DNA of 64,000 bases from Candidatus Parvarchaeota archaeon (GTDB lineage Archaea; Nanobdellota; Nanobdellia; JAAOXT01): positions 9,281-73,280 of the forward strand of contig JAFCDO010000001.1 of NCBI GenBank assembly GCA_017609605.1, written 5' to 3'. The notes beneath the pieces were generated by a model. That model ran no database searches. It had not been told where the DNA came from and saw only the letters and a program-made list of their open reading frames with translations. Below are positions 1-64,000 of this stretch, one piece after another. The translations under genes were made by a program, and so were the position numbers. Numbering within the stretch: position 1 is the stretch's first letter; the number at the start of each line of letters is the position of its first letter.

Positions 1-296
1 GCGCAGGAGGGTATTACGCGTCAAGGTTGAGTGTTCTTGAATACCTTGAAAAAATCAGGAGGCAGGCAATGGTTCTCGTTATTCGAGAGGTCAGCGACGA
101 GTACTGGGTTCCGCTAGGGGTCTGGGTGGTCCGCGAGGCAGTTAAAAAAGCAATGAATAACCGCAGGACTTTCGAAACATGGGAACAAACCATGAATTAC
201 ACTCAACCCTTGTTAAGAATTAATTCTTCTGAAATCTGGAGTAAAAGCCACGTGTTAAAGGAGATGAAACAGAAAACAGTACTAGACTTTCTTTAA
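1..296 (+). CDS. 3' end of a gene truncated by the window edge; possibly an NreA-type (Nre C-terminal domain) protein
   Basis: The frame is open from base 3 (..AGGYYASRLSVLEYLEK..) with no upstream stop. Motif EYWVPLGVWVVREAV is present. Family assignment is from memory only. Confidence 0.35.
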   Translation, partial: AGGYYASRLSVLEYLEKIRRQAMVLVIREVSDEYWVPLGVWVVREAVKKAMNNRRTFETWEQTMNYTQPLLRINSSEIWSKSHVLKEMKQKTVLDFL

Positions 297-671
297 TCTC
301 TTCTTATAATCCTTTATAGCTGCTTTCAAACCCTCTTCAGCGAGCACGGAACAATGCATTTTAATTGAGGGAAGACCTCCTAACGCTTTTGCAACATCTT
401 TATTACTAACAAGTAAAGCTTCCTGCAGGATTTTTCCTTTAACCAAATCTGTTAGCACTGACGAAGAGGCTATGGCTGACACGCATCCAAAAGTTTTGAA
501 CTTGATATCCTTGATTATTTCTTCACCGTTTTTCTTCTCGACCTTGATGTATATCCACATCTCGTCACCGCAACGCGGGTTCCCGACCTTGCCCACTCCA
601 TCAGGATTCTTCAACTCGCCCATGTTGTGAGGTTTTGTGAAATGCTCTAACACTTTTTTTCCGTAATTCAT
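282..671 (-). CDS. iscU: IscU/NifU-type Fe-S cluster scaffold protein
   Basis: Three conserved Cys contexts are present: GNPRCGDEM, FKTFGCVSAIASSS and MHCSVLAEEGLK. It overlaps the upstream desulfurase gene by 4 nt. Confidence 0.85.
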   Translation of the reverse strand: MNYGKKVLEHFTKPHNMGELKNPDGVGKVGNPRCGDEMWIYIKVEKKNGEEIIKDIKFKTFGCVSAIASSSVLTDLVKGKILQEALLVSNKDVAKALGGLPSIKMHCSVLAEEGLKAAIKDYKKRLKKV

Positions 672-1822
672 TTCCAGCCCCTTTTGTAAGGACTCATCTT
701 CCTCAATTCCTTGACTTCTTTTTCAAGCTTGTCAAGAACGTACTCAACCTCTGCCAAAGTATTGTCTTTTCCAAAAGTGAATCGCAGGGAGCCATGAGCA
801 ATCTCATGAGGCAACCCTGTGCTGATCAAAACGTGGCTGGGCTCCAACGTGTTTGAAGCGCAGGCAGACGCCGTTGAAACCGCTATACCATAAGAATCCA
901 ATCTGAACAATAGTCCTTCACCTTCAATGTATTTGAAAGAATAATTAGCGTTGTTGGCTAAACGCTTATCCCCTCTTGGCCCGTTAAGCTTAACATCACC
1001 AATCCTTTTTTCCACGCCTTCCATGAAAAAGTTCCTAAGCTTCCTTACATGCTCTACTTCATGGTTAATTTGAACTGATTTGCCGAAGCCAACGATTCCT
1101 GGAACGTTCAAAGTCCCGGAGCGCTTGCCGTTCTCGTGACCCCCTCCGCTGAAGTAAGGGTCTATCTTAACCCCTTTTCTAATGTAAAGGGCTCCGACTC
1201 CTTTTGGACCGTAAATCTTATGGGAGTTAATGGTCATCAAGTCCACTCCCAAATCGTCAACATTAACAGGAACTTTAGTCAGGCTCTGGCAAGCATCTGA
1301 GTGGAGCAGGACTCCTTTTTCCCTGCAAACATTGGATATTTCCTTAAGGGATTGAATCGTTCCTATCTCGTTATTAGCGTGCATGACTGAAACCAAGAAT
1401 GTATCATCTTGAATCGCTTTTCTCAATTCCTCTGGGTTGACGAATCCTTCATCATCAACACTGAGATAAGTGACTTTGAATCCTTGTTTTTCAAGCCATT
1501 TTGCCGAGTTAAGAACGCAGTCGTGCTCGATTTTTGAAACAATCAAGTGCCCTTTCTTTTTTGCGAACGCGATTCCCTTTATTGCGAAATTGTTTGACTC
1601 TGTTCCGCCAGAAGTGAAAACTATTTCTTCAGGTTTTGCGCCTATGAACTTGGCTATCACTTCTCTGGAGTTTTCAACAGCTTCGCTGGCTTCTCTTCCT
1701 AATTTGTGAAGGCTTGCCGCGTTGCCAAATTTTTGTTTCAAGAAGGGAATCATGGCTTTCAAGACTTCTGGGTCCAGAGGTGTCGTGGCTCCATTATCAA
1801 AATACGCTTTCATTAATAACAA
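668..1822 (-). CDS. iscS: Cysteine desulfurase (NifS/IscS class, PLP-dependent)
   Basis: N-terminus YFDNGATTP, PLP-lysine motif SHKIYGPKGVGALY, active-site loop SASACAS and GGHE motif; 384 aa. Confidence 0.9.
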   Translation of the reverse strand: MLLMKAYFDNGATTPLDPEVLKAMIPFLKQKFGNAASLHKLGREASEAVENSREVIAKFIGAKPEEIVFTSGGTESNNFAIKGIAFAKKKGHLIVSKIEHDCVLNSAKWLEKQGFKVTYLSVDDEGFVNPEELRKAIQDDTFLVSVMHANNEIGTIQSLKEISNVCREKGVLLHSDACQSLTKVPVNVDDLGVDLMTINSHKIYGPKGVGALYIRKGVKIDPYFSGGGHENGKRSGTLNVPGIVGFGKSVQINHEVEHVRKLRNFFMEGVEKRIGDVKLNGPRGDKRLANNANYSFKYIEGEGLLFRLDSYGIAVSTASACASNTLEPSHVLISTGLPHEIAHGSLRFTFGKDNTLAEVEYVLDKLEKEVKELRKMSPYKRGWK

Positions 1823-2163
1823 ACTCCCTTATTGCATGGAACTCCAAGCTCTTTATGAACCTTACAAATGAATCTTGTTTTCTTGGACAGTTCGATTATT
1901 CTTTGGATTTCAAGAACAAGAAGTGAACGATCTTTAAGTATTCTTTCAGCGGATTTCTCGATTTCTCTGAGGATTTTTTCAGGGAACTTAACTTTGCTGG
2001 CTCGTTTGGATTTCGCGTATTGGGAGACAGCTGCCTGAGTCACGTTAAGAAGTTCGGAGGCTTCTTTGTTCGAAAGATTCATTTTTTTAGTCCATGTTTT
2101 TGCGAGCTCACGCCTGACCGCTGGGATAAGGTACCAGACGATAACTTCTTGAGGATGCAACAT
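1813..2163 (-). CDS. Small HTH transcriptional regulator with a C-terminal Cys/His cluster (COG2522-like)
   Basis: HTH segment LSNKEASELLNVTQAAVSQYAKSKR and C-terminal CKVHKELGVPCNKGVCY. It overlaps the start of iscS by 10 nt. Confidence 0.55.
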   Translation of the reverse strand: MLHPQEVIVWYLIPAVRRELAKTWTKKMNLSNKEASELLNVTQAAVSQYAKSKRASKVKFPEKILREIEKSAERILKDRSLLVLEIQRIIELSKKTRFICKVHKELGVPCNKGVCY

Positions 2164-2178
2164 TATTCTTAACTATTG

Positions 2179-2715
2179 TTAAGAATGTTTTTTATAGTTT
2201 TTGGTTTTCAACACGCTTACAATCAAAGTGGCTCCTATTGAGAAAGCGAACAGGCTTGTGAAGAACGGTTCGTTGAACAAAATAGGTCTTGTTCCCATAA
2301 AATAATCGAGGTAGTCGTTGAAAAGAAACCATGGAATAGAAATTATCCAACTTACTTTCGCGTTTTTTAAAAAGTACAGTCCTTCAAGCATCATGAAAGC
2401 GTGTCCAAAAAATCCTGCAAGACCTGGAAGCAGAAAAAGGGATTCTGGGTATAAGAAATAATAAAATATTGACCAGCCAGCGTATTTTATTAAACCTATG
2501 CTAACCAATCCTTTGAACCATTCAGGAGTTTTTATCACAAGAATTACGATAAAAAAAAGAACGTACAGTGGGCAGTCGGGCAGGAAAAACCACGCGTAAA
2601 AAGGGACTTGCGAAAAAGAAGGTAAGTAATAGTAAAACCCTGATACGACGCCTATAAGGTTGATAAGGATTAGTGCTGCTTTAAAAATAGTTTTTTCTTT
2701 TTTGGTATTCTTCAT
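2179..2715 (-). CDS. Multi-pass membrane protein (possibly DUF1405-like)
   Basis: About 5 hydrophobic helices and an aromatic-rich sequence. No catalytic motif was recognised. Confidence 0.45.
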   Translation of the reverse strand: MKNTKKEKTIFKAALILINLIGVVSGFYYYLPSFSQVPFYAWFFLPDCPLYVLFFIVILVIKTPEWFKGLVSIGLIKYAGWSIFYYFLYPESLFLLPGLAGFFGHAFMMLEGLYFLKNAKVSWIISIPWFLFNDYLDYFMGTRPILFNEPFFTSLFAFSIGATLIVSVLKTKNYKKHS

Positions 2716-3067
2716 GAATTTTGTTCACTGCCAAACTGGTTACGCATCCTTTATGCGGGCGGAGTCCTCCTCCAAAGCATTTTGGGACGTGCATGAGTTC
2801 ATGGATGACAAGTTTTTCCCTGTCTTCTTGTGATAGCTTGTCCCATCTGCGACCAATGACTTCTATCACGTACGCAGGAGGCTGTCCGAAAGCTGTTTGG
2901 AATATTTTGCTCATGGCCCAGCACCTGGCAAGGATTCTTCGGGATTTGCTTCCAGTGCTTCGCACGCCGACAACCCTGCCTTCCCTAACGTGCTTTAAGT
3001 TAAGGGTTTTAACGATTTGATTAATCAATGATTGGACTTCCCAGTTTTTTTCGTATTTGATTGGCAT
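2681..3067 (-). CDS. Predicted small Zn-metallopeptidase (COG4900-like)
   Basis: HExxH motif in VIHELMHVPKCFGGG; 128 aa; basic N-terminal half. Confidence 0.5.
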   Translation of the reverse strand: MPIKYEKNWEVQSLINQIVKTLNLKHVREGRVVGVRSTGSKSRRILARCWAMSKIFQTAFGQPPAYVIEVIGRRWDKLSQEDREKLVIHELMHVPKCFGGGLRPHKGCVTSLAVNKIHEEYQKRKNYF

Positions 3068-3149
3068 GATGGAAGAAAGATGTTTTCAATCATTTATTAT
3101 TTTTGCTCAAATAAATTTTCAACGTATCTTGCTAAATCTATTAGCTGAT

Positions 3150-3584
3150 TTACCAATCCCCAACGCCAAGTATAACAAATATTTTTTGATAATTGTTCAA
3201 TGATTTTGTGCTCTGTTTCTTGCATGTATTTTTTAAAAAAAATTTTTGAAGCTCTTCGTGCTCATGAAGTAATATGTGAAAAACTTCGTGGTCTATAACA
3301 TGAACCAAGTTATTTAGGTAAAGGTCATTGGTAAATGGAACAGTTATGTATGCTTCCATTTTTTTAAGTAAATCTTCTCTACTCTCAATTTCTGGGTACC
3401 GTTCAATCAAGAGCTCTCTTACATTTTGGGCTTCTTCTTCCATGAAGTCAATACTTTTTTCATGGATTAAGGGCATGCAGAAATTCACTTTCCTCCACCA
3501 AGGACTTGCAAAAGCCGCGGAGTCATCGCGTTTTCCTTTTAGAGCGTAATATTCTTCTTTGTTAATCACGAACTCGAAATCCAT
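3150..3584 (-). CDS. Hypothetical protein with an HExxH-like motif; paralogue of 3637-4257
   Basis: Segments VIDHEVFHILLHEHEELQKFF and FCMPLIHE align with the neighbouring ORF. Confidence 0.5.
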   Translation of the reverse strand: MDFEFVINKEEYYALKGKRDDSAAFASPWWRKVNFCMPLIHEKSIDFMEEEAQNVRELLIERYPEIESREDLLKKMEAYITVPFTNDLYLNNLVHVIDHEVFHILLHEHEELQKFFLKNTCKKQSTKSLNNYQKIFVILGVGDW

Positions 3585-3636
3585 TTCTTAAAAAGAAAAG
3601 ATATATGGCTTAAACGGATTCCGAAAAAAAAAATTA

Positions 3637-4257
3637 TTAAAACATTTTTTCCAACTTTTTTTCTAGACTGCAACGAGTTAATAAAAATCTGGTTTTATGA
3701 AAGGTCTCGTCAACACTTTTCTTTTCCCAAGGATTATTATCTGTATCGAAAGCGTAAAGGTCTCCTGAAAGCATCAAACGTATCATCAAGTGCTGTGATT
3801 TTGCGAATTCAGATTCACCAAAAGCTTGTTCAGGCTCAACTTCCTTACTGAAATTTTTAAACTCTTCCTCGGAATAATCGAAAAGTACGTGAAGAGACTC
3901 GTGATTTATAGTCTTATTAATTTCGGATAGTAACAAATCTAAAAAGGGTGAATCTAATAGCGCTTCTAAAAATATTTTTGGAAAATCAGAAAGGTCATTG
4001 TACTGTTGAAAATAATGTTCGTAAAGGGAATGTACATTAACATCACTGTTCAAACAATCATAAATCAAAGGTAGATTAACCGCGCATTTTTTATAAAATC
4101 TTATGGTGACCCCACACGAATCCAAAGCGTGTTTTAAACCATCCTCTTTGTAATATTGTAAAAACCTTTTTTTTGTTTCTTCATCAATTTCATCATAGTC
4201 AAAGCCATCAAAGAATAACTCGTATCTCTCCCTCGTCGCCATTAAATCGATATCCAT
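3637..4257 (-). CDS. Hypothetical protein with an HExxH-like motif; paralogue of 3150-3584
   Basis: Segments TINHESLHVLFDYSEEEFKNF and VNLPLIYD align with the neighbouring ORF. Confidence 0.5.
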   Translation of the reverse strand: MDIDLMATRERYELFFDGFDYDEIDEETKKRFLQYYKEDGLKHALDSCGVTIRFYKKCAVNLPLIYDCLNSDVNVHSLYEHYFQQYNDLSDFPKIFLEALLDSPFLDLLLSEINKTINHESLHVLFDYSEEEFKNFSKEVEPEQAFGESEFAKSQHLMIRLMLSGDLYAFDTDNNPWEKKSVDETFHKTRFLLTRCSLEKKLEKMF

Positions 4258-4300
4258 CCTTAAGAAAAACTAAAAATAATTTTTTAAGCGTTTCGAAAAT

Positions 4301-5341
4301 TCACGTGTGCAGTTGCAAAGTGTCCCCATCCATTAACTCATGGTTCAACCCCACTCGTTGCCCCGGGAAGTCCGCGCTATCACCCCACACCCTGGCAAAC
4401 TTGAACCCCTCTATAAAGTCTTTATGAATTTTTTTGGCCATGTCCTTAACAGTCGCTCCTTTTGGCATGGCAACTGGCTGCACAGTCCTTTTCTTTCTTG
4501 GCTCTTTAGTGTAAACCTTAATCAATTCTAACGCCTCCCAAATCTTTTGACCAGCGTTCTCGAGGTCATGCAACACCAGCATTTTTTTGTAGGAATAATT
4601 ATCCAGCACTCTCTGAAACTCTTCAAGAGTTATTGGGCCGAAAACCTCGATGATAGCAGAGTTATATTTCTTTTTTTGAAGAACTTTTTTGTAACGCCGC
4701 AAATCTCCTTTAAGGTATTGTTCGCCGATGAACTCGAAACCTCCTGTGCCTTTCTTGGTTATCTTGATTTCTGGTTCTTCTTTATTAAACAATATTTTGT
4801 TCTTGCTGAATTCTTCTTCTATTAACTTAACTTCTTCTTCCAAATTTTCTTTAATCGTCATGACCACTAAATCAGTGGTTCTAACAAGGTTCATAAGATA
4901 AGGCCCGTCTTTGCGCAGAATGAGGTTTGGGGTTATGCTTGGAAAATCCAGGAATTGAATTTTAATTCCTTGATGGTCATACATCCCTATCTCCGGTTTT
5001 TGGGTTTCGAAAGGGATTGGCGTGGAATTCACTTTCTTGTTCGTTATCAAGTTCAACAGGTAGGATTTTCCGCTGTTCTCTACTCCAAGCAAGCAAGCTT
5101 GAGCAGCGCCTTCTTTGCTAATGCCTTTCTGACTTGCTTTTTTTACAGAACTTCTTTTCTCAATCTCTTCTTTTAACTTAGAAATCTTTCTACGCAAGTT
5201 ACCAACCAGTTTTTCGGTTCCTTTATGCTTAGGCGTGAGGGATATGGCTTCCTCGATGGCTTTAATCTTGTCTTCTGGTTTTTTGGACTCGCTTGCCTTG
5301 TCCAAGGATTTCATGGCTTCGGGTGGAAGGTTTGCAGGCAT
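4301..5341 (-). CDS. DRG/Obg-family GTP-binding protein with a C-terminal TGS domain; G3 and G4 motifs are divergent
   Basis: P-loop GVENSGKS. The TGS-like C-terminus reads GATVKDMAKKIHKDFIEGFKFARVWG...GQRVGLNHELMDGDTLQL. DFPS replaces DxPG. Confidence 0.7.
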   Translation of the reverse strand: MPANLPPEAMKSLDKASESKKPEDKIKAIEEAISLTPKHKGTEKLVGNLRRKISKLKEEIEKRSSVKKASQKGISKEGAAQACLLGVENSGKSYLLNLITNKKVNSTPIPFETQKPEIGMYDHQGIKIQFLDFPSITPNLILRKDGPYLMNLVRTTDLVVMTIKENLEEEVKLIEEEFSKNKILFNKEEPEIKITKKGTGGFEFIGEQYLKGDLRRYKKVLQKKKYNSAIIEVFGPITLEEFQRVLDNYSYKKMLVLHDLENAGQKIWEALELIKVYTKEPRKKRTVQPVAMPKGATVKDMAKKIHKDFIEGFKFARVWGDSADFPGQRVGLNHELMDGDTLQLHT

Positions 5342-5436
5342 TTAGGTTAAAGAGAATGGTTGAAAGGTTTTTTAATGCTTTTTGTTCAACCGTTTTTCGG
5401 AACTTTTTTAAGATAAGTCTTTTCCATTCCATATTC

Positions 5437-6234
5437 ATGCAAAGACTTGTTCAAGATTTTAAACCAGACTCCATTGGAAGCAAGGATTTAGGGTTCCTGC
5501 TCTCAGACCTTGACTCTGAAATAAGTAAAAAAGATTTGGACAAACTCGTTCCCTTGCTGAATTATTCTGATTTAACGATTAAGGATTTGGACTTATTGTC
5601 TTCCAGGATGAATTCTGATTCGTTGATTAATCATTCATTATTAATTAAAGGTAATCAAAAAATGGGGGATAAGGTTCTTTTATACAACCTTCCGAGCAAG
5701 CTCACCTGCACTCCCACAAAATGGTGTCTTGAAGGAAGAAGTGGAAAACCCGCCTGCTACGCTCTAAGAAACAATTTCCTTCTATTAAGCGCTAAGAAAG
5801 GAGCGATAATCAGGTACGCTGTTTCTAAAAGAAAAGATTTCGCGGACATAATAATCCCAAAAATTTTACGAAAAAAACAAGTGTACTTCAGATGGCATGC
5901 GAGCGGAGATTTTTACAGCAAGAAGTACATCAAAAAAGTTAAGAATATTGCTGAAGAATGCGGCAACATTCTTTTCAGAACCACGACTCACAGAAGAGAT
6001 TTCACCAGAGAATTGCAAGAGTTAAACGGTCTTGACAACTTTGTTGTCAAGGAAAGTCTTGAACAGTCAAGGTCTTTGCCAGAAATGGGCTTGCCCTTTG
6101 TGGGCTTGGAAAATCTTGAAATCACTAGACAAGGATTATCTGACGGAAGCGTTCACATGTGCCCAGAGTTCTGCGACGCTTGCGGTTACCATTGCTGGCG
6201 CAGCGACAAGAGCACCGCTGTCCAAGAGTTATAA
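5437..6234 (+). CDS. Cys-rich hypothetical protein (possibly phage GP88-like)
   Basis: Motifs LPSKLTCTPTKWCLEGRSGKPACYALRNNF, FRWHASGDFYS and CPEFCDACGYHCW. The track start at 5293 overlaps the DRG gene, so ATG 5437 (or 5356) is more plausible. Confidence 0.5.
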   Translation: MQRLVQDFKPDSIGSKDLGFLLSDLDSEISKKDLDKLVPLLNYSDLTIKDLDLLSSRMNSDSLINHSLLIKGNQKMGDKVLLYNLPSKLTCTPTKWCLEGRSGKPACYALRNNFLLLSAKKGAIIRYAVSKRKDFADIIIPKILRKKQVYFRWHASGDFYSKKYIKKVKNIAEECGNILFRTTTHRRDFTRELQELNGLDNFVVKESLEQSRSLPEMGLPFVGLENLEITRQGLSDGSVHMCPEFCDACGYHCWRSDKSTAVQEL

Positions 6235-6278
6235 GGGGTTAACTTTAAAACGTGGTTTTTCCAAAAGAATAAGTGATA

Positions 6279-6851
6279 ATGGCTAATGACAGTTTCGTGC
6301 TCGTAGACCCTTTACCTCCCGCCCTTCAATTGTTATCGCTTAAACTCGTTAAAGCTTTCGGGGTTGGTGTAATGGGTGTTATCATTGCTAAACTTGTTGA
6401 GAAAGGTTTCCGCGCGTTCTTGGAAACCAAAGAAATCAAAGACTTCATATCCGGCACGGGTTACTCTGAAGCATTCATAGGCATCATTTCCAGCGGAGCC
6501 AAATATCTTATATATCTCATCACCGCCATCCTCGTCCTGAACGAGCTGGGTTTCAGCACACTGTTCATAGAGTTCCTTTTAATGATTATCATCATAATAG
6601 CTGTCCTCGTGATAATGCTGAGTATGCGCGACTTCGTGCCCAACGCGGCGGCAGGGCTTTACTTGGCAAGAACTGGAATGCTAAAAGTTGGGGACAACAT
6701 CAAGATTGACAATATTGGCGGAACCATTCACAAAGTTGACCTGCTGAACCTCGTCATCAAAACCAAAAGCGGAAGGAAGATAATAGTTCCAAACTCTTTG
6801 CTAAACAAGAAAATAATTGTTACAAAAAAGAAGTGGAAACTGTTCAAGTAG
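6279..6851 (+). CDS. Short MscS-family mechanosensitive channel-like protein
   Basis: TM helices are followed by the MscS beta-domain signature VGDNIKIDNIGGTIHKVDLLNLVIKTKSGRKIIVPNSLL. It lacks the usual C-terminal domain. An alternative GTG start lies at 6273. Confidence 0.6.
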   Translation: MANDSFVLVDPLPPALQLLSLKLVKAFGVGVMGVIIAKLVEKGFRAFLETKEIKDFISGTGYSEAFIGIISSGAKYLIYLITAILVLNELGFSTLFIEFLLMIIIIIAVLVIMLSMRDFVPNAAAGLYLARTGMLKVGDNIKIDNIGGTIHKVDLLNLVIKTKSGRKIIVPNSLLNKKIIVTKKKWKLFK

Positions 6852-6922
6852 AACACATTTATTAAGAATTAAAAATCTAATTTAAAAATAAAAAAAAAAT
6901 TTGAGGAGGAACCATAACTAAA

Positions 6923-7153
6923 ATGATAAAGGCTTATTGTATGATATCTGTTAAACCAGGACAAGAAGACGCTGTGGTGACAAGATTAAAAAAAGACGGG
7001 CGGGTCAAGAGCGCTGACGTTGTTTACGGAGAATACGACGTTGTCACCAAAATCAATGCTAAGGACATGAAAGACTTGCAAAACTTTCTGACTGGAAAGA
7101 TAAGAAAAATCAAGAGCATTGAAAAAACGTCAACAATGATATCAATGAAATAA
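6923..7153 (+). CDS. Stand-alone Lrp/AsnC-type ligand-binding (RAM) domain protein
   Basis: 76 aa with the MIKAYCMISVKPGQEDAV...GEYDVVTKINAKDMKDLQNF pattern. A GGAGG sequence lies about 13 nt upstream. Confidence 0.65.
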   Translation: MIKAYCMISVKPGQEDAVVTRLKKDGRVKSADVVYGEYDVVTKINAKDMKDLQNFLTGKIRKIKSIEKTSTMISMK

Positions 7154-7161
7154 AAAAAAAG

Positions 7162-7737
7162 ATGATAGAAACGATTATCGCAAAACTAATTGGGTTAATG
7201 GACATTCTAGGACCTTTTGGCTTATTCCTAATAATGATTATACAAGCCATAATAGCTCCAATACCTTCAGAACTAATGCTGATGTTTGGAGGGGCCGCGT
7301 TCGGCTTCGTGGTCGCAGGCATTGCAGGAGGAATCGGACAAATCTTTGGAGGAGCAGTTAGTTTCTACATATCCAAAAAGTTCGGGAGAAGGTTTGTCCA
7401 GAAAATAGTGGGTGAGCGCGCGCTAGGATTCGCTGACAAATGGTTCAAGAAATGGGGTGGATGGGCGATAATCCTTGGCAGGTTCGCGCCATTCATACCT
7501 TTTGACGCGGTGTCGTACGGCGCAGGACTCACTAAAATAAGTTTCACCACGTTCATAGTCGCGACAACCATAGGCTCTTTCCCAAGAGCGTTCTTTTACG
7601 CTTACCTAGGTCAAGCAGTCACTGAAAGCATGCGCGCCGGGTTCGAAACCCAATTCTTAATGCTATCCATAATAATCTGCGTTCTACTCTTAATGTACGC
7701 GCTGAGCAAAAAATTCAAGGAAAAATACGCTAAATGA
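7162..7737 (+). CDS. DedA/SNARE-associated (TVP38/TMEM64) family membrane protein
   Basis: Motifs PIPSELMLMFGG and GRFAPFIPFDAVSYGAGLTKISF. Confidence 0.8.
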   Translation: MIETIIAKLIGLMDILGPFGLFLIMIIQAIIAPIPSELMLMFGGAAFGFVVAGIAGGIGQIFGGAVSFYISKKFGRRFVQKIVGERALGFADKWFKKWGGWAIILGRFAPFIPFDAVSYGAGLTKISFTTFIVATTIGSFPRAFFYAYLGQAVTESMRAGFETQFLMLSIIICVLLLMYALSKKFKEKYAK

Positions 7738-8267
7738 ACTTTGACCTGCTGATAACCCAACTAATCAACAGTTACGCGAACCCCTTCCTAGACAATCTTT
7801 CAAGATTCTTCGGCACGGATAACATCTTATTCCTACTCATACTTCTTTTCATCGCTATTTACGTGTTCGCTAAAAAAAAATTCTTTTTAACCACCACGAT
7901 AACTGTCTCGCTGACCATCGTGCTCAACTCGTTTTTAAAACTCGTTTTTAACCGTCCAAGACCAGATTTTACCCGCAAATTATTTCTTGAAAACACCCTA
8001 TCCTTTCCAAGCACTCACGCGGCAGCAAGCTTTTCAATAGCTGTAATCCTATCTCATTATTACCCAAAACAAAAATATTTGTTTTACCTCTTAGCAACAC
8101 TGGTTTCTTTCACAAGAGTTTACTCTGGCGTGCACTACGTGTCCGACGTGATAGCTGGTGCGGGCTTGGGCGTACTGGTCTCAGTTTTCATAATCAAACA
8201 TGAGAAGGAGGTGTTCAAATGCGAAAGTCTCTTAAAAAAGAAGTTAAGCGGCAAACATTCCACATGA
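7734..8267 (+). CDS. PAP2-family polyprenyl-diphosphate/lipid phosphatase
   Basis: The three PAP2 motifs are present: NRPRP, PSTH and TRVYSGVHYVSDV. There is a 4-nt overlap with the DedA gene. Confidence 0.8.
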   Translation: MNFDLLITQLINSYANPFLDNLSRFFGTDNILFLLILLFIAIYVFAKKKFFLTTTITVSLTIVLNSFLKLVFNRPRPDFTRKLFLENTLSFPSTHAAASFSIAVILSHYYPKQKYLFYLLATLVSFTRVYSGVHYVSDVIAGAGLGVLVSVFIIKHEKEVFKCESLLKKKLSGKHST

Positions 8268-8770
8268 CTTTAGGCGTAATACTCGCCAGCCTCATACTTG
8301 TTTTGGGTTACGCTTACTCTGTGTACGCTTTCGCTATTGTCATGGGGTTAGGACTAGTCGCCATGGCAAAATCCGATAAAGGCGTGCTGGAAAAATTCTT
8401 AAAAATTTTTGGACGCGAGCACGAGACCAGCGGTCAAGGAGCTTTTTACTTTTTCGCGGGCGCGTTCATAACATTATTCCTGTTCTCAGAAAAAGCTGTT
8501 CCCGCACTGCTCGTCCTAGCCTTCAGCGACTCCGCGTCAACAATATTTGGAAAACTATTGCCGAAAAAAATTGTTTTTGGAGAAAAAACTTTGGCTGGAA
8601 GCACAGCGTTCTTCTTGACAGCGCTAATCATCCTATCATTCTTCACATCTCCTTTGCTCGCAGTGTTTATCGCGTTGACCGCAACTTTGGTCGAACTCTT
8701 CGGGTTCGGAATCGACGACAACGTCACCATACCTTTCACGGTGGGCTTCCTGCTCTTCATACTAGTCTAA
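8219..8770 (+). CDS. Dolichol/polyprenol kinase-like (CTP-dependent, cytidylyltransferase-fold) membrane protein
   Basis: Motifs AFSDSASTIFGK and KTLAGSTAFF in a multi-TM protein. The alternative ATG at 8264 would give an ATGA overlap with the PAP2 stop. Confidence 0.6.
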   Translation: MRKSLKKEVKRQTFHMTLGVILASLILVLGYAYSVYAFAIVMGLGLVAMAKSDKGVLEKFLKIFGREHETSGQGAFYFFAGAFITLFLFSEKAVPALLVLAFSDSASTIFGKLLPKKIVFGEKTLAGSTAFFLTALIILSFFTSPLLAVFIALTATLVELFGFGIDDNVTIPFTVGFLLFILV

Positions 8771-8868
8771 ACAATCCAGCTTTGCACAAAAAGCAACTCA
8801 AAAGCCCTTAAAAAAAATCCAAAATTTAAATAAGGTCTAAAAACGTAATCTTTATTCCCCTCCTTAAA

Positions 8869-9540
8869 ATGAAGACTAACTTAATCTTGGGTGCCCATCC
8901 TGACGACGAGATACTCGGAGTTGGTGGCACTGCGGCCAGCCTGTCTCAAAGAGGCGAAACCGTAAAATCAATCGTCTTTTCCAGAGGAAACAAGTTCCCT
9001 CCATGGTGGAACGAAGAAAAATTATCGAAGGCAAGAAGGAAAGAATCAAGAAAAGCGGCGAAAATTCTTGGCATTGAAAAAACCTATTTTTTAGGGCTGA
9101 AGGACATGGGCCTTCCGAAAAGCATGAACGAAAAAATCATTAAAAAAGTTCGGCGCTTAATCGAAAAAGAAAAACCGGACAGACTGTTTTATCATTCAAA
9201 AAACGACACGCACCCAGACCACATGGCAGTCAACAACATTGTTAAAAAAGCTTTAGCAAAGATTTCCAAAAAGCCTAAGTGCTACACGTATGAGACCAGC
9301 AGTTTCATAAGTTTTTTCGAAAGAAAAGACCCGAAAATATTCTTCGATATAACAAACACTTTGGACGAAAAAATAAGTGCTTTGAAAGCTTTTGAAAGCC
9401 AGAAACTAATCATGCTCCCATTAATACCCGTAACCATTTGGAGAGCCATCAATTTCGGAAGAAAAGCAGGTTTCAAGTACGCTGAGCGCTTCAACATAGC
9501 AACTTTTTTGAAACCAACATTTAAAAAAAAAGGTTTTTAA
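8869..9540 (+). CDS. PIG-L/LmbE-family N-acetylglucosaminyl deacetylase
   Basis: Motifs LGAHPDDEILGVGGT and HPDH. Confidence 0.8.
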   Translation: MKTNLILGAHPDDEILGVGGTAASLSQRGETVKSIVFSRGNKFPPWWNEEKLSKARRKESRKAAKILGIEKTYFLGLKDMGLPKSMNEKIIKKVRRLIEKEKPDRLFYHSKNDTHPDHMAVNNIVKKALAKISKKPKCYTYETSSFISFFERKDPKIFFDITNTLDEKISALKAFESQKLIMLPLIPVTIWRAINFGRKAGFKYAERFNIATFLKPTFKKKGF

Positions 9541-9551
9541 TAACTTGATAA

Positions 9552-10667
9552 ATGAAAAAAATACTGTTAGTGCCTTGTGGCATAGGACTGGGTCACGCGA
9601 CAAGGACTCATTCAATCATAAACGAGCTTGAAGGCAAGGCAGAAGTGAAAATCGCTACTTACGGCACAAGCTACAACTACTTCGTTAACAACGGTTTCAA
9701 ACCCATAAAAATGCAAGGCGTCAAGTTCTCCATAAACGATTACACTTTCAACCTTTTCTCAAGTCTAATCAACAACTGGGATTTCCCGATCACGATTCTA
9801 GAAAACATGTTATTGTTTAACAAGATTATCAAAGACTTTGACCCAGACATCATCCTATCAGATTCCGAGCCCAACGCGGTCATCCTGTCAAAACTTTTGA
9901 AAAAAAAGTGCGCTGTAATCACTAACATTCCCACCATTCCGTACGAACTCAAATACTTGCCTGACACCATAATGAACGAGTTATCCAACCATGCTTACGT
10001 CATCAAAAAAATCATTGATTACCTAGTAAAAGAAGCTGATAAAATCCTGGTCCCATCTTTAACAAAATACTCTAATAAACTTCCTCATAACGTGCAAATC
10101 ATCGACTTGTTCGTGAGAAAAAAGCCTTCCGAACTTCCCAGTCAAGAACAAATAAAAGAAATGCTAAGAATAAAAGAAGATTTTACTTTAATCCTATTGA
10201 GCGGTTGGGGAAAAATTCAAGAAAGCTTCCTGAAAAGCCTGATCAAAACGTTAAAGGGCAGGGAAGGAAAATTTATCGCGGTTGGAAGCAGTTCAGTTAC
10301 GAAACCGACAAAAATGGGCAACGTGACAGTCCTGCCCTTCACCAAAAAAGTTTTGCACTACTTAAAAGCCTGCGACAATGTCATAACCATGGCGGGTCAC
10401 AGCTACTTGTCAGAGATACTGGTTTACGAAAAGCCCGCGCTAGTCATACCTATTCGCAAGCACATCGAACAAATAACCAATGCTTCCGCCCTAAAACGAG
10501 CTAGGCTGGCAGAAATCCTGGTGCCAGGCAACCTTTTCGAAATCAAGCTTAAGAAGAAGCTGGACATGTTCTTCGAATCCAAAGAAGAATTAAGGAAAAG
10601 GGTTAAGCGAGCCAACTTCAGAGGTGACGGCGCCAAACAAACAGTTCAAGAAATCCTAAAAATGTAA
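9552..10667 (+). CDS. GT-B glycosyltransferase (GT1/GT28-like, MJ1255/TIGR00661-like)
   Basis: N-terminus LLVPCGIGLGHATR and a C-terminal nucleotide-sugar half (VITMAGHSYLSEIL..KPALVIP). Confidence 0.65.
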   Translation: MKKILLVPCGIGLGHATRTHSIINELEGKAEVKIATYGTSYNYFVNNGFKPIKMQGVKFSINDYTFNLFSSLINNWDFPITILENMLLFNKIIKDFDPDIILSDSEPNAVILSKLLKKKCAVITNIPTIPYELKYLPDTIMNELSNHAYVIKKIIDYLVKEADKILVPSLTKYSNKLPHNVQIIDLFVRKKPSELPSQEQIKEMLRIKEDFTLILLSGWGKIQESFLKSLIKTLKGREGKFIAVGSSSVTKPTKMGNVTVLPFTKKVLHYLKACDNVITMAGHSYLSEILVYEKPALVIPIRKHIEQITNASALKRARLAEILVPGNLFEIKLKKKLDMFFESKEELRKRVKRANFRGDGAKQTVQEILKM

Positions 10668-10710
10668 AGAATAACATAAGGTAATATGGGTCTGCAAGGA
10701 TTACGAACTC

Positions 10711-10740
10711 TCTTCTCTTTTTTCTTTACCCAATTTTTTC
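10711..10740 (+). terminator. Oligo-T tracts downstream of the 7162-10667 gene string (archaeal-type terminator candidate)
   Basis: TTTTTT occurs at 10718-10723 and 10734-10739, about 50 nt after the stop of the glycosyltransferase gene. Confidence 0.35.
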
Positions 10741-10836
10741 GTTAAAACTCTCAAAAACCCCTTAATCCAACACCATTTCAGGGTAGAAGTGAAAACGCTT
10801 TTCACCACAGCAGGTTTCCAATTTTTAAAACAGACA

Positions 10837-10846
10837 TTTTTATAAA
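10837..10846 (+). promoter_or_regulatory. TATA-box-like element
   Basis: TTTTTATAAA is centred about 28 nt upstream of ATG 10870. Confidence 0.45.
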
Positions 10847-10869
10847 TTAATCAATAATCTAATTGTAAC

Positions 10870-11418
10870 ATGAAGGTCAAATTTGAGATGTACGATCCAT
10901 TAACAAACGATTCAAAACACGCTGGAAAATTCATCTTAAACCTATTTCTGGTCGAAAATGGGCATTCTATAGATGTTGGTGAAAAAAGTAACGTTATACA
11001 CACTAAAGATAATAGAACAATCTTAGTAACACATCCTGACGTCGAAGTGAAATATCAACCAAATGCCAGATTAAGCAGATTTCGCAAAAAGACCTTGAAT
11101 CCTAAGGACCTTGAAAAGTTCTCGATTGATGATCTTCTGGAAACTGGGCGGTTGGACCAGAACATGCATGATGCCTTAGTTATGAGATGTGATAGAAAAG
11201 GATGTAGGGAGCCAGCGAGATTCAAGTCATTTGGACCAGCGAAATATGGTATTGGACAGTCTTCATTTGGACATACTTACTACTTTTGCTCCAAAGAACA
11301 TGCTAGTTACACAGATAAAATAGAAAACGTTCCTAATCCAATGGTAATGTGTCATACGTCCAGTTTTTCATGGAAATCGGTTTCAACCATCATAGAAAAA
11401 GCCCCAGTAGAAGCTTAA
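10870..11418 (+). CDS. Hypothetical protein with a Cys/His cluster reminiscent of FCS/TRASH-type zinc fingers
   Basis: Cluster CDRKGCREPARF...YYFCSKEH. No other family signal was seen. Confidence 0.45.
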   Translation: MKVKFEMYDPLTNDSKHAGKFILNLFLVENGHSIDVGEKSNVIHTKDNRTILVTHPDVEVKYQPNARLSRFRKKTLNPKDLEKFSIDDLLETGRLDQNMHDALVMRCDRKGCREPARFKSFGPAKYGIGQSSFGHTYYFCSKEHASYTDKIENVPNPMVMCHTSSFSWKSVSTIIEKAPVEA

Positions 11419-11492
11419 ACAAGAATTCCCGCTATGTCATCAATTACAATTGTAGATATAAGTTTATTTCATCATAAAAATCTCGGAAAATA

Positions 11493-11807
11493 ATGAATCT
11501 TAACTTTATTTTAATGGATGAGACAGAGCGAACAGAACGTATGATAAAACAAGGTAAGAGAATGATTAAATCAGGAGAAGCACTGATTGAGTGTATTGAA
11601 GAGATCGAGGACATGATTCCTGAACAGATGAAAGAAGAAATCTGGCGAGGGGGAGATGTTTATAAGATAACTCTTCCACCTTATCGCGAAAATAATCCTA
11701 CTAAGATCATACCTTTCAAACCAAAGGTTACAAATCCTGCCAAGTTCGTATCAATTGAACACCTCAAGAACCGAGAGGAATGGAGAAAATATTACAATCT
11801 TTATTGA
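11493..11807 (+). CDS. Hypothetical protein
   Basis: 104-aa ORF, charged, with no recognised motif. Confidence 0.4.
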   Translation: MNLNFILMDETERTERMIKQGKRMIKSGEALIECIEEIEDMIPEQMKEEIWRGGDVYKITLPPYRENNPTKIIPFKPKVTNPAKFVSIEHLKNREEWRKYYNLY

Positions 11808-11879
11808 TTCCAAGTTAGAAATGCTTCCCTGTTTTGGAATAACTTCTTCGTATTCTTTGCTTTAAGTAATCAACGATTT

Positions 11880-12311
11880 TCATGCAGTGGTTTTAATCAA
11901 AACTTCTGTTCTCTTAACGAATTCTTCAACGCCTTTAACAAATGTTTTCAAATCCGCTTTCTTAATAGTTATCGAACTCTTCCAATTCTTGACCACGAAA
12001 CCTCCTGAGAACTGTTTGACTTCCTTATTCTGAAAACTCCTTAGGAAAAAATAAGTTTCGTAAAAATCTGCTTTAAGCGAGTTCTGCTCGACAACATCTC
12101 TCATAGCTGAAGACGTTTCGAATCCTGCAACGTACACTTTGTTTCTCTTGAGCAAAACGCTTGCAACAAGGTTCATGGCGTTAATCAAATGATTCACAAA
12201 AATCATGAAGTTGAAACTACCTTTTTCATCAAAAGCCTTCAACATTCTTTTTGTTTTTTCGAGCTCGCTACGAGCCCGTTCAAAAGAGTAAACTTGTTCA
12301 GCGCCAATCAT
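11880..12311 (-). CDS. Hypothetical helical protein; tandem paralogue of 12308-12763
   Basis: It overlaps the upstream gene by 4 nt. The two have similar length and similar helix pattern. Confidence 0.5.
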   Translation of the reverse strand: MIGAEQVYSFERARSELEKTKRMLKAFDEKGSFNFMIFVNHLINAMNLVASVLLKRNKVYVAGFETSSAMRDVVEQNSLKADFYETYFFLRSFQNKEVKQFSGGFVVKNWKSSITIKKADLKTFVKGVEEFVKRTEVLIKTTA

Positions 12312-12763
12312 TTTATTTTTCCATCAATTTTATTAATCAAGGTCTTAGCCAATGATAAATATTTCTTTAATTGGGGAAGACCAATCCTAATGCTTTCCAG
12401 CTCGGACGTTAGGATAAACACTTCATCTTCTCTCTCAACCTTAACCCCGGTTTCAAGATTTTTTGAAACCCTTATAAAATCAATAATCCACTGCGCGTCA
12501 CTGATTTTGAAGAATTTCTTGTAAGTATCGATGAAAAAACGTATTTGCAGTCCACTATCAATAGGAACGGAGCGAATACGTTTATACAACCTTTCATTGA
12601 TTAAGAACGCTTTTATCATGTAAATAATGCTCTGATTCAAGTGACGAATCGCGCTGGCAAAAAGCTTCTTATCCTTGACCAATGGAAAAGTCACATAAGT
12701 TATATGATCAGCCAATCTCAATTCGCGCTTAGCATCATCTAAAACGTCAGTAACGCTTTCCAT
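12308..12763 (-). CDS. Hypothetical helical protein; tandem paralogue of 11880-12311
   Basis: 151-aa ORF. The AKRELRLADH...AIRHLNQSIIYMIKAFL pattern resembles the partner's ARSELEKTKR...VNHLINAMNLVASVLL. Confidence 0.5.
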   Translation of the reverse strand: MESVTDVLDDAKRELRLADHITYVTFPLVKDKKLFASAIRHLNQSIIYMIKAFLINERLYKRIRSVPIDSGLQIRFFIDTYKKFFKISDAQWIIDFIRVSKNLETGVKVEREDEVFILTSELESIRIGLPQLKKYLSLAKTLINKIDGKIK

Positions 12764-12835
12764 TAATCCCCCAGAATAACAAAGAAAGAAGGGTTAACTT
12801 AAATAAGTTTACCTAAAAACTAAAGGATGCAAAAG

Positions 12836-12845
12836 TTTTATAAAA
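12836..12845 (+). promoter_or_regulatory. TATA-box-like element
   Basis: TTTTATAAAA lies about 31 nt upstream of ATG 12872. Confidence 0.45.
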
Positions 12846-12871
12846 CTTAGTTATCGTCTTATATCGTTACC

Positions 12872-13384
12872 ATGGCAAGGCTTCGCTCAGCAAGATGTTA
12901 TAAAATCGTTAAAAGACCTTTCACTAGAGTATCCAGGTTCAGGAAAAAATCCTTTGTCTCAGGAGTTCCTGGCATAAAAATCGTCAAATTCGACCTCGGA
13001 ACCAAAGGGGATTACGAAAACACTTTTGAACTGCGAAGCCAAGGAAAATTGCAGATAAGGCATAACGCAATAGAAGCCGCACGCGTTGCAGCGAACAAAT
13101 TCTTGGTTAAAAAAATTCCTGGCAAAGCTTTCTTCCTAAAAATACGAATTTACCCCCATCACGTGATGAGAGAGAACCCTATAGCCGGAGGCGCGGGAGC
13201 AGACCGTTTCACTCAAGGAATGGCCCATTCTTATGGAAAACCGATTGGCAGGGCGGCCCAAGTCAAAAAAAACCAGATACTAATGACCTTATCCGTAAAC
13301 AATAACCACGTCGACGTAGCCAAAGAAGCTCTTAGGAAAGCTGGCAGTAAATTCTCCTGCAAGACCAAAATACTCCTCGCTTAA
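12872..13384 (+). CDS. rpl10e: 50S ribosomal protein L10e (uL16)
   Basis: MARLRSARCYK..RPFTRVSRFRKKSFV.GVPG and IRIYPHHVMRENP. Confidence 0.9.
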   Translation: MARLRSARCYKIVKRPFTRVSRFRKKSFVSGVPGIKIVKFDLGTKGDYENTFELRSQGKLQIRHNAIEAARVAANKFLVKKIPGKAFFLKIRIYPHHVMRENPIAGGAGADRFTQGMAHSYGKPIGRAAQVKKNQILMTLSVNNNHVDVAKEALRKAGSKFSCKTKILLA

Positions 13385-13432
13385 AAAAAATCTTTCCTTC
13401 GTGAAACAAACTATTGTTAGATAGTTCACAAA

Positions 13433-13442
13433 ATTATTTAAA
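13433..13442 (+). promoter_or_regulatory. TATA-box-like element
   Basis: ATTATTTAAA lies about 30 nt upstream of ATG 13468. This supports 13468 over the track start at 13414. Confidence 0.4.
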
Positions 13443-13467
13443 ACTAATTAAGTTCTTAGATGTCTTA

Positions 13468-15840
13468 ATGAGTTCTTTCATAAAATGGTTTGACCAAATC
13501 AAAAAAGAAGAAATTTTTCTAGGAAGAAAAGCTATCACTCTATCAGACATGTATCAATCAAAAATACTCACGCCAACAGGATTTGTAATAACTTCAAAAC
13601 AATTCTCAAAAATATTCGAGAACCAAAGCCTGGAAACAATGCAAGAAGATTTAGAGCTCCCTGAAGAGCTGAAAACCGGGTTACTGCAAGCCCACGCAAA
13701 AATGAACTTGGCTGGCAGGGATTACTCTGGTCTCGGCAAAAAAGCTTTAGAACTCATAAGGGCTGGTCGAGACCTTCCCACATTAACCATAAGGGCTTCA
13801 ACACATCCTAGCATAAACATTCCAGGACTTCCCTTGCTAAACGTTAAGAACAATCAATTAATCGAAGCAGTGAAAAAAGCGAGGAGCATGCTCTTCCAAC
13901 CAGAAGTCCTGAACCAATTATCCAAGAATAACGAAGACTTTTCTTTCTCGTTAATAATCCAAAAAATGGCTAACACGGATTCCAGCGGGGTGGCGTACAC
14001 CAAGAACCCTGTAAACGGGGAGCAAAAAATTGTTATAGAATCCATTTGGGGTTTCGGTACTGGCCTGTCTGAACTCCAACCGGACAAGTATGAAGTGAAT
14101 CCTTCCAGCATGGAGATCATGGACAAAAAAATAAACGAACAAAAATGGATGTATGGAAAAGACTTTGTGACAGGTGAAATAATTAAAAAACCTGTATCCA
14201 ACGCTAAAGCGAACAGCCAAGTCCTGAACGACGAGCAAATAAAAGAAGTGGCTGGGCTCGCCAAAAAAGTGGGAAGGATAAAAAACTCTGACCAAGCTGT
14301 CTGGTGGGGTTTCGAAGGCAGTCGACTGTTCACTTTCAACAGCGAAGAACTAATCATTCCTGAAAAAGAAGAAGTTGAAAAAACTTTTGAGAAAAAGGTT
14401 TTCGCGCAAGGCGAAGCCGCCAGTCCAGGAATAATCTCTGGAAAAGCCAAAATAATCAGGGGCGAAGAAGACGTTTACAACGTTGAAATGGGTGACGTGA
14501 TAATCGCTAAAACAGCTTTAAACACGATAAATCAAGTGATTGACATGGCTGGAGGAGTGATTATTGAAGAAGGAGGCATTTCTTCAGACGTGGCCAGTCT
14601 TTGCAGACAATTATCCAAGCCGTGCATCACGGGAGTGCCGGAAGCCACGACACTGATAAAAGACAATCAAATCATCACTATTAACGGTTTCAGCGGAAAA
14701 ATATTTGCTGGCACCGTAGAGGAGGAAAGCTTTGAAGAAGAAGCGCTCGCCCAAGTCTCGTACACGGACTATCAACCAACCCAAGAAACAGGCTCTTATG
14801 AACAACCAGGGGTCGCGACAGAAAAAGAAGAAACCCTCAATCATGTATCACTTCTTGAAACAAAATCCGAAGAAGAAATAGAGGTTTTTGAACCCAAAAT
14901 CCAAGAAACCCATCCAAAACTTCCGCAAAGACCTTGGCACACAGAGGATATTGTTACTGCCACAAACGTTTACGTAAACGTTCTGAACTCTAAAAGCTTA
15001 GAAGCAGTTCACTCCAGCTCTTATGATGGTATAGGAATCCTCAATCTTGACAAAACCTTAAAAAAGTTGGGCAGGCACCCGAACTGGCTCTTGTTTCACA
15101 GAAGAGGAGACGAGTACTCTGAGGTAATCAGTGATGAAATAATCCAAACAGCTAGAACCGTGCAGCCAAAACCGGTTTTCGTGAGCTTTACAGATCTGGA
15201 CTCTCAAAGCATGAAAAAACTTAAGGGTGGAGAAGAATACGAGCCCGAAGAAGACAACCCTTTAATTGGGTGGCGAGGAGCTTCAAAACACGTTCACAAA
15301 AACTTTGAACAAGCTTTTAGACTGGAGTGCAGGGCTATAAAAAAAGCTCGGAGCAAAGGATTTAACAATGTGCACGCCATAATTCCTTTCGCGAGAACAG
15401 TCTCTGAAGTCGAGCAAATGATTAAGATAATGAGAGAGGAAGGTTTGGAGAGAGGAGAAGATTTTAAAGTGAACGTAAAAGTTGACGCGCCCAGCCTCCT
15501 GTTCTCGATTAACGGTTTGAAGGACTATTGCGACGGGGTGTGCGTGAACTTGGAAAGCTTGACACAAACATTGTTCGCGCACGACACTGGAAACCTCATG
15601 CTAAAAATACACGACCACAAAAAACCTTTGATGAACGCGGTGAAACACCTTATCGAAAACTCCCACAAAAACGGTTTAGACGTAACCGTGTGCACGGATT
15701 TAACAACTGATAAAGAACTGTTGAGAACACTCATTGAATCCGGTGCTGACGCGTTAAGCTCAAGCCCGAACGCTTCACAAGATATGAAAAGAATGGTTGA
15801 GCACGTTGAACGCCAAATAATGCTCAAAAAACTAAGATGA
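13468..15840 (+). CDS. PEP synthase/pyruvate phosphate dikinase-like protein lacking the phospho-carrier histidine
   Basis: The N-terminal PPDK_N-like ATP-grasp region includes TPTGFVITS. The mobile domain reads EEGGISSDVASLCRQLSKPCITGV, with D where H is expected. The C-terminal TIM-barrel half contains NPLIGWRGASKH and IIPFARTVSEVEQM, but VNLESLTQ replaces SxGSNDLTQ. Confidence 0.75.
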   Translation: MSSFIKWFDQIKKEEIFLGRKAITLSDMYQSKILTPTGFVITSKQFSKIFENQSLETMQEDLELPEELKTGLLQAHAKMNLAGRDYSGLGKKALELIRAGRDLPTLTIRASTHPSINIPGLPLLNVKNNQLIEAVKKARSMLFQPEVLNQLSKNNEDFSFSLIIQKMANTDSSGVAYTKNPVNGEQKIVIESIWGFGTGLSELQPDKYEVNPSSMEIMDKKINEQKWMYGKDFVTGEIIKKPVSNAKANSQVLNDEQIKEVAGLAKKVGRIKNSDQAVWWGFEGSRLFTFNSEELIIPEKEEVEKTFEKKVFAQGEAASPGIISGKAKIIRGEEDVYNVEMGDVIIAKTALNTINQVIDMAGGVIIEEGGISSDVASLCRQLSKPCITGVPEATTLIKDNQIITINGFSGKIFAGTVEEESFEEEALAQVSYTDYQPTQETGSYEQPGVATEKEETLNHVSLLETKSEEEIEVFEPKIQETHPKLPQRPWHTEDIVTATNVYVNVLNSKSLEAVHSSSYDGIGILNLDKTLKKLGRHPNWLLFHRRGDEYSEVISDEIIQTARTVQPKPVFVSFTDLDSQSMKKLKGGEEYEPEEDNPLIGWRGASKHVHKNFEQAFRLECRAIKKARSKGFNNVHAIIPFARTVSEVEQMIKIMREEGLERGEDFKVNVKVDAPSLLFSINGLKDYCDGVCVNLESLTQTLFAHDTGNLMLKIHDHKKPLMNAVKHLIENSHKNGLDVTVCTDLTTDKELLRTLIESGADALSSSPNASQDMKRMVEHVERQIMLKKLR

Positions 15841-17087
15841 TGAAAAAAATATTGGTAACCATAGAATCCTTATCAGACACTTATTACGCTGAACTCGGCG
15901 AGAAAACTCCGTTGGAATCCGCTAACAAGCCTAACATAGATTTCTTCGCCAGCATCGGGTCTTCAGGCACCATTATCCCTATGGGCGAGAATTTCGTGCC
16001 GACAACTCCGGAAACCTTATTCGTTTTTCACGGTTACAATCCTTCCACGCAATACCCTGGAATGGGAGTCGTGGACGCGTTAGGCGCTGGCGTCGAAATC
16101 GACGGGACAGTGTTCAAAATAATGCTCATGGCGTTGGACGGTGAAGGCAACGCGCACCCCATAGAAATAGGAGACGAGCAAGCCAGAGAAATGTACAAGT
16201 ACTTGAACCGCCACGTCATAATTAACACTTCTCCCGTAAAAATGAAGGTCGTGCACACCAAAGGGTGCAAGGGATTGTTATTCTTAGACGGCGAGCAAAT
16301 CACGAACAAAGTCCTAACTCCTGATAAAGGAGTCAGCACAACTTTCAACAGCAACGACACGGTAATCGAACAAATCACTCCCTTGTTCGGGAAGCCTTTC
16401 AGGGTTGAGCCGAGCAAGGCTTTGGAGCGCTCCGAAGAATCCAGGAAAACCGCGGTAGTGCTTAACGAGTTCGCGGTGAAAGCTAAAGCAATGTTGTCAA
16501 ATCACCCGTTGAACAAGGAGCGTTTGCGGAAAGAACTTCCTCCTGCTAACTTCATTTTGATTCAAGGTCCTTCCAGCGAAAAAACTTTTTTGGAAAGCTT
16601 GGACAAAAAAACGGGTGGTAAGTGGTGCGTTATCAGTTCAGACTTGTCCAGCAAAGGGGTTGCTGCTTTGGTGCACGCCAAGCACTTCCACGCGAGCGGC
16701 GACACTGTTGAAGAAAGGCTTGGCAACGCGGCGAGATTGCTTAAAGATAATTGGGAAGCGTTTGATTCTTTTCACTTGCATTTCAGCGACCTGACGGGGC
16801 CTAGTTTGAAAGGGGATTTGCTCAAAAAAAGGGAGCTCATAGAGAAATTGGACAAGCATTTCTTTTACCGTCTTACTGATGGGTTTGACCTTCAAAAAAT
16901 CGTGCTTTGCGTGGCGGCGACCAGTCACGTTCCATGCTCCCAAAAAATTTTTGAAGCCGGGCCACTACCTTTCATGGTGTGCGGGCCTAAGATACAGGGG
17001 GATGGGACCAAGTCTTTCTGTGAAAAAGAATGCGCTAAAGGAACGTACAACCGTGTTGAAGGATCTCAACTAATCAGTTTACTCTAA
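15837..17087 (+). CDS. Archaeal cofactor-independent phosphoglycerate mutase (ApgM)-like protein with degenerate catalytic residues
   Basis: Collinear with the ApgM pattern: KILVTIESLSD, GEKTPLESANKPNID, HGYNPSTQYPGMGVVDALGAGV and PLPFMV. There is an ATGA overlap with the upstream gene. Confidence 0.65.
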   Translation: MMKKILVTIESLSDTYYAELGEKTPLESANKPNIDFFASIGSSGTIIPMGENFVPTTPETLFVFHGYNPSTQYPGMGVVDALGAGVEIDGTVFKIMLMALDGEGNAHPIEIGDEQAREMYKYLNRHVIINTSPVKMKVVHTKGCKGLLFLDGEQITNKVLTPDKGVSTTFNSNDTVIEQITPLFGKPFRVEPSKALERSEESRKTAVVLNEFAVKAKAMLSNHPLNKERLRKELPPANFILIQGPSSEKTFLESLDKKTGGKWCVISSDLSSKGVAALVHAKHFHASGDTVEERLGNAARLLKDNWEAFDSFHLHFSDLTGPSLKGDLLKKRELIEKLDKHFFYRLTDGFDLQKIVLCVAATSHVPCSQKIFEAGPLPFMVCGPKIQGDGTKSFCEKECAKGTYNRVEGSQLISLL

Positions 17088-17368
17088 TCCATAACCTTTT
17101 TTTTAAAACCGTGCTTTGAAGGAGTGTACACGTAATGTTCTTGGAGGCCTTCAGGATTCTTGGAAGTTATTTCCTTAACGTAAGTATACTCATCTTCCAC
17201 TAACTTTCTCAAACCTTCAACGCCCATGAAATAAGTTCTGCCAAAAGAATCCCTTACTTTAACGTCACTTCCTGAAGGGTATAAATCAAAAGAGCTGAAT
17301 TGTTTTTTCAAAACAATCTTGATTTCCTTCTCTTTTAAGAGGTTATCAATCGTTTGTTCAACATTCAT
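17084..17368 (-). CDS. Hypothetical protein
   Basis: 94-aa ORF convergent with the ApgM-like gene; no motif recognised. Confidence 0.4.
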   Translation of the reverse strand: MNVEQTIDNLLKEKEIKIVLKKQFSSFDLYPSGSDVKVRDSFGRTYFMGVEGLRKLVEDEYTYVKEITSKNPEGLQEHYVYTPSKHGFKKKVMD

Positions 17369-17476
17369 TGTTAAAAACGTAAGCTTGATTGGTTTAAAAA
17401 ACTAGCGAAAACAGGATTTTCAAGCGCGTCTCGCTCATCAAAAAATGATTTAAACATTAAACCTCATTAATGGTTC

Positions 17477-17929
17477 GTGATTACAGAGTACTTGTTGATG
17501 TTCATGCTCGGCTCTTACACTGTCGCGACACTGGATGATTTGAAGAAGATGCGGGCGAGCGTTAGTTTCGTGTACTTGTGGGCTTTGGTCGCAGTGGTTG
17601 CAGGAATCGTTTTTTTCATGACTGACCAGTCTCAATTGATTCCCCGGGCGGGGATCATAGCGTTTACTTACGTGTTGATGAGGACGAGCGTCGTCCCGTT
17701 TTTCAGGTCAAAAGTGGCTTGGGGTGACTTCTTCGCAGTTCTTCCATTAATATTTATTTTCGAGCCTTTATGGTTCGGAGTGTTCTTCCTACTAATGGTA
17801 TTATTTGATAAAGTGATTCTGAAACTCGTGTACGTTAGTTTGATGGGCAGAAGGGCTTACCCCTTCATGCCTGCCATCACTGTCGCTCTCGCGATAGTAA
17901 CGATTCCGAAGGTGTTGGGACTGATATGA
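17477..17929 (+). CDS. Minimal A24-family prepilin/preflagellin peptidase candidate
   Basis: GTG start and 4-5 TM helices. The first Asp lies in TVATLDDLKKMRASV (compare the FlaK SVQDFRSREI context). The second lies in AWGDFFAV (compare GxGD). The C-terminal YPFMPAITVALAI resembles the iPFGP motif. Confidence 0.5.
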   Translation: MITEYLLMFMLGSYTVATLDDLKKMRASVSFVYLWALVAVVAGIVFFMTDQSQLIPRAGIIAFTYVLMRTSVVPFFRSKVAWGDFFAVLPLIFIFEPLWFGVFFLLMVLFDKVILKLVYVSLMGRRAYPFMPAITVALAIVTIPKVLGLI

Positions 17930-18188
17930 AAGTGTTGGAAGAACTCGGGTTTTGCTTGAAGCTTTGGGAAGAGCAAGGCAGGTGCGAGTTCGGCGGACAA
18001 AAAAGCTGTGAAGGTTGCGGCGCGCCGTACGTGCTCTGGAACCCTCAAAAACCCGTTGTTTTTGGGGCGCCGAAACCGTAACTGGTTTCGAGCGGATAAT
18101 CAGCGGAGAGGTCCTGCACGGCAAAGACCAGAAGAACTTGACGCTCAAGGAATGGAAGCAAAAGTTAGGCGAATACCAGAAGAAATAG
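17926..18188 (+). CDS. Small Cys-rich gene in two frames (51-aa ORF to 18081; 87 aa if a -1 shift occurs in the T-run at 18059-18063)
   Basis: The start forms an ATGA overlap with the peptidase stop. Frame 1 reads MKVLEELGFCLKLWEEQGRCEFGGQKSCEGCGAPYVLWNPQKPVVF. The -1 frame continues WGAETVTGFERIISGEVLHGKDQKNLTLKEWKQKLGEYQKK. A single-frame relic at 44778-44861 spans both parts. Confidence 0.35.
18071..18090 (+). promoter_or_regulatory. Stem-loop (7-bp stem, 6-nt loop) 7 nt downstream of a T5 run; candidate frameshift stimulator
   Basis: CGAAACC-GTAACT-GGTTTCG. The frame-1 stop TAA (18079-18081) lies in the loop. Confidence 0.3.
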
Positions 18189-18228
18189 AAAGCTTTTAAT
18201 AACCTGTTTTTGTTGAAATTATTTGAAC

Positions 18229-18585
18229 ATGCTTAACATCTGGGATGGGATAAACCCTGCACGATTGAAGGATGACTGGTTGCTCAAAGAGCACGGAGAA
18301 TTGCACGAAGTCATTCGAGTTCTTAACGACGAAGAAAACATCAACCTGTTCCCAGAGGCAATAAAGTTTTTCGGCAAACTCGGTTACTTAAAAAGAAGGC
18401 ACGATCTCGTCGCCAAAGAAATGACTCGCCGAGAAATAGGTCACCACACGCCAATAACTTTAAGCGAAATCCCGGACGATGACGAATGGACCAGTGAAAC
18501 AGGCAGGAAAAGCGTTGAAAAAATGGTTCAGCACTTAAACAAAGAAAAAGCTTTCAACAACCTCGAATTCCCCCTAACCTTTTAA
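18229..18585 (+). CDS. T4 endonuclease V (DenV)-like pyrimidine-dimer DNA glycosylase
   Basis: MLNIWDGINPARLKDDWLLKEHGELHEV resembles T4 [24 protein letters not shown], and FFGKLGYLKRRHDLVAKEM resembles FFYDKLEFLRKRQIELIAE. The track start is TTG 18223. Confidence 0.5.
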   Translation: MLNIWDGINPARLKDDWLLKEHGELHEVIRVLNDEENINLFPEAIKFFGKLGYLKRRHDLVAKEMTRREIGHHTPITLSEIPDDDEWTSETGRKSVEKMVQHLNKEKAFNNLEFPLTF

Positions 18586-20733
18586 CTCAGTCCATTCTTT
18601 CAGGCCTTTCTCCTCTTTTCCAGTAAGGGTTTGCTCTTTCACTTTTCCGCCAATCACTTTGCCAAGAATTGACTCCAACTTTTCCAAAGAAACTTTTTTG
18701 ACGCCCCCAACATTTTTTATGCCAGCGTTGAACAATTTCCTCGCCCTAACCCTGCCAACACCTTTAAACTTAAGCAACGGCAATAGCTCTTCCTTAACCC
18801 CGTACTTGAGCCTGAACCTCAACCGCTGAATACTGCTGGTAATGTTGCGAATTTTCAAGAGTTTTGCGAGCTCCTGAGCTGAGTACAACACCCAATCAAT
18901 ATTATACAGTTTGACTCGCAACTGTCCTGGAGGCACCCGCCACTTTTCCATCAAGTAATCCTCCCCCTTCTCATCCAACCAGTCCGAAAACATTAGTGAA
19001 GTCTTAAAAGCTGAAACGTAACTCATGAATGAATAATCCCATGGGCTTGGCTCGTCCTCCAGTAAAACGTCAGAAAACTCTGCTAGCATGGACTGAAGCT
19101 CCAAGAACTCGGCGTCTTTAACGTAAAGCGATGGCTTCATTTCAATCGTGTTGCAAGCCATATGCAATAATGACATTCCCTCAAAAATTTTTTCTTTTGA
19201 GCGTTCCAAGCGTTGAATCAGGTTTCGACCTGTTAAAGGGTCTAAGTAAAGTTCTGAAATCCTTTTTCCAATAAGTGTTGCCTGCAACTTATCATCAATT
19301 TCCGTGGCAAAACCCCACTCTACGAACTCGTCAACAATCTTATCAAGTTTGCTCTCGATTTCCTGAATGTTACCATACTGTTTGGCGTAAAAAGTTTGGC
19401 CGAAAAACTTGGCCAATTCTTCTCTGGAGCGAGCGAAAAGCGATGCAATCAAGGATAGGGAGTGCATTCTCAGCACGGGCTCCACCCCTAGTTTGGACAG
19501 TATTTCTTCACTATCCCCAAACACGTACCTCTCAAAAATCTCTTCTTTCTCCTCGTCGCTGCGAGCAATGCACAAGGCTTGACCATCCTCATCGTACCCC
19601 GGCCTGCCCGCCCTGCCCGCGAACTGATGGTACTCAAGCACTGGAATCCACGCCATGCCATGATGCGTTGAATAGCGCTTCAAATCCCTGATCACGACTC
19701 TCCAGGCGGGTAGGTTAACTCCCATGGCGAGCGTGGGGGTTGCGCACAAAATTTTTAGCAACCTGTTTTTGAAAGCTTCTTGCAGCAAGTTTCGCTGAGA
19801 GTTCATGAGCCCTGCGTGGTGGAACGCAACTCCTGACAAAACACCCTCAGATAATCGTTTGCATTGAGTGGTCGGGGATTCCAAAGCGTTCAGCACTTTA
19901 TCGCTTAGTTTTTCGAGTTCTTGTTTCTCCGAGCTTGTTAGAAAAGTTTTGACCAAGCTTTTCAGTTTTCTTGCCAAGCTCTCAGCGTTTCTCCTTGAGG
20001 ATAAAAAGAAGATGCACTGCTTTTTTTTGGACAACGTGTCTTTAGCGAGGTTAGCTGACGGGTCGTTTTCCGCTGAATCAACTTTTTTTTCTTGATTTCC
20101 AAAATAGATTTTTCCGTTTTGGTAAACTCCTTTAAACAGTTTGACCGGACGATAATCGCTCTTGACCAATTCGGCGTCCAGCCATAGGGATAGTTCTTCA
20201 GCGTTGCTTATCGTGGCCGATAGAGCAATGAATTGCGCTCTTGGAATTATTTTTCTCAGCTTAGTCAGCAGGACTTCAAGTGTGGGCCCTCTTCCCGGGT
20301 CCGTGATTAAATGGCATTCGTCAATTATCACCGTGCTTATCGAAAAAATCCATGGAGCTCCGTGACGCATTAATGAATCCATTTTCTCGAAAGAAGATAT
20401 TATGATATCATGGTTGGACAGCCACTCGTCTCCGGAATCGTAATCGCCCACGCTCAAACCAACTTTGTATTGAGGATAAGCTTTTTTGAATTCCTCGCGT
20501 TTCTCGAAAGCAAGGGCTCGAAGCGGGACTAAGTAAAGCGCTTTACCCTTTCCTTTTAAAAGATTGTGCAGAAAAGCCATTTCGGCCACTAGCGTTTTTC
20601 CAGAAGCCGTGGGGGACGCTATCACCATGTTTTTGCCTTCGAAAAGGCCTTGTTCTACAGCCAGTTTTTGGGGAGGTCTTAGTTCAGTGAAACCCCTGTC
20701 TTCAAAGAATTTTAAGACTTTTTCTTTAACCAT
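18574..20733 (-). CDS. hel308: Hel308/Hjm (Ski2-like) DNA helicase
   Basis: RPPQ Q-motif, Walker A SPTASGKT, DECH box, SATISN, HHAGL, QFAGRAGRPG and a C-terminal HhH-like region (GVGRVRARKLFNAG). Confidence 0.9.
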   Translation of the reverse strand: MVKEKVLKFFEDRGFTELRPPQKLAVEQGLFEGKNMVIASPTASGKTLVAEMAFLHNLLKGKGKALYLVPLRALAFEKREEFKKAYPQYKVGLSVGDYDSGDEWLSNHDIIISSFEKMDSLMRHGAPWIFSISTVIIDECHLITDPGRGPTLEVLLTKLRKIIPRAQFIALSATISNAEELSLWLDAELVKSDYRPVKLFKGVYQNGKIYFGNQEKKVDSAENDPSANLAKDTLSKKKQCIFFLSSRRNAESLARKLKSLVKTFLTSSEKQELEKLSDKVLNALESPTTQCKRLSEGVLSGVAFHHAGLMNSQRNLLQEAFKNRLLKILCATPTLAMGVNLPAWRVVIRDLKRYSTHHGMAWIPVLEYHQFAGRAGRPGYDEDGQALCIARSDEEKEEIFERYVFGDSEEILSKLGVEPVLRMHSLSLIASLFARSREELAKFFGQTFYAKQYGNIQEIESKLDKIVDEFVEWGFATEIDDKLQATLIGKRISELYLDPLTGRNLIQRLERSKEKIFEGMSLLHMACNTIEMKPSLYVKDAEFLELQSMLAEFSDVLLEDEPSPWDYSFMSYVSAFKTSLMFSDWLDEKGEDYLMEKWRVPPGQLRVKLYNIDWVLYSAQELAKLLKIRNITSSIQRLRFRLKYGVKEELLPLLKFKGVGRVRARKLFNAGIKNVGGVKKVSLEKLESILGKVIGGKVKEQTLTGKEEKGLKEWTELKG

Positions 20734-20798
20734 TTAAGATAAAACAAAAATCTGCTGATTTTAAAAACTCTTTGCCCTAATTGCCAGTAACTATTAAA

Positions 20799-20806
20799 TT
20801 TATAAA
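20799..20806 (+). promoter_or_regulatory. TATA-box-like element
   Basis: TTTATAAA lies about 27 nt upstream of ATG 20830. Confidence 0.4.
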
Positions 20807-20829
20807 CTCAAAAAGCCATTTCTTTAAAC

Positions 20830-22014
20830 ATGAAAAAGGGTCAAATAGCGGTTCCAGTCGCGTTAATCCTATTCATAATCCTTTTCGTGTTCTACATTAT
20901 TTGGGTTCAGCCCCCTGAAAGGCAAAGACTACTCAACCCCGGAAACGAAATGATAAGCGGGGACGGCAACGCTACCTTAGGCGAGCACGACTTATTCCAC
21001 ATCATAGGAATAGGATGGGTTGGAAAAGGAACTGGAGAACCAATAATGACCCATGATTTCGGCACTGCCAGCCTTGACTACCCTTTAATCGACAAAGATT
21101 TGGAGAGCATGCCTCAATTAAGGTTAACAACCAGCATTTTCAGCGCAGGCACTTACACCAAAAGCTTGAACTTTGATGAACTGGGCCTCGAAAGAATAAC
21201 TGTTAGTTTCAAAACAGGAACAGTTATCGGGACGCCAACAATTAACGTTTTCGTTGACAGCAAGAACATTTATTCCGAAACAGCCGTGAACGGGCAAATA
21301 GTTTCCCTAGAATTAGATAACAATGTTTACGAAGGCACGAATACCTTAAGAGTAGAATGCGTTTTCAAAGGAATGGCTTTCTGGGAAACACAGGTTTGCG
21401 GGCTTAACAGTTTCAAAATTGTTGAGCACGCGTACTCGCTGAACGTGAACGAGGTTTCTCGAGAATTCAGTTTATCAAGCGTCGTCGATGGGACAGCAAA
21501 AATTTATTTCAAAGTCGTGAACGCTCAAACAAATGGAACCATGTCTCTCAGGTTAAACGACGTCCTAATTTACAATGGCAAGCCCTCTGAAAGAGAAGCT
21601 AGATACCAAGCAGAGGTCAGCACCACTTCAGCGGGGTTGACAGCAGGTATTAACACCATAAGTTTTTCAACAAGTCCTGGAGGCGTTTATGATTTATCTG
21701 ACGTGCAATTTTCCTTGTTTGAGAGGGACGTTGGCGTCTCAAGCTACGACATTTATTATAACGTTCAGGGAGACGTTGTCGATAAAGCTAGCAACTTTAC
21801 TGTAGAGTACGATTTGGCTAACATGGCTCCGAACGGGGGTTTAGAATTCGTGTTCAGACAAGTCACGAAGTACGAGAGAGCTGACTCCATAAACAGGGGT
21901 TACAACAGGTTCATTCTCCCAAGCTCTGAGATAGATTTGGGTTCTAACAAACTAACCATCACGAGTCAGGAAGGCAGATTTAACTTGAACAGCGTGAGAA
22001 TGTACTGGAACTGA
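20830..22014 (+). CDS. Secreted protein with a class III (prepilin-like) signal peptide and three beta-sandwich-like repeats
   Basis: N-terminus MKKGQIAVPVALILFIILFVFYI. A motif of the type G.N.L.I...F.L..V recurs three times (GTNTLRVEC, GINTISFST, GSNKLTITS). Confidence 0.6.
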   Translation: MKKGQIAVPVALILFIILFVFYIIWVQPPERQRLLNPGNEMISGDGNATLGEHDLFHIIGIGWVGKGTGEPIMTHDFGTASLDYPLIDKDLESMPQLRLTTSIFSAGTYTKSLNFDELGLERITVSFKTGTVIGTPTINVFVDSKNIYSETAVNGQIVSLELDNNVYEGTNTLRVECVFKGMAFWETQVCGLNSFKIVEHAYSLNVNEVSREFSLSSVVDGTAKIYFKVVNAQTNGTMSLRLNDVLIYNGKPSEREARYQAEVSTTSAGLTAGINTISFSTSPGGVYDLSDVQFSLFERDVGVSSYDIYYNVQGDVVDKASNFTVEYDLANMAPNGGLEFVFRQVTKYERADSINRGYNRFILPSSEIDLGSNKLTITSQEGRFNLNSVRMYWN

Positions 22015-22105
22015 CAAATTCACTTAATCTCTTTCTTTTTAATTGAGCTTATTGGATAGAAAAAGTTTAAAACAAATCAGCTCCAAATTATTTAACGTCT
22101 ATATA

Positions 22106-24418
22106 ATGGGTTGGCCTAAAACAAGCAAGCGGGGAATGGTGGACATAGGAATAAGTGGTGATGAACTAGGATTAAACATTGGAAATATAGGGTTACCCCA
22201 AGTCCTGGCAACAATCATCATCTTAATGGTTGTTATCGCTTTAGGCGGCATCTTCCAAGGAATGGAATGGATTTTCTCCTGGATAACCCTCATCCTCGCG
22301 ATAGCCCTCTCAAAAATACTTTTCGGAGAACTAAAATTCCTAGGACTCATAGCTCCCTTCGTGGTCATGGGAAACCTCATGCTACCTGGAGGCGGGGCTG
22401 CTGGCGCCATCCTTGAAGGCTCCAACATGATCATTGCAATCTTGGCAAACGTGCCAACCATAATCCTCATGCTAATAAGCTACATGACCGCCAAGGATAG
22501 CGGAGAAAGCGAAGGAAACGCGGGAAAAGCGATATACATAATCGTATTATTCCTATTCATAATACGTCTTATAGGATTTATATTTAGTATAGAATTAATA
22601 CAAGGCTTCTTCAACTTAATGATTTTTAACATGTGGTCGCCAAGCCAAGCAATAGCAGGAGTCCCCCCACTCGGTCCAGAAGGAGGTCCTTTCTACAACA
22701 TCCTCAGCTACCTCATAAAAGCAGGACTGCTCATAGGAGTCTTCCTCATGGTTGACTACCCTGCAAAAAGCATAAGCCCAGAAATCTTCAACTACACATG
22801 GATGCTAGGAGTAACTTTCATATTTTTCTACGCAATAATCTGGATGCCATTTCTTGTAACCAATCCAGTGATTAGAAGCAGTTTCGGAGTCATGGCAGGA
22901 GCGAGCAGAGGGATGAGCGAAAACCTAGCCAATTCTTTCAACACTATTCTAATGCCCCTCACCAATCCTGAAGCCTACGAACTACAACAACAAGCCAGTT
23001 TCAGGTCAGGAGGAAGCTTAATAGGAAACATTGGTAGCGCGCCACCCAACACGGGCTTCACTGTAACCAGCGTACAATTACTTCCCGATAGGATAAACCT
23101 TTTCACGAACCGCACCAGCGTGGTGATAGAAATAAAAAATGACGGGGATGCTGACATCAAAGAAATGAACGTCACTTTCACAGGAGAAATACTTCCCGGC
23201 GGAGTGGAAGGCCAAAAAGTATTGTTTGACTGCAAAGGCAGGGGCAGAACTTCTGGATATAACATCACCGAAACAGTGTGGAAATGGGATGATTACCTCC
23301 GCGTAACAGACATTCCAAAAGGAACCAGCGCGAGAATAAACTGCGAAACCATCGAAGTCATTGGAGTCCTTGAAGGCGACGCGGTAAACATTGTCGCGGA
23401 AGCAACCACTGAATACTACACTCGAACCCTTTACCCAATAACCATTATAGAAAGTAAGTACGCTAAAGAAAAAATGGAGCAGGGACTCATGCAGTTCTCC
23501 AACCCAAAAACCACTGTATCTTACGGAACAGTTCTGAGCAGTCAAAGCATCGGAACACAACCCGTCTTCGACACAACAGGCACGTCCATATTCACTTGGG
23601 GAATAGTGAACGCTGGAAGCGGTTACGTCAACCAGGTGAACAAGATATACTTATCAGTACCTCAAGAATTATCCGACCCAACCCGAATCAACGACCAGAC
23701 TTACTGCACGACCGACGGCATGACGCTGAACGAGGACAGAACGCGCTGCGAAGGGGCGTGCGCGCCCGGGTTCTACGAATTAAACGCTCAACAACTCTAC
23801 GACGTGGGCTGGGACTTATTAAGCATTGACAAGCCCTGCGGTTACTACGCTTGCAGGGCAGGGCAGGAAAACTACTGCACTGGTGGAGGCGAAACTTGGT
23901 GCTGCAAAAACAGTTATTTAGATGACGCTGGAGCGTTAAACACTGTGGTGTGCGCGGAAAGCTATGACACGGGGTGCAAGGAAGCGGGTTCAGGAATCGT
24001 CAGACAAGAAAACAAGTACGATGCGTACGAAGTGCCTGACACTTGCCCACCCAGCCTGAGAACAAGTGTTGGGGGATGGTTCCTATGCCAAAGATTCTCG
24101 GAAGAACCGGTGAGCACTAAAGAATTCCAGTGCTACAACCAAACCGCGAACACGGAAGACCAACTGCTCGTGATAACAGGCCTGCTTGATAAAGTGGAAG
24201 ACGAATACTTAACAGAAAGCCTGGACGCGTTATCCCAGTTAGGATACGTGGTTTGCGAAAGCCAACTGCCCAGCGTGGAAGAAGGAAGCCTGTACAGATT
24301 CCCAATATACGTAAACCCTCTAAAAGCTGAAAAAGAAAAAACCTTTCTGATAAGAGGCGACGTCTTCTACACTTACACCAAAAAAGGAAGCGCTCAAGGA
24401 ACTGTGGTGAAACAATGA
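22106..24418 (+). CDS. Polytopic membrane protein (about 9 TM) fused to an extracellular beta-scaffold with a Cys-rich insert
   Basis: Hydrophobic N-terminal third, then VVIEIKNDGDADIKEMNVTF, Cys-rich WCCKNSY...VVCAESYDTGC, and terminal strand DVFYTYTKKGSAQGTVV. An alternative TTG start lies at 22043. Confidence 0.6.
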   Translation: MGWPKTSKRGMVDIGISGDELGLNIGNIGLPQVLATIIILMVVIALGGIFQGMEWIFSWITLILAIALSKILFGELKFLGLIAPFVVMGNLMLPGGGAAGAILEGSNMIIAILANVPTIILMLISYMTAKDSGESEGNAGKAIYIIVLFLFIIRLIGFIFSIELIQGFFNLMIFNMWSPSQAIAGVPPLGPEGGPFYNILSYLIKAGLLIGVFLMVDYPAKSISPEIFNYTWMLGVTFIFFYAIIWMPFLVTNPVIRSSFGVMAGASRGMSENLANSFNTILMPLTNPEAYELQQQASFRSGGSLIGNIGSAPPNTGFTVTSVQLLPDRINLFTNRTSVVIEIKNDGDADIKEMNVTFTGEILPGGVEGQKVLFDCKGRGRTSGYNITETVWKWDDYLRVTDIPKGTSARINCETIEVIGVLEGDAVNIVAEATTEYYTRTLYPITIIESKYAKEKMEQGLMQFSNPKTTVSYGTVLSSQSIGTQPVFDTTGTSIFTWGIVNAGSGYVNQVNKIYLSVPQELSDPTRINDQTYCTTDGMTLNEDRTRCEGACAPGFYELNAQQLYDVGWDLLSIDKPCGYYACRAGQENYCTGGGETWCCKNSYLDDAGALNTVVCAESYDTGCKEAGSGIVRQENKYDAYEVPDTCPPSLRTSVGGWFLCQRFSEEPVSTKEFQCYNQTANTEDQLLVITGLLDKVEDEYLTESLDALSQLGYVVCESQLPSVEEGSLYRFPIYVNPLKAEKEKTFLIRGDVFYTYTKKGSAQGTVVKQ

Positions 24419-27400
24419 ACCAAAAAACCTGGCTCACTTTATCACTTATCATCATTCTAGCTGGCTGCACCGCAACGGGTCCATCAAAAACAGAGTCTAA
24501 GCTAAAATCAAACGAAGGAGTCGGAGCCTTAGAATTCAGGGTAGGAACCACCACCCTACTGCCAGCAGGTCAAGAATACGTTGAACTCGTAATCAGGAAT
24601 AACGCTCTCGGAGACGACGCGAAAAACATTGTGGTATCACTGGATAACGTCGCCCCTTTCAAAATAGTGGAATGCGGAGGCGCGTACGAGCCTAACACTT
24701 ACCGAGCGCAATGCCCTAACAACGATTACAATCCATCCACTTTGGACTGCGAGACCGAAGGAAACCCTCGCTCATGCCCTTCAGGCTATTCTCTAAAACT
24801 TGTTGACGGCGAATACGTTTGCCAATCAATAACCGGCTCAAGCTACGCTGATGTCATGTCAGGCATTTGCAGGCCTCACAGCAGTGACCCCTCCTACATT
24901 GGAATGATAATGGACCAGTTCAGGAACGACCCTAACCTCGCGCAACTAGCTTTACAACACCCTAACGAACAATACTTTGTTCAAAAATGTCCTGAAAACT
25001 ATCAATACGTTCCAGTAGAAGAAGCTGGAAGAATACAGTTTTACTGCTACACCCCGTCTTGCGGTCCGGACTCTACCACGTGCGATTCATGGTGCTGCTC
25101 TGACAAGAGTTCAGGAGTTACTTGCGGCGAATCCAACTCGTGCGTCAACATTGGCGGAGAAACAATAAGTCAATCATACTATCCTTGGTATGATGGAATA
25201 ACCCCTTGTTCAGAGAACAGTTATTATTGTGCGACAGACACGCTTGACGCTTCAAGCGTGAGCCAATACACTTGCGACTGCAGGTTTTACGGCTCAGAAT
25301 CCTCCACTGCATTAATCATAAGCGACGACTGCCCCACAAACTGTGCATGCGGGTTCGGGTCAGGAAGAGATCAGGAAGTGAAAATAACAGAATCATCAAT
25401 TGAATGGTGTGAAGGGTTCTACGACATGGATCCAACAGTTACTTACTCGCAAAGAGCGATGAACAAATTACTAGCTGACGACGAGCTTGACGTCTTATGG
25501 TTATTGCAAGCACCTATAGACGTCATGATAAACAATCTTCCTTACGACCATAGAATAAGCTACTCCGTAAATTATGATTACTCGACGAGCGCGACGCAAA
25601 ACGTTATAGCGCTAAGCCAAAGCGAAGTGCAAAGAAAAAAGAGGAGTGGCGAGCAATGGAAAATATCGGGGACTTCCAGCGAGTCTAATAGCGAGGTCGG
25701 CATCCACCCTGAAACCAGTCAACCAATCATATTCCCTGACTCTGGTAACAGTCCCAAATACAACTATGTTTTCAGCGTGCAAAACATTGGAGTAGGATAT
25801 ATTGGAAAAAAACAGGCCATAGTCGTGGTAACTTATCCCCAAGAACTTGACCTTTCAGAAGATGGCTTAGAAAAATATGGTTGGACAAAAGGAGTAATTA
25901 ACGCTGACGCGTTTGTGCAAGGACAATGCATTGAAACTAAAGGGGGAAGCCTGCAGGAATGCGGCAACTTCCTGTGCGAGCCAGGAGAAAACTTCTGCTC
26001 GTGCTCAACTGATTGCAGTCCCGTCCCAGAAGGAAGTGCTTGCTGCAAGGCAACACAGTACGACACTCAAATGTACGCTTGCTGTGACGGAAACCTTTTC
26101 ACTGCTAGTGACGCTCAAGGAAAAGAATGTTGCGGAGGAAGATTCGTTGAAAGCGCTGGGAGTGGAGAAACATTCATTTGTTGTGATGGTAATCCGCGCT
26201 ACGTGACAAGCCCTGACTTCATTTGTTGTGGAAACAATTTTGTAGACCTTAAAGATTATTACCGAACAATGATTGAACCGGGTTGCTGCGGAGGAAGAAT
26301 TGTTGATTTAATGACTGGCGTGTGCGAGGACGGTGTTTACTTAAGAGGAGGAATAACACTGGATTCAACAATCCTTCGCTGGACTCCACTAATCTCTCAC
26401 ACCCTCTTTTTAGACATTCACTCTCTCAGAGAAGTAGAGTACACCGGCCCAATTACTCCACCAGCCACCCCAACTCTTCTTTCATTAACCCCTTCAGATC
26501 CTTTCTACGTGCAAGACGACGAGGGAGAAGAAGACCCTGACCTCGGCGTAAACATTTGGAGCGAAACTGATGGAAAGATTGCAACATCCTGCATTAACCA
26601 AAACGGCAAGCCATTAAGCGCTGTCGACAAATCCGGGGACGGCTTCTTTACAGGCGAGTCAACAACCAAAAATTACTGTCCGACGAGTTGGACGAACCAT
26701 TTGATAAGCATGTACGAAAGCGGTTCAGAAATCACTAGCGCGAACCTAGGGGATTACTCATTATCATTAATATCCAAAGGGCTTACCATAACTTCTCCAG
26801 CCCAAAACCTGGGAGAACTGGTCTTCGTGGTTAACGACTACTTAGAGTTAAAGGCGAAAAACAGTGAAGGAACAATCAAATATTATTACCCTGAAACCAC
26901 GACAACTTATTCGGACTACTTATCAAGCCCTGAAACAGTCAACTGGATGCTAACAAACGATTACACGCCTCCATCCGGTTACTTGCACGTGGACTCAATT
27001 GGAATCTACTTTGACACCGCGTCCGCTTATTCAGGCGTGAAGGCAGTGCACGTCTTAGAAGGGGAAACTGGTTACGTCACGTTCTCATCCACATCCATTG
27101 ATAGTTGCGTGGCCACTGTGTGCGCTCAAGACGAGAACCATTGCTCCATTGAAGGAGAAGAGTGGTGTTGTTCTAACACTTACGAGTCAAGAACAATGGT
27201 TTGCGGGGACGAAGCACTTTCCTGCAAGACCGCCGGGTCTTTTTGTTATGAAGGTGAAGAAACGTGCGGTTCAGGAGTTGACAAGTGGTGCTGCGACTCG
27301 GGATTAGGTTGCGGGGAGGCAGTGAACACTTGTGGTCCTGCGGAAGAACCTGGAAACTCATTAGATCAAATAGCTTATGATATTGGACAAGAAATATTAA

Positions 27401-28380
27401 ACGCGCCGAACTGTGATGGGGACGTTGCCCGCACAACTCTTTCGGAAATTACTTATTACACTTGCAGTGACGTAACAACAATAATCAGTGCTGGCGGGGA
27501 CTGCGATCAAACCTGTTCTCGCGACGAGAATGGTCACAGGTGCTATGTTGGCGTTGACAGCAGGGGTTATTGCTCAACAAGTTATTGCGCGCCAGGGCTT
27601 TGCAACGACGGTGTTTGCAACCCATTAGAGCTCGCTGGCGTCACAGGAATTGGTTGTGAAAACTGGAATTGCCAGGACTTACTGGACAACGGTTTTGACG
27701 ACGATTGGAACGGCTTAACTGATGGGGAAGACGAGCTCGCCGGAGGGAGGGCGGAAGCTTGGGGTCAGGAAAGTCTTTGCGATGGAGTGGACAATGAAGG
27801 AGATGGAATGGTTGACGGGATGGACGGGGAATCAATAAGCAGGGCTTGCCAGGACTACACTGTTGGGTCGTGCGTTAGCGGAGAACAACAATGCGTTAAC
27901 GCTCAATGGAGTGTGTGCGACGCTTTGACTTATGAAGACTGTAATGGTTTGGACGATGACTGCAATGGATTAGTAGATGACGCGACTGACTTTGAAATGT
28001 GCGGTAAAGGAATGATATGTTATCTTGGAAAATGTGAAGCCGTCACTAGTAGTTGCACGTGCCCAGAAGGCTCCGACCTTTTCAGCGATAAATGCATTTC
28101 TTACGGGGCGTGCACGTGCCAGCGGCAGGGAGTGGAGATGACAACTCAGTTAGGCACTAACTCGGTTAGCCAGATAATATCTCCTGAAAGACTTGCTGGA
28201 GGAAGAATATTCATACTTCCATTTACTTTTGGGAACGCGACGGACCCTGGTAGCGAGATGAGAAGTCTTCAGTTCAATAAGATCCCTCAAAAAACGTACA
28301 CTTTTAATATTAAGATTTACTACACTTATGTTATTAGCGGTGACACGAGCGTAAGCGTGGTCCCGCCTAACCTAATATGA
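24415..28380 (+). CDS. Giant (1321 aa) Cys-rich surface lipoprotein
   Basis: Lipobox LIIILAGC. Scaffold strands are shared with the three neighbouring genes. It carries CC-dipeptide repeats, W-C-C modules, CNGLDDDCNGLVDD-type motifs and terminal IKIYYTYVISGDTSVSVV. There is an ATGA overlap upstream. Confidence 0.7.
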   Translation: MNQKTWLTLSLIIILAGCTATGPSKTESKLKSNEGVGALEFRVGTTTLLPAGQEYVELVIRNNALGDDAKNIVVSLDNVAPFKIVECGGAYEPNTYRAQCPNNDYNPSTLDCETEGNPRSCPSGYSLKLVDGEYVCQSITGSSYADVMSGICRPHSSDPSYIGMIMDQFRNDPNLAQLALQHPNEQYFVQKCPENYQYVPVEEAGRIQFYCYTPSCGPDSTTCDSWCCSDKSSGVTCGESNSCVNIGGETISQSYYPWYDGITPCSENSYYCATDTLDASSVSQYTCDCRFYGSESSTALIISDDCPTNCACGFGSGRDQEVKITESSIEWCEGFYDMDPTVTYSQRAMNKLLADDELDVLWLLQAPIDVMINNLPYDHRISYSVNYDYSTSATQNVIALSQSEVQRKKRSGEQWKISGTSSESNSEVGIHPETSQPIIFPDSGNSPKYNYVFSVQNIGVGYIGKKQAIVVVTYPQELDLSEDGLEKYGWTKGVINADAFVQGQCIETKGGSLQECGNFLCEPGENFCSCSTDCSPVPEGSACCKATQYDTQMYACCDGNLFTASDAQGKECCGGRFVESAGSGETFICCDGNPRYVTSPDFICCGNNFVDLKDYYRTMIEPGCCGGRIVDLMTGVCEDGVYLRGGITLDSTILRWTPLISHTLFLDIHSLREVEYTGPITPPATPTLLSLTPSDPFYVQDDEGEEDPDLGVNIWSETDGKIATSCINQNGKPLSAVDKSGDGFFTGESTTKNYCPTSWTNHLISMYESGSEITSANLGDYSLSLISKGLTITSPAQNLGELVFVVNDYLELKAKNSEGTIKYYYPETTTTYSDYLSSPETVNWMLTNDYTPPSGYLHVDSIGIYFDTASAYSGVKAVHVLEGETGYVTFSSTSIDSCVATVCAQDENHCSIEGEEWCCSNTYESRTMVCGDEALSCKTAGSFCYEGEETCGSGVDKWCCDSGLGCGEAVNTCGPAEEPGNSLDQIAYDIGQEILNAPNCDGDVARTTLSEITYYTCSDVTTIISAGGDCDQTCSRDENGHRCYVGVDSRGYCSTSYCAPGLCNDGVCNPLELAGVTGIGCENWNCQDLLDNGFDDDWNGLTDGEDELAGGRAEAWGQESLCDGVDNEGDGMVDGMDGESISRACQDYTVGSCVSGEQQCVNAQWSVCDALTYEDCNGLDDDCNGLVDDATDFEMCGKGMICYLGKCEAVTSSCTCPEGSDLFSDKCISYGACTCQRQGVEMTTQLGTNSVSQIISPERLAGGRIFILPFTFGNATDPGSEMRSLQFNKIPQKTYTFNIKIYYTYVISGDTSVSVVPPNLI

Positions 28381-29417
28381 AAAAAGAAGTTTTGCTAACA
28401 ACATTCATCATTTTAACTAGTGTGGTTATGGCTGGATGCACGCAAACCGAAACGACAAGGAGTGGAGAAGAAGTTGTTCTTGGGAATGGAATGGCAATAC
28501 TGAATTTTACCACCACGCAAACCCACGCTGAACCCAAAGACGAGCTAACATTCGTTCTCACAGTCCAAAACGTTGGGAACCTGCAGGCAAGGCAAGTCTT
28601 CTCAGAAGTCTACGCTTACGGGGAATTGATAAACCTTACTCCCTTGCGTCAGACGACCACGTCACCCAACCTTGACGTTTTTGACAAGGACGAAATAGTT
28701 TGGGACTTTCAAGTGCCTGAAGACCTAGCAGTGTACAATAATTACTACCCTTTTGCCAGGGTTTGTTACGTTTACAACTCAACAGCTTACTCTGACGTGT
28801 TATTTGTTGGCACAAGATGGAATCAAGATATACCTGTGCTGGTTAAAGGTTCTAGCAGGGCGCCGTTAAAAGTGGGTTTTGAAACCAAAGAGCCTTACAA
28901 AGGGGAAAAGCAGGATCAATCATTTGAAGTAACTATAACTAATATTGAAAACGGTTTCGTGGCGAACAACACGAACAAGATAAACGATATCAGTGTTTAC
29001 AATTACGGGAACGAGAATCTCATAACCAAGGTAACCCTGATAATAACTGGGCTGACTGAAGAGTTCTTAAACGCGACAGGGGAGCCGGAAACTCGGACCA
29101 TAATCAATTTCACGGGGTATGATAAGAAATTTAACGAGCCAGGCATTCAGCAAGCGGACTTCAGTTGCGAGATTCAAAGCAGTGATGAAACAGTGCTGGA
29201 AGAGTTTAATCAAGGATTAGTGGAGCCAGGCGCGCAAGTTGTTTGCACTGCGAAAAACGTTAGAATGATGGTCGGCTTGGAGAGAAGCCTCAAAATATTC
29301 TTCAACACCAATCCTGGAAGAAGTGACAGCGAGGTCAGCGGAAGAATAAGAGCAATAATTGATTACAGGTACTGCGTGCAAAGCCCCGCCCTGTCCATTA
29401 CTGCTGAACCTGACTGA
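28377..29417 (+). CDS. Surface lipoprotein; minimal form of the locus scaffold (paralogue of 29461-30333)
   Basis: Lipobox VVMAGC; WDFQVPEDLAVYNNYYPFARVCYVYNSTAYSDVLFVG; terminal SGRIRAIIDYRYCVQSPALSITAEP. Confidence 0.65.
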   Translation: MKKEVLLTTFIILTSVVMAGCTQTETTRSGEEVVLGNGMAILNFTTTQTHAEPKDELTFVLTVQNVGNLQARQVFSEVYAYGELINLTPLRQTTTSPNLDVFDKDEIVWDFQVPEDLAVYNNYYPFARVCYVYNSTAYSDVLFVGTRWNQDIPVLVKGSSRAPLKVGFETKEPYKGEKQDQSFEVTITNIENGFVANNTNKINDISVYNYGNENLITKVTLIITGLTEEFLNATGEPETRTIINFTGYDKKFNEPGIQQADFSCEIQSSDETVLEEFNQGLVEPGAQVVCTAKNVRMMVGLERSLKIFFNTNPGRSDSEVSGRIRAIIDYRYCVQSPALSITAEPD

Positions 29418-29460
29418 AAACTTTTATAAAAGAGCGATTACACTGATTATCATTATTAGA

Positions 29461-30333
29461 ATGAAAGCCCTACCAATAATCGTTTTTCTGACAATGATTA
29501 TCCTGTTAGGTTGCGTTGGAGAACAACCAAAAGGAAAAGGAATTATCATAGACTCTTTTGAAGCGGATTCGGCCTCGTTAAGGCCGGGTGACGAGTTAAC
29601 CATCAACGCCAAAATAACCAATCAAGGCGACGTTGTTGCCGAAAAAATTTATGGCGAGATCCTTAACACCGCTGACCTTAAAGTCACTGGAGGCATGAAA
29701 AAAACTGTTAGCAAACTGCACCCTGAAGAGGACGCAGAGTTCAGCTGGGTCATGCAAATCCCTGAAGACCTTGCTGTCAGGGGCTCGTACATGCCTAAAA
29801 TGAGGTTGTGCTACGTTTACAGAACCATTTCTTATCAAGACGTGTTCGTGGCAGGCAATAACTGGAACGGCGAAGTTCCTGAAATGCTGTCAGGCACTAA
29901 CAGGGGAGTGGTTGACATGTCATTCGAGGTTAATCGTCTTTACGACGAGAAAGAGAATGCTTTTCTAAAAATCAACGTTCATAATGACAAGGTTAAAGGT
30001 TTTGTGGGCAACGACACGATCAGTGATTCTTATTATGGTGCTCCCGAGTACGTGAAAACAGTCGTGCTAACCATTCCTAAGATGGGTGGAAGAATTAACA
30101 TGGAAGGGGTTGAGCAACCCCACTTTGACTGCTTGGAAGGGGTTGACGAGTTCACTTGCACTGCAAGCGATGTTAAACTAATAAGCGGGACTGACAAGAG
30201 TTTAAAAGCGGTTTTTAACGTGGCTCCACTGGACGATTTTGACGAGGCTTCAGGAAGGCTGAACGCTTTCGTTGTTTACAGGTATTGCACGGACTCACAG
30301 CAAATAAGCATTGTAGCCCAACCAAGATATTAA
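29461..30333 (+). CDS. Surface lipoprotein; paralogue of 28377-29417
   Basis: Lipobox IILLGC; SWVMQIPEDLAVRGSYMPKMRLCYVYRTISYQDVFVAG; terminal SGRLNAFVVYRYCTDSQQISIVAQP. The track start at 29359 lies inside the upstream gene. Confidence 0.65.
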   Translation: MKALPIIVFLTMIILLGCVGEQPKGKGIIIDSFEADSASLRPGDELTINAKITNQGDVVAEKIYGEILNTADLKVTGGMKKTVSKLHPEEDAEFSWVMQIPEDLAVRGSYMPKMRLCYVYRTISYQDVFVAGNNWNGEVPEMLSGTNRGVVDMSFEVNRLYDEKENAFLKINVHNDKVKGFVGNDTISDSYYGAPEYVKTVVLTIPKMGGRINMEGVEQPHFDCLEGVDEFTCTASDVKLISGTDKSLKAVFNVAPLDDFDEASGRLNAFVVYRYCTDSQQISIVAQPRY

Positions 30334-31097
30334 CCGATGTATTGCAGGTTTTTTGGAAGAATTTTTTTCTTTATCATGCGCATTCTTTGCTGACTGAACT
30401 TTTCGAACTCTTTGATTTCCTTATCCAACCCTTTAAGACTTATTTTGAGGTTAAAGTATTTCATCAACACTTCCAGGATGGCTCGAGCCGAACGAATCCC
30501 CACGTAACCAGGCGAAGTCAAAGTCTCGGCTAACAAGGAAAAGCCTTTCAAACCGTTAATAGCCCCCCAACCCAACAGCGTTCCCGCTGCCCCAACTATA
30601 ACGCTAACAGTCTTGTTGCCTTCAAAAACCACTCCCAATTTTTTAAGCTCTTTAACATATTTTTTATCAGTTACCGCTGCGTGAACCCTCACTTTCTTAA
30701 CCTGCTTTCTTAAACCGATTCCTCCAAGTGTTAAAATGGTTTTAACCTTGAACGGCTTGCACGCATTAAGTATTTCTTCAGTGAGTTTATGGCTTTTCTG
30801 GTCTTCCATGGGCTGAACGTCGCCGACCAAAAATATCAAATCTTTCTTTCCAACCTTGCTGTGATAGAAATCCACGCAAGGCATGTTCGCAAAATTGTCA
30901 TCGTTCACGAAAACGTAATTGGGCAGGGTTTTTGAGTAAAGAGACATTATTTTTTTAGCTTTCAACTTGTCTATAAGGTAATCAGCGCAAATCCTGGCAA
31001 CATTCCCGATGCCTGGCAAGCCTTCAATAAGGTAAGCGTTACTCGTTTTCGGCTGTTTTCCGTGTTTTATTATCCTCATCTTAATCTGTTTCCTCAA
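30330..31097 (-). CDS. PAC2-family (proteasome assembly chaperone-like, COG1938) protein
   Basis: LIEGLPGIGNVARICADYLIDKL and LIFLVGDVQP...ILTLGGIG. The start is TTG at 31097 or ATG at 31079. Confidence 0.65.
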   Translation of the reverse strand: MRKQIKMRIIKHGKQPKTSNAYLIEGLPGIGNVARICADYLIDKLKAKKIMSLYSKTLPNYVFVNDDNFANMPCVDFYHSKVGKKDLIFLVGDVQPMEDQKSHKLTEEILNACKPFKVKTILTLGGIGLRKQVKKVRVHAAVTDKKYVKELKKLGVVFEGNKTVSVIVGAAGTLLGWGAINGLKGFSLLAETLTSPGYVGIRSARAILEVLMKYFNLKISLKGLDKEIKEFEKFSQQRMRMIKKKILPKNLQYIG

Positions 31098-31234
31098 ACC
31101 TTTTTTTTTCTGTGCTTCGCGTGCCCGTCTTCCTTTAACTTGGCGGGTTCCTTGTTAACAGTTTTTTGACCGCAACCAGGACAATTTTTTTCCAACGTGT
31201 ATTGCAAGCACGACGTACAGTAATGTATCTTCAT
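31094..31234 (-). CDS. nop10: Ribosome biogenesis protein Nop10 (H/ACA RNP); 46 aa, below the ORF-track cutoff
   Basis: My own translation is MKIHYCTSCLQYTLEKNCPGCGQKTVNKEPAKLKEDGHAKHRKKKV (zinc ribbon C..C..YTL...CP.CG). Its ATG overlaps the aIF2-alpha stop (ATGA). The position matches the conserved aIF2a-nop10 archaeal arrangement. Confidence 0.75.
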   Translation of the reverse strand: MKIHYCTSCLQYTLEKNCPGCGQKTVNKEPAKLKEDGHAKHRKKKV

Positions 31235-32007
31235 TTTCTAGTGATTTCTAACTCAATTTTTTCTTCTCTAGCCATTTTTTCCGCCTGCTCTGTCAGTTTG
31301 GCCAATTGCTTCTCCGATTTCTTGTAATCCAATGAAACCAGTCTTAACATGTAATTTGGGGCGCCCAAGTACTCGAAAGAAACTTCTTTGTTAAGTTTTT
31401 TGAGTTCGCTGAAAAAGCTTTTAATTCGTTCCACCCCATCACCTTGTTTGGAGAACACTTTCATATTGGCTTTTATCTCAACTTCTTTTTTCTTGTCAAG
31501 ATCTTGTTCAACGAATTTTTTGAACTCTTCCACCCATTTCTTGCCAACCTTTAATCCTTTGAACGTCTCGTCACCCGTTTCCCGAACGCTGGTGGCGAAC
31601 TCGGATAACGAATCGAAATCTTGAATTATTCTGGATTCCAGGTCTTTAACGTCAGCTTCTTTCATCCCTTGTTTTTTGGCGAGCACATGCAGAAAACTGT
31701 CAATTCTTCTCTCTCTTCTGTACTCATTGATTTTCTTTTTGCTGTCAATTTGAGAAACAATTTTAAGAGAAAGGTCTATGTGCCCTTTGCTAGGGTTGGT
31801 TCGAGTCACTTTGCAAATCATTTTTTTGCCGGGTTTAACATGATCTCGAATGTTTCTTATCCTCCCGTACGCTATTTGGGATATATGAAGCATTCCTTCT
31901 TTCCTCTCGTATTCGTCAAGTGTTAGGAACGCGCTGTGAGAGAAAACTTCTTTAACAGTGCATAAAACTAACTCTTTTGGTTCAGGATAACCTTTTTTTT
32001 TAATCAT
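31231..32007 (-). CDS. eif2a: Translation initiation factor aIF2 alpha subunit
   Basis: S1 domain YPEPKELVLCTVKEVFSHSAFLTLDEYERKEGMLHISQIA. ATG 32007 avoids overlap with rps27e. Confidence 0.85.
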   Translation of the reverse strand: MIKKKGYPEPKELVLCTVKEVFSHSAFLTLDEYERKEGMLHISQIAYGRIRNIRDHVKPGKKMICKVTRTNPSKGHIDLSLKIVSQIDSKKKINEYRRERRIDSFLHVLAKKQGMKEADVKDLESRIIQDFDSLSEFATSVRETGDETFKGLKVGKKWVEEFKKFVEQDLDKKKEVEIKANMKVFSKQGDGVERIKSFFSELKKLNKEVSFEYLGAPNYMLRLVSLDYKKSEKQLAKLTEQAEKMAREEKIELEITRK

Positions 32008-32014
32008 TGCCCGT

Positions 32015-32197
32015 TTACAGAACCTCAACAACTTTTCCTTTTATAACGGATTTTCCGCCTCTAGGTTTAGAGAGTACTTTATCGCACACCAAGCATTTGA
32101 CAGTGCTTGAGGCCTTGCCAAAAATTATTTGCTCGTTCTTGCAAGAACATTTTACTTTTATGAACTTGCTCGTCGGCGTTTTAATAATTTCTTCCAT
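32015..32197 (-). CDS. rps27e: 30S ribosomal protein S27e
   Basis: FIKVKCSCKNEQIIFGKASSTVKCLVCDKVL zinc-ribbon; 60 aa. Confidence 0.9.
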   Translation of the reverse strand: MEEIIKTPTSKFIKVKCSCKNEQIIFGKASSTVKCLVCDKVLSKPRGGKSVIKGKVVEVL

Positions 32198-32209
32198 AAT
32201 CTTTTTTTT

Positions 32210-32503
32210 TCACTCCATTTCGAATTTCTTTGCCCTGAAGCCTCGCTTGCTTATAGTTTTCTTCTTACAAACAGGGCACTCGTACTTTAAAGCCACTTTC
32301 TTAGTGTTTTTTGAGCCATACCTGTTGCCTTTCTCTATTTTCGGGTATGGAAAACCGCCATAACCTTTTTTAATCTTGGCAAGTTTTCTTCTGCCCTTGC
32401 CGAGCTTACCTCTATTACCACTCGTTTTCTCTCTACTCACTTTTTGCTCAGTGTTTTTCTTACATTTAGGGCAGTATCTTTTTTGTTTCTTAGGCATCTT
32501 CAT
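32210..32503 (-). CDS. rpl44e: 50S ribosomal protein L44e (eL42)
   Basis: MKMPKKQKRYCPKCKKNTEQKV...GYGG...YECPVCKKK. Confidence 0.9.
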   Translation of the reverse strand: MKMPKKQKRYCPKCKKNTEQKVSREKTSGNRGKLGKGRRKLAKIKKGYGGFPYPKIEKGNRYGSKNTKKVALKYECPVCKKKTISKRGFRAKKFEME

Positions 32504-32584
32504 TTTAGATTAAATTGGGTTGGTAACCCTTTTTAAGAGTATTCCTTTAAAAAAGTTTTTGAAAAAATAAAAGACTCTTTTTGG

Positions 32585-33199
32585 TCAAGCTTTTTCCATT
32601 TGTTTTCCTGCAACAGCTTTTTTCTGGGCGAGCAGGAATTTAGCGAGTTCTAAAGGCACTTCCACGGAATCTCCTTCGTCGAACGGGCCATACTTGTTGG
32701 AGTCCTTCCACAAGAACTCCGGAACGCTTGACAGCAACGTGATTGCCTGGGTTAAAGGTTCATCGCTGACCAGTTCTTTCTGGACGAACTGTCCTGCGAG
32801 CAATGGGTAAAAACACTCTTTCCTGTACTTAGATATCGCTTCGAAAATGTTTTTGTAAATCCCTTTCTCTAAAGGAAGCATGTTTAAAACGTTTTCCGCA
32901 GGGACTCCTGCCCTAGCGTCCATAAGACCTTGAAGCATTATCTTGCTTTCCCTGCGCTCCATTATATCTTTCAGCACTCTCTGCGCGTTGCTGACCTCAT
33001 TGTTTATCTTATTGCCCATATCAACTGAAAACCTGTTTCCATCACCTATAGTTTTCTGCAACAATTCTTTTTTCTTGTCAAGGTAAGAACTAACCTTTTT
33101 CAAGAAATCAGGTTCCAATGGTTGAAGTGAACGGTTGATTCGCTCTTTTCTCTGAATGTTTCTTAACTCTTCATACGTTAAAATGTCTTCTTCACCCAT
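32585..33199 (-). CDS. GINS subunit (Gins51/Gins15-type)
   Basis: N-terminal LTYEELRNIQRKER..LQPLEPDFLKKV and C-terminal VPEFLWKDSNKYGPFDEGDSVEVPLELAKFLL. It lies next to the primase gene, as in many archaea. Confidence 0.6.
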   Translation of the reverse strand: MGEEDILTYEELRNIQRKERINRSLQPLEPDFLKKVSSYLDKKKELLQKTIGDGNRFSVDMGNKINNEVSNAQRVLKDIMERRESKIMLQGLMDARAGVPAENVLNMLPLEKGIYKNIFEAISKYRKECFYPLLAGQFVQKELVSDEPLTQAITLLSSVPEFLWKDSNKYGPFDEGDSVEVPLELAKFLLAQKKAVAGKQMEKA

Positions 33200-33232
33200 G
33201 CTTTGAAAGAAGCCGCGCAGGTTTTATTAATT

Positions 33233-34534
33233 TTAATGTTTTGCAGAAGACCTTTTCCTTAAAGAGCGTGTTTTAAAAAAAGGATAAGAGGAAGGATTCT
33301 TTATTCTTTTGCAAAAGTGGTCTGGCTTGCACACGCCAATGTCCACGTAATAAGACTTGTTATCACAGTTAGGAGGAGGGAATCTTTCGTCCTTATTTTT
33401 TTTAGACCAGTTAAGCTGAGAGTTTATGTACTGTTCTGGCAGGGACTCTTCGTTCTTTTTATTCCAGTTCAACAACTCTCTTTTAATGTCATGGTTTTCC
33501 CACCCCTGAGTCTTCAAGAAATTATTCAAAATGAACACTGATCGCTTCCTCCCGTCAGATAAACCTTTAAGAATTAACTGTATGCACGGAGGGAACATTT
33601 CTTTATTCACAGCTTTTTCCGGCAGTTCGTAATCCCTCTCAACAGAAACATCTTCTTTCACCACATTCTTTTGAGCCCAATCCATTGCCTGAACCATCAA
33701 ATTCTCCGCTTCACCTGGCGACGCTTTCTTATCAAAAAAGCCGTGACTTGTTTTCACGTTCTCCGGCTTTGCATGATCAAGCGAGAACTCGTCCAAACCC
33801 TGCTTAGTCATAGGTATTGACACCAGCCAAGTTTTCTCGTTAAAAGAGTACGGCGTCCTATACAAGTGGCGCGGAGATATGAGTATGGTGTCCACTTCGA
33901 TTACCGAGTAAGGGTCAAATTCGTTGTTAACGAAAAGTTCTTCTTGCTTGACCCCCGCCCTCTTAGAAATCCTTTTTAGAGAACTGTCTTCTAAAGCCAA
34001 TAATTCTCTCCTCAAATGCTCTTTTATCAAGTCTTTTAGATAAGCTGCAAGGGTTCTGGAAGCTTCAGGAAACAGTTTTCTAACCTCTTTTTTATTAATC
34101 ATCTTCGGGAACGCTTCCCACGGCACTCCAACGTGCCATCCTTTGCCTCCACTGAACTTTATTGAATACGACTTTACTCCGTGGGATTCCAAAGCTTCGA
34201 CAAGTAATTTGGCGCAAATCCTGCCGTACTCCCAGTTCTTCGGGTCAATGTCCAATATGAAATCCCATCCTGAGCGAAGCTCGTCCATTTGAGCTCGGTT
34301 CATGTTCGTGGACAAGTCCAAAGGATTCGTCCACCTCTCCTCTGACGTGTGGAAGGATGTCGCGCCATCGCGAACAAAACGGTTAACATCGTTCTTGAAC
34401 ATTATCGTGTCAGGTCTTTTGCCGAAACCTCCGTTCCAATACCTTGGAATGACTTCCCTGTCCTTACAGACCTCTAAGATTCGTTCTTGAACATCCTTCC
34501 TCTTATAATATTTTATCACGTTGGAAAACTTCAT
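33233..34534 (-). CDS. priS: DNA primase: PriS catalytic domain fused to a PriL C-terminal Fe-S-like domain
   Basis: PriS N-terminus (YYKRKDVQERI...FGKRPD...SFHTSEERW, WDFILDIDP). The C-terminus reads FPPCIQLILKGLSDGRKRSVFILNNFLKTQGW...PPPNCDN...GVCKPDHFCKRIKNP, giving 4 Cys. Confidence 0.75.
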   Translation of the reverse strand: MKFSNVIKYYKRKDVQERILEVCKDREVIPRYWNGGFGKRPDTIMFKNDVNRFVRDGATSFHTSEERWTNPLDLSTNMNRAQMDELRSGWDFILDIDPKNWEYGRICAKLLVEALESHGVKSYSIKFSGGKGWHVGVPWEAFPKMINKKEVRKLFPEASRTLAAYLKDLIKEHLRRELLALEDSSLKRISKRAGVKQEELFVNNEFDPYSVIEVDTILISPRHLYRTPYSFNEKTWLVSIPMTKQGLDEFSLDHAKPENVKTSHGFFDKKASPGEAENLMVQAMDWAQKNVVKEDVSVERDYELPEKAVNKEMFPPCIQLILKGLSDGRKRSVFILNNFLKTQGWENHDIKRELLNWNKKNEESLPEQYINSQLNWSKKNKDERFPPPNCDNKSYYVDIGVCKPDHFCKRIKNPSSYPFFKTRSLRKRSSAKH

Positions 34535-34619
34535 TTACTTTAATAAAAAAAGAATGGCGAGCTTTTTAAATAAGTTTTTGCAAGCACTTTCTGCTGAGAA
34601 AAAAAAATTAAAGAATAAA

Positions 34620-34641
34620 TTTTAGGTTCAAAAACCTAAAA
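34620..34641 (-). terminator. Hairpin (9-bp stem) followed on the minus strand by a T-rich tract
   Basis: TTTTAGGTT-CAAA-AACCTAAAA. The minus-strand continuation is TTTATTCTTTAATTTTTTTTTCTC. It lies about 40 nt downstream of the 34679 stop. Confidence 0.4.
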
Positions 34642-34678
34642 AAAAAGGATTTTATCGTCCTGTTCAAAAGATCTTATT

Positions 34679-34879
34679 TTATTTGTTGGGCTTTTCTTCA
34701 AGAGCTTCAGCTATTTCTCTTAACTTTTTAGCGGTTAATTCTTTGGTGTCTTTAACAAGTCTTCCTTCCTTGTACTTTATTTCTAACTCTCCCACCTTCG
34801 ATTTAACTTGCTGATTAACCTCTTTTATAAGACCATTAACAAATTTTAGCACTCTATCAATGTTAGGTGTTTCATCCAT
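34679..34879 (-). CDS. Small helical hypothetical protein
   Basis: 66-aa charged ORF directly downstream of the coiled-coil gene. Confidence 0.4.
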   Translation of the reverse strand: MDETPNIDRVLKFVNGLIKEVNQQVKSKVGELEIKYKEGRLVKDTKELTAKKLREIAEALEEKPNK

Positions 34880-34903
34880 GGTTCAATAAAAGAACATTCT
34901 TGT

Positions 34904-36133
34904 TTAAATATCTTCCAGAACTAAAGAATGCTCGGACAACAATTTATTCACTTTTCTTTTTTCGTCACCTAACTCTTCCTCAGCAACTTTTCGTATCTCC
35001 TGATTTTTTGGGAAAACCTCTTTTTTTATTTTTAGGTTGTTCTCAAAGAATAATATGCTTTTCTTAAGCTCGTCCAGTTCAGAGTGCAAGTCAGATGAAT
35101 CAATAATGTTTTCAATAGTTTTTTTCTGTAATAATAGTTCTGCCAGGTTTAAATGAGCTTTATCGAAATAACTTCTGTCAATGGCTGATAAGGATTTTAA
35201 TGATTTAATTTTTTGTTTTGGTTTCAATTGAATCGCTTCTTTCTCGACAAGGGATCGGGCTTCGTTTAACCAAACCATTATTTTAGCGGAATCAATTATA
35301 GAAAAAGGGTCTTCCAAAAACAGTGTTAGTTCCTTGTCCCCTGGCCGAAGGTTAGCATACTTTTTTAACGCCTTGCCTGATTCTGATAGCTTTGCTGTTA
35401 CAACGCTTTTCAAAGTGTCTATTTTATCATTTATGTCCACTAATTGATTTTCAAGACTTTCCAACTGTTTCAGCCCAGCGCTTTCCTCAAACTTCTTGAC
35501 TTCCTGTTTTCTCGAATCTAATTGTTCCTCCAGTTCGGCGACCTCCTTCTTTGCTTTTTTATCTTCAGCTAGGGTTGAAGAAATCATTTCTTCCAATTTT
35601 TTTATTCTTTCCAGTTTTCTTATCCTGTTCTTAAACCCTTGTCTAACCTCATTTCTTTCGTCCATTTCTTTTTTTATTTCAGTGAATTCTTTGCTTATTC
35701 CCTCAAGTTTTTTTCCGATTTCAGCGATCTCTTTTTTGAACGCAATGCTCAACTTATCAGAGTAATCTATTCCGAGTTTAGAAGCTGTTTTCAAAAAATC
35801 CATTACTCGCTGAATAGAATCCTCTACTTCCTCGAAATCTGTATGAGTGAAATCCTTGGCCTTAACGGCAAACGTTCTCATCCTGATTATGAAACTCTTT
35901 CTTGAGGATAGAACTTTATTGAGCAAGTAAGGATTTATTTCATCTCTGGGCTCAGACTGCTTGAACGATTCTAACAACTTGAGCAGTTCTAAGAACTTTT
36001 TTTCCAGTTTTTTCGGGTTGACAAAATCTATTGAGCTTGCTTTCTCAAGTTTTTGTGAAAAAAAATTTAGTGCTTCTTCCAAACCCAATTTTTCAGGTTC
36101 TTTCGATTTACTGAAAACGTCAAAAAACCCCAT
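34904..36133 (-). CDS. Long coiled-coil protein (K/E-rich)
   Basis: 409 aa with an MGFFDVFSK N-terminus and heptad-like KE-rich sequence throughout. Confidence 0.5.
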   Translation of the reverse strand: MGFFDVFSKSKEPEKLGLEEALNFFSQKLEKASSIDFVNPKKLEKKFLELLKLLESFKQSEPRDEINPYLLNKVLSSRKSFIIRMRTFAVKAKDFTHTDFEEVEDSIQRVMDFLKTASKLGIDYSDKLSIAFKKEIAEIGKKLEGISKEFTEIKKEMDERNEVRQGFKNRIRKLERIKKLEEMISSTLAEDKKAKKEVAELEEQLDSRKQEVKKFEESAGLKQLESLENQLVDINDKIDTLKSVVTAKLSESGKALKKYANLRPGDKELTLFLEDPFSIIDSAKIMVWLNEARSLVEKEAIQLKPKQKIKSLKSLSAIDRSYFDKAHLNLAELLLQKKTIENIIDSSDLHSELDELKKSILFFENNLKIKKEVFPKNQEIRKVAEEELGDEKRKVNKLLSEHSLVLEDI

Positions 36134-36220
36134 GCTATCATTGATAAAACTAGTCTTATTTTAAAAAAGTAACGCAAATAATTTTTTAAGTCAATGTTTC
36201 CTATTTTCTGACTTGTATCA

Positions 36221-38887
36221 ATGATGGAGATAGTTGAACCTTGGCATTCTTTAAACTCTAAAAAAGTTTTTGAAAAACTTCATACGAGCGAAAATGGTCT
36301 TAAGAATAGTCAAATTCCTTATCGTTTGAAAAAGTATGGAGTTAATGAGATAAAAGGTAAGGGTGGTAAAAACGTTTTAGTCATGTTATTTGAGCAATTC
36401 GCTAACCTAATGATCATTATTCTCTTACTGGCCGCAACAGTTTCTTTTCTAATGCACGAATGGATTGACGCGACCATGATTGTTATCATAGTTATTCTCA
36501 ACGCTTTCATGGGACTTTTCCAAGAGTACAAGGCTGAAAAATCTATTGAAGCGCTGAAAAAAATGATCAACCCTAAAGCAGTGGTTTTCAGGGAAGGACG
36601 GGAAGAAGAAATCTTAGCTAAAAAATTGGTTCCGGGAGACATCGTGTTGTTGGAAACAGGTGTGAGGGTACCAGCAGACGTTCGATTAATCAAAAGCACT
36701 AATCTTAAAGTAGATGAGTCAATGCTAACCGGCGAGTCAACTCCTGTTGAAAAACGCGCTGACAAAATTTTGGATAGGGAAACCCCTATTAGTGAAAGGT
36801 TTAATTGCTGTTTCATGAGTTCTGTGGTCACTTATGGAAGCGGTTTGGGCGTGGTCGTGAACACTGGTATGAACGCAGAAATTGGGAGGATTGCCAAGAT
36901 GGTTCAGGAAAGCAAACCGGAAAAAACTCCTTTGGAAAAAAGGCTTGATAATTTAAGCTTGAAACTCGCAGGCATAATAATCCTTATAACACTAATAATA
37001 TTTGTTCTTGACTTTTTGGAAGGCCATTCCTTACTGCAAAGCTTTTTGATAGCTGTCAGCCTCGCTGTTTCGGCGATTCCTGAAGGCCTGCCCGCAGTGG
37101 TCACGCTAACCCTTGCTCTTGGTGTCCAGAGAATGGCTAAAAAGAAGGCTATTGTTCGTAAACTCTCGGCAGTTCAGACTCTTGGCTCCACTACAGTGAT
37201 CTGCACGGATAAAACAGGAACCCTAACCCAGAACCAGATGACCGTGCAAAAAATTTTCTTAGGAAAAGAAGTGGTAAACGTTTCAGGAGTTGGTTTCGCG
37301 CCTGAAGGGCGTTTCAGTGTTGACAAGAAAACAAAAGACTTGCAACTATTACTCAAAGCTGGCGCGCTATGCAACAACGCTTATCTTTCCAACGAGAATA
37401 ATGAGTGGAACATTATTGGAGACCCGACTGAAGGTTCTCTGCTCACTCTCTCGTTAAAAGGAGGATTGGACGCAACGGTTTTGAAAAAAAAGTTTCCGCG
37501 ATTCGGCGAAGTGTCTTTTGACTCTAAAAGAAAGATGATGAGTGTTATCGTTGAAGAAGGTGAAGACATGGTGGTTTACACTAAAGGCGCTCCAGACATC
37601 CTGCTAAAAAAATGCGACAAAGTGATGGTGAACGGCAGGCAAGTTAAACTCACGAACAAAAGAAAAAAAGAAATTCTCCTGGTGAACGAAGAGTTCGGGA
37701 ACTCTGCTCTAAGAGTCCTCGCCCTTGCTTATAAGAAAGTGAAAAAGAAAGGCGAGTACGATGAATCGGTTGAAAAAAATCTTGTTTTCATCGGGCTGGC
37801 AGGGATGATGGACCCTCCAAGAGAAGAAGTTACGGAAGCCATTGCCCAATGCAAGGAAGCAGGGGTTAAAGTAGTCATGGTCACAGGAGACCACAGGATA
37901 ACCGCGACGGCCATAGCCAAAAAAATAGGTCTTTTTAGTGAAGGTAGTTTAGTGGTTGACGGAAGCCAAATCGACGGCATGACTGATGAAGATTTTGAAA
38001 AAATGATTGAGAACATCGCGGTTTTCGCTCGAGTCTCACCAGAGCATAAGGTTCGCATAGTCGAGACTTTCAAGAAAAAAGATCACGTGATTGCTATGAC
38101 TGGTGACGGAGTGAACGACGCTCCAGCCCTAAAAAAAGCTGATATCGGAATAGCTATGGGAGTTACTGGAACAGACGTTGCCAAAGAAGCTAGCGACATG
38201 ATATTGTTAGATGATAATTTCGCGACAATTGTTAAATCCATAAAAGAGGGCCGAACCATTTTTGATAATATCAAAAAATTCATTCGTTACATGTTATCAG
38301 CTAATTTTGACGAGCTTGCTTTAATAGCGACCGCAGCCCTTCTGCGGTTTCCGCTTCCAATGATTCCAATTCAGATATTATGGAATAACTTGGTCAGTGA
38401 CGGTTTGCCCGCGCTCGCCTTAGGCGTTGACCCTCCAGAAAGAGGTGTTATGAAAAAACCTCCTGAAAAACCTAAAGCCAAAATCATCAACAAACTGTTG
38501 CCTTTCAGCATTTTCGCTGGATTAATCGCCTTCATTTTCTCCTTGGCACTGTTTGTTTACGCTTTGACGACTTATGGTCTCGTGATAGCTCAAACAACCG
38601 TTTTCGCGTTCACTTTAATGTTCGAAATGTTCTTGGTTTTCAGTGCTAAAACAGAGAAAAGATTGGGTGTAAAAGACTTTTTTAACAATAAGATGTTATT
38701 GCTCGCTGTCACGTCATCAATAATCCTTGAATTAGTGGTTATTTACACGCCAGTCCTGCAACCATTTTTTGGCACTGCAGCTCTCCCCGCCATGGATTGG
38801 CTGATGATTTGCGTTGCAGGATTAACAGGCGTGTTATTGGTGGAAGGGTTTAAACCTGTGCTTAACAAGATTACTTCAAAATTTTGA
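36221..38887 (+). CDS. P-type cation-transporting ATPase (P2, Ca2+/cation type)
   Basis: TGES, ICTDKTGTLTQN, KGAPD, MVTGDH, TGDGVNDAPALKKADIGIAMG and about 10 TM helices. Confidence 0.9.
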   Translation: MMEIVEPWHSLNSKKVFEKLHTSENGLKNSQIPYRLKKYGVNEIKGKGGKNVLVMLFEQFANLMIIILLLAATVSFLMHEWIDATMIVIIVILNAFMGLFQEYKAEKSIEALKKMINPKAVVFREGREEEILAKKLVPGDIVLLETGVRVPADVRLIKSTNLKVDESMLTGESTPVEKRADKILDRETPISERFNCCFMSSVVTYGSGLGVVVNTGMNAEIGRIAKMVQESKPEKTPLEKRLDNLSLKLAGIIILITLIIFVLDFLEGHSLLQSFLIAVSLAVSAIPEGLPAVVTLTLALGVQRMAKKKAIVRKLSAVQTLGSTTVICTDKTGTLTQNQMTVQKIFLGKEVVNVSGVGFAPEGRFSVDKKTKDLQLLLKAGALCNNAYLSNENNEWNIIGDPTEGSLLTLSLKGGLDATVLKKKFPRFGEVSFDSKRKMMSVIVEEGEDMVVYTKGAPDILLKKCDKVMVNGRQVKLTNKRKKEILLVNEEFGNSALRVLALAYKKVKKKGEYDESVEKNLVFIGLAGMMDPPREEVTEAIAQCKEAGVKVVMVTGDHRITATAIAKKIGLFSEGSLVVDGSQIDGMTDEDFEKMIENIAVFARVSPEHKVRIVETFKKKDHVIAMTGDGVNDAPALKKADIGIAMGVTGTDVAKEASDMILLDDNFATIVKSIKEGRTIFDNIKKFIRYMLSANFDELALIATAALLRFPLPMIPIQILWNNLVSDGLPALALGVDPPERGVMKKPPEKPKAKIINKLLPFSIFAGLIAFIFSLALFVYALTTYGLVIAQTTVFAFTLMFEMFLVFSAKTEKRLGVKDFFNNKMLLLAVTSSIILELVVIYTPVLQPFFGTAALPAMDWLMICVAGLTGVLLVEGFKPVLNKITSKF

Positions 38888-39661
38888 AATAAGCTCCTGA
38901 ATTTCATCTAAAGAAAGAGCTGACACCCTTTTGTTCAAAACTTTTTCAGGCAGTCCTGCTTCAGAAACTTTTTTAGATGCACCTCCTTTAGACAGGCCTT
39001 TAGTGTCGAACAAGGCCTCTCTTAACGCGTTCTTAACCCTTTTATCATCCTGAATTAAGAAGTTTTTTAGGAAGGGTGTTTCTTTTTTGCTTTCAAGTAC
39101 TATTATTGATGAACCAACGCTTGGCTCGGGGTGAAAAGCGTTTTTAGGGACTTCAGCGACTATTTTAACGTCAAAGAAGGTCTGAACTAGCAAGGAGAGT
39201 TTAGAGTACTTCTCGTCTCCTGGATTGGATAAGAGTCTTTCAGCGAAAGCTTTTGGAACCGTGAGAACCGCTCTTTTGAAAAAGTAACGAAACAACCTGT
39301 TCACGAAAGGCTCGCAAATACTGTAAGGTAGGTTTGAAACCACTTTGTCGAAGAAAGGGAAGTCTGTTTTCAGGGCGTCAGCGTATATGACGTAAACATT
39401 AGAGCCTGAAGGGAAGGTCTCGTTCAGAACTTCTTTCATGGCAATGTCTTTTTCAATGGCGAACACTTGCTTGGCTTTTCTGGATATGTGTTTAGTGAGG
39501 TTCCCTGATCCAGCACCAATCTCAAGCACCACTTCATTTGATTGCACGTCAGCTTCAGAAACAATTTTTTTCAGGAGAGTCTCGTCTACCATAAAGTGCT
39601 GGTCTTTAGTCTTATCCAGCTTTATTCCTTTATCCTCAATTTCTTTAACCAACTTTCTCAT
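38876..39661 (-). CDS. ksgA: 16S rRNA (adenine1518/1519-N6)-dimethyltransferase KsgA/Dim1
   Basis: DQHFMVDETLLKKIV, VLEIGAGSGNLT and NLPYSI. Confidence 0.85.
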   Translation of the reverse strand: MRKLVKEIEDKGIKLDKTKDQHFMVDETLLKKIVSEADVQSNEVVLEIGAGSGNLTKHISRKAKQVFAIEKDIAMKEVLNETFPSGSNVYVIYADALKTDFPFFDKVVSNLPYSICEPFVNRLFRYFFKRAVLTVPKAFAERLLSNPGDEKYSKLSLLVQTFFDVKIVAEVPKNAFHPEPSVGSSIIVLESKKETPFLKNFLIQDDKRVKNALREALFDTKGLSKGGASKKVSEAGLPEKVLNKRVSALSLDEIQELISKF

Positions 39662-39860
39662 AAAAAAGAAGGAAGATTCTATTGGTTAATAAAGTTACTG
39701 AAAAAAACTTTTTTGCTTCTAAACACCTTATTTTCGCGTTTACTCTTTTCTAAAATATTAAAGGTTCACTTCTGTTTTTGGTAAGTTTATTAAGTGAGTA
39801 GTGCTCTATACTTAAATTGTTCTTAGTGACGAAAAATTATTCAAGATGAGTGAAGCGTAA

Positions 39861-40034
39861 ATGAAAAAGGAAAAACGAAAAAAAAAACCTAAAGTTAGTT
39901 ATCGAGTTATCTGCCCTCATTGCAAAAGAAAGGGAGAATACATTGCTATTCCAAAAGAAGAATACGGTGACCACTTGGAAAAAGTGCATGGTTATAAAAG
40001 GCCAAACACTCGTAAAAAAAAGAAGAAAAAATGA
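39861..40034 (+). CDS. 57-aa Lys-rich C2H2-like zinc-finger micro-protein (not in the ORF track)
   Basis: My own translation is MKKEKRKKKPKVSYRVICPHCKRKGEYIAIPKEEYGDHLEKVHGYKRPNTRKKKKKK. Its stop overlaps the next ATG (ATGA at 40031-40034). Confidence 0.5.
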   Translation: MKKEKRKKKPKVSYRVICPHCKRKGEYIAIPKEEYGDHLEKVHGYKRPNTRKKKKKK

Positions 40035-40453
40035 ATTGCGACAAATGCGGTAAAACACTTGATTTTAAGTGGAGGTTTTGCCCGTATTGCGGTCAAAGAG
40101 TAAGATTCAGATTATCAATAAATCTTAGCGGCTTGTTCAAACAAGTCTCCGAAATGTTTTCACCCCAGAAAGGAAGTCAAAGCGTTCAAAAACAGAAAAT
40201 GGTGTCCCACTCCTTCAAAAAAAGTGTTGAGCCAAAGTCAAAAACTTTTAGGCGTGGCGCGTTCTTGACCCATGAAATCAGTGTTCCTGGCGTGAAGTCA
40301 ATGAAGAACGTTGAAGTAAGAATTCTCAAAGAGTCCGTAGAAATCAGGGCCTACGCCAAAGACACTCTGTATTTCAAAGTGTTCAACGAGAAAAGAGGAG
40401 AATTAGTGGATAAGACATTAAAAAAAGAAACGCTTATTCTAACCTTCAGTTAA
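40031..40453 (+). CDS. Zinc-ribbon protein with a C-terminal Hsp20/alpha-crystallin-like domain
   Basis: N-terminus MNCDKCGKTLDFKWRFCPYCGQRV. The C-terminus ISVPGVKSMKNVEVRILKESVEIRAYA...LILTF resembles the ACD core. Confidence 0.55.
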   Translation: MNCDKCGKTLDFKWRFCPYCGQRVRFRLSINLSGLFKQVSEMFSPQKGSQSVQKQKMVSHSFKKSVEPKSKTFRRGAFLTHEISVPGVKSMKNVEVRILKESVEIRAYAKDTLYFKVFNEKRGELVDKTLKKETLILTFS

Positions 40454-40485
40454 GCTTAAAAGAGTGCGGGTTCTCCGCTATTCTT

Positions 40486-40770
40486 ATGAAGACTAAGTAC
40501 TTCAAGGTGGGGGATTCTTGGAAGAAAATTGTGATAGGCGGGGAAGAAGAAAATAAGTTGACGAAAGATTTTATTGAAGAGTATTTTGAGCTTTTGAAAA
40601 CCATTTTAAAAAAAGCGGAGGATAATGGTTTCCGAGGAACAGATGCTTTAAAAGTGTCTTTAGCCGTGTTTGAGAAAAGCGCTTCTCCAATGCATTACAA
40701 ATTCGACGAATTACTCGAAAAGAAAAAAGACGAGTTTATGGATGAACAAAAAGTTAGGAAGAACTATTAG
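40486..40770 (+). CDS. Hypothetical protein
   Basis: 94-aa ORF with no motif. Confidence 0.4.
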   Translation: MKTKYFKVGDSWKKIVIGGEEENKLTKDFIEEYFELLKTILKKAEDNGFRGTDALKVSLAVFEKSASPMHYKFDELLEKKKDEFMDEQKVRKNY

Positions 40771-41414
40771 GTTTCCTCCATAACTTTAATCAGGAAGTTC
40801 TCCGCGCTTGTAAGGGTTTCGTCAAACAGGATTAAAGTATTTGGCAGTAAGGTTTCTTCAAATAATTTAGAATCCTCTGGATTCGAGTCATAAAAAATGG
40901 GTGGGTACCACGGCTCTCTTTTACACAAGTCTAAGGCTTCTTCCACTTTAAACATCATTACCGGATCATCCTGTTCTGAAGCCATTCTCAGCGCGTTCGC
41001 CACATTATTTACGCTTTCTAAAAATTGTTCGTAATCAGGAATCATTCTCGAAATACTGCCGTAACAAAACACTGTTTCCTCCATGCTGGCAGAGTTATTC
41101 ATTATTTTTTTCACAAGTGAACAAACATATTGGCGTCGCTCCTCAAGATGGTTTTCAAAAAACTTTTCTGGTTCAACACCCTCTAAAACAATGAGTTGCC
41201 ATAGATAATCCTGGGAATAGTCTTCTTCTATTGGCCCGAAAACTGTCTCGTGAAAAACGAAATAATCCTCCAGTTTTTCCAAGAAGAATTCTTTTTTATC
41301 CTCTTCCTCGCAATTAATCAAGCTGGCCACGCCTATGACCGCGTTAAGCAAGTTAAGCTCCGGACCTGGAATCTCTTTCGACACGTAAACCAATAAAACC
41401 CCCTTATTTATCAA
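40767..41414 (-). CDS. Acidic hypothetical protein
   Basis: 215-aa ORF, D/E-rich, divergent from pilus locus 1. Confidence 0.45.
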   Translation of the reverse strand: MINKGVLLVYVSKEIPGPELNLLNAVIGVASLINCEEEDKKEFFLEKLEDYFVFHETVFGPIEEDYSQDYLWQLIVLEGVEPEKFFENHLEERRQYVCSLVKKIMNNSASMEETVFCYGSISRMIPDYEQFLESVNNVANALRMASEQDDPVMMFKVEEALDLCKREPWYPPIFYDSNPEDSKLFEETLLPNTLILFDETLTSAENFLIKVMEET

Positions 41415-41460
41415 ATAATGGATTTATTCTATTATAAAAAATATTGCATTCATGTTAATC

Positions 41461-41467
41461 TTTATAA
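41461..41467 (+). promoter_or_regulatory. TATA-box-like element for pilus locus 1
   Basis: TTTATAA lies about 22 nt upstream of ATG 41486. A second A/T box at 41431-41442 could serve the divergent gene. Confidence 0.4.
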
Positions 41468-41485
41468 CATTCCACGACCCAAAAA

Positions 41486-44323
41486 ATGAATGTAATGAGA
41501 CGAGCTCAAGTGGGAATGGAGTACTTGGTACTAATATCTTTTTTCCTGCTCGTAGTCACACCTCTATTCTATTTCGCGTCAGACAGAAGTCAAAAAACAA
41601 CTAACTTAAGAGAAATTCAGATGACTGTTGATAAATTAGAGAACGCTATCAACACTGTTTACGCTGATGGGCACCCAGCGCAAAGAGAAATACTGGTTTT
41701 AATCCCTAAACTAATCAACTCCTCAGGAACTTACCTTAACGGCAGCACTGTTAATTATGCCATCAATTTTGGTGACAGGACGACAGACGTTTTCGCTGAC
41801 ACGGCCACCTGCCTTGAAGGAACTGTGCCAGTAGACCCAGGATATTATAGGATTATAATCAAGGCTTTGGAAAACGGGTGCGTGGACATAGACGTGGCTA
41901 ACATCGCGATAATTCCTCAATCCCTCAACGCTTTAGTGGATTATTCAAGAAATTTCACTCAAAGTTTTCAATTAACCAATTTGCAGGAAGCCACGATAAC
42001 AGGGATAACTGTCAACGCGATCGGAACCCTCATCAATCGCGTTGACGTTGACTCAAACGAGCCTGGCAGGCAGGACAACACGAACATTGGTGACTTAGGA
42101 GTCGGTGAGAGCAAGAATTTAGTAATAACCTTTTATGGAGACGATTACCCCGCGGTTTACGAAGGCAACCTCTCGCTGAAAGGTTTTGGCATGGCTAACA
42201 CCACGATTCCAGTCAAGTTAACCGTAAGCGTGGGAGAACTCACTATCTCGGGTTTAGAAAACGTGAACGTTGCCATAAACACGAACAAAACCATGTCATT
42301 AACAGTTTCAAACGTTGGAGCTGGCTCGTTGTTCAACACCAATCTCTCGTTGAGCAGTGAGCTCATCGGCTACGTTGACCTTAACGCTTCAACGATTGAA
42401 AAAGAGGATTTTATTGACTTAGGAACAATGGCTTCTGGAAGAAGTCAGGATTTGACTTTAAAACTGTTCGGTCTCTCTTACGGAACTTTTAACGGGTTAA
42501 TCCTCGGGAACTCCCAGCCAGGCGTTGCAGGAACCAATTCTTACAATCATTCGTTGAGCATAACCGTCGGGGACGACACCGTGCTACCCGTCATTAACTC
42601 GACGAGCGTGGATAAAACAAGTGCAATAATTGGTGGTTTGTTGTGCGTGAACGCGACTGCCACGGACGACACCCAGATAGAATCTATCTGGGTAAGTGTA
42701 ACGAACCCTGACATGCAAGCAATTAATGTCACGCTAACTGATACTGGGAGCGCGTGCGCGGGAATCAACGGGGATAACTGGTTCGGAGCAGAAATATTGT
42801 TAAACGTTAACGGGACGTGGATGGTTAACACTTCTTACGCCAAAGACACTTCGGAAAACGTTGGTTTCGAGAACGCTAACTTATTGGTCAGCGTGGAAGG
42901 AACAGACAGCATTCCTCCCATAATAACTATTGATTACCCTAAGAACGCTTCTTACCCCACCAACTCGTTCTGGATTAACGCCACCCTCAACGAAAAAGGA
43001 TCGTGGTGCGGTTACAACGTTGACTTCGCGTCACCGACAAACGTGACCATGGACCAGGAGAACGATACCAACTTTTATTCAAGCGTGACAGGTCTGTCGG
43101 ACGCAACTCATTCCATAACAGTTTACGGCAAGGACATTTACAACAACACTAATCATACTGGAAGCACTGTTCACTTCACTGTTGACACGCAAAACCCTGT
43201 TCTGGAAAACTGCAGTCTAACCAGCGAATACTTACGCGAAGGCGAGTTCTCCCAAGTCAGTTGCGACGTTATTGATGCCAACAAGGACCAAGCCTGGTTC
43301 CAAATAGGAGGACAAACCCTTCCTTCAACAGGAAAATATGGTAACACTTACTCAACGAGTTTTTATTGCTCTGAGACCGGCATCAATGAGTGGAGCACTG
43401 CTCACGCAAACGACTCGGCGGGGAACGAAGGAAGCGTCAGTGTAGGGGTTAACATTACTTGCGACACGGTTCTTCCAATCGTGAACTCAACTGCAACGAA
43501 CCAGAGTAATGCAGAGGTTGGGCAAACTATTTGCTTAAACACCCACGTTTCAGACAATTATAACGTCAGCATGGTTTGGGCTGAATTAATCACTCCATTG
43601 GACACTACTTACAACCAAATACTTTCTGACACAGGGAATCCTTGCTCAGGGGTTGAAGGAGACGGGGTTTATGGAGGAGAGCTTTATTTATTGGCCATCG
43701 GGAACTGGACTCTTGTGACCAGCCACGCCAATGATCAGGCAGGCAACACTGGAACCGACGAGTTCCACGAGAACGAAACCATTACAGTAATTTCTGGTAC
43801 AGGGGGTGGAGGGGGTTACACTTATGTTGACGTTAGCCGGGCGTATTATTTTAAGACTAACGGGCATGGAAAAAGCACTGCTGACTCTGACATGAAGTCT
43901 TGGGAAAACATAACACTTGACTTTACTGATGACAACCCTAACACTCCTGCAAGTGCTTACCAATTATTGATGGACATAAAACTGTTTGATTACGATAAGT
44001 ATGAGGGTTATGTTGTGAAGCTGGATGCTGACCCGAGTTTGTATTCTAAGGTTATCTTGAAATTCAAGGTGGACTCGTTCGATTACGAGCCTTACCCGAT
44101 AAGGATTCATGCTTATAATTCCGATGGAGAGACCATACTAACAGATACTGGTTTCACGGAGTACACTTACAGTTCAACTGGTTGGCACGAGGTTGATGTT
44201 ACGGACACGGCTCATAGAATGAATGGTTTTGGTTGGATGAGGTTTAGGATAATCCCAAAATTCGCTTGGTGGATTGATAACAAGAAATCAAGATGGGTTG
44301 AGGTTGATTTTGGAATAGAATGA
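41486..44323 (+). CDS. Giant prepilin-like adhesin (class III signal peptide plus multiple beta-sandwich/Ig-like domains)
   Basis: N-terminus MNVMRRAQVGMEYLVLISFFLLV. The N-domain is shared with 56472-58631. Internal repeats begin at DTVLPVINSTS and DTVLPIVNSTA. N-x-S/T sequons are dense. Confidence 0.75.
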   Translation: MNVMRRAQVGMEYLVLISFFLLVVTPLFYFASDRSQKTTNLREIQMTVDKLENAINTVYADGHPAQREILVLIPKLINSSGTYLNGSTVNYAINFGDRTTDVFADTATCLEGTVPVDPGYYRIIIKALENGCVDIDVANIAIIPQSLNALVDYSRNFTQSFQLTNLQEATITGITVNAIGTLINRVDVDSNEPGRQDNTNIGDLGVGESKNLVITFYGDDYPAVYEGNLSLKGFGMANTTIPVKLTVSVGELTISGLENVNVAINTNKTMSLTVSNVGAGSLFNTNLSLSSELIGYVDLNASTIEKEDFIDLGTMASGRSQDLTLKLFGLSYGTFNGLILGNSQPGVAGTNSYNHSLSITVGDDTVLPVINSTSVDKTSAIIGGLLCVNATATDDTQIESIWVSVTNPDMQAINVTLTDTGSACAGINGDNWFGAEILLNVNGTWMVNTSYAKDTSENVGFENANLLVSVEGTDSIPPIITIDYPKNASYPTNSFWINATLNEKGSWCGYNVDFASPTNVTMDQENDTNFYSSVTGLSDATHSITVYGKDIYNNTNHTGSTVHFTVDTQNPVLENCSLTSEYLREGEFSQVSCDVIDANKDQAWFQIGGQTLPSTGKYGNTYSTSFYCSETGINEWSTAHANDSAGNEGSVSVGVNITCDTVLPIVNSTATNQSNAEVGQTICLNTHVSDNYNVSMVWAELITPLDTTYNQILSDTGNPCSGVEGDGVYGGELYLLAIGNWTLVTSHANDQAGNTGTDEFHENETITVISGTGGGGGYTYVDVSRAYYFKTNGHGKSTADSDMKSWENITLDFTDDNPNTPASAYQLLMDIKLFDYDKYEGYVVKLDADPSLYSKVILKFKVDSFDYEPYPIRIHAYNSDGETILTDTGFTEYTYSSTGWHEVDVTDTAHRMNGFGWMRFRIIPKFAWWIDNKKSRWVEVDFGIE

Positions 44324-44730
44324 AAAAAGCGCAGTTAAGCATCGAGTTTTTCACAACAATCTCTTTCCTAATCATGATTCTCATAACAGTTCTCATAATA
44401 TTTTTTCAGCGGAGCACTTCGCTTAACGACATGTCCAAGAGCGATAATTTAAAAATATCTTGCCAAGAACTAAGAACCAGTTTTTACTCGCTGATAAAAT
44501 CCAATAACTTGATAGAAAACTTATCATTACCCAAGTATTCAGGAGGGCTTCCTTACTCGTATCACGCGTATCCTAATGAATCTGTGGTCGTCATCGGTTT
44601 GGATGACAAATCTTTTATCTGTAACGTTCAAACAACGGGTTTCACCAATTCTTCTATGACTGAGCACGATTTTTTTATCAATCCTTCTGGCACTGCGAAA
44701 AGTGTTGACGAGGTGATAGTGTTTGAATAA
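44320..44730 (+). CDS. Prepilin-like protein (class III signal peptide)
   Basis: MKKAQLSIEFFTTISFLIMILITVLIIFF. There is an ATGA overlap upstream. It is the counterpart of 58628-59005. Confidence 0.7.
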   Translation: MKKAQLSIEFFTTISFLIMILITVLIIFFQRSTSLNDMSKSDNLKISCQELRTSFYSLIKSNNLIENLSLPKYSGGLPYSYHAYPNESVVVIGLDDKSFICNVQTTGFTNSSMTEHDFFINPSGTAKSVDEVIVFE

Positions 44731-44731
44731 A
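44712..44731 (+). repeat. Direct repeat, copy 1
   Basis: GGTGATAGTGTTTGAATAAA. It matches 44879-44898 at 19 of 20 positions, with the first 15 identical. Confidence 0.8.
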
Positions 44732-44791
44732 CGATTCTTCTTCAAAAACTCAGAAACCTCACAACTTCACCAAAAAAGTTTTTTGGTCAAG

Positions 44792-44861
44792 CCCTCAAAA
44801 ATCATCCCGTTTTTGGGGCCCCGAAAACTTATTCGTTTTCGAAGGCTTTTTAGAGCGAATA
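44792..44861 (+). repeat. Relic segment homologous to 18042-18098 (decayed gene fragment), with overlapping alternative hairpins
   Basis: Collinear shared blocks are CCCTCAAAAA, CCCGTT, TTTGGGGC and CCGAAA, plus the CGAAA(A/C)C-loop-G(T/G)TTTCG hairpin. Hairpins lie at 44809-44828 and 44822-44841. A further palindrome lies at 44770-44786. Confidence 0.5.
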
Positions 44862-44878
44862 GCAAGAAAAAGGTTGGG

Positions 44879-44898
44879 GGTGATAGTGTTTGAGTAAA
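44879..44898 (+). repeat. Direct repeat, copy 2
   Basis: GGTGATAGTGTTTGAGTAAA, 167 nt downstream of copy 1. It contains the TTG start of the next pilin gene. Confidence 0.8.
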
Positions 44899-45369
44899 GC
44901 GCAAATATTCACGACCAGCATGATATTTACAGTAGTGTTGTTCATAGTGATTCTTGGGATTGGGGCGAGGATGTGGGATTATTTGAGTTTAACCCAGAAA
45001 GACGTTACCAGGACGAGAGAGTTGGAACTGATGGTAACTCGGGTTTCAGACTTGCTGGTGTCAACTCCTGGCCAGCCTTACAACTGGACGACTGACGTTG
45101 AGTGTTTCGGGCTCTCAACTAACAAGCCTGGGGTGCTGGACGCGGGCAAAGTCAAACTTTTTTATGATTACTCTTTGAACAATTATTCTTTCGTAAAAGA
45201 GCGGTTGGGGATAGGTGGTTACGACTTCTCTTTCAGATTGGTTAAAGGTTCCGCAACACTATACTCTTATAACTGGACTTTTGATTACTCAAGGGACTTG
45301 TCGAAATCGGAAAGAATTGTGTTGCTCAACGATACCCCAATGATTTTTGAATTGGTGGTGAGGCAGTGA
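44890..45369 (+). CDS. Prepilin-like protein
   Basis: TTG start. (M)SKAQIFTTSMIFTVVLFIVILG. The GQPYNW and LGIGGYD motifs are shared with 59002-59481. Confidence 0.65.
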   Translation: MSKAQIFTTSMIFTVVLFIVILGIGARMWDYLSLTQKDVTRTRELELMVTRVSDLLVSTPGQPYNWTTDVECFGLSTNKPGVLDAGKVKLFYDYSLNNYSFVKERLGIGGYDFSFRLVKGSATLYSYNWTFDYSRDLSKSERIVLLNDTPMIFELVVRQ

Positions 45370-45791
45370 AAAAAGGTTTCGTGTTAATAACTGACATGCT
45401 GTTAGCGATTAGCATAATGGTGGTCATGGTCACATCTTCGGTTTACGTTATGAGAAACCATCCTGATTGGAAAAGAGTCAAGGAAACCCAGATGGCTAAC
45501 GATTTGCTTAACATTATGGACGAGCATAAAGTTTTGCAAACACTTAACTCCTCCAATTATTCGTCTTTCATTCAAGAGTATTTGCCTCAACAGTATAATG
45601 TTGAATTGATTGTTAGTGTTTACAACGCCAGCGCGCTCACACAGGAAATAATTCTTTTGCAGAACTTTGTTGTCAATCACCCTATCAACGCTTCAGGACC
45701 AACTGATTTCGGCATCGTGAAAAAATCGTTCTTAATCCAAGAAGGGAGGATAAAGAATTTTGGGGTGGCTGAGGTGAGGATTTGGATATGA
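45366..45791 (+). CDS. Prepilin-like protein (KG|F type)
   Basis: GTG start overlapping the upstream stop (GTGA). (M)KKGFVLITDMLLAISIMVV. It is the counterpart of 59478-59870. Confidence 0.6.
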   Translation: MKKGFVLITDMLLAISIMVVMVTSSVYVMRNHPDWKRVKETQMANDLLNIMDEHKVLQTLNSSNYSSFIQEYLPQQYNVELIVSVYNASALTQEIILLQNFVVNHPINASGPTDFGIVKKSFLIQEGRIKNFGVAEVRIWI

Positions 45792-46624
45792 AAGGAATTA
45801 TTTTCACTGTATCAGTTTTCTTGATATTCTCATTAATACTTGAGATTGCCATGTTGATTAGTCTTGTTAACACTTCCAGCAATAAAATAATAACCAGTAC
45901 TGTTCTGAGCGAAAAAATAACTGGTTATTCCAGAAATCTTATCAGCAATTTAGAAAAAGTGGCTAACACCGAGTTAAGCGCGGATAGTGCTGGAAGCGTC
46001 AGCGTGAAAACAAGCTTTCACGATTACAACGCGACAGGTTCGTTAAAAATTTTTGAGAAATGGGTTAACAACTTCTTCAACAATCAAACAAACATTGATG
46101 TTAAAACAAATCTTTCAGGAATGAGAGAAGCGATTAATCAAGGTTCTTTACTAATCCTTTTCGAACCTCAAGGAATCACGTGGGAAAACGTTTATTCCAG
46201 TAATAAAATAATTGGTTTTGCTTTGCACGGCGCTGATAAAATTAATTCCTTGGAGTTAAACGCTTCTTTTAACTGGTCAATCGTTAACTCGACTTGGGTT
46301 GGCAACCAGCCAGGGCAAGGAAGTTTCTTGTTCTCCATAAACCTTCCTGACCACAATGCTTCTTGGTTGCTTGACAAGAAGAATTACTATTTATCAATAG
46401 GCACTAGTGAAGGCTACTTGAACGTCCAGTTAAAACTGGATTCTGGAGAATCCGATAAGGTTATTGAAATAACTCCTGACTTTTACGGCGCGGAATTCTT
46501 AACAACTTTCAAGGTAAACCAAAGTAATGTATTTAAGGCGTCATACCCCTACAATAAAACTTGGGTTAACCTATCCGCCAATAATTTTGGTTTAAGCGTT
46601 TTTAACAACGGGAAGCTCACATGA
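45788..46624 (+). CDS. Prepilin-like protein (KG|I type)
   Basis: The ATG at 45788 overlaps the upstream stop (ATGA). MKGIIFTVSVFLIFSLILEI. The track start is TTG 45782. It is the counterpart of 59867-60631. Confidence 0.6.
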   Translation: MKGIIFTVSVFLIFSLILEIAMLISLVNTSSNKIITSTVLSEKITGYSRNLISNLEKVANTELSADSAGSVSVKTSFHDYNATGSLKIFEKWVNNFFNNQTNIDVKTNLSGMREAINQGSLLILFEPQGITWENVYSSNKIIGFALHGADKINSLELNASFNWSIVNSTWVGNQPGQGSFLFSINLPDHNASWLLDKKNYYLSIGTSEGYLNVQLKLDSGESDKVIEITPDFYGAEFLTTFKVNQSNVFKASYPYNKTWVNLSANNFGLSVFNNGKLT

Positions 46625-46956
46625 ATCTAAAAAAATTGTTTAAAAAAAAATTGAAAAAACCTCTAAAAAAAGTGGTGAAACACGGTTTTGGAGGGGAAAT
46701 CCTGACAGAAGTTGACGTAATGCTCTCCCACCTTAAACAGAAGAAAAAAGCGGATCTCAATTTTTTTGTCAAAAAGTTTGGTGAAGAAGAAAAACTTGTT
46801 GAAGAGTGGGCTAAGATCTTAGAATCAAACGGGTTGATTACGGTTGATTACACTCCTTTTGGCAAGGTTGTTTTAAAGATTGTGGAAGAAAAAAAAGAAG
46901 GTGATGTGAAAGAAAAAAAGAGAGAGGAAAATGATGAAGGAAACGGAAAAAATTGA
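46621..46956 (+). CDS. Lys-rich protein with a winged-helix-like domain, coupled to the secretion ATPase
   Basis: MNLKKLFKKKLKKPLKK. Its KLVEEWAKILESNGLITVDYTPFGKVVLKI aligns with EVVEEWANELSENNLVKMKYPLIGHPYLKI in 61283-61948. Confidence 0.55.
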   Translation: MNLKKLFKKKLKKPLKKVVKHGFGGEILTEVDVMLSHLKQKKKADLNFFVKKFGEEEKLVEEWAKILESNGLITVDYTPFGKVVLKIVEEKKEGDVKEKKREENDEGNGKN

Positions 46957-48751
46957 AGTTTATAAAATAACTGCTGATAACGTTCCAGTCAACATCACGA
47001 TAACCACTAGTCTGGATGAATTCACTCCTTTGTACATCATAAAATTGCCTGTGATTGGCATTGGTTCTAAGGCAATTCTTGAAAAGGTTAAGGAAGAAAT
47101 GATTGGCGCTGTTCCCTTATCCCCGAAGGAGGCTTTGGACGTTAAATCTGTGCAGAAGACTCGGAAAGTGTTTTCAGATAAGATTCTTGAATTATTGAAG
47201 AAAGAACTGCCTAACGAGTCTGACAGGACGCTTAAAATACTCGCCGGGTTCCTCGTTCACGAAACCCTTGGTTTAGGAACTATTGAATTCTTGCTTAACG
47301 ATGAAAACCTTGAAGAGATTGTCATCAACAGTTCTGAGGATAACATTTGGGTTTACCATAAAAAGTATGGCTGGCTGAAAACCAATATTCGCATTGATAA
47401 TGAGGGCCAGATATACGATTACGCTGCCAGCATTGCTAGAGAGATTGGCCGGAGCATAAGCAATTTGAACCCGTTATTGGATGCTCACCTCATCACTGGT
47501 GACAGAGTTAACGCCACGTTATTCCCTATTTCGTCTGCGGGTAACACGATAACGATTCGTAAATTCAGAAGAAAACCGTGGACCATAACAGAATTAATCG
47601 AAAACAGGACCGTAACTTCGGAAATCGTTAGTTTTATCTGGCTGGCCATGCAGTACGAGATGAGCATCATGTTTTCCGGCGGAACGGCTAGCGGGAAAAC
47701 CACTTTCATGACTTCCTGCATGCCTTTCATCCCTCCTAACCAGAGGGTTATCAGCATTGAAGACACCAGAGAAATAATGCTTCCTAAGTTCTTGCAATGG
47801 GTTCCTTTAACCACTAGGGAGCCGAACCCTGAAGGAAAAGGTGGAGTGAGAATGCTTGACTTGCTTGTCAACTCTTTAAGGATGAGGCCAGACAGAATCA
47901 TCGTAGGGGAAGTAAGGCGTCAGCAAGAGGCTGAAGTCCTGTTCGAAGCCATTCACACAGGTCACAGCGTTTACGCAACAGTGCACGCAGACACCGCCGA
48001 ACAAACCGTCAGAAGACTTACCAATCCTCCGATAAACCTGCCTGAATCAATGGTTAGCACTTTGCCGTTGATAGTTGTTGTTTACAGGCATAGAAGAAAG
48101 GGCATAAGAAGGATTTTGGAAGTATCCGAGCTTTTAGAATCCGGGAAGGCAGAAGGAAGAGAATTAATTAACGTCAACAGAGTTTTCAGGTGGAAACCCG
48201 CTTTTGACAAGTACGAAAAAGATAATGAAAGCATCAGGGTTCTCGACGACCTAGAAATGTTTACTGGCCTGACTCGCTCAGAAGTTGAAAAAGATCTTAA
48301 GGAAAAAATCGGCGTCCTAAATTGGATGGTCAAGCACGGCGTGAACACTGTTAATACTGTTGGAAAAATTGTTTCCACTTATTACTCGCATAAAGAAAAA
48401 TTGTTACAAGATGTTAGGAAGAACGCGAGTCCTAAAGAATTGTTGGGCAAATTATGGAAAGAGATTGAAGCACCTGTTGTCACGAAAGAAGTGAAGACCA
48501 AAAAGAGTGAAACCAGTCTGAGTCAAAAAGTGATTGAAGAACTCAAAAAAACTCCTTCCCCAAAAAAACCTGTAAAGAAAAAAAGTGTTAAGGAAAAAAA
48601 GGTGGAAGAAAAAAAAGAAAAGAAATTGGAACCTAAAACGGTGAAAAAAAAAGAAGCTAAAAAAAAGCTGGTTAAGAAAAAAACGAAGAAAAAGTCTCTC
48701 GCTAAGAAAAGGTTGGTAAAGAAGAAAAGAAAGGGGGTTAAGAAGAAGTGA
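46931..48751 (+). CDS. Type II/IV secretion-family ATPase (FlaI/PilB-like) with a long Lys-rich C-terminal tail
   Basis: Walker A GGTASGKTT, ISIEDTRE, Walker B RIIVGEVRR and His box TGHSVYATVHA. The last roughly 90 aa are K-rich (..KKPVKKKSVKEKKVEEKKEKK..). Confidence 0.9.
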   Translation: MMKETEKIEVYKITADNVPVNITITTSLDEFTPLYIIKLPVIGIGSKAILEKVKEEMIGAVPLSPKEALDVKSVQKTRKVFSDKILELLKKELPNESDRTLKILAGFLVHETLGLGTIEFLLNDENLEEIVINSSEDNIWVYHKKYGWLKTNIRIDNEGQIYDYAASIAREIGRSISNLNPLLDAHLITGDRVNATLFPISSAGNTITIRKFRRKPWTITELIENRTVTSEIVSFIWLAMQYEMSIMFSGGTASGKTTFMTSCMPFIPPNQRVISIEDTREIMLPKFLQWVPLTTREPNPEGKGGVRMLDLLVNSLRMRPDRIIVGEVRRQQEAEVLFEAIHTGHSVYATVHADTAEQTVRRLTNPPINLPESMVSTLPLIVVVYRHRRKGIRRILEVSELLESGKAEGRELINVNRVFRWKPAFDKYEKDNESIRVLDDLEMFTGLTRSEVEKDLKEKIGVLNWMVKHGVNTVNTVGKIVSTYYSHKEKLLQDVRKNASPKELLGKLWKEIEAPVVTKEVKTKKSETSLSQKVIEELKKTPSPKKPVKKKSVKEKKVEEKKEKKLEPKTVKKKEAKKKLVKKKTKKKSLAKKRLVKKKRKGVKKK

Positions 48752-49638
48752 TTAAGTTCCTGCCGTTTCTCCCCATGCCTGTCAGTCAGGTTTTAAAAGT
48801 TTCAAAACCTCTTCGGTTTGTTACAGAGTCCTTAAAAAAGTTTTATCCTGAGTTAAGCGTTGAGTTATTTCAAGCAGAGATTGAAATTGAACCAATGGAT
48901 TATTTAAGACTGGTCATTTTTGCTGCTGGATTCATGTTCTTCATTGGCTTGTCATCCATGCTTTTCGTCCTGCTCATCATCAAAGAATTCTCCGCACAGA
49001 ATCTTACGATGACTTTTGGGGTTGCGGGCGCGTTGATGGTGACCGCTTACGTTTACCTTATCAATTACCCTAAGTTCAAGATCATGCAGAAGGTTAAAAG
49101 GTCTGAAAAACATCTTTTGTTTGCTCTGAGGCACTTAACGATAAGGGTTAAATCAGGGATTCCTTTAATAGACGCGATTGAAGGAATTGCAAAAGGGGAT
49201 TACGGAGAGATTTCTAAAGAGTTCATGATAGCGATAAAACAAATCAAAGCAGGGGAGTCGCAGGCCCGTTCTATCGAAGATATTGCTTTGAGAAATCCTT
49301 CAGCCGAGTTGAGAAGAGTTGTTTGGCAGGTGTCCAACGCCATGAGGGCAGGGTCCGATATCGCTAAAACGTTGGAGTCCATTGTTCACACTCTCAGCAG
49401 TAAGCAAAGAGTTAACATTAAGGAGTATGGAGCGAAACTGAATCCTTTAGCTTTAATGTACATGATGGCTACAGTGATAATCCCTGCTTTAGGCACTACC
49501 ATGGTGATTATTCTCGGCTCGTTTTTGGGTTTGGAACTGCAGAAAGAAATTTTTTATTTCGTCCCGGTTTACTTAATCATTTTCCAAGTTGCTTTCATGG
49601 GGATTGTCAAAACTAATCGACCCGCAATGGAGGTGTGA
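48748..49638 (+). CDS. FlaJ/TadC-like membrane protein with one T2SSF domain
   Basis: ALRHLTIRVKSGIPLIDAIEGIAKGDYGEISKEF...LRRVVWQV. TM helices flank the domain. The GTG start overlaps the upstream stop. Confidence 0.75.
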   Translation: MIKFLPFLPMPVSQVLKVSKPLRFVTESLKKFYPELSVELFQAEIEIEPMDYLRLVIFAAGFMFFIGLSSMLFVLLIIKEFSAQNLTMTFGVAGALMVTAYVYLINYPKFKIMQKVKRSEKHLLFALRHLTIRVKSGIPLIDAIEGIAKGDYGEISKEFMIAIKQIKAGESQARSIEDIALRNPSAELRRVVWQVSNAMRAGSDIAKTLESIVHTLSSKQRVNIKEYGAKLNPLALMYMMATVIIPALGTTMVIILGSFLGLELQKEIFYFVPVYLIIFQVAFMGIVKTNRPAMEV

Positions 49639-49639
49639 A

Positions 49640-50620
49640 ATGAATAAGTTTTATAAAATGATAGGCTCTCGCCTGCCTAAAAGGTATTTAGAGTCCATTA
49701 GGAAAGACATGGTTTACGCGGGCATAGAGATTGATTACACTATTTGGGCCGCTTTCTTTTTCGTGTACGCTGTTGGCGTTGGCGGGGCGGGGCTCGTCGT
49801 CCCCCTATTGTTGCAACTTCCTTTGTGGGTGGCGTTGAGTGTTGGCATTGGACTGTTCACTTTGTTCATCGTTGTTTCGAAAATGCTTTTGGTGCTCGCG
49901 ATTGATAAGCGGGCTTCGTTTGTCGAAAAAGTATTACCTGATTTATTGATGTTGATAGCTTCTAACATTCGTTCTGGCATGAGCGTGGATAAGGCTTTGT
50001 TGTTGTCTGCTAGGCGTGAGTTCGGTCCTTTGGAGCAAGAGATTAAGAGGGTGTCTAAAGAAGCGTTTGCGGGCAAAAATTTTGGTGAAGCTCTTAAGAG
50101 TATTACGAAGCACATTCGATCCGTGACTCTTGAGAGAACTATTGAATTGATTAATGAGGGCATTCATTCTGGCGGCGAGATTGCCACGCTTTTAGAGTCA
50201 ACGGCAGAGGATATTCAGGAAGCGAGCATTATCAAGAAGGAGATCAATGCTAGCGTGATGATGTACGTTATTTTTATCATGGCTTCGGCTGGCGTGGGAG
50301 CTCCCTTACTTTACGCTGTTTCTATTGGTTTGGTTCAGGCTATCACCAAGTTCGGGGCGGTTCAGGTGCCTGACGATTATTTTAGTCAAATGCCTCTCAT
50401 GAAGATGAAAACTGTTAGTTTCGGGGAGGATTTCCTGATAATTTATTCTTTGGTTAGCTTGCTGTGCGTTGCCTTGTTTTCCGGCCCTATCATCGGGTTA
50501 ATCCAGAAGGGCAGTGAGAAAAAGGGTTTCAAGTACATTCCTTTAATGCTAGGGTTATCCATAGGATTTTTCCTGATAGCAAGAATGATGGTTTCACAGA
50601 TTTTCGCAGGATTCATCTAA
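49640..50620 (+). CDS. Second FlaJ/TadB-like membrane protein with one T2SSF domain
   Basis: LPDLLMLIASNIRSGMSVDKALLLSA...GKNFGEALKSITK...GGEIATLLESTAEDIQE. The ATG lies 2 nt after the upstream stop. Confidence 0.75.
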   Translation: MNKFYKMIGSRLPKRYLESIRKDMVYAGIEIDYTIWAAFFFVYAVGVGGAGLVVPLLLQLPLWVALSVGIGLFTLFIVVSKMLLVLAIDKRASFVEKVLPDLLMLIASNIRSGMSVDKALLLSARREFGPLEQEIKRVSKEAFAGKNFGEALKSITKHIRSVTLERTIELINEGIHSGGEIATLLESTAEDIQEASIIKKEINASVMMYVIFIMASAGVGAPLLYAVSIGLVQAITKFGAVQVPDDYFSQMPLMKMKTVSFGEDFLIIYSLVSLLCVALFSGPIIGLIQKGSEKKGFKYIPLMLGLSIGFFLIARMMVSQIFAGFI

Positions 50621-50725
50621 AAAAAAATTTTAACCAATTAGAAAAAATGGCTCACAGAAAGATATCGCCGAACAATCAAAAAAATAACCGAACTAAAAAG
50701 GAAAGCAGTGCATAATAATCCAAAA

Positions 50726-50734
50726 GTTATAAAA
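50726..50734 (+). promoter_or_regulatory. TATA-box-like element
   Basis: GTTATAAAA lies about 31 nt upstream of ATG 50761. Confidence 0.4.
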
Positions 50735-50760
50735 CCCTCAAAAACCCTGTTTTAATCCTT

Positions 50761-51441
50761 ATGAAAAGAACTCCTACAGGACTAAAAAAACTTGACGACA
50801 ACATTGAAGGAGGTTTTCCTAACGGCTTCAACATACTATTAGTAGGAAAGCCTGGAACAGGCAAAAGCGTCATGCTACACCATCTGGTAAACAACTACCT
50901 GAAAAACGATTTCCACGCTATCTTCGTGACAACTGACAGAAACAAAGAACAATTAATCGAAGAAGTCCCGGAATTCGAAAAATTCATTGAAAACAAAAAA
51001 CTCATAATAATTGACGGGTACTCTTGGAAAGCGTCAAAAGACGAAGGAGAATTCGCGCTGGACAACCTCAACAACCTGATAAAACTCTCAACAACCATAA
51101 AACAAATCCGCAAAACAATAGACTCCGACAAAGTCGTGGAAGTCTTTGACATAATGAGCGAATTCTTCCTATGGAACAACGAAAGAAGCATCATAAAATT
51201 CGTTGACTTCGCGTGCGCACGCGCAAGAATGTCCAAAACCCTAGCAATCTTTGTCATCGAAAAAGGAATGCAGCCCGAAAACGCCATAGAATCCTTAAAA
51301 GCGATAACCCAAGCCACCATTCACATGGGCAAAGAAGAAGGCAAAAGATGGATTTCAATCGAAAAAGTTGAAGCGACTGACGTGCAACAAGACCACTTCT
51401 ACTTCAAAATAAGCAAAGACGGAGAAATAATTATTCAATGA
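50761..51441 (+). CDS. Single-domain KaiC/RecA-superfamily ATPase (FlaH-like)
   Basis: GLKKLDDNIEGGFPNGFNILLVGKPGTGKSVM; 226 aa. Confidence 0.7.
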   Translation: MKRTPTGLKKLDDNIEGGFPNGFNILLVGKPGTGKSVMLHHLVNNYLKNDFHAIFVTTDRNKEQLIEEVPEFEKFIENKKLIIIDGYSWKASKDEGEFALDNLNNLIKLSTTIKQIRKTIDSDKVVEVFDIMSEFFLWNNERSIIKFVDFACARARMSKTLAIFVIEKGMQPENAIESLKAITQATIHMGKEEGKRWISIEKVEATDVQQDHFYFKISKDGEIIIQ

Positions 51442-51881
51442 ACAATCTTTCGAGTGAGGAGTTAGGAACTGAAGCGGACTGGTTTCGGAATAGAGTTAAA
51501 GGACAGACCTATAAAATCATAGAATTAGATGGGGAAGGTACTTCGAAAGACCTTTTTCTTAATGGTATTTCCGGATTCAGACTTTACTTTATACAAAAAG
51601 TAGGTGAAAACATTGAAACGTTAGAAGAGCTTGGTGAAAATCAGGATGTCTATGTTTTAGAAGCAAAATCTGCCTGCAGGATAGTTAAGGAATTGGAGGA
51701 CTCAAACCCTCGACTTGCCGAAGAGTTAAGAACAGGATTTCTTGATGGAGTCCCTGAACTGGAGATAAACATGAAACTCAACCAAGAAATTTTCAGGAAT
51801 TTTTTGGAAGAAACTTGTCTTTATTTAACGACTTGCTGGAATCTTGGAGAAATGATTTTAGAACGGGTAAAGAAAAACTAG
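51438..51881 (+). CDS. Hypothetical protein coupled to the KaiC-like gene
   Basis: ATGA overlap; 147 aa; acidic. Confidence 0.45.
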   Translation: MNNLSSEELGTEADWFRNRVKGQTYKIIELDGEGTSKDLFLNGISGFRLYFIQKVGENIETLEELGENQDVYVLEAKSACRIVKELEDSNPRLAEELRTGFLDGVPELEINMKLNQEIFRNFLEETCLYLTTCWNLGEMILERVKKN

Positions 51882-51886
51882 GTCAC

Positions 51887-52483
51887 CTAATCTTCTATTA
51901 AAGGAACGAAAACAAAAGAGCCAAGGTCCTGAACCTCTAACAAACCTTTTTTCTTCCTTATCTTCAGCATTCTCTGATGATGCCTGCCCACAGGAATCAC
52001 CATCACTCCTCCCTCAGCTAACTGTTCTTTCAAGGCTTCAGGAACCTTTTCCGCACCGCAAGCCACGATTATCCTATCAAAAGGCGCTTCGCTCGGCAAG
52101 CCTTTTGAACCGTCAGAAAGAATCACTTGAACGTTACCGTACGCCTCCAAATTCTTTTTAGCCAGTTCTGCCAAACCATTAACTCTTTCAATCGTGTAAA
52201 CCTTTCCAGGCTCAACTATAACGGATAGTATCGCTGCCTGCCAGCCAGAACCCGCGCCAACCTCCAAAACCTTATCACTCTTTCTGGGTTCAAGGGATTG
52301 CGTCATTATCGCCACAGTCGACGGCTGGCTTATCGTCTGCTCCCCGCCAATCTGCAAAGGATGATCCTCGTACGCTTCGCTCACCAAGTGTTTAGGAACA
52401 AAATCTTTTCTATCAACTTTCTCAAACGCTTCAACAATCTTACTGTCCTTCAGAATTCCTAAACTCTTCCATCTCATAATCAA
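51887..52483 (-). CDS. pcm: Protein-L-isoaspartate O-methyltransferase
   Basis: QTISQPSTVAIMTQSL and VLEVGAGSGWQAAIL. Confidence 0.85.
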   Translation of the reverse strand: MIMRWKSLGILKDSKIVEAFEKVDRKDFVPKHLVSEAYEDHPLQIGGEQTISQPSTVAIMTQSLEPRKSDKVLEVGAGSGWQAAILSVIVEPGKVYTIERVNGLAELAKKNLEAYGNVQVILSDGSKGLPSEAPFDRIIVACGAEKVPEALKEQLAEGGVMVIPVGRHHQRMLKIRKKKGLLEVQDLGSFVFVPLIED

Positions 52484-52488
52484 AGATT

Positions 52489-53757
52489 TCAGAATCGGCC
52501 ACTCCTAACCATTTTTCTTTCCCGCTTATCCCTTTTTTTTCTGTGCCTTTTGAAATCTGGTTTGAACTCTCTTTTCTCCTTGCCCCCCCTTCCCCTTCTA
52601 GCCAAAACCTTTCCGCTGGACTTCGCAAGCTTAGAGAACCTTTTATCCATCCGAACCCTCAGCTCTCTTATCTTAACTCCCAAATCATTGTGAATTTTTC
52701 TGAAAGGAAAGTAGTCCTCGCGAGTCAGAATAGTTATTGCTTCTCCCTTAGCGCCAGCCCGACCAGTCCTGCCAACCCTATGAACATAATCCTCCTTAGT
52801 GTCGGGAGGATCGTAATTAACCACGTGAGAAACTTCAGGAATGTCCAAGCCTCGAGCAGCCACGTCCGTAGCTATCAAAAACTTTATTTTCCCCTCTTTA
52901 AAACGGGTCATCACCCTATTCCTCATGGCCTGAGACAAGTCGCCGTGTATTGGCTGAGCGTTGAAGTCAAGGCTTTTCATCTGCCTGGATAAGTGATCCG
53001 CCCACCTCTTAGTTCTCGAAAAAATTATTGCTTGCTTTATGCTCCTCTGATTCAACAAATTGCACAGAACGTCAAACTTCTCTCTGCGAGAATAAGCGTC
53101 AACGTAAAACTGTTCAGTGTTCTCCACTGTTAACACGTCTCCGCTGACCTGAATCCTCTTAGGGTCATGCATGTGCTTTCTTGACAACCGAATTATTCCT
53201 TCAGAAAGGGTTGCTGAAAACAGCATGACCTGCTTTTTTTCAGGAGTTCTGCGCATTATCCTTTCAACATCATCAATAAAACCCATGTCCAACATCCTAT
53301 CAGCCTCGTCAAGAACCAACACTTTCAGTTTCCCGATGCGCAAAGTCTTCCTCTCTAAATGATCCAGAATTCTTCCAGGAGTTCCAACCACGATTTGAAC
53401 ACCCTTATCAAGCAAGCTTATCTGCCTGTTTATGCTAACCCCTCCGTAAACGCATAGAGACTTTAAACCCGTGTTCAAAGTTATTTTTTTAAACTCTTTG
53501 TTAACCTGTTGTGCCAACTCCCTTGTTGGAGTGAGGACTAACGCTTGAACTTCCAAACTTTTCTCGTCCAATTTGTTCACGATAGGTATCGCGAACGCAA
53601 GGGTTTTGCCGGTTCCTGTTTTAGCCTGCCCCAAAATGTCCCTGCCTTTCAAGGCTAAAGGTATTGCTTGCTCTTGTATAGGGAATAATTCTTTAAAGCC
53701 AAAAACTCCAAGATTCCTTTTTAACTGTTCTTTTAATTCAAACTTTCTTAAAACCAT
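52489..53757 (-). CDS. DEAD-box RNA helicase with a basic C-terminal tail
   Basis: Q-motif F..PIQEQ, AKTGTGKT, PTRELA, DEAD, SAT and HRVGRTGRAG. Confidence 0.9.
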   Translation of the reverse strand: MVLRKFELKEQLKRNLGVFGFKELFPIQEQAIPLALKGRDILGQAKTGTGKTLAFAIPIVNKLDEKSLEVQALVLTPTRELAQQVNKEFKKITLNTGLKSLCVYGGVSINRQISLLDKGVQIVVGTPGRILDHLERKTLRIGKLKVLVLDEADRMLDMGFIDDVERIMRRTPEKKQVMLFSATLSEGIIRLSRKHMHDPKRIQVSGDVLTVENTEQFYVDAYSRREKFDVLCNLLNQRSIKQAIIFSRTKRWADHLSRQMKSLDFNAQPIHGDLSQAMRNRVMTRFKEGKIKFLIATDVAARGLDIPEVSHVVNYDPPDTKEDYVHRVGRTGRAGAKGEAITILTREDYFPFRKIHNDLGVKIRELRVRMDKRFSKLAKSSGKVLARRGRGGKEKREFKPDFKRHRKKRDKRERKMVRSGRF

Positions 53758-53773
53758 TTTACTTATTTTTTTG

Positions 53774-54409
53774 TCAGAACCAACGGGGTAATCGCGCGTG
53801 CTCGTGAGCTTCTAATTTATTAAGCAAGAGTTTACTGATTTCTTCTCTTTTTAAACCTTTTTTTTCAAAAAACGCTATGTCCTCGGATAATTGCTTGTTA
53901 AAAAGCCTTGTCCACTCAGAGAAATGATTTTTTTTCGCGTGATGCTCCAGCGTTTTTTTCTTCTGCAAGCTCAACTCTTTTTTAAAATCTTTTAGCGTGC
54001 TCACTTTTTTTCTAGAGTGCTTAAACCTGAAAGAATTGCGTTTTTTAAGCTCTTCTATAAGCGAGGGCAGTGCACGGCAAGTTATTCCAATACCATTGAT
54101 TTCAGCGTTTAAAAAGTGGTTGTTAAAATCGATGGGGATTCCCGTTTTTATGAGCTGCCTGAAACTGGACGGGCTAAGAGTTATGTTGTCTGAATAATAA
54201 TCCATTTCACTTAATTCTTCAACCTCTCGGTCTTTTAGGGTTTGGACTGCTAAAAAAAAGTTGAGATACTTTTCTTTCTTTTCTTCAAGTTCAACTAATA
54301 GTTCATCAACCTTTTTTGAATGAACCCTAACACTTTTTTTTAGAACAAATTCTCTCAGTATATCGCACCTTAGTTTTTCTCTTTCCGAGAGATTTTTAAA
54401 CCAGTTCAT
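53774..54409 (-). CDS. Hypothetical basic protein
   Basis: 211-aa ORF between the minD-like and helicase genes on the same strand. Confidence 0.45.
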   Translation of the reverse strand: MNWFKNLSEREKLRCDILREFVLKKSVRVHSKKVDELLVELEEKKEKYLNFFLAVQTLKDREVEELSEMDYYSDNITLSPSSFRQLIKTGIPIDFNNHFLNAEINGIGITCRALPSLIEELKKRNSFRFKHSRKKVSTLKDFKKELSLQKKKTLEHHAKKNHFSEWTRLFNKQLSEDIAFFEKKGLKREEISKLLLNKLEAHEHARLPRWF

Positions 54410-54420
54410 TTATCATTTTT

Positions 54421-55173
54421 TTAATTTACGCCAAGCAGGTTGAAAAATTTTTCAACCAGTGGAACCTTATACTCTTGGCCAAGTATTGACGCGGATATCT
54501 TTCTAATTTCTTGGGAAATCTTTGAGCGTGGAATATTGTGAACCACGGGCATATGATATCTTATACTGTCGTTAACTCTTTGGTCCATTGGCAGTTCGCC
54601 AAGAAGGTTTAGTCTCGTGAAATAAGATATCTCGTCAAGTGTTAAACCATTTTTCATGTTCTTGTTAACAATCACTCCAAGTATGCGAACCCTATATTTC
54701 TCCGCCAGCTTGGATATTTTTATGGCTTCCACCAGTGATGGCATGGTTGAATCAGTTACTATAATTCCTTCATCAACAGTGTGCATGGCCCACAAAGTCT
54801 CGTTCCCCACCGTAGGGGCCGTGTCCAAGAAAACGAAATCATAATCTTTTTTCAAGTTTTTAACGATTTCTGGAAGCTTGGACTGCTCGGTAAGACTTTC
54901 TTTTAACTGTATTGAAGCTGGAAGAACAGTCATTCCTGAAGGGTGCCTGACCAAAACCTCATCCAAATCAGACTCTCCTCTTAACATCATGTTAATGTTA
55001 GTCGGGTTTAAGTGCAATCCGAGCTGGATTCCCAATGAAGCGCACGAAAGATTTGTGTCAACCAAACAAACTTTTTTTCCGAAATCGTAAGACATGCTTG
55101 CAGCAAGGTTTATTGCAAGAGTTGTTTTTCCAACGCCTCCTTTACTCGAAAATATTCCTATAACCCTTGCCAT
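54421..55173 (-). CDS. minD: MinD/ParA-family P-loop ATPase
   Basis: Deviant Walker A SSKGGVGKTT and DTAPT. Confidence 0.85.
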   Translation of the reverse strand: MARVIGIFSSKGGVGKTTLAINLAASMSYDFGKKVCLVDTNLSCASLGIQLGLHLNPTNINMMLRGESDLDEVLVRHPSGMTVLPASIQLKESLTEQSKLPEIVKNLKKDYDFVFLDTAPTVGNETLWAMHTVDEGIIVTDSTMPSLVEAIKISKLAEKYRVRILGVIVNKNMKNGLTLDEISYFTRLNLLGELPMDQRVNDSIRYHMPVVHNIPRSKISQEIRKISASILGQEYKVPLVEKFFNLLGVN

Positions 55174-55319
55174 AACATTTAATCAAGTAATTTTTAATAA
55201 AGCCTCATTAATAAAAATTGTGTTTGCCAACCCCTAAAACGTGTTATCATTCTCATATCAACGTCCTATTTTATTTCTGTAGAAAAACTTAAATGGTATG
55301 AGCATCAAGAATTCGCTTT

Positions 55320-55532
55320 ATGGCATACATTATCAAAGTTGACAAGGACGCTTGCATTGGTTGCGGTGCTTGTGAAGCAGTGACCACGGATGAAAAAGGG
55401 AAAAGTCTCTTCGTTATGAAAAACGGGAAAGCAAAACCGTTGAAATCAAAGATAACTGATAAAGAATTAAAAGCCTATAAAGAAGGTGAAGAATCCTGTC
55501 CTGTTGAAGCCATAACCATAAAAAAAGCTTAG
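55320..55532 (+). CDS. Small single-cluster [4Fe-4S]/[3Fe-4S] ferredoxin
   Basis: CIGCGACEAV...CPVEAI; 70 aa. Confidence 0.75.
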   Translation: MAYIIKVDKDACIGCGACEAVTTDEKGKSLFVMKNGKAKPLKSKITDKELKAYKEGEESCPVEAITIKKA

Positions 55533-55541
55533 ACCCGCACA

Positions 55542-56384
55542 CTATTCCATTTCCCTGAAAACTTCTTCTTCAGGGTAAACCATTATTCCACCATAACCTA
55601 TTTTGAAAGGATGCACTTTTTCGCTGTGACTCGTGCCCCTCATTTTTAAGATGGCAATCATTCTCTGATAAATATTACCTATTCTAGTATGATACAAAAG
55701 TATTACTCCATCAGCAGCGTACTCCTCCATTTCGAACTGCTTTCCAGCCTCCAAAGAAAAATCCGTGGTTATCAGAGGAGTTATATCCATTTTTTTAAGC
55801 AGGCCTGCCAAATCAACAAAAGCTTTTCTGACCTCTATTTCTGTTTCAAAAAACAGTCTTAACAACGCGCCAGGGTCTATCACTAATCTTTTAGCTTTCA
55901 TCTTCCTAACCACTTCCTTAATGTTGCTGAAGAGCGTGTTCAACTGATACATTGCTGATTTGATTATCAATACTTTTCCTTCTTTGATTAAAGGTTCAAA
56001 ATCAAACCCTAACCCTTTAGCGTTCTTAATCAGTCTTTCAGGCTCCTCCTCAAGCGATATGAAAACGCCTGGCTCTCCTTGATTCTTAGCGCCTTCATAA
56101 AGAAACTGCAATCCAAAAGAAGTCTTGCCAGAACCGGGTCCGCCAGCAATAACCACCAGATTCCCTTCAGGGATTCCCCCATGAAGCACTTCATCAATCC
56201 CTGGAACACCGCTTTTTACTCTATCAAAACATTTCTTAATCCCAAAATTTTTCTCAAATATTTTTTCAGACGCTTTTTCTCCCAAAAATTTTGCTTTCCT
56301 CATACTCACTTTTTTCTCGCGCTTCTTTTTTTTTTCGCTTATTTGAGAGCGAATCTCTACAAGTTTATCCGAAAAATCAGCCAT
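55542..56384 (-). CDS. KaiC/RecA-superfamily ATPase with a Lys-rich N-terminal extension; divergent from pilus locus 2
   Basis: GVPGIDEVLHGGIPEGNLVVIAGGPGSGKTSFGLQFL, LVIDP, and KMRGTSH near the C-terminus. Confidence 0.75.
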   Translation of the reverse strand: MADFSDKLVEIRSQISEKKKKREKKVSMRKAKFLGEKASEKIFEKNFGIKKCFDRVKSGVPGIDEVLHGGIPEGNLVVIAGGPGSGKTSFGLQFLYEGAKNQGEPGVFISLEEEPERLIKNAKGLGFDFEPLIKEGKVLIIKSAMYQLNTLFSNIKEVVRKMKAKRLVIDPGALLRLFFETEIEVRKAFVDLAGLLKKMDITPLITTDFSLEAGKQFEMEEYAADGVILLYHTRIGNIYQRMIAILKMRGTSHSEKVHPFKIGYGGIMVYPEEEVFREME

Positions 56385-56439
56385 TCTAAGAATTAATGGA
56401 TAAAGTTTTTTATCAAACTTTGCTTTTTTAAGGGGAATA

Positions 56440-56449
56440 ATTAATAAAA
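56440..56449 (+). promoter_or_regulatory. TATA-box-like element for pilus locus 2
   Basis: ATTAATAAAA lies about 27 nt upstream of GTG 56472. Confidence 0.35.
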
Positions 56450-56471
56450 ACGCACCAACATTAACTTTTTC

Positions 56472-58631
56472 GTGATTAAAGGTCAGGTTAGCGTTGAATA
56501 CTTGATTATTGTAGGAATCCTACTCTTGGCTCTTACACCAATCGCTTATTTTGCTCAAGAACAAGCGCAACTAACAACCTCCCTAAAGCAAACCCAAGTC
56601 TCCTTAAAAAAGATTAAGAACGCTGTTAACGTAGTTAACTCTTTAGGCCCGCCATCACAACAAACACTATTAGTTCAGATTTCTGAAATGGTTAACGGCT
56701 CGTCAACAAGTGATAAAACCATAACTTTTTACACCTCCTCGGGTTCTGATTTGTGGGAAGAAGCGGACACTTGCATTGAAGGGGGCCTCCCGGAAAACCC
56801 TGGATACCATTTGATAACCATAAAGGCTTTGGATAACGGGTGTGTTTCCATTGGAGCGGAATCAATATTTATCGAACCATTATCGCTTACGCTTTTGGTT
56901 GACTTGAGTTTCAGCAAAACTCATGATTTCATGGTCACGAACACCCTATCACAACCAGTTAACGCGAACGTCACCGCCACGGGGGGCGTGGCTTCGTTAG
57001 TGGACGCGGATAACGTTACCGCGGGAAGACAAATTTTTTATGATATTGGATCGTTAAACGCGGGTGAAAGCAAAAGCGTTACTGCCGAGTTTTTCGGCGA
57101 TTCTTTAGGAGAGTATTCAGGCGTTCTTGAGTTCATGGGTGAAGACTCTACAGTTAATTCAAGCGTAACGGTCAAAGTGGTTCAAGGAGTTCTGAGTGTT
57201 GAACCCATCTACCAAATTATTGACGCTGACTTAAACGAGTACAACGAAGTTTCAATAATTATTAACAACACTGGTGAAGGAACACTATACTTTGTTAACC
57301 TAACTGTTGAACCAGGATTCGTTGATTACATAGACCTTATGCCCGGAGGGGTTAAGGATTCTTTCAGGGATTTAGGAAATCTTTCGTCAGGCATTCACGA
57401 TTACACGATAAGAATTTTCGGAAACCAAACAGGAATCAAAGATGGAAACATTACTGCGCGCGCCCTTTTCGGCCAAGAAGATAACTCTACTCTAACCATT
57501 AACGTTACAAACCCTATCCTAGTAGATTTGCATCCTGAAGTTGTTTTCGCGGACTGGTCGTCGCCTTACCAAATTACTGTTCTTAACTGGAATGGTACTC
57601 TAAAATTCGAGACAAGTGAAACAAATAACAACATTGACACTTTGGGTTTGGGAGGGAATAACATTCTGGCTGGAACAAATAATAATGGATTGGTTTATGC
57701 TTTAAATGGAGTTGATGGTTCTCAATTATGGAATCATACTTTATCAATTTTGGGTGACAGACTTAAGTCAAATATTGAAATTTATGATGGAAGTGTTTTT
57801 CTTGGAGGTAATTTAAAAAAGGTTTACAAAATCAACGCTAGCACAGGAGTTGAAATTTGGGTTTCAAGTAATTTTGCCCAGAACTCTATTGAAACCCTTG
57901 GAATCGGAGATTTTAACGGAGACTCCTTCATTGACGTGGCTGTCGCGGATATTGGGAACAAGCAAGTCTACGCTTTTGACGGAAGCGACGGATCTGTTTT
58001 GTGGTCTGCTACGCTTTCTTCAGCTGCCCTAATTGAGTCCAAGATTCTTATTGCAGAAGCCACTGGCGACTTTTTTGATGACGTTTTTGTTGGAACAAAC
58101 AAGAAAAAAGTTTACTTGCTCAATGGAAATGATGGAAGCGAGGTTTGGGTTTCTGGCAGTATCGGGGCCAACGTTGACTACATCACTGTTGGTGATTTCA
58201 ACAACGACGGAGTTAATGATGTTGCAGGCATGAATGATTGGGATGAATTCTTGTACGCTTTTTACGGGCAGAACGGTTCCCAAATGTGGAGTTATCAAAC
58301 CAATTGGGAGAACGCTTATGTTCTCGAATCAAAAGATTTGAACCATAATGGTTTTGACGACGTGATTTTCGGAAGAGACAACCAGAACGATTTCACTGTC
58401 CTTCATGGGGTGAACGGGACTCTAATGTATGTTTCTGACAATTGCCCTATAGCCATTAATCATTTGAATTTCGTTGACCTTAATTTAGACGGACTTATTG
58501 ATGTTGTTGGGGGTTTGACTTGGGATAACAGAATCGTGGCTTGGCAAGGAATAAACGGAACTCTGATGTGGACTTATTCTGCTGACGATGACGTTTCTTC
58601 AAACCTTCTAGCTGGACAGGTTGATTCATGA
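56472..58631 (+). CDS. Prepilin-like protein fused to a seven-bladed FG-GAP/PQQ-like beta-propeller
   Basis: N-terminus (M)IKGQVSVEYLIIVGILLLAL. The N-domain is shared with 41486-44323 (TCIEGGLPENPGYHLITIKALDNGCVSI). The C-terminus has seven repeats of the type VYA(L/F)xGxDGSxxW, several preceded by GDFNxDGxxDV loops. Confidence 0.75.
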   Translation: MIKGQVSVEYLIIVGILLLALTPIAYFAQEQAQLTTSLKQTQVSLKKIKNAVNVVNSLGPPSQQTLLVQISEMVNGSSTSDKTITFYTSSGSDLWEEADTCIEGGLPENPGYHLITIKALDNGCVSIGAESIFIEPLSLTLLVDLSFSKTHDFMVTNTLSQPVNANVTATGGVASLVDADNVTAGRQIFYDIGSLNAGESKSVTAEFFGDSLGEYSGVLEFMGEDSTVNSSVTVKVVQGVLSVEPIYQIIDADLNEYNEVSIIINNTGEGTLYFVNLTVEPGFVDYIDLMPGGVKDSFRDLGNLSSGIHDYTIRIFGNQTGIKDGNITARALFGQEDNSTLTINVTNPILVDLHPEVVFADWSSPYQITVLNWNGTLKFETSETNNNIDTLGLGGNNILAGTNNNGLVYALNGVDGSQLWNHTLSILGDRLKSNIEIYDGSVFLGGNLKKVYKINASTGVEIWVSSNFAQNSIETLGIGDFNGDSFIDVAVADIGNKQVYAFDGSDGSVLWSATLSSAALIESKILIAEATGDFFDDVFVGTNKKKVYLLNGNDGSEVWVSGSIGANVDYITVGDFNNDGVNDVAGMNDWDEFLYAFYGQNGSQMWSYQTNWENAYVLESKDLNHNGFDDVIFGRDNQNDFTVLHGVNGTLMYVSDNCPIAINHLNFVDLNLDGLIDVVGGLTWDNRIVAWQGINGTLMWTYSADDDVSSNLLAGQVDS

Positions 58632-59005
58632 AAGCACAGGTTAGCGTGGAAACACTTTTCGTAATTACTTTCATGGTCTCCTTATTTATAGTCATCACTA
58701 ACTCAGTGTATCACCGGAAGACCATGCTTGAATCCCAAGAATTTCTCGTCGAAGTTAAAAGCGTTTGCAACGCTTTCAGCAGCAAAGTGGCTGACGCGAC
58801 GCTGTTAGAAGGACTGGAAACCAATATGACTTTGAAAGGGTATAACTTGAGCGTTCAAGACAAGTCCGTGCAAGTCTTCTCCGAAAACGAAACAGTTTTC
58901 TGCAGTATGATAACAAGCGTGACCAACGGTTCTCACAGCGATTTCAACATCTCACAAGAAGTCGTGACCATCCAAAATTTGAACGGGGGCGTGATGATAA
59001 GTTGA
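58628..59005 (+). CDS. Prepilin-like protein
   Basis: MKAQVSVETLFVITFMVSLFIVI. ATGA overlap upstream. Confidence 0.7.
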   Translation: MKAQVSVETLFVITFMVSLFIVITNSVYHRKTMLESQEFLVEVKSVCNAFSSKVADATLLEGLETNMTLKGYNLSVQDKSVQVFSENETVFCSMITSVTNGSHSDFNISQEVVTIQNLNGGVMIS

Positions 59006-59481
59006 AAGCGCAAATCGTGTCCCTTGACTTCGTGGTCGCCATAACAGTGTTTGCAATACTCTTTTACGCTGGAATAACTATGTGGAACGATTACTCCAGA
59101 GACCTGGAAAAAAGTTATTCCACCAACGAGTTAAGAATGAAAGCTTACGGCGCGAGCGTTTCCTTAATGGACTCATCCGGCCAGCCCTTCAACTGGTCCA
59201 TCGAATCAAATCGAGCAGGAGTCAAAGATTTTGAAAACATTGATTCCGGAAAACTTGAAAGACTGATTGATTACGCGTCAAACGATTACGAAAACTCTAA
59301 GAAACTTTTAGGACTGCAAGAATATGATTACAGGATAATAGTGAATTATTCGAACGGCACCAATATTTACGATTCTGGAAAAAGTTACGCTTTAGCCGAT
59401 GAAATCGTTGCCATTAAAAGACTTGCGCTAATGGAAGGGGCTGGCGTGAACATTAAACTAATTGTTTGGAGGGAAAAATGA
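59002..59481 (+). CDS. Prepilin-like protein
   Basis: The TTG start overlaps the upstream stop (TTGA). (M)KAQIVSLDFVVAITVFAILF. Motifs GQPFNW and LGLQEYD. Confidence 0.65.
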   Translation: MKAQIVSLDFVVAITVFAILFYAGITMWNDYSRDLEKSYSTNELRMKAYGASVSLMDSSGQPFNWSIESNRAGVKDFENIDSGKLERLIDYASNDYENSKKLLGLQEYDYRIIVNYSNGTNIYDSGKSYALADEIVAIKRLALMEGAGVNIKLIVWREK

Positions 59482-59870
59482 GTAAAGGCTTCGTCTTTTC
59501 ACTGGACGTTTTCTTCGCTGCAATGATAATAACTTTTTTCCTAGCAACTTTTCCCTCCCAAGAACACGAAACCCATTACGATAAATTGATGCTGTTAAAG
59601 CAGGCACAAGACACTTTGAACGTCCTGACACCTTCTTTGCAGGGCATGAACCAAGAAACCATTAACGACTCGCTTAAAGAACTAATTCCTCCAAACCTCA
59701 ATCACTCGCTGGAAGTTCTTTACTACAACCCAGACAATTCTTTGAATCAATCCATCAACTTAGGCGACCCGGTCACAACAGATTTTGTTAACGCGCGAAG
59801 AATATTCTTGGTGACAAGCGAAGGCAACATCACCTTGTTAGGTAAAGCAGAAATGAGGTTATGGCCATGA
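59478..59870 (+). CDS. Prepilin-like protein (KG|F type)
   Basis: ATG 59478 overlaps the upstream stop (ATGA). MSKGFVFSLDVFFAAMIITFF. The track start is 59466. Confidence 0.6.
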   Translation: MSKGFVFSLDVFFAAMIITFFLATFPSQEHETHYDKLMLLKQAQDTLNVLTPSLQGMNQETINDSLKELIPPNLNHSLEVLYYNPDNSLNQSINLGDPVTTDFVNARRIFLVTSEGNITLLGKAEMRLWP

Positions 59871-60631
59871 AAAAAGGGATCCTTATGTCACTAATGACTC
59901 TTGCTTTCTTCACAGTCATAAGTTCTCTGGTCTTCCTTGTCTTCATCCAAAACAACAATTATGGTGAGACTTTTGTTAACTCAATCGCTGCTTCCCGGAC
60001 GAGCCAGGAGGTAAATACCGTGAAAAACAATCTTTTCAAAGCAACAAATCTTTATCACTCCGTTTCAAGCAGTGACTCAGTTAACCTAACATTTCATTCT
60101 TATTTGAACTCTTTTTTTAACGCTAGTCATAACATGAACTCTTATGACTCTTTCCTAACCCATGTTTACGGCATCTCTCACGACTTTTCTAACCTGATCT
60201 TGAGCGTTGATAACGGTTACTTGGAACAAATCGTTCAACCGTATGGAATCCTGATAACTAATAATTATTCTGCCAAAAAAATTGTTTGGAACAATACGAG
60301 CTCAGCGACTGCACTAAAACTAAAACTGCCAGAAGTTAATCAAGTGACTTGGCAGAACGATGCGGGCTCACTGAAGGTCATAATTGAAAGCCCAGAGTTT
60401 TATGAGGAAAAACTTGTGGGCGAAGCCAACGTAACAGTAAAAATCAGTGAAAGTTCTAACGTGACCTGGCAGGTCCGTCAAAACAATTTCACTTTAAATT
60501 ATTCTAATTCGAGCGGTGAAACTGCTGAATTAACTCTCGTCCTGCCTGAAGAAGAAAGCTTGAGAATCAATTTTGTCCAAGAGTACGGCCTAAACGTTTC
60601 AGCAGGAAAATATTATTTTAAAAATGTCTAA
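59867..60631 (+). CDS. Prepilin-like protein (KG|I type)
   Basis: ATG 59867 overlaps the upstream stop (ATGA). MKKGILMSLMTLAFFTVISSLVF. An alternative ATG lies at 59861. Confidence 0.6.
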   Translation: MKKGILMSLMTLAFFTVISSLVFLVFIQNNNYGETFVNSIAASRTSQEVNTVKNNLFKATNLYHSVSSSDSVNLTFHSYLNSFFNASHNMNSYDSFLTHVYGISHDFSNLILSVDNGYLEQIVQPYGILITNNYSAKKIVWNNTSSATALKLKLPEVNQVTWQNDAGSLKVIIESPEFYEEKLVGEANVTVKISESSNVTWQVRQNNFTLNYSNSSGETAELTLVLPEEESLRINFVQEYGLNVSAGKYYFKNV

Positions 60632-61235
60632 TCATTTCTTTGTAAAGCTCTTCAACGTTCCAACCCGTTTTAGCGCTAATCAAAATAAGATTGTAATCAG
60701 GGAAAGCTTCTTGCACGAATGACACGTCAGAGCTCTCGTCCATCTTATTAACAACTATCAAAACTTTTTTGCCAGCGAACTCCAAATTATTGACAAGCAT
60801 CCTAGTCATGTCATCCACCCCATCAGCTAACGCGTCCACGACTACCAAAGCTCCGTCCACACTTTCTATCGCTTTAATGCTCTCAACAACGCCGTTAACG
60901 GCCTCCACCGTCCTCAAACTCGCGCCATGCCCCTTCATACCATACTCAGAAAACATGTCTGGATCTATTTTCTCGCTCACTCCCGGGGTATCCATCACCT
61001 CAAAATCCAGTGTTAATCTTCCCACCTTCAATTTCACGCCTTTTCTTGATTTCACTTTCCTAGTCTCGTGAGGCACGGGGGAAACCTTCCCCAATTCTTC
61101 CAAGCCAATATCATTAAGTATTCTATTAATGAGCGTGGTTTTACCAGAGTTTGGAGGGCCAAAAACGCCTATCACTACTGGTTTCCTCCTAATCTTCCGG
61201 AAAAAAATCCTTGATAACAGTTTTAAAACATTCAT
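60618..61235 (-). CDS. Small TRAFAC-class GTPase (Era/EngB-like)
   Basis: G1 GPPNSGKTT, G3 DTPG, G4 NKMD and G5 SAK. ATG 61235 is preferred over the track start at 61283. Confidence 0.75.
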   Translation of the reverse strand: MNVLKLLSRIFFRKIRRKPVVIGVFGPPNSGKTTLINRILNDIGLEELGKVSPVPHETRKVKSRKGVKLKVGRLTLDFEVMDTPGVSEKIDPDMFSEYGMKGHGASLRTVEAVNGVVESIKAIESVDGALVVVDALADGVDDMTRMLVNNLEFAGKKVLIVVNKMDESSDVSFVQEAFPDYNLILISAKTGWNVEELYKEMIRHF

Positions 61236-61282
61236 TCCCAAAACAATATTTATATTACCCCGAATATTTAAAATATATATCA

Positions 61283-61948
61283 ATGCCTCCTAAAAAAAGT
61301 TCGCGTAAAAAAAACAAGAAACCAGTGAAAAACCCTGTTAAAAAAATTGTTAAACCTAAAGTCAAGAAACATATCAAAAAAAAAGTGGGTTGCGAACTTC
61401 AAGAAATATTCGGTCAAGCACTAAAAGTCGGGATCCAGCACGAAAAGATTAGAAAAGATATAATCAAATACGGTTTAGAAGAACTGGAAAAAATTGAGAA
61501 AGACCCGAAAAAAGCTTTTAAGATAAGAAATAAATGGACTTCAACTCTTGATAAAACTTTTCGCAAAGGCGGGAAAAGAATTATGTGGTTCCTAAAACCA
61601 GGGTTCTGGGAGCCAATACAGGAAGAACTGCCCTTCCTTGACGAGAAATCCTGGATTAAAAAGAGCCAAGAAAAACTCGACAAAGCGGTTAAGAACTTTA
61701 AAGTGACTAAAATCAAAACCAGGAGTGGAAAAACCATAATCCTACCACCTCTTAACCGTTTCGACACGAAAGCGGATTTATTGCTTGAAATAGTGAAAAT
61801 GACGAAAAAAATCAGTGTTAAAGAACTTTCAAAAATATTGAAGGCGGACTATGAAGTAGTGGAAGAATGGGCTAACGAGCTAAGCGAAAACAATTTAGTC
61901 AAGATGAAGTACCCGCTGATAGGCCACCCTTACCTAAAAATAAAATGA
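61283..61948 (+). CDS. Lys-rich protein with a winged-helix-like C-terminal domain, coupled to the secretion ATPase
   Basis: MPPKKSSRKKNKKPVKNPVKKIVKPKVKKHIKKK. The C-terminus ISVKELSKILKADYEVVEEWANELSENNLVKMKYPLIGHPYLKI is homologous to 46621-46956. Confidence 0.55.
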   Translation: MPPKKSSRKKNKKPVKNPVKKIVKPKVKKHIKKKVGCELQEIFGQALKVGIQHEKIRKDIIKYGLEELEKIEKDPKKAFKIRNKWTSTLDKTFRKGGKRIMWFLKPGFWEPIQEELPFLDEKSWIKKSQEKLDKAVKNFKVTKIKTRSGKTIILPPLNRFDTKADLLLEIVKMTKKISVKELSKILKADYEVVEEWANELSENNLVKMKYPLIGHPYLKIK

Positions 61949-63456
61949 AGATAATCACGAATTACAAAACAACAACTTTTGACGTAGAAATCCCTGTCAG
62001 AATCCTCCAAAAGAAAGGAGAATACACTCTTGTTTACGAGGTTTCACTACCCGAGGTTAAGCCCGCTACCCGAGCCATAATTATGGGGATTAAAGAAGAT
62101 TTAATGCATGAAGTAAAATTATCAGAGGAAGAAATTATTGACGAGAGAGCGATAAAAATGGTTCAGACCAAAATAAAGGAAAAAGCTGTCAAAATAATGA
62201 GAAAGAACTTTCCAAAAGAGTCTAAAGAAAAGCTAAACAATCTCCTGTGCGTAATTCTTTCAGAAACGATTGGGCTCGGACCCGTGGAATACTTGCTTAA
62301 CGACCCTGAACTGGAAGAAGTAGTGGTTCACGGGCAAAAAGCTCCTGCCTGGGTTTACCATAGAACGCACGGCTGGCTTAAAACAAACATTTTTTTAACA
62401 GAAAAACAGGTTTACGATTACTCCACAATAATTGGAAGAAAAGTTGGGAGAAGCATAAGCCGTCTTGACCCCTTACTAGATGCTAGGTTATTAAACGGTG
62501 ACAGGATTAACGCGGTATTATATCCCATATCCTACTTTGGTAATACGATAACGATTCGTAAATTCAGGAAAAAACCTTGGACGATTGTGGACTTGATAAA
62601 AAATGACACGCTAACAGTCGAAGAGGCCGCACTCCTATGGCTGGCAACCCAGTATGAAATATCTTATCTCATTGCTGGCGGAACGGCTAGCGGGAAAACC
62701 ACGCTTCTGAACACCTTAATGGCTTTCATTCCTCCAAATCATAGAGTGATTAGCATTGAAGACACCAAAGAACTTCAACTTCCATCATTTCTTTACTGGA
62801 CTTCCCTAGTGGTCAGGGAGCCAAACCTTGAAGGCAAAGGAGGTATTAGTATGCAAGAACTCTTAATCAACTCTTTAAGGATGCGGCCGGACAGAATTAT
62901 TGTTGGAGAAGTTAGAAGAAAGTTTGAAGCAGAAACCTTGTTCGAAGCCATTCACACGGGTCACAGCGTTTACGCAACAGTTCATGCTGAAACAGGAGAG
63001 CAAACCGTTCAAAGACTTACCCACGACCCAATGAACATTCCTGAAGGGATGATAAGCGCAATTCCCTTGATTGTTGTCATGTTCAGGGATCGAAGAAAAG
63101 GAATAAGAAGATTATCAGAATTGTCAGAGGTCATATCCACCGAAATCATGGGAAAAGCAAGGATTGTCATCAACAAGGTTCGGGAATGGGATTCCAGTTC
63201 TAACGAACACTTTTCCTCAAACCCATCCAAAACCTTAACACAAAAAATAAAGGTGTACACCGGGATGAGCGAAGAAGATGTTACAAAAGACTTGAACGAC
63301 AAAAAAAAGGTTTTGAAATGGATGATTGAAAATGAGTTAAGCGGGTTAGAAAACGTTGGCAGGATTATAAGCGCTTATTTTCTGGATTCCAGAACTCTTC
63401 TTGAAATGATTCGAAAAAATTGTTCAAAAGCAGAGGTTCTAAAACATTATGGGTGA
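61945..63456 (+). CDS. Type II/IV secretion-family ATPase (FlaI/PilB-like); paralogue of 46931-48751
   Basis: GGTASGKTT, ISIEDTKE, RIIVGEVRR and TGHSVYATVHA. ATGA overlap upstream. Confidence 0.9.
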   Translation: MKIITNYKTTTFDVEIPVRILQKKGEYTLVYEVSLPEVKPATRAIIMGIKEDLMHEVKLSEEEIIDERAIKMVQTKIKEKAVKIMRKNFPKESKEKLNNLLCVILSETIGLGPVEYLLNDPELEEVVVHGQKAPAWVYHRTHGWLKTNIFLTEKQVYDYSTIIGRKVGRSISRLDPLLDARLLNGDRINAVLYPISYFGNTITIRKFRKKPWTIVDLIKNDTLTVEEAALLWLATQYEISYLIAGGTASGKTTLLNTLMAFIPPNHRVISIEDTKELQLPSFLYWTSLVVREPNLEGKGGISMQELLINSLRMRPDRIIVGEVRRKFEAETLFEAIHTGHSVYATVHAETGEQTVQRLTHDPMNIPEGMISAIPLIVVMFRDRRKGIRRLSELSEVISTEIMGKARIVINKVREWDSSSNEHFSSNPSKTLTQKIKVYTGMSEEDVTKDLNDKKKVLKWMIENELSGLENVGRIISAYFLDSRTLLEMIRKNCSKAEVLKHYG

Positions 63457-64000
63457 ATTGATTGATTATGCTAGAAACTTTAAGGGTCTAGCAAAACTTC
63501 TTTCTTCCATGTTTCCAAGACTGTCACCAACACTCAAGTGGGCGGGCATCAAACAATCAGTTCTTGATTACACCAGCCTAGCGATCCTCATATCCGCTTC
63601 TTTCAGCGCTTTTTACACTACGTCAGCGCTGATAACATTATTTTTTTTGAATATTTTAAACCCGTATAACTTCCTATTCTCGCTCGCAACAGGTTTTCTG
63701 ATCTTTTGGCTTGCTTTCATACTAAAAATGAGGCAACCTTATTTTTTAGCGAATAAAAGGTCGAAAGACTTTGATAAGAACATTGCGTTCGCAATAAGAG
63801 AGATTTACGTCAGAGTAAATTCCGGGCAAACCCTTTTCAACGCGATTTCTCGAGTCGGGTTTGGTGATTACGGAGAGATTTCTGAAGAATTCAAAAAATA
63901 TGTTCACAAGTTGGAGACGGGCAAAAGCGAGTTAGAAGCGCTTGAAGAACTTGCGGGAAGGATTGCTTCAGAGGACTTCCGGCGACTGCTCTGGCAGTTA
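63449..64000 (+). CDS. FlaJ/TadC-like membrane protein, 5' part (runs off the window)
   Basis: AIREIYVRVNSGQTLFNAISRVGFGDYGEISEEF...FRRLLWQL parallels 48748-49638. The ATG overlaps the end of the ATPase gene. Confidence 0.7.
   Translation, partial: MGELIDYARNFKGLAKLLSSMFPRLSPTLKWAGIKQSVLDYTSLAILISASFSAFYTTSALITLFFLNILNPYNFLFSLATGFLIFWLAFILKMRQPYFLANKRSKDFDKNIAFAIREIYVRVNSGQTLFNAISRVGFGDYGEISEEFKKYVHKLETGKSELEALEELAGRIASEDFRRLLWQL

Follow-up and report, generated by a model that had tools for sequence, protein, structure and literature searches.

A conserved block of predicted membrane-anchored, beta-sandwich surface proteins in Nanoarchaeota-type DPANN archaea

DPANN archaea make up a large share of archaeal diversity, and most of them appear to be attached to other cells; to our knowledge, the proteins with which they build their surface and contact their hosts are almost entirely unknown. 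Five adjoining genes in the window, by which we mean the whole stretch of 64,000 nucleotides that was analysed, raise the question of whether they encode such a surface apparatus. The initial annotation had read them as a dedicated membrane-anchored complex, consisting of a membrane-embedded base and lipid-anchored Cys-rich ectodomains, which could serve in attachment or cell-cell contact.

All five open reading frames (g1-g5) lie on the + strand between 20830 and 30333 and are tightly linked as described, with ATGA overlaps at 24415 (g2/g3) and 28377 (g3/g4); the overlaps comprise 4 nt and the other gaps within the block 43-91 nt. The block and its upstream element are laid out as follows:

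20799..20806, + strand: TATA-like box TTTATAAA, ~27 nt 5' of the g1 ATG, read from the sequence
20830..22014, + strand: g1, 394 aa, with an N-terminal anchor and a beta-rich ectodomain
22106..24418, + strand: g2, 770 aa, with predicted TM helices and an ectodomain of ~500 aa
24415..28380, + strand: g3, 1321 aa, with lipobox LAGC (Cys18)
28377..29417, + strand: g4, 346 aa, with lipobox MAGC (Cys21) and two tandem beta-sandwich domains
29461..30333, + strand: g5, 290 aa, with lipobox LLGC (Cys18), a paralogue of g4

For g2, the ATG at 22106 (770 aa) is the most likely start, not the TTG at 22043, and was preferred because it agrees with the NCBI call and with the N-terminus MAWPK.. of a 66% homologue. 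Likewise, the start of g5 was placed at the ATG at 29461 (290 aa), not at the TTG at 29359, and its stop codon overlaps the stop of a convergent PAC2 gene. A TATA-like box was found upstream of g1 only and before none of the other block genes. The box at 20799 is likely the promoter of a leaderless operon transcript, its spacing to the g1 ATG being judged by what is generally known of archaeal promoters.

Comparison of the five products revealed that four of them share one architecture. g4 and g5 align directly (BLASTP E = 8e-47, 29% identity), and hhalign profiles, compared after deletion of signal peptides, lipoboxes and TM regions, matched the g4/5 family to g3 (98.1%, E 9e-14) and to the g2 ectodomain (96.3%, E 2e-9), as well as g3 to the g2 ectodomain (90.3%, E 1.5e-6). 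No profile similarity was obtained for g1 against the g2 ectodomain, g3 or g4/5 (<1% each). Judged by these profiles, the g2 ectodomain, g3, g4 and g5 are homologous, old paralogues of one two-domain beta-sandwich design, and g1 is unrelated to them. The N-proximal strand sequences noted earlier as shared were all found, as was the Y-x-Y strand at the C-terminus. The W-x-x-x-(V/A/I)-P-x-D motif, which had been assigned to all four proteins, is exact in g3, g4 and g5, whereas the corresponding position of g2 reads WKWDDYLRVTDIPKG, a variant of it. An AF2 model of g4 (pLDDT 74.8, pTM 0.72, ~90 for domain 1) showed two tandem beta-sandwich domains, as did that of the g2 ectodomain, and domain 1 of g2, which matches the g4/5 family by hhalign, was modelled at a pLDDT of about 80-85. 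Low-confidence loops fall at the same domain 2 position in the g4 and g2 models, and in these predicted structures domain 2 holds an insertion hot-spot of the two-domain scaffold. Foldseek searches of PDB and BFVD with both models gave tandem Ig-like adhesion or leg modules as top matches at TM-scores of 0.1-0.25; these matches are generic, so that adhesion is not singled out by structure.

One scaffold domain and three insertions were mapped in g2 and g3:

23057..23449, + strand: domain 1 of the g2 ectodomain (aa 318-448), a CARDB-like beta-sandwich with ..IEIKNDGDADIKEM.., from AF2 and hhalign
23684..24196, + strand: variable Cys-rich insertion in domain 2 of g2 (aa 527-697), with AF2 pLDDT <35 and gaps in relatives
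24673..25410, + strand: insertion 1 of g3, in domain 1 (aa 87-332), Cys-rich with one WCC module, from alignment and regex
25915..28149, + strand: insertion 2 of g3, in domain 2 (aa 501-1245), from alignment and regex scan

The two large insertions of g3 interrupt a scaffold core of ~360 aa, and g3 homologues in other lineages measure 316-557 aa compared with 1321 aa here. Insertion 2 contains CC(D/G)G repeats, six of them in tandem, and a domain of ~250 aa that is poor in cysteine. It also has two WCC modules and three metal-binding-like motifs of the form C-x-G-x-D-(D/N)-(D/E)-x-(D/N)-G. The insertion in g2 carries one such 'WCC' knot module, which a regex scan found three times in g3, and over this module g2 and g3 match at a BLASTP E of 5e-5. 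With 83 cysteines in g3 (6.3%), all of which are kept between strains (83/83), and 16 in g2, the description of Cys-rich ectodomains holds for these two proteins; it does not hold for g4 and g5, with five cysteines each, and the richness is lineage-specific, stemming from the insertions.

The anchors of these proteins are predicted from their N-termini. The lipoboxes reported for the 1321-aa g3 (LAGC), for g4 (MAGC) and for g5 (LLGC) are all present; LAGC and LLGC match the pattern [LVI]-[ASTVI]-[GAS]-C, and MAGC has a non-canonical Met at -3. In g3, g4, g5 and their homologues the signal peptide ends in [LIVMF]-x-[GA]-C, and the lipobox Cys was present in 30/30 proteins of the g3 and g4/5 families from 11 tabulated lineages. 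For g2, hydropathy predicted 7 TM helices (aa 32-251) in an N-in, C-out orientation rather than the roughly 9 counted before. The number of TM helices in g2 homologues varies between 1 and 7, and among 13 distant relatives only the ectodomain is conserved, which makes a conserved 'membrane base' doubtful; as the non-conserved part of the family, the TM region looks like an anchor and not like a conserved channel or base. AF2 modelled the g2 TM domain at a pLDDT of 45-60, too poor for structure comparison. g1 begins with MKKGQ and a 19-residue hydrophobic helix, followed by a conserved P-x-ER motif, and according to the orthologue alignment the C..G..FW.TQ.C loop of its beta-rich ectodomain is conserved, with a GRF(E/N) strand at the C-terminus. 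A weak CBM-like Pfam match was seen in 3/6 members of the g1 family (best E 2.9e-5).

To what extent the five genes form a unit was judged from related genomes. A word-indexed homologue search returned the source organism itself and one 66% relative only, and when GTDB genomes were scanned for patterns taken from the g2 or g4/5 alignments, the same species only was recovered. The order g1-g2-g3-g4/5 is kept in about 11 lineages, which reach from MAGs of 'Woesearchaeota' to Ca. Haiyanarchaeum thermophilum, with one to three copies of the g4/5 type per locus and always between Hel308 and PAC2-eIF2alpha. Identity among these lineages is 20-32% for g1-g5 and 44-51% for the flanking Hel308, PAC2 and primase genes. 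Every related locus that extends far enough keeps the full gene order and the link to the TM protein, and start/stop overlaps within the block are likewise retained, showing that the genes are co-conserved. Three loci have unrelated genes inside the block: L009 has a MazE/PIN pair, and L005 and L007 each have a Zn-ribbon gene. Ca. Haiyanarchaeum thermophilum is a hyperthermophilic Jingweiarchaeales species with a highly streamlined genome of roughly 0.4 Mb (PMC10134863). At least ten divergent relatives have the same block in the same genomic place, which indicates that it is probably a core part of the cell surface of these archaea; synteny extends to the housekeeping genes on either side, so that the co-conservation could in part stem from a general tendency of this clade to keep its gene order.

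Comparison of strains with 96.7% identity gave dN/dS values of 0.05-0.15 for g1-g5, indicating purifying selection on all five. Within g3, dN/dS was about 0-0.02 in the scaffold core, 0.04 in insertion 1 and 0.13 in insertion 2, and 35.5/40.5 non-synonymous differences fall in insertion 2, a pattern in keeping with constraint on the core and greater variability at an exposed tip. Strain-level diversifying selection, which is frequent in host-interaction proteins, was rejected at these values (0.05-0.15), a point against the reading preferred below.

Gene set, homology, fold class, anchor motifs, synteny and purifying selection are the observed part of what follows. Our preferred reading, which we hold tentatively and at slightly less than an even chance, is that a vertically inherited operon specific to Nanoarchaeota-type DPANN archaea encodes an outward-facing, heteromeric set of coat or adhesin proteins with variable Cys-rich tips. 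All five proteins would be exported by Sec, and g3-g5 would be lipidated through an archaeal AliA/AliB-type pathway, so that N-terminal TM helices would hold g2 and the lipid on the lipobox cysteine would hold g3-g5. Domain 1 is predicted to be the conserved CARDB/Ig-like beta-sandwich, placed within about 15-70 residues of the membrane anchor, and domain 2 a second beta-sandwich with loops that take up lineage-specific insertions such as disulfide knots, acidic metal-binding-like motifs and extra domains. The paralogues might pack sideways through their domains 1 and C-terminal strands into a heteromeric coat on the membrane's outer face, with the variable domain 2 insertions facing outward and binding ligands outside the cell, among which a host cell surface is the most plausible. 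g1, unrelated to these paralogues, would be a beta-rich protein anchored at its N-terminus, and its weak Pfam signal resembles a carbohydrate-binding module. It is the physical complex, its orientation and its ligand binding that we infer. The five-gene locus was confirmed as observed, with corrections to starts, TM count and Cys content, and of its earlier interpretation the conserved unit stood, while the membrane base, the prepilin and general Cys-richness were weakened.

A bolder form of this reading, which we consider rather doubtful, makes the block an unrecognised multi-subunit surface machine and a hallmark of Nanoarchaeota-type DPANN archaea, that is, a symbiont-side apparatus that would recognise and hold the host or scaffold an intercellular bridge. 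The domain 1 paralogues would then form a membrane-proximal ring or raft, hyper-variable domain 2 insertions would set host specificity, and the cytoplasmic N-terminus of g2, with a Zn-ribbon in some lineages, could couple assembly to the cell interior.

Of comparable, limited probability is that g1-g5 form a structural envelope, an S-layer-equivalent protective lattice tethered by lipid and TM anchors and serving no specific host-contact role. Archaeal S-layers are often made of Ig-like domains, which counts for a lattice, as does purifying selection on the block that is as strong as on housekeeping genes; the S-layers known to us are made of a single protein or of two, and a set of five or six counts against it. 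A lattice would also fit a position conserved amid informational genes and the retention of the block in a genome of roughly 0.4 Mb (PMC10134863), the 'S-layer-like' label that Makarova et al. gave to Ig-like surface proteins (PMC6393860), and a weak match of g5 to the NCBIfam 'putative S-layer protein' model NF033506 (E 0.004, 15.7 bits, far below the cut-off of 110). However, loci L005 and L007 carry, just upstream of Hel308, a separate protein of 1361-1374 aa that has a signal peptide and is TM-anchored at its C-terminus, which makes it a more conventional S-layer candidate, and the very large lineage-specific insertions (g3 has 316 aa in one lineage and 1321 aa here) are ill-suited to a fixed lattice.

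It is improbable, in our view, that the genes encode co-located but independent surface proteins, each acting separately, for instance as a binding protein of its own, and kept together by operon inertia and conserved synteny. Synteny of the flanking genes, g4/5 copy numbers of 1 to 3 and the foreign genes tolerated inside the block (L009, L005, L007) would agree with independence; yet g1, g2, g3 and g4/5 are each kept, in the same order, in every long-enough locus, and this order persists, together with the start/stop overlaps, despite 20-30% identity and extreme genome reduction.

Pilus-dependent, bindosome-like assembly, in which g1 would be processed by prepilin peptidase, built by type IV machinery and nucleate or carry g2-g5, appears very unlikely. 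The class III signal and prepilin-like character earlier ascribed to g1 is seen in its own sequence but is not conserved among orthologues: its N-terminus (MKKGQ-IAVPVALILF..) combines MKKGQ with a hydrophobic stretch and shares a [KR][GA]Q pattern with pilin-like ORFs of the pilus locus in the window (MKKAQLSIEF.., MSKAQIFTT..). The class III-like motif [KR][GAS]Q is found in g1 of the window and of L001, L016 and L018, the orthologues in L016 and L018 starting with MKSQ.. and MRSQ.., but it is absent from those in L007, L009, L010 and L012, and in L005 it is set apart from the hydrophobic stretch. The window also encodes an ATPase and two platform proteins, a layout described as 'system 1' in a preprint that also reports binding proteins which bear class III signals without being pilins (10.64898/2026.04.22.720090). 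These nearest T2SSE/T2SSF genes (46931-50620) lie 17 kb downstream, however, and no pilus gene adjoins the block in the window or in any related locus examined. At E <= 1, g1 gave no match to Pfam Class_IIIsignal (PF04021) or to pilin N-terminal models, which is weak evidence because the obvious small pilins of the window gave none either; a window protein at 56472-58631 does give one.

Solute uptake, with g2 as permease and g3-g5 as lipoprotein substrate-binding proteins, is highly improbable: the NCBI product name 'MFS transporter' for g2 speaks for it, as does, in general terms, a polytopic membrane protein combined with lipoproteins, but g2 has no match to MFS or any other transporter in Pfam or NCBIfam and 7 TM helices instead of 12, several g2 homologues have a single helix, the lipoproteins are predicted all-beta sandwiches and not of the alpha/beta periplasmic-binding fold, and the block is without an ATPase gene. 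Family searches, TM count and the all-beta lipoprotein fold thus largely refute g2 as an MFS or other transporter, and its NCBI name is unsupported and misleading. A mobile or viral element was rejected because of conserved chromosomal synteny and the lack of a PHROG signal, and a defence system because of the lack of a PADLOC match.

Beyond correcting this misleading name, the analysis defines g1, g2, g3 and g4/5 as four new protein families without a relative in Pfam, NCBIfam or PDB, and provides, for DPANN archaea, a further example of lipobox proteins in which the lipobox runs through whole families. Kept in order from sediment 'Woesearchaeota' to hyperthermophilic Jingweiarchaeales, the block is a concrete candidate for surface study, with a clear modular logic in which the membrane-proximal domain is conserved and the outer one varies. 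If it is a host-contact or envelope apparatus, HMMs of its families could serve as a marker across metagenomes.

The initial annotation recognised no characterised system of this composition, and none was found in Pfam, NCBIfam, PDB, Foldseek, PADLOC or PHROGs searches. None of the five proteins rose above threshold in Pfam, NCBIfam, PADLOC or PHROGs. At the sequence level PDB had no match to g2, to g3 or to the g4/5 and g1 profiles, S-layer families gave no above-threshold sequence or profile match (Pfam, NCBIfam, PDB), and the literature on DPANN and CARDB yielded nothing relevant. The nearest sequence family is CARDB/NEW3 (NPCBM-associated), which domain 1 of g4 and g5 matches weakly over the ..N.G...A..I.. 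strand region (E about 0.01). For CARDB (PF07705), g4 reached 16.2 bits and g5 16.3 bits against a gathering threshold of 22.7 bits, and only 4/12 family members matched at E <= 0.05 (best 0.0064), so that the block does not map to a well-known S-layer or CARDB family. A DUF11 protein and TTHA1873-like sandwiches were among the Foldseek matches, and all matches to CARDB, DUF11 and NEW3 stay below Pfam gathering scores. Unlike CARDB, the g2-g5 unit has a C-terminal Y-x-Y strand, an N-terminal lipid or TM anchor and an operon context.

Among surface proteins, the Gram-positive MSCRAMM adhesins (ClfB, SdrG, CNA, FnBPA) and the integrin alpha 'leg' domains resemble g4 and g2 as tandem Ig-like beta-sandwiches that present binding sites on the cell surface, but they match with low TM-scores (0.1-0.25) at <13% sequence identity. 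For the DEv-IgG N2-N3 fold with latch strand that marks MSCRAMM adhesins, TM-scores of 0.1-0.2 are generic. None of the five proteins has an LPxTG sortase motif, their anchoring being N-terminal, unlike MSCRAMM, and g2-g5 give no sign of a dock-lock-latch mechanism. Archaeal lipobox lipoproteins of the AliA/AliB pathway, which are reported to be prevalent in DPANN archaea (PMC12462473), share with g3-g5 a signal peptide that ends in the lipobox Cys; they differ in that the g3-g5 ectodomains are a new family, that g4 has Met at -3 and that lipidation of g3-g5 is predicted.

A parallel in concept is the archaeal secretion/membrane complex predicted around arCOG01314 by Makarova, Galperin & Koonin in 2015 (PMC5898192), whose operon, like the block, encodes secreted and membrane-associated proteins that carry Ig-like, 'S-layer-like' domains outside the cell. 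Its marker genes for DUF4350 (pfam14258, arCOG01314), a MoxR-type AAA+ ATPase and a vWA protein occur neither in the block nor among the window ORFs scanned (all those >=150 aa outside the block and its immediate flank, and several smaller ones), nor do they appear in the Pfam marks of related loci, and its Ig-like membrane protein belongs to pfam07760 (arCOG02884), which neither g2 nor any of 14 relatives matched. Ig-like archaeal S-layer proteins resemble g1-g5 in being extracellular, membrane-tethered, built of beta-sandwich units and likely abundant and constitutive; five or six different subunits and N-terminal anchors set the block apart from them. Finally, Makarova et al. (2019, PMC6393860) labelled as 'S-layer-like' the Ig-like surface proteins encoded beside a DPANN-specific secreted protein, and this DPANN-specific cls.004306 / NEQ255 cluster may be an earlier sighting of g1 and its neighbours.

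The window stems from a DPANN MAG and shares 96-97% nucleotide identity with GCA_018221045.1 ('Nanoarchaeota archaeon DPANNHV_H2.bin.114'). Its surface locus (g1-g5) is arranged as follows, D1 and D2 being the first and second beta-sandwich domains of the scaffold common to the g2 ectodomain, g3, g4 and g5.

18574-20733, minus strand: Hel308-type helicase, divergent from g1
20830-22014, plus strand: g1, 394 aa
22106 (start ATG) to 24418, plus strand: g2, 770 aa
23684-24196, plus strand: Cys-rich insertion of g2 (aa 527-697), site of the WCC module
24415-28380, plus strand: g3, 1321 aa
25915-28149, plus strand: D2 insertion of g3 (aa 501-1245), site of recurring Cys modules
28377-29417, plus strand: g4, 346 aa
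29461-30333, plus strand: g5, 290 aa
Beyond g5: PAC2-Nop10-eIF2alpha-S27e-L44e-GINS-primase array, convergent with g1-g5

The linkage on one strand and the two ATGA overlaps (24415, 28377) reported in the initial annotation are present in the sequence, with gaps of 91 and 43 nt elsewhere in the block; its gene descriptions were upheld with corrections, among them the g2 and g5 starts. For g2 the start is most likely ATG 22106, because the NCBI call agrees and a 66% homologue begins with MAWPK, and a start at TTG 22043 was discarded as an artefact of the ORF lister. A TTTATAAA box about 27 nt upstream of the g1 ATG suggests, given general archaeal promoter spacing, a leaderless transcript of the operon. 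At the other end, the stop codons of g5 and PAC2 overlap (30330-30333), and the sister strain (L002, GCA_018221045.1) has between these genes an additional 631 bp (18232-18862), absent from the window, that encode a uracil-DNA glycosylase (UDG).

The proteins g4 and g5 are paralogous over their full length (29% identity, E = 8e-47). When single sequences were compared, g3 and g2 each resembled g4 only marginally; for this reason we aligned whole families drawn from related loci and cut off signal peptides, lipoboxes and TM regions before running hhalign. With anchors removed, the family of g4- and g5-type lipobox proteins (g4/5) matched g3 (98.1%, E 9e-14, 165 columns) and the g2 ectodomain (96.3%, E 2e-9, 177 columns), and g3 matched the g2 ectodomain (90.3%, E 1.5e-6); g1 showed no similarity to any of the three (below 1%). 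Judged by these profiles, the single scaffold proposed for the last four proteins is true homology. The AlphaFold2 model of g4 (13-sequence alignment; pLDDT 74.8, pTM 0.72) comprises two beta-sandwich domains, D1 (aa 39-170, pLDDT about 90) and D2 (aa 178-343), the latter with disordered loops between strands three and four. The g2 model (15 sequences; pLDDT 52.6 overall, 70-85 in the ectodomain core) follows the same plan, with D1 (aa 318-448), a short helix and D2 (aa 476-519 and 714-768), and its unmodelled 170-aa Cys-rich insertion falls at the place equivalent to the g4 D2 loops.

The g3-family core measures about 316-557 aa in other lineages, and the window protein reaches 1321 aa because of two insertions, of ~245 aa in D1 and ~745 aa in D2. 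These hold six tandem repeats of ~16 residues starting CC(D/G)G and three acidic C-x-G-x-D-(D/N)-(D/E)-x-(D/N)-G motifs. A 'WCC' cysteine-knot module (C-x7-W-C-C-x-[ND]..VCG..C) occurs three times within the g3 insertions and once in g2 (BLASTP E = 5e-5 between the two over the module); neither it nor the CC(D/G)G repeats matched Pfam. With 83 cysteines in g3, 16 in g2 and five each in g4 and g5, the description of Cys-rich ectodomains fits g2 and g3 only. The lipoboxes LAGC (g3), MAGC (g4) and LLGC (g5) each lie at the end of a signal peptide, as initially read. In g2, hydropathy predicts seven TM helices (aa 32-251) instead of about nine, in a topology compatible with N-in, C-out that would place the 500-aa C-terminal part outside.

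With g2 as query, HMMER searched 1.84 billion representative proteins exhaustively and recovered no more than 13 relatives, all distant (E 6e-36 to 4e-4) and matching the ectodomain only; their N-terminal regions carry one to seven TM helices, and some start with a cytoplasmic zinc ribbon. Two of these relatives (P0009, P0011) lie on contigs of ≤2 kb, one binned as 'Candidatus Thorarchaeota', which is either mis-binning or the sole hint of the family beyond DPANN. Genomic context was obtained for many relatives, further loci were added by motif scans, and all were then scanned with HMMs built without L011, L012, L015-L018, L020 and L024. Every locus with enough flank showed one layout: Hel308 (minus), g1, g2, g3, one to three g4/5-type genes, PAC2, eIF2alpha, GINS and primase (minus). 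It recurs in MAGs labelled Nanoarchaeota, 'Ca. Woesearchaeota' and 'Ca. Parvarchaeota', in one unclassified archaeon, in several metagenome contigs, and on a 390-kb scaffold of Ca. Haiyanarchaeum thermophilum, a hyperthermophile of the Jingweiarchaeales described as highly streamlined and probably an obligate symbiont (PMC10134863). Between related loci and the window, identity is 44-51% for Hel308, PAC2 and primase, 30-41% for eIF2alpha and GINS, and only 20-32% over partial lengths for g1-g5.

The block survives lineage-specific changes around and within it. L008 has additional g4/5 copies, and in L009 ('Ca. Woesearchaeota' MAG) a MazE/PIN toxin-antitoxin pair sits between the g3 and g4 homologues (11819-12498) in an otherwise intact block. 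One sub-lineage encodes a 236-242-aa multi-zinc-ribbon protein between g1 and g2 (L005 9224-9952, L007 9241-9951), and its g2 homologues (P0013, P0014) begin with a cytoplasmic zinc ribbon, a hint that the surface module may have a partner in the cytoplasm or receive regulatory input.

Relative to the 96.7%-identical sister strain, dN/dS was 0.15 (g1), 0.05 (g2), 0.08 (g3), 0.05 (g4) and 0.13 (g5), inside the range of flanking housekeeping genes (0.04-0.20), and comparison with this one strain gave no sign of diversifying selection. Within g3 it rose from about 0-0.02 in the scaffold core to 0.04 in insertion 1 and 0.13 in insertion 2, so that the outer insertion is the part most tolerant of change. 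The low ratios and the retention of all g3 cysteines (83/83) indicate that g1-g5 are functional, huge insertions included.

The reading of g1 as prepilin-like fared less well. Its single N-terminal hydrophobic helix follows MKKGQ, and this start (MKKGQ-IAVPVALILF..) resembles the [KR][GA]Q starts of pilin-like ORFs in the window's filament locus; orthologues of two other lineages begin MKSQ.. and MRSQ.., and in five further lineages the motif is missing or displaced. Because the motif is not kept in all lineages, no pilus gene adjoins the block in any locus, and the helix and a following P-x-ER motif are conserved, we regard g1 as a protein anchored at its N-terminus, for which class III processing is possible in the window's lineage. 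Filament-related genes of the window are:

41486-51441, plus strand: complete archaeal type IV filament locus, encoding a protein of 945 aa whose N-terminus is class III-like (MNVMRRAQVGMEYLV..), four small pilin-like ORFs (MKKAQLSIEF.., MSKAQIFTT.., MKKGFVLITD.. and 45782-46624), a T2SSE ATPase with a Lys-rich tail, two T2SSF platform genes and a KaiC-like ATPase
56472-58631, plus strand: 719-aa beta-propeller/FG-GAP protein, Pfam Class_IIIsignal match (E 4.5e-5)
61945-63456, plus strand: second T2SSE ATPase, near the 719-aa protein

The first agrees with the 'system 1' layout of an ATPase plus two platform genes that a preprint (10.64898/2026.04.22.720090) describes for methanogens and DPANN; the other two may form a second filament or bindosome-like system. 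Elsewhere, an ORF with a Pfam GP88 ('Gene product 88', phage-associated) domain (5293-6234, plus strand, E 2e-16) is surrounded by membrane/lipid-related genes (MscS, VTT, PAP2, PIG-L, glycosyltransferase).

Together, these analyses demonstrate that four new protein families are encoded in an operon-like block inherited vertically, and that three of the families are paralogous two-domain beta-sandwich ectodomains with an N-terminal tether. The order of the block has been kept across deep divergence and genome reduction, and its genes are under purifying selection. The original interpretation is partly supported: the surface-protein operon is real, it is conserved in DPANN archaea and it is essentially uncharacterised, and the prepilin status of g1 is doubtful. 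Tentatively, we favour joint action of the g1-g5 products as a heteromeric coat or adhesin set on the outer face of the membrane. Its conserved D1 domains would then sit close to the membrane, with the variable D2 insertions exposed so that they could bind a ligand or a host. The main rival, a purely structural, S-layer-like role, is rather unlikely. Against it, L005 and L007 carry a more conventional S-layer-type candidate immediately upstream of Hel308 (L005 1561-5646, L007 1552-5676; 1361-1374 aa, signal peptide and C-terminal TM anchor), which the window lacks at this place, and g3 varies so much in size that a lattice would hardly accommodate it. For a block of such constant order, five independent proteins are distinctly improbable; a bindosome-like assembly dependent on a pilus is very unlikely, and a transporter can hardly be meant. 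There is a moderate chance that the apparatus for host contact or the envelope, long sought in this DPANN group, is the block described here.

The initial failure to recognise a characterised system was confirmed by profile, sequence and structure searches, which gave generic folds and no family. None of g1-g5 matched Pfam or NCBIfam above threshold, the best sub-threshold matches being CARDB/NEW3 on D1 of g4 and g5 and a CBM-like (PL4 domain III) match in 3/6 members of the g1 family; PDB sequence searches gave no match, and PADLOC and PHROGs searches of the block proteins were negative. The NCBI product name 'MFS transporter' of a g2 orthologue (window 22106-24418) is backed neither by a profile nor by topology. 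In Foldseek, the g4 and g2 models retrieved the same generic tandem Ig-like set from the PDB (TM-scores 0.1-0.25), namely integrin alpha legs, ClfB/SdrG/CNA/FnBPA adhesins, cohesin dyads, complement MG domains and TTHA1873, and BFVD yielded a DUF11 protein and other generic sandwiches. In the literature searched, the paralogous scaffold, lipobox anchoring, fixed gene order and function of the block are all undescribed, and the DPANN-only cluster cls.004306 (NEQ255; Makarova et al. 2019, PMC6393860) may be an earlier record, in one line, of g1 and the genes beside it. Around arCOG01314, a complex for secretion or of the membrane has been predicted in archaea that includes several Ig-like 'S-layer' subunits (Makarova, Galperin and Koonin 2015, PMC5898192), but the DUF4350, MoxR and vWA genes that define it are absent from the block and from the window ORFs scanned. 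We place the block among the membrane-tethered Ig-like surface proteins.

Follow-up and report, generated by a model that had tools for sequence, protein, structure and literature searches.

The DNA analysed here, referred to as the window, is a stretch of 64,000 nucleotides from a DPANN archaeon of Nanoarchaeota/Woesearchaeota type. It contains two gene clusters of collinear gene order, locus A (41486-51441) and locus B (from 55542 to the window end at 64000 and beyond). Each locus encodes five prepilins with class III signal peptides, which belong to the families P1 to P5 and follow that order in both loci, a winged-helix (wH) protein, an assembly ATPase of the PilB/FlaI family and a platform, and a KaiC-like gene is found nearby. 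The ORF positions confirm an earlier note on this DNA, which had described the two clusters, their gene order and 4-nt overlaps at most of the junctions. The genes of locus A are:

41486..44323, plus strand: A1 (P1 family), modular pilin-adhesin, 945 aa, class III signal peptide RRA/QVGMEY
44320..44730, plus strand: A2 (P2 family), small Q-x-S-x-E-[FY] pilin, 136 aa, homologous to the P1 pilin module
44890..45369, plus strand: A3 (P3 family), prepilin KA/QIF..., 159 aa
45366..45791, plus strand: A4 (P4 family), prepilin KG/FVLITD with Asp at +6, 141 aa
45782..46624, plus strand: A5 (P5 family), prepilin, 280 aa
46621..46956, plus strand: A6, K-rich wH protein with polybasic N-terminus, 111 aa, wH at residues 30-87 (window 46708-46881)
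46931..48751, plus strand: A7, PilB/FlaI-family assembly ATPase of a DPANN-specific clade, 606 aa, Pfam T2SSE 3.7e-33
48748..49638, plus strand: A8, TadB-like N-terminal half of the platform, one T2SSF domain, UpsF profile positions 31-246
49589..50620, plus strand: A9, TadC-like C-terminal half of the platform, one T2SSF domain, UpsF profile positions 269-439, probable start at the ATG at 49640
50761..51441, plus strand: A10, degenerate single-domain KaiC-like protein, KaiC 1.8e-22

The genes of locus B are:

55542..56384, minus strand: B0, canonical single-domain KaiC-like ATPase, divergent from locus B, KaiC 4e-63
56472..58631, plus strand: B1 (P1 family), modular pilin-adhesin, 719 aa, signal peptide KG/QVSVEY, PQQ/FG-GAP beta-propeller
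58628..59005, plus strand: B2 (P2 family), small pilin KA/QVSVET
59002..59481, plus strand: B3 (P3 family), prepilin, match to A3
59466..59870, plus strand: B4 (P4 family), prepilin, match to A4
59861..60631, plus strand: B5 (P5 family), prepilin, match to A5
61211..61948, plus strand: B6, polybasic N-terminal region and C-terminal wH at about residues 186-244 (window 61766-61942)
61945..63456, plus strand: B7, PilB/FlaI-family assembly ATPase of the DPANN clade, T2SSE 2e-34
63449..64000, plus strand: B8, first platform gene (T2SSF), running past the window end

The core proteins were identified by Pfam and NCBIfam models; the class III signal peptide of B1 scores exactly at the Pfam cut-off. 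TATA-like sequences precede A1 (CTTTATAA at 41460-41467) and B1 (AATTAATAAAA near 56440). The single FlaJ-like platform gene per locus assumed earlier has to be corrected to two T2SSF genes, A8 and A9 as well as B8 and B9, the latter from the sister contig L018, where B8 (283 aa) is followed by B9 (326 aa) and then by the end of the locus. A 167-bp insert specific to the window sets A2 and A3 apart, and locus B is broken by a GTPase gene on the opposite strand (60618-61283), which is not conserved at other loci. Among the scanned window ORFs no prepilin peptidase was found.

The A/B gene pairs are paralogous far above chance. A7 and B7 are 50% identical in pairwise comparison, A1 and B1 35% across the first 340 aa (E 6e-54) and the wH domains of A6 and B6 34% (E 5e-6), and matches were also obtained for A3/B3 (E 2e-16), A4/B4 (E 9e-11) and A5/B5 (E 1e-6). 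The pairwise match of A2 and B2 is weak (E 1e-3), and their homology was confirmed by profile comparison. A7 and B7 are old paralogues, and a recent duplication is rejected.

Synteny was compared in 97 fetched DPANN loci, with denominators that vary by feature (88, 71 and 95). The same operon recurs across these loci, and the exact order P1-P2-P3-P4-P5-wH-ATPase-F-F is present in at least 12 of them from four phyla; recurrence of the gene order in relatives was a check that the earlier note had proposed. Its view that a DPANN archaeon makes a type IV filament of the adhesion type here is supported. The component set, however, is not non-canonical as had been thought; it is that of the standard DPANN pilus operon, with at least 595 confirmed loci in reference genomes. 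Loci A and B are two old paralogous copies of this DPANN adhesion-pilus (type IV pilus) operon, and each of them is likely to encode an archaeal type IV pilus of a type widespread in DPANN.

In both loci the wH gene lies directly upstream of the ATPase gene with overlapping reading frames. It was found within 7 kb of the ATPase in 76 of 88 DPANN loci and directly upstream in 64 of the 88; the wH gene is conserved beside the ATPase in relatives, as had been supposed. When contigs were sampled outwards from the wH gene, both of those that could be assessed (2 of 2) had T2SSE downstream. The family comprises about 3,262 cluster representatives, has no Pfam model, and appears to be an under-described part of the system which was apparently not described previously. 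Its AF2 model (pLDDT >90) exhibits the topology H-b-H-H-b-b, for which Foldseek and profile searches gave generic wHTH matches only. This wHTH fold is equally expected of a transcription factor. In two lineages (L080 and L097) an in-frame fusion places the domain at the ATPase N-terminus, and the domain is also joined to TM anchors, to coiled coils, to CBS pairs or to DUF2226. Gene order and the two fusions suggest that the wH protein is probably an adaptor docking on the motor ATPase, and probably not a DNA-binding regulator. The ArlX/ArlCDE scaffold likewise consists of cytoplasmic, membrane-anchored or coiled-coil proteins at the ATPase, and the wH proteins have comparable anchors; however, there is no sequence similarity, and neither ArlX nor ArlCDE contains the wH domain.

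It is possible, although unlikely, that the wH protein functions as an ordinary transcription factor, autoregulating the pilus operon, and not as a structural partner of the ATPase. Profile and fold matches to IclR, MarR, ArsR and Lrs14-type regulators would fit such a role, and regulators are common in archaeal type IV pilus loci (Makarova 2016, PMC4858521). Against it stand the position of the gene in mid-operon, immediately before and overlapping the ATPase gene, the ATPase fusions, the presence, at the N-terminus, of TM anchors or of ~450-aa coiled coils, an acidic helix 3 (consensus EEWAxILEE) and the lack of MarR- or ArsR-like dimerisation elements. Improbable, too, is a function in DNA uptake by competence-like pili, in which the wH and the Lys-rich segments of A6, B6 and A7 would handle DNA that feeds a nucleotide-auxotrophic cell. 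For Undinarchaeota and Nanohaloarchaeota an import of DNA via pili has been suggested, a wHTH fold is what DNA binders typically have, and polybasic stretches occur in 31 of 79 wH proteins and in the C-terminal tail of A7 (100 aa, Lys-rich). The presumed recognition helix is acidic, however, and the domain has a mean net charge of -1.2. The polybasic segments are not conserved, such a tail is present in only 8 of 93 ATPases, and genes for ComEC, DprA and nucleases are absent from both loci. The large adhesin domains favour binding to surfaces or cells; DNA uptake would be compatible with adhesion.

Ten prepilin N-termini were detected across loci A and B, with the smallest prepilin being 125 aa in length. 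The family consensus N-termini are QvSmEY (P1), QaSiEF (P2), QafSxD (P3) and FIFSLD (P4). P3 is the most widely conserved minor-pilin family and P5 is always the last pilin gene ahead of the wH gene. A2 is a candidate for the major subunit; its AF2 model (mean pLDDT 49.5) is confident for the N-terminal helix only. An eleventh protein with a class III signal is encoded in the window outside both loci (20830-22014).

The pilin module of P1 is homologous to P2 (hhalign probability 97%, E 3e-11), and P1 proteins measure 130-160 aa in many DPANN loci and 400-945 aa in others. P1 is an ordinary pilin and P2 homologue which here bears differing C-terminal adhesin domains. In A1 a pilin module of ~135 aa is followed by a stretch in common with B1, reaching to about residue 340, and by a unique C-terminal part including two ~95-aa repeats (366-460 and 662-756). 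In B1 the pilin module and the shared middle region are followed by the beta-propeller (about residues 390-719). Between sister strains residues 1-300 of B1 are 92-100% identical and its neighbours 92-99%, residues 350-720 only 40-70%; the propeller is hypervariable. The two copies carry different tip domains, as was predicted earlier. In bacterial modular pilins and PilY1-type proteins (S. sanguinis PilB/PilC, P. aeruginosa PilY1) a large binding domain likewise goes with a pilin module, by fusion or by association, and four or five minor pilins stand alongside. The C-terminal domain of PilY1 is a beta-propeller like that of B1. In B1, however, the propeller is joined to the pilin module by direct fusion, and the likeness noted here is one of architecture.

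We give little credence to bindosome-like or secretion-type short pseudopili which would show substrate-binding proteins for nutrient scavenging and form no long adhesive fibres. A 2026 census proposes that archaeal type IV filament machines are widely functionalised with class-III-signal binding proteins, and the eleventh protein would fit that picture. None of the ten prepilins has a solute-binding-protein domain, however; the BasE model, which has a cut-off of 1000, reaches no more than 138-147 bits, and the cargo domains are adhesin types, either propeller or Ig-like.

Of the solved relatives of A7, the best is AfGspE (AF0659; 2OAP, 241 bits), which is assigned to the clade 2 of euryarchaeal pili together with Haloferax PilB3-PilC3, and A7 also weakly matches PilB3_C, which its close homologues carry. 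Clade 2 has been described with two tadC genes and with KaiC and MinD associations. In contrast, the placement of the ATPases, a check proposed by the earlier note, gave a DPANN-specific clade (bootstrap 100/100) outside the references AfGspE, FlaI and CpaF, and not archaellum; the distance to AfGspE and FlaI is ~1.2-1.3 versus 0.64 within DPANN, and B7 is sister to L031 (80/100). None of the pilins of loci A and B, furthermore, has a match to a PilA-type Pfam model. Downstream of the ATPase, 61 of 71 DPANN loci have two T2SSF genes. A two-gene platform is also known from the Epd pilus of Methanococcus maripaludis (EpdJ/EpdK) and from bacterial Tad pili (TadB/TadC), which resemble our loci also in their several minor pilins and in an adhesin-like component. 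Loci A and B differ in containing neither an EppA-type peptidase nor a major pilin of ~70 aa without globular domain. The Tad ATPase CpaF is the farthest of the three references from A7, and from B7 it is about as far as FlaI.

The claim that each locus is associated with a KaiC-like ATPase stands insofar as one gene lies near each, but it is an optional neighbour and not a core component, being present in only 23 of 95 DPANN loci and absent from about three quarters. A10 and B0 are only 25% identical, placed differently, of different subtypes and separated by unrelated genes. B0, with Walker A GGPGSGKT and the catalytic LEEE, is of the type recurring at DPANN pilus loci; A10 retains Walker A, and its catalytic Glu-Glu pair is changed to Thr-Asp. 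KaiC has been linked to archaeal type IV pili since Makarova 2016 (PMC4858521). In the archaellum literature ArlH is described to bind ArlI, and the KaiC-like protein CirA to regulate arl genes. ArlH is a single-domain KaiC-like partner as well, but B0 differs from it in keeping the catalytic Glu pair and in scoring far below the ArlH cut-off. That the loci are reduced archaella, i.e. motility filaments with the KaiC-like proteins as ArlH, is extremely improbable, even though JGI annotates homologues as 'flagellar protein FlaI', FlaI is the best NCBIfam model and ArlH itself has this single-domain form, since the FlaI model, with its cut-off of 550, gives 281-282 bits and the ArlH model, with its cut-off of 215, gives 44-48, the loci show no matches to archaellins, ArlF, ArlG, ArlC, ArlD, ArlE or ArlX, the ATPase clade is apart from FlaI, and Hamm 2019 (PMC6642349) likewise decided against archaella for Nanohaloarchaeota.

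For the adhesion pilus the following assembly can be proposed. A prepilin peptidase encoded elsewhere would cleave after [KR][GA], and the ATPase hexamer, seated on the A8/A9 (or B8/B9) platform, would raise the pilins from the membrane into the filament. The bulk subunit may be P2, or the short P1 forms in other genomes, with Gln1 and Glu5 present; P3, P4 and P5 may form a priming or tip complex, purely by analogy with bacterial minor pilins. As P1 shares its pilin module with P2, it should fit the same filament lattice, and the large binding domain at its C-terminus would be displayed at or along the fibre. It is chiefly in this domain that the loci differ (A1 with repeat modules, B1 with a propeller), which suggests two filaments with different targets, most plausibly in host-cell or surface contact. 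The wH protein may serve as a membrane-tethered or polybasic cytoplasmic adaptor docking on the ATPase, comparable to ArlX, ArlCDE or PilM, B0 as an optional ArlH/CirA-like regulatory switch, and A10 may be a degenerate KaiC-like copy.

The system cannot be called undescribed, as the earlier note had it, because DPANN clusters of FlaI, TadB, TadC and pilins, pilins with adhesion domains, kaiC variants, the KaiC link and the host-contact role are already published (Hamm 2019, PMC6642349; Makarova 2019, PMC6393860; Xie 2022, PMC9563170; Sivabalasarma & Albers 2026). Ca. Nanohaloarchaeum expresses FlaI and FlaJ together with a pilin that bears Ig/PKD domains (Hamm 2019), DPANN islands are given in Fig. 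2A of Makarova 2019, TadA-TadB-TadC clusters with kaiC in Xie 2022, and 'system 1' and 'subsystem 4A' of DPANN loci in Sivabalasarma & Albers 2026. Loci A and B share with these clusters the FlaI-type ATPase, two platform genes, 'dark-matter' prepilins, adhesion-domain pilins, occasional kaiC genes and the proposed host-contact role. The available text of these papers makes no mention of a wH gene ahead of the ATPase gene, of a fixed order of five pilin families or of homology between the P1 module and P2. The window differs from the earlier clusters in that it contains two such loci at a distance of 4-6 kb, and between them KaiC-like genes of two kinds.

The two plus-strand gene arrays described in the earlier note were confirmed by ORF listing and translation, with four amendments. 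The note had assigned a single platform gene to each locus; instead, both loci contain two T2SSF genes. In locus A each protein carries a single domain (Pfam, A8 2e-18, A9 4.5e-14). Locus B runs beyond the window, and its two platform genes B8 and B9 are both visible in the related contig L018.

Features of the two pilus loci (window coordinates; P1 to P5 are the five prepilin families)
41486-50620, + strand: locus A, from ORF listing and translation
Locus A, + strand: prepilins A1 (P1, 945 aa), A2 (P2, 136 aa), A3 (P3, 159 aa), A4 (P4, 141 aa) and A5 (P5, 280 aa)
Locus A, + strand: Lys-rich winged-helix (wH) protein A6 (111 aa), assembly ATPase A7 (606 aa), platform proteins A8 (296 aa) and A9 (343 aa)
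50761-51441: KaiC-like protein A10 (226 aa), 3' of the locus A array
55542-56384, - strand: KaiC-like protein B0 (280 aa), start of locus B
Locus B, + strand: prepilins B1 (P1, 719 aa), B2 (P2, 125 aa), B3 (P3, 159 aa), B4 (P4, 134 aa) and B5 (P5, 256 aa)
Locus B, + strand: wH protein B6 (245 aa), assembly ATPase B7 (503 aa), platform protein B8, cut by the window end

The sister contig L001/L018 belongs to 'Nanoarchaeota archaeon DPANNHV_H2.bin.114', a sister strain which is ~97-98% identical to the window. It runs past the window and shows that locus B ends after the two T2SSF genes, with nothing further. The T2SSE domain is found in A7 (3.7e-33) and B7 (2.1e-34) by Pfam. Between B5 and B6 locus B is interrupted by an unrelated GTPase gene on the opposite strand (60618-61283), and the KaiC-like genes A10 and B0 differ in kind. 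BLASTP between the loci indicates a position-by-position paralogy: A7 and B7 are 50% identical, A1 and B1 are 35% identical across the first 340 residues, and the A3/B3, A4/B4, A5/B5 and A6/B6 C-terminal domains all match significantly.

The gene order is not restricted to this genome. At least 595 relatives were confirmed in the GTDB reference genomes by a profile scan. Three scans of these genomes yielded 97 DPANN loci that could be used, which represent Woese-, Pace-, Micr-, Aenigmat-, Iain-, Nanohalo-, Parv- and Altiarchaeota, and their gene content was surveyed with profiles built out of the window's own proteins. The recurrence of the gene order in related genomes, which the earlier note had named as a check, was indeed seen: the complete order P1-P2-P3-P4-P5-wH-ATPase-F-F (F, T2SSF platform gene) is present in at least 12 loci from four phyla. 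A wH gene lies within 7 kb of the ATPase gene in 76 of the 88 assessable loci, and directly upstream on the same strand in 64/88. Two T2SSF genes follow the ATPase gene in 61/71 loci, and a KaiC-like gene within 7 kb was found in 23/95. In a second frequent layout the pilins form a divergent operon and the KaiC gene is located behind the second platform gene. The wH-ATPase-F-F arrangement also occurs in the Nanohaloarchaea genome CP046106. One Micrarchaeota contig (JABWCK010000003.1, loci L041 and L081) resembles the window in having two ATPase loci separated by ~9 kb that include one degenerate and one canonical KaiC-like gene.

Four neighbouring genes were rejected as parts of the system for lack of recurrence at related loci. 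The GTPase gene and the 211-aa gene X_211 recur at no related locus outside the sister strain. A MinD-like gene (54421-55173) was found at three loci, two of them from the sister strain, which leaves just one related locus. The fourth gene, A11, is described below together with the KaiC-like genes. MinD-like ATPases have been proposed as regulators of type IV pili. The one in the window is of the MinD/ParA type (TIGR01969, 164 bits, cut-off 202) and lies between the loci on the strand of B0; with the adjoining 211-aa gene, which has no Pfam match, it forms a pair (53774-55173) that recurs solely in the sister strain.

With a PilB/FlaI/VirB11-family ATPase, a T2SSF platform and class III signal subunits, the window loci contain three of the characteristic parts of an archaeal type IV pilus. 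A7 has at least 7,890 homologues at E <= 1e-20 in a large protein database, and among the matches listed the closest are from DPANN (55-61% identity). A neighbour-joining tree was calculated from 93 DPANN ATPases and three PDB references (AfGspE, FlaI and CpaF). All DPANN ATPases, including A7 and B7, form a single clade with a bootstrap of 100/100, apart from AfGspE and FlaI. The median distance is 0.64 inside this clade and 1.2-1.4 to the references. CpaF, which served as a proxy for the Epd-type ATPases of Makarova clade 1, is the farthest of the three from A7 (1.37), and about as far as FlaI from B7 (1.34 versus 1.36).

Among the characterized systems the Epd pilus ('system 1') shares with both loci the two platform genes (A8+A9, B8+B9). 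However, its EppA peptidase is absent from loci A and B, and so is a ~70-aa major pilin without globular domain, the smallest prepilin being 125 aa in a scan down to 60 aa. The clade 2 euryarchaeal pili (AfGspE/PilB3) are favoured by the best solved relative of A7, AfGspE (2OAP, 241 bits), which precedes FlaI (201) and CpaF (161) and is assigned to clade 2/arCOG01817 (Makarova, Figure S4); yet in the tree the DPANN sequences are separate from AfGspE plus FlaI, and the PilB3_C match of A7 is below the cut-off (17 versus 27 bits). The Aap and Ups pili of Sulfolobales have a single fused platform gene (AapF/UpsF), whereas here the platform is split: A8 and A9 each match a separate half of the UpsF model, with 22 and 34 bits at a cut-off of 400. 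An archaellum was rejected because A7 and B7 score only 282 and 281 bits against the FlaI (ArlI) equivalog NF058587 (NCBIfam, cut-off 550), the NCBIfam ArlH model reaches 47.8 and 44.1 bits (cut-off 215), and no locus protein matches archaellins, ArlF/G, ArlCDE or ArlX at E 0.1.

Within the tree A7 and B7 group as sisters in just 2/100 bootstraps, and B7 has a Woesearchaeota sequence as its sister (80/100). A recent tandem duplication is thereby ruled out; the tree points to old paralogues, or to the acquisition of one locus from another DPANN archaeon. The L041 and L081 ATPases are likewise no sisters (0/100). A7 ends in a C-terminal tail of ~100 residues (506-606, window 48446-48751) with 45% Lys/Arg. 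Tails of at least 25 aa were found in 8/93 related ATPases, and about five of these eight are basic.

DPANN archaea lead a life of attachment to other cells, a contact for which pili are the leading candidates. For the proteome of Ca. Nanohaloarchaeum, FlaI, FlaJ and a pilin with adhesion domains were reported, with like structures in Woesearchaeota and Diapherotrites and a proposed role in host interaction (Hamm 2019, PMC6642349). DPANN islands with FlaI, TadB, TadC and dark-matter pilins (Makarova 2019, PMC6393860) and TadA-TadB-TadC clusters with or without kaiC (Xie 2022, PMC9563170) are described as well, and DPANN loci with two platform genes have been put in 'system 1' and '4A' (Sivabalasarma & Albers 2026). 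Given these published clusters, the proposal that the filaments are pili for adhesion or host contact, with two tip specificities, is reasonable, and parts of it are supported here. For the same reason the claim of an undescribed system with non-canonical parts is unsupported: this kind of DPANN pilus operon is already known, and the window is a well-formed, ordinary example of it. What is added is the conserved order of the five pilin families, the homology of the P1 module to P2 with P1 as a variable slot, the hypervariability of B1 at strain level, and the likely role of the wH family as a motor adaptor, which is the one lead worth following. One operon design, consisting of five ordered pilin families, wH adaptor, ATPase and split platform, is common to DPANN phyla.

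A motif and hydropathy scan down to 60 aa recovered the ten expected prepilins and none extra within the loci. Against the Pfam Class_IIIsignal model B1 scores 23.7 bits, which is exactly the cut-off, and A1 15 bits. The mature N-termini in the family alignments are QvSmEY (P1), QaSiEF (P2), QafSxD (P3) and FIFSLDA (P4). According to profile-profile comparison P2 is homologous over its full length to the N-terminal ~135 residues of P1 (probability 97%, E 3e-11), and the N-terminal helix is the sole part shared by P3 and P4. Since P1 is pilin-sized in many genomes (130-160 aa) and extended to 400-945 aa in others, it is a modular pilin.

The extensions differ between the two loci. That of A1 contains two clear ~95-aa repeats (Smith-Waterman with shuffles, z = 24.7), which are not picked up by BLAST self-comparison, and its C-terminal half had no match among solved structures. 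The C-terminal half of B1 is a PQQ/FG-GAP beta-propeller (Pfam). Every gene of both loci shows 87-99% protein identity to the sister strain except B1, in which residues 1-300 are 92-100% identical and the propeller only 40-70%. This is the pattern that would be expected of a surface-exposed recognition domain. At the nucleotide level the hypervariable region spans 57484-58631; the alignment to the sister strain collapses at 57484-57760, and the following stretch has 78% (L001) or 87% (L018) identity versus ~96% elsewhere. The first pilin is the slot for swapped binding domains, which diversify even between strains, and it gives a concrete handle to predict host or surface specificity from genomes.

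No database homologue was found for the N-terminal 340 aa of A1 at 1e-5, and there is therefore no deep P1 alignment. The P1/P2 profile gave just sub-threshold matches in the PDB, to pilins and archaellins (E >= 0.03). In the AF2 model of A2, calculated from an alignment of the window's four P1/P2 modules, the N-terminal helix alone is reliable (mean pLDDT 49.5). P2 is for these reasons a candidate major subunit.

None of the ~50 window ORFs scanned with Pfam encodes an A24-family prepilin peptidase; this enzyme is often encoded away from the pilus locus. The only further prepilin found by the scan starts at 20830. It is a 394-aa class III signal peptide protein (KKG|QIAVPV) and the first member of a five-gene plus-strand cluster without Pfam matches (20830-30333), followed by a polytopic membrane protein (791 aa) that includes a Cys-rich domain, a Cys-rich lipobox protein of 1321 aa and two paralogous lipobox proteins of 346 and 324 aa as the other members. 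The cluster may represent another surface or adhesion module served by the same prepilin peptidase.

A6 and B6 have a domain of ~65 residues in common, which is also encoded upstream of the ATPase in relatives and matches no Pfam or NCBIfam family above threshold. AF2 predicts the canonical winged-helix topology H-b-H-H-b-b for A6 residues 30-87 (pLDDT >90). The sequence profile matches the IclR wHTH domain at 2.8e-4, and Foldseek returned generic wHTH proteins alone (ArsR, MarR, AspA; E ~3e-3 or weaker). When 1.84 billion representatives were searched exhaustively with an HMM, 3,262 members were found at E <= 1e-3 and 1,452 at <= 1e-10. Sampled from the wH side, a T2SSE gene was found just downstream in 2/2 assessable contigs.

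The wH gene directly precedes the ATPase gene, with overlapping reading frames. In two related MAGs from sister lineages the ATPase carries the domain as an in-frame N-terminal fusion (L080:6698-8500, L097:6746-8485). Elsewhere it is combined with N-terminal TM helices, polybasic linkers (31/79), CBS pairs or DUF2226, for which a literature search gave nothing, and it occurs in five tandem copies; in Micrarchaeota wH proteins carry coiled coils of ~450 residues. One metagenomic protein (P0139, 657 aa) consists of five tandem pilus-associated wH domains with charged linkers between them. Helix 3 is acidic (consensus EEWAxILEE) and the net charge of the domain is negative. The fixed position before the ATPase, the fusions, the varied partners and the acidic helix together with the negative charge argue for a protein that acts together with the ATPase, and against a classical regulator.

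It is tempting to speculate, with slightly less than even confidence, that wH is a dedicated and near-universal subunit of the DPANN pilus motor, a portable domain which docks on the N-terminal face of the ATPase and controls host-contact pili. Docking would tether the ATPase to the membrane via TM or polybasic segments, or alternatively to a coiled-coil scaffold or a CBS or DUF2226 sensor module, and could in this way control place and time of pilus assembly; in two lineages the domain would have become part of the ATPase itself. The gene is not mentioned in the text of the literature searched, although a published locus diagram could show it without a label. For the few DPANN systems in culture, for example the Nanohaloarchaea (CP046106), it would offer a new motor component that can be tested.

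Both loci had been described as associated with a KaiC-like ATPase. B0 (PF06745, 4.4e-63) shows the KaiC feature in full, with the Walker A motif GGPGSGKT and the catalytic Glu pair LEEE. In A10 (PF06745, 1.8e-22) it is present in part: Walker A reads GKPGTGKS, and FVTTDR (Thr-Asp) replaces the Glu pair. B0-type genes recur at DPANN pilus loci, where they either follow the second platform gene or are oriented divergently to the pilins. Close relatives of A10 were found in the sister strain only, and weak A10-like second copies adjoin B0-type genes in two loci (L024 and L041). KaiC-family ATPases were linked to archaeal type IV pilus loci in 2016 (Makarova 2016, PMC4858521), and paired kaiC genes in DPANN pilus clusters were reported in 2022 (Xie 2022, PMC9563170). 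ArlH and CirA are experimental precedents for a KaiC-like control of type IV filament machines. A11 (147 aa, 51438-51881) shares its first 4 nt with the end of A10. The sister strain lacks it (the difference spans 51441-51897). It has no Pfam match and no homologue in any fetched locus, and was dropped as a KaiB-like partner of A10 on account of this missing recurrence and its absence from the sister strain.

The remaining window is an ordinary archaeal chromosome, encoding a Hel308-type helicase with the archaeal domain 4, eIF2-alpha, GINS, primase, PAC2, KsgA and a P-type ATPase. The nearest genomes are DPANN MAGs, and tRNA and Rfam scans of the window revealed no RNA genes. Amid a housekeeping stretch lies a 313-aa ORF (5293-6234) with a match to the Pfam family GP88 (phage gene product 88, 2e-16). 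Between the stop of A2 and the start of A3 a 167-bp insert was found (44712-44893), with a perfect direct repeat of 15 bp on either side, GGTGATAGTGTTTGA (44712-44726 and 44879-44893). It occurs once in the window, has an RNA fold z of -2.5, and is absent from the sister strain, in which A2 and A3 overlap. Judged from the sequence it looks like a small mobile element with its target-site duplication, or like the counterpart of a repeat-mediated deletion in the sister strain.

What the first reader, a model, noticed from the sequence alone, without database searches (positions are those of the whole stretch)
56472..58631. Prepilin signal peptide fused to a seven-bladed FG-GAP-like beta-propeller
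Seen in sequence: the N-terminus IKGQVSVEYLIIVGILLLAL is a class III signal peptide. Two beta-sandwich-like modules follow. From about 57628 there are seven repeats of about 40-45 aa: VYALNGVDGSQLW, VYKINASTGVEIW, VYAFDGSDGSVLW, VYLLNGNDGSEVW, LYAFYGQNGSQMW, FTVLHGVNGTLMY and IVAWQGINGTLMW. Four are preceded by Ca-binding-like loops (GDFNGDSFIDV, GDFNNDGVNDV, DLNHNGFDDV, DLNLDGLIDV).

Established knowledge: this repeat pattern is typical of integrin-alpha/FG-GAP or PQQ-like propellers.

Inference: this is a pilus-tip or minor pilin that presents an integrin-like propeller as an adhesin. A propeller anchored through a pilin helix is an unusual architecture.
Basis: partly seen in the sequence, partly recalled or inferred. 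Interest (0 to 1): 0.7.

Follow-up and report, generated by a model that had tools for sequence, protein, structure and literature searches.

The report
Archaeal pilin carrying a beta-propeller head
A tiny symbiotic-type (DPANN) archaeon encodes a pilus subunit with a stalk and an eight-bladed propeller "head" attached, most likely a sticky pilus tip, and the head alone has been swapped for a very different version in a nearly identical sister strain.

Summary
The ORF (56472-58631, +, 719 aa) is real and modular. It has an Epd/EppA-type class III signal peptide (MIKG|QVSVE; +1 Gln and +5 Glu invariant in relatives). A pilin module follows, then two Ig-like beta-sandwiches and a C-terminal propeller. 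The propeller has EIGHT blades, not seven: eight GxxxW motifs, 32 predicted strands, and best fold matches to BamB and designed 8-bladed propellers. It is a PQQ/BamB-like fold with four FG-GAP-type DxNxDGxxD loops, not an integrin-type propeller.

The gene heads an operon of four further class III proteins, a FlaI/TadA-type ATPase and, in the syntenic relative, two TadC-like genes. A gene-for-gene paralogous operon upstream (41486-50620) has a homologous pilin-stalk with an unrelated head.

The same pilin-propeller fusion occurs in three other DPANN protein clusters. Databases name them only "PQQ-like beta-propeller repeat protein".

New finding: against a sister MAG with ~97% identical neighbours, aa 1-345 are 91% identical but the propeller only 56%. 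Its synonymous sites are saturated and the boundaries are sharp, which indicates whole-module replacement.

Best reading: an archaeal modular minor pilin or tip adhesin. This is a new variant of a known kind (bacterial modular pilins, PilY1). Function and tip location are inferred, not shown.

The parts
56472..58631 (+). Whole gene: 719-aa modular class III (prepilin-like) protein, first gene of the operon
   Evidence: ORF listed. A 72%-identical ortholog, P0002, lies in a syntenic locus.
56472..56483 (+). Leader peptide MIKG; predicted cleavage after Gly4, between nt 56483 and 56484
   Evidence: KG|QV is identical to the processing sites of M. maripaludis EpdB and EpdC (PMC4371748 Table 1). 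Pfam PF04021 hit. The cleavage itself is inferred.
56484..56645 (+). Hydrophobic N-terminal alpha-1 helix of the mature pilin (aa 5-58), with +1 Gln and +5 Glu
   Evidence: Helix 3-58 in the AF2 model. Q5, E9 and Y10 are invariant in the 7-sequence alignment A2.
56646..56876 (+). Globular beta-sheet part of the pilin module (aa 59-135), with the conserved Cys101/Cys124 pair
   Evidence: Strands 63-135. C101 and C124 are invariant. Stand-alone 134-136-aa pilins P0161 and P0162 are homologous to this module alone.
56877..57185 (+). Stalk beta-sandwich 1 (aa ~136-238)
   Evidence: AF2 strands 138-237, pLDDT 82-92. Foldseek hits are tandem Ig/ASH/PapD-like sandwiches. Shared with paralog 41486-44323 and with P0037, P0134 and P0149.
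57186..57506 (+). Stalk beta-sandwich 2 (aa ~239-345)
   Evidence: AF2 strands 241-344. Shared with the paralog and P0022 only.
57528..58628 (+). Eight-bladed beta-propeller head (aa 353-719) with inferred 3+1 'velcro' closure
   Evidence: 32 strands, pLDDT 70-91. Foldseek: BamB E = 3e-15; designed 8-bladed Tako8/Ika8 TM 0.76-0.77. Pfam PQQ_2 and FG-GAP_3. Eight GxxxW anchors; the N-terminal 27 aa plus the C-terminal 19 aa make up one repeat unit.
57909..57935 (+). Ca-type loop DFNGDSFID (blade 4)
   Evidence: Motif scan; sequence.
58194..58220 (+). Ca-type loop DFNNDGVND (blade 6)
58335..58361 (+). Ca-type loop DLNHNGFDD (blade 7)
58476..58502 (+). Ca-type loop DLNLDGLID (blade 8)
57500..58635 (+). 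Divergent block relative to sister MAG JAAOXT010000027.1: the whole propeller module is an anciently diverged allele
   Evidence: Nucleotide identity is 82-100% on either side and 43-78% inside, with sharp edges at ~57500 and ~58640. pS is 0.755 inside versus 0.16 in aa 1-345 and 0.06-0.21 in neighbouring genes.
58628..59005 (+). Pilin-like gene 2 (125 aa, MKA|QVSVETL); its start overlaps the target's stop (ATGA)
   Evidence: Positional homolog of 44320-44730.
59002..59481 (+). Pilin-like gene 3 (159 aa, KA|QIVSLDF)
   Evidence: Homolog of 44890-45369, E = 2e-16.
59478..59870 (+). Pilin-like gene 4 (MSKG|FVFSL; probable ATG start at 59478, giving 130 aa as in the relative)
   Evidence: Homolog of 45366-45791, E = 9e-11.
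59861..60631 (+). Pilin-like gene 5 (256 aa, MAMKKG|ILMSL)
   Evidence: Homolog of 45782-46624, E = 1e-6.
61283..61948 (+). Lys-rich small protein whose C-terminus is homologous to 46621-46956; conserved position just upstream of the ATPase
   Evidence: Weak HTH-type Pfam hints only. Start is inferred from the 217-aa gene in the relative.
61945..63456 (+). FlaI/TadA-type secretion ATPase of the operon
   Evidence: Pfam T2SSE 2.1e-34; NCBIfam FlaI model 1.9e-83, below its cutoff. In the relative it is followed by two T2SSF (TadC-like) genes.
41486..50620 (+). Paralogous pilus operon with the same gene order: 945-aa pilin-stalk protein with an unrelated Ig-rich head, four pilin-like genes, a small protein, an ATPase and two TadC-like genes
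   Evidence: T2SSF hit.

Best explanation
The gene encodes a modular type IV pilin-like protein of a DPANN ('Nanoarchaeota'/Woesearchaeota-type) archaeon.

Inferred pathway:
- An EppA-like prepilin peptidase removes the 4-residue leader (MIKG|Q).
- The hydrophobic alpha-1 helix and small beta-sheet (aa 5-135) act as an ordinary pilin module. The operon's ATPase/TadC machinery inserts this module into a filament, together with the four co-transcribed pilin-like proteins.
- The two Ig-like sandwiches, the stalk, hold a Ca-loop-bearing eight-bladed propeller away from the fibre.
- Because the C-terminal part is bulky (about 580 aa), the subunit can only sit at the tip or at the very base/cell surface. 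The tip is more likely, with the subunit part of a priming complex with the minor pilins.
- The propeller is the ligand-binding (adhesive) module. Its ligand is probably on a host cell or another surface.

The pilin-stalk part is a conserved carrier. The head is exchangeable, both between the two paralogous operons and, by recombination, between closely related strains.

Shown: the domain architecture, the operon context, recurrence of the fusion, and module-level allelic replacement. Inferred: cleavage, incorporation into the pilus, tip position, adhesion and the ligand.
For: Signal peptide:
- Pfam Class_IIIsignal at or above its cutoff.
- The KG|QV site with +1 Gln and +5 Glu equals the experimentally defined EppA substrates EpdB/EpdC (PMC4371748).
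- Q+1, E+5 and Y+6 are invariant across 7 relatives.

Pilin module:
- The AF2 model shows a 56-residue N-terminal helix plus a beta-sheet, with a conserved Cys pair.
- The same module exists as stand-alone 134-136-aa pilins.

Context:
- Four more class III proteins follow with overlapping start and stop codons, then a T2SSE ATPase.
- In the syntenic relative, two T2SSF genes come next.
- A MinD and KaiC-like ATPases lie nearby.
- The paralogous operon is homologous gene for gene.

Propeller:
- 8 blades, pLDDT 70-91, with Foldseek matches to 8-bladed propellers at TM up to 0.77.

Extracellular location:
- N-glycosylation sequons run at 2-4 per 100 aa in all ten class III proteins, versus 0-1.2 in cytoplasmic proteins.

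Recurrence:
- P0006/P0155 (Woesearchaeota AR4 type) sits in an analogous locus with KaiC-like genes, small genes of which at least three have class III-like N-termini, and a T2SSE ATPase.
- P0007 and P0106 carry the same class III + pilin + C-terminal propeller design with stalks of different length.

Exchangeable head:
- N-terminal relatives carry unrelated heads.
- Between the window and the sister MAG, neighbours are 91-100% identical and aa 1-345 are 91% identical. The propeller is 56% identical, with saturated synonymous sites and sharp breakpoints at the domain boundary and the stop codon.
Against: - No prepilin peptidase gene was found in the 64-kb window.
- No obvious small major-pilin gene is present. 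Stand-alone major pilins encoded elsewhere are the rule in the related methanogen system (PMC4858521).
- The Foldseek search of the N-terminal model returned only Ig/ASH-like sandwiches and no solved pilin. The pilin fold therefore rests on the predicted topology alone.
- One same-architecture homolog, P0007, is an orphan gene with no pilus genes nearby.
- No expression, cleavage, localisation or binding data exist.
- The structure models rest on alignments of only 4 and 7 sequences.
- The two genomes compared are MAGs, so strain mixing during assembly could shape the mosaic.
Confidence: 0.65

Rival explanations
1. Bindosome-like or pseudopilus display. The class III signal and pilin module only anchor the protein in a short, cell-proximal structure, or in the membrane. 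This is how Sulfolobus sugar-binding proteins are processed by PibD and assembled by BasEF. On this reading the propeller captures a solute or polymer at the cell surface rather than acting at a pilus tip.
For: Archaeal class III signals are also used by bindosome subunits (PMC4371748). NCBIfam gives a sub-threshold BasE (bindosome ATPase) match for the operon ATPase, 6.6e-43. No major pilin gene is evident in the locus.
Against: The ATPase matches FlaI and TadA models better than BasE. The locus carries four further pilin-like genes, two TadC genes and a MinD. This is the pattern of the Epd-type pilus (clade/system 1), not the bindosome. A ~200-aa rigid stalk and strain-level head replacement fit recognition of a variable external partner better than nutrient binding.
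Confidence: 0.15
2. Assembly primer rather than adhesin. Like CofB/TcpB or the GspK-type large minor pilins, the protein mainly initiates filament assembly with the four minor pilins. The propeller would then be a scaffold that contacts machinery or envelope components, much as BamB docks by beta-augmentation.
For: The gene is first in the operon and is translationally coupled to four minor-pilin-like genes. The closest fold is BamB, a protein-protein scaffold. Bulky bacterial minor pilins are known initiators (PMC8179133 discussion).
Against: A structural scaffold that contacts conserved machinery should be conserved. Here the propeller is the least conserved segment of the whole region (56% versus 91-100%), while all machinery proteins are 91-99% identical. 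The paralogous operon uses an unrelated head on the same carrier. The two roles are not mutually exclusive.
Confidence: 0.1
3. Ordinary uncleaved N-terminal transmembrane anchor. On this reading it is a type II membrane protein or S-layer-associated propeller protein that merely sits next to pilus genes.
For: The Pfam class III hit on the full-length protein is exactly at threshold. One homolog, P0007, lies outside any pilus locus. No peptidase gene is in the window.
Against: A 4-residue basic leader ending in Gly, followed by Q+1 and E+5, is invariant in relatives and identical to proven EppA substrates. The downstream genes carry the same motif. The globular part after the helix is homologous to stand-alone small pilins.
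Confidence: 0.07
4. PQQ-dependent dehydrogenase or another propeller enzyme, as the public annotation 'PQQ-binding-like beta-propeller repeat protein' might suggest.
For: Pfam PQQ_2 hit and the NCBI names. Tetrathionate hydrolase is among the fold matches.
Against: PQQ_2 is the BamB-type non-catalytic repeat family. The BamB equivalog models score far below their cutoffs (48 versus 285 bits). The propeller is a minimal 367 aa built from regular 43-48-aa repeats, with no insertions for a cofactor pocket. Sequence matches to solved structures are BamB only.
Confidence: 0.02

Closest known systems
Bacterial modular type IV pilins (S. sanguinis PilB with a vWA module, PilC with a lectin module; ETEC CofB; V. 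cholerae TcpB). The InterPro catalogue in Raynaud et al. 2021 (PMC8179133) includes IPR012902-IPR013517 (FG-GAP) architectures.
   Same: An N-terminal class III signal and small pilin module serve as a carrier, with a bulky functional module grafted onto the C-terminus. Tip location and direct adhesion are expected. Bacterial pilin + FG-GAP-repeat architectures are already listed: 5 and 3 proteins for two architectures.
   Different: This protein is archaeal, with an EppA/Epd-type signal (QxSxE) rather than the bacterial IPR012902 N-methylation motif. The Raynaud survey does not mention archaea. It has a two-domain Ig-like stalk between carrier and head. The head is a complete eight-bladed propeller. 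No bacterial FG-GAP pilin has been characterised, to my knowledge.
PilY1/PilC tip adhesin with the four core minor pilins of bacterial type IVa pili
   Same: A calcium-site-bearing beta-propeller adhesin works with a set of four minor pilins encoded together. The design is modular, with a conserved carrier and variable modules (PMC8179133 discussion).
   Different: PilY1 is not a pilin; it docks on the minor pilins. Here the propeller is covalently fused to a pilin. There is no Pfam hit to the PilC/PilY1 propeller family at E <= 0.1, and no PilY1 structure among the top 50 fold matches. PilY1 is described as a modified seven-bladed propeller (my own knowledge); this one has eight blades.
Epd pilus of Methanococcus maripaludis: archaeal T4P clade 1 (Makarova 2016) / TFF 'system 1' (bioRxiv 2026)
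   Same: The KG|Q processing site with +1 Gln and +5 Glu matches. So do the two platform (TadC-like) genes, the single ATPase, the several (at least 5) class III proteins in the locus and the nearby MinD/FleN-type ATPase. Large adhesin-like proteins occur in both, and system 1 is reported in some DPANN.
   Different: [quoted passage not shown] Neither paper mentions a propeller (0 occurrences). No EppA gene is in this window. Membership of the ATPase in that clade was not tested phylogenetically.
BamB (YfgL), the eight-bladed PQQ-like propeller lipoprotein
   Same: It is the best structural match (E = 3e-15, TM 0.60-0.70) and the only solved family detected by sequence (8.6e-6). It shares the eight four-stranded blades.
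   Different: There is no functional relation. BamB is a bacterial outer-membrane assembly factor. The equivalog models score far below cutoff. BamB lacks the FG-GAP-type DxNxDGxxD loops.
Integrin alpha / FG-GAP seven-bladed propellers
   Same: The DxNxDGxxD Ca-type loops sit between strands 1 and 2 of four blades. Pfam FG-GAP_3 scores above its cutoff.
   Different: This propeller has eight blades, not seven. No integrin is in the top 50 fold matches for the propeller model, and no integrin sequence match was found in the PDB at E <= 0.01.

Membership tests
Archaeal class III signal peptide proteins, EppA/Epd subtype | Short basic leader ending in Gly/Ala at -1 with Lys/Arg at -2 | tested here: met
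   M-I-K-G|Q, identical to the KG|QV of EpdB and EpdC.
Archaeal class III signal peptide proteins, EppA/Epd subtype | Conserved +1 Gln and +5 Glu followed by a ~20-residue hydrophobic helix | tested here: met
   QVSVEYLIIVGILLLALTPIAYF. Q5 and E9 are invariant in A2. Pfam PF04021 scores 23.7-26.5 bits against a cutoff of 23.7.
Archaeal class III signal peptide proteins, EppA/Epd subtype | Actual cleavage by a dedicated prepilin peptidase (EppA/PibD/FlaK) | not testable with these tools
   No Peptidase_A24-like gene was recognised in the window. The rest of the genome was not available.
Type IV pilin (structural definition) | Long N-terminal alpha-helix packed against a C-terminal antiparallel beta-sheet ('lollipop') | tested here: inconclusive
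   AF2 predicts helix 3-58 plus strands 63-135 at pLDDT 53-82. Foldseek gave no pilin match because the sandwich domains dominate the search. Homology to stand-alone 134-136-aa pilin-sized proteins supports the fold.
Type IV pilin (structural definition) | Encoded with, and assembled by, a T2SSE ATPase plus a T2SSF platform | tested here: met
   Genomic linkage only. The ATPase is at 61945-63456, and two T2SSF genes follow it in the syntenic relative. Assembly itself was not tested.
Modular pilins (sensu Raynaud et al. 2021) | Pilin module followed by one or more extra domains not specific to pilus biology | tested here: met
   Pilin module aa 1-135, then two Ig-like sandwiches and a PQQ_2/FG-GAP_3 propeller.
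Modular pilins (sensu Raynaud et al. 2021) | N-terminal IPR012902 bacterial prepilin N-methylation motif | tested here: not met
   The Pfam and NCBIfam scans returned no bacterial N-methylation-motif family for this protein at E <= 0.1. The archaeal Class_IIIsignal family matches instead. The protein therefore works like a modular pilin but lies outside that operational definition.
Integrin-alpha / FG-GAP propeller | Seven FG-GAP blades | tested here: not met
   Eight repeats and 32 strands. The best matches are 8-bladed propellers.
Integrin-alpha / FG-GAP propeller | DxDxDGxxD-type Ca-binding hairpin loops | tested here: met
   Four loops fit D-x-N-x-[DN]-x-x-x-D, three with Gly at position 6. 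Ca binding itself was not tested.
PilY1/PilC adhesin | C-terminal PilC/PilY1 beta-propeller domain (IPR008707) | tested here: not met
   No such Pfam family at E <= 0.1. No PilY1 in the top 50 fold matches.
BamB (outer membrane protein assembly factor) | Score above the equivalog cutoff of TIGR03300 / NF008351 | tested here: not met
   48.1 bits versus 285.2, and 40.8 bits versus 423. The fold resembles BamB but the protein is not a family member.
PQQ-dependent dehydrogenase | Large (>500 aa) eight-bladed propeller with a cofactor pocket and catalytic residues | tested here: not met
   The propeller is a minimal 367 aa of regular repeats. No dehydrogenase family or structure was matched.

The most novel reading that the evidence does not exclude
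In DPANN archaea the pilin-stalk carrier is a platform for interchangeable receptor-binding heads. Whole head modules (here the eight-bladed propeller) are exchanged by homologous recombination between otherwise near-identical strains. A genome also keeps two parallel pilus operons with different heads. The head would then determine host or partner range in episymbiosis, which would make it an archaeal, pilus-based counterpart of tail-fibre swapping in phages.
Probability: 0.3. Interest if true: 0.7.

Novelty: new variant of a known kind. Interest (0 to 1): 0.45.

Why it matters
DPANN archaea are thought to live attached to host cells, but the molecules that recognise the host are essentially unknown.

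- This protein gives a concrete, testable candidate. It is a pilus subunit with a defined carrier, stalk and binding head, and the head can be expressed alone.
- It extends the 'modular pilin' principle, established in bacteria, to archaea, with a head type (a complete propeller) not described in the archaeal pilus surveys that were read.
- Strain-level replacement of just the head is the signature expected of a recognition molecule under diversifying or frequency-dependent pressure. It marks this locus as a place to look for host-specificity determinants in metagenomes.
- A practical point: public annotation ('PQQ-like beta-propeller repeat protein') hides the pilin nature of the whole family.

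Tried and rejected
- The word-indexed protein search found almost nothing. The full-length query gave only itself, P0002 and three weak bacterial FG-GAP proteins. The N-terminal profile gave only three hits. Most relatives came from the exhaustive HMMER search instead.
- The genome-contig scan with the N-terminal 345 aa found only the same sister MAG. The metagenome-contig scan found nothing. No further alleles could therefore be sampled.
- The identical 70-aa ferredoxin was used as a hook to pull other strains. It returned the sister MAG and one 2.2-kb contig that does not reach the gene.
- A search for silent propeller cassettes (pilS-like) by tblastn and blastn in the window and L001 found none. 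Gene conversion from nearby cassettes is therefore not supported.
- A diversity-generating retroelement or loop-focused hypervariation was considered and rejected. Divergence is uniform over strands and loops (52-68%), and synonymous sites are saturated.
- The paralogous 945-aa pilin was tested for a similarly hypervariable head using L008. That genome is too distant (minor pilins 50-64% identical, the large pilin 68%), so the test says nothing about strain-level swapping.
- Foldseek of the N-terminal model was used to confirm a pilin fold, but tandem Ig/ASH hits swamped the result. The profile search of the PDB with A2 gave only chance hits, E >= 0.2.
- No prepilin peptidase candidate turned up among the multi-TM ORFs of the window.
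- The sigma-70 promoter and terminator scan was at background level, as expected for an archaeon.
- No tRNA or Rfam feature occurs anywhere in the window.
Full report
**1. The observation**

The ORF is at exactly the stated coordinates: 56472..58631 on the + strand, 719 aa, with a GTG start and no earlier start codon in frame.

Pfam supports three elements:
- Class_IIIsignal (PF04021) matches aa 3-22 at 23.7 bits, exactly the gathering cutoff. It scores 26.5 bits when only aa 1-135 are scanned.
- PQQ_2 scores 3.2e-14.
- FG-GAP_3 scores 9e-9 over three stretches.

One detail is wrong. There are eight repeats, not seven. The eight GxxxW anchors lie at aa 375, 416, 459, 507, 555, 602, 649 and 696, with a period of 41-48.

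The 27 residues before the first anchor plus the 19 residues after the last one add up to one repeat unit. So the chain starts and ends in mid-blade. I read this as a 3+1 'velcro' closure; that is inferred from the repeat phase.

**2. Structure**

Two AlphaFold2 models were made.
- *Full-length model (4-sequence alignment).* It is reliable only for aa 353-719, where pLDDT is 70-91. That region has 32 strands, i.e. 8 blades of 4.
- *Fold matches for the propeller.* The best Foldseek hits in the PDB are all eight-bladed propellers: BamB (E = 3e-15, TM 0.60-0.70), tetrathionate hydrolase, the Fbw7 WD40 domain, and the designed 8-bladed Tako8/Ika8, which align over their full length at TM 0.76-0.77. 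By sequence, only BamB is detectable among solved structures.
- *What is absent.* No integrin and no PilY1 appears in the top 50. The head is therefore a closed eight-bladed PQQ/BamB-like propeller that carries FG-GAP-type loops. It is not an integrin-like seven-bladed propeller.
- *N-terminal model (aa 1-345, 7-sequence alignment, mean pLDDT 76.9).* It shows a helix at aa 3-58, a small sheet at aa 63-135, and two beta-sandwiches at aa 138-237 and 241-344. Foldseek on this model returns tandem Ig/ASH/PapD-like sandwiches.

**3. The N-terminus is a real prepilin-type signal**

- The predicted site MIKG|QVSVE has Lys at -2, Gly at -1, Gln at +1 and Glu at +5.
- This is the pattern of M. maripaludis EppA substrates. 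EpdB and EpdC are processed at KG|QV, and the +1 Gln is required by EppA (PMC4371748, Table 1 and text).
- In an alignment of seven relatives, Q+1, E+5, Y+6 and a Cys pair (C101, C124) are invariant.
- The pilin module also exists on its own. P0161 and P0162 are 134-136-aa proteins ('MKAQVSVEYLLIIGF...') homologous to aa 1-130 of the target.
- N-glycosylation sequons run at 2-4 per 100 aa in all ten class III proteins of the window, against 0-1.2 per 100 aa in cytoplasmic proteins. This fits an extracellular location.

**4. Context**

The gene is first in an operon.
- Four further proteins have class III-like N-termini: MKA|QVSVETL, KA|QIVSLDF, MSKG|FVFSL and MAMKKG|ILMSL. Their start and stop codons overlap.
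- A Lys-rich small protein follows, then a FlaI/TadA-type ATPase (T2SSE 2.1e-34).
- In the syntenic relative, two TadC-like (T2SSF) genes come next.
- A MinD/ParA gene and two KaiC-like ATPase genes lie just upstream.

A second operon at 41486-50620 has the same gene order, and each gene is homologous to its positional counterpart. The ATPases are 50% identical, and the minor pilins match at E = 1e-3 to 2e-16. Its first gene (945 aa, RRA|QVGME) shares aa 1-337 with the target at 35% identity and 189 bits. It then continues into an unrelated Ig-rich head.

The layout has two platform genes, at least five class III proteins, a MinD-type ATPase and a large adhesin-like protein. This matches what has been described for archaeal T4P clade 1 / TFF system 1, which is reported in methanogens, Thermococcales and some DPANN (PMC4858521; bioRxiv 10.64898/2026.04.22.720090). 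I did not test clade membership of the ATPase by phylogeny. No prepilin peptidase gene was found in the window.

**5. Organism and relatives**

The only close relative is P0002 (723 aa, 72% identical). It comes from 'MAG: Nanoarchaeota archaeon isolate DPANNHV_H2.bin.114', assembly GCA_018221045.1, in a fully syntenic locus.

An exhaustive HMMER search of 1.84 billion representative proteins gave 5500 hits at E <= 1e-3. Almost all were propeller-only matches in giant surface proteins. Three other clusters share the full design of class III signal, pilin module and C-terminal eight-repeat propeller:
- *P0006/P0155 (670-671 aa).* The cluster includes KHO45119.1 of the Woesearchaeota-type 'archaeon GW2011_AR4'.
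- *P0007 (538 aa).* The pilin module is joined almost directly to the propeller.
- *P0106 (1221 aa).* It has a long Cys-rich stalk with MopE-like motifs.

The P0155 gene sits behind two KaiC-like genes. Five small genes follow it, at least three of them with class III-like N-termini, and a T2SSE ATPase lies further on. P0007 is an orphan gene.

Other N-terminal relatives (P0022, P0037, P0134, P0149) carry unrelated heads. Public names, where they exist, say only 'PQQ-like beta-propeller repeat protein'.

The family is small. Scans of genome and metagenome contigs found no further members close to the target.

**6. The head has been replaced as a module**

Protein identity between the window and the sister MAG:

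| Region | Identity |
|---|---|
| 17 neighbouring genes | 91-100% |
| The two ATPases | ~98% |
| Four minor pilins | 91-97% |
| Target aa 1-345 | 91% |
| Target aa 346-719 | 56% |

- *Nucleotide level.* Identity falls from 82-100% to 43-78% at about nt 57500. That is aa ~343, the stalk/propeller boundary. It returns to 93-98% at about nt 58640, just past the stop codon.
- *Synonymous divergence.* dS is 0.06-0.25 in neighbouring genes and 0.10-0.16 in aa 1-240. It is saturated in the propeller (pS = 0.755), where dN is 0.31.
- *Distribution within the propeller.* Divergence is even across strands and loops, at 52-68% identity.
- *Donor sequences.* No silent cassette exists in either locus.

This pattern is not point-mutational positive selection or DGR-type mutagenesis. 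It shows that two anciently diverged propeller alleles sit on the same carrier. That points to homologous replacement of the whole head, or to long-term balanced polymorphism.

One caveat applies: both sequences are MAG contigs. Even if strain mixing shaped the assemblies, the variation itself would still be real.

**7. Mechanism proposed**

The steps are as follows.
1. A prepilin peptidase cleaves after Gly4 (inferred).
2. The pilin module is extracted from the membrane and polymerised by the ATPase/TadC machinery together with the four minor pilin-like proteins (inferred from linkage).
3. The ~580-aa C-terminal part cannot be accommodated in a filament body. The subunit is therefore incorporated first and ends up at the tip. 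This is inferred by analogy with bacterial modular pilins, PMC8179133.
4. The two Ig-like domains form a stalk, and the propeller binds a ligand. Binding is perhaps Ca-dependent through its four DxNxDGxxD loops (inferred).

The exchangeable head, the two parallel operons with different heads, and the DPANN lifestyle suggest recognition of a partner cell or surface. In Saccharibacteria, which are bacterial episymbionts, one of two type IV pili contributes to host binding (PMC12206443). That is an analogy and not evidence.

**8. Rivals**

- *Bindosome-like surface display.* Possible, but the locus composition argues against it.
- *Assembly primer only.* Compatible with the operon position, but hard to reconcile with the head being the least conserved part of the region.
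- *Uncleaved membrane anchor.* Argued against by the invariant KG|Q...E motif and by homology to small pilins.
- *Enzyme.* No support.

**9. Comparison with what is known, and novelty**

Functionally the protein resembles two things. One is bacterial modular pilins. The other is the PilY1 plus four-minor-pilin tip complex, with the propeller fused to a pilin instead of docked on one.

The 2021 catalogue of bacterial modular pilins already lists IPR012902-IPR013517 architectures. IPR013517 is the FG-GAP repeat according to my own knowledge of InterPro. The idea of a pilin carrying FG-GAP repeats is therefore not new.

That survey does not mention archaea. The two archaeal T4P/TFF surveys I read do not mention a propeller at all.

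I therefore class this as a new variant of a known kind. It is an archaeal, EppA-type modular pilin with an Ig-like stalk and a complete eight-bladed propeller head, and it shows strain-level head replacement.

Interest is moderate. The architecture will not astonish a pilus specialist. It does offer a concrete handle on DPANN surface recognition.

Noticed in passing
window 41486-50620 (+): A complete paralogous pilus operon with the same gene order as the target's. It holds a 945-aa class III protein (RRA|QVGME) with a homologous pilin-stalk but an Ig-rich, Cys-containing head and no Pfam hits. Four pilin-like genes follow, then a small protein, a 606-aa ATPase with a very Lys-rich C-terminal tail, and two TadC-like genes.
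   Followed up: partly
window 20830-30333 (+): A second surface-protein cluster with no Pfam matches. It holds a 394-aa protein with a class III-like start (MKKG|QIAVPVAL), a 791-aa protein with ~7 N-terminal TM helices, and a 1321-aa Cys-rich protein with a lipobox-like 'LAGC'. Two paralogous ~330-aa proteins with 'MAGC'/'LLGC' lipobox-like motifs follow. Function unknown.
   Followed up: partly
window 50761-51441 (+), 55542-56384 (-), 54421-55173 (-); L006 323-2154: KaiC-like (ArlH/FlaH-like?) ATPase genes and a MinD/ParA gene sit between the two pilus operons. Two KaiC-like genes also directly precede the pilin-propeller gene of the Woesearchaeota-type homolog. This suggests a conserved regulatory association.
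   Followed up: no
window ~57640-57660 (aa 390-397): In the window's allele, the loop of the first blade that carries DxNxDGxxD in P0002, P0006 and P0007 ('GDLNGDGLNDV') is deleted ('LGLGG------NNILAG'). The number of Ca-type loops therefore differs between alleles.
   Followed up: partly
window 60618-61283 (-) and 61211-61948 (+): A small GTPase gene (MMR_HSR1) on the opposite strand interrupts the operon between the pilin-like genes and the ATPase. The mechanical ORF calls overlap. Comparison with the relative (205 and 217 aa) suggests shorter real genes, with the + strand gene starting at the ATG near 61283. The relative also has an extra 100-aa minus-strand ORF here (L001 14179-14481).
   Followed up: partly
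window 59466-59870 (+): The mechanical ORF starts at TTG 59466. The ATG at 59478 gives MSKG|FVFSL and the 130-aa length called in the relative, so 59478 is the likelier start.
   Followed up: yes
window 56420-56471: An A/T-rich TATA-like stretch ('TTTTTTAAGGGGAATAATTAATAAAAA') ends about 25 nt before the GTG start, and there is no Shine-Dalgarno motif. This is compatible with a leaderless archaeal transcript.
   Followed up: no
whole window: No tRNA gene and no Rfam family at gathering threshold was found in 64 kb. The 70-aa ferredoxin (55320-55532) is 100% identical in the sister MAG and in one Logan contig (SRR15671255).
   Followed up: yes
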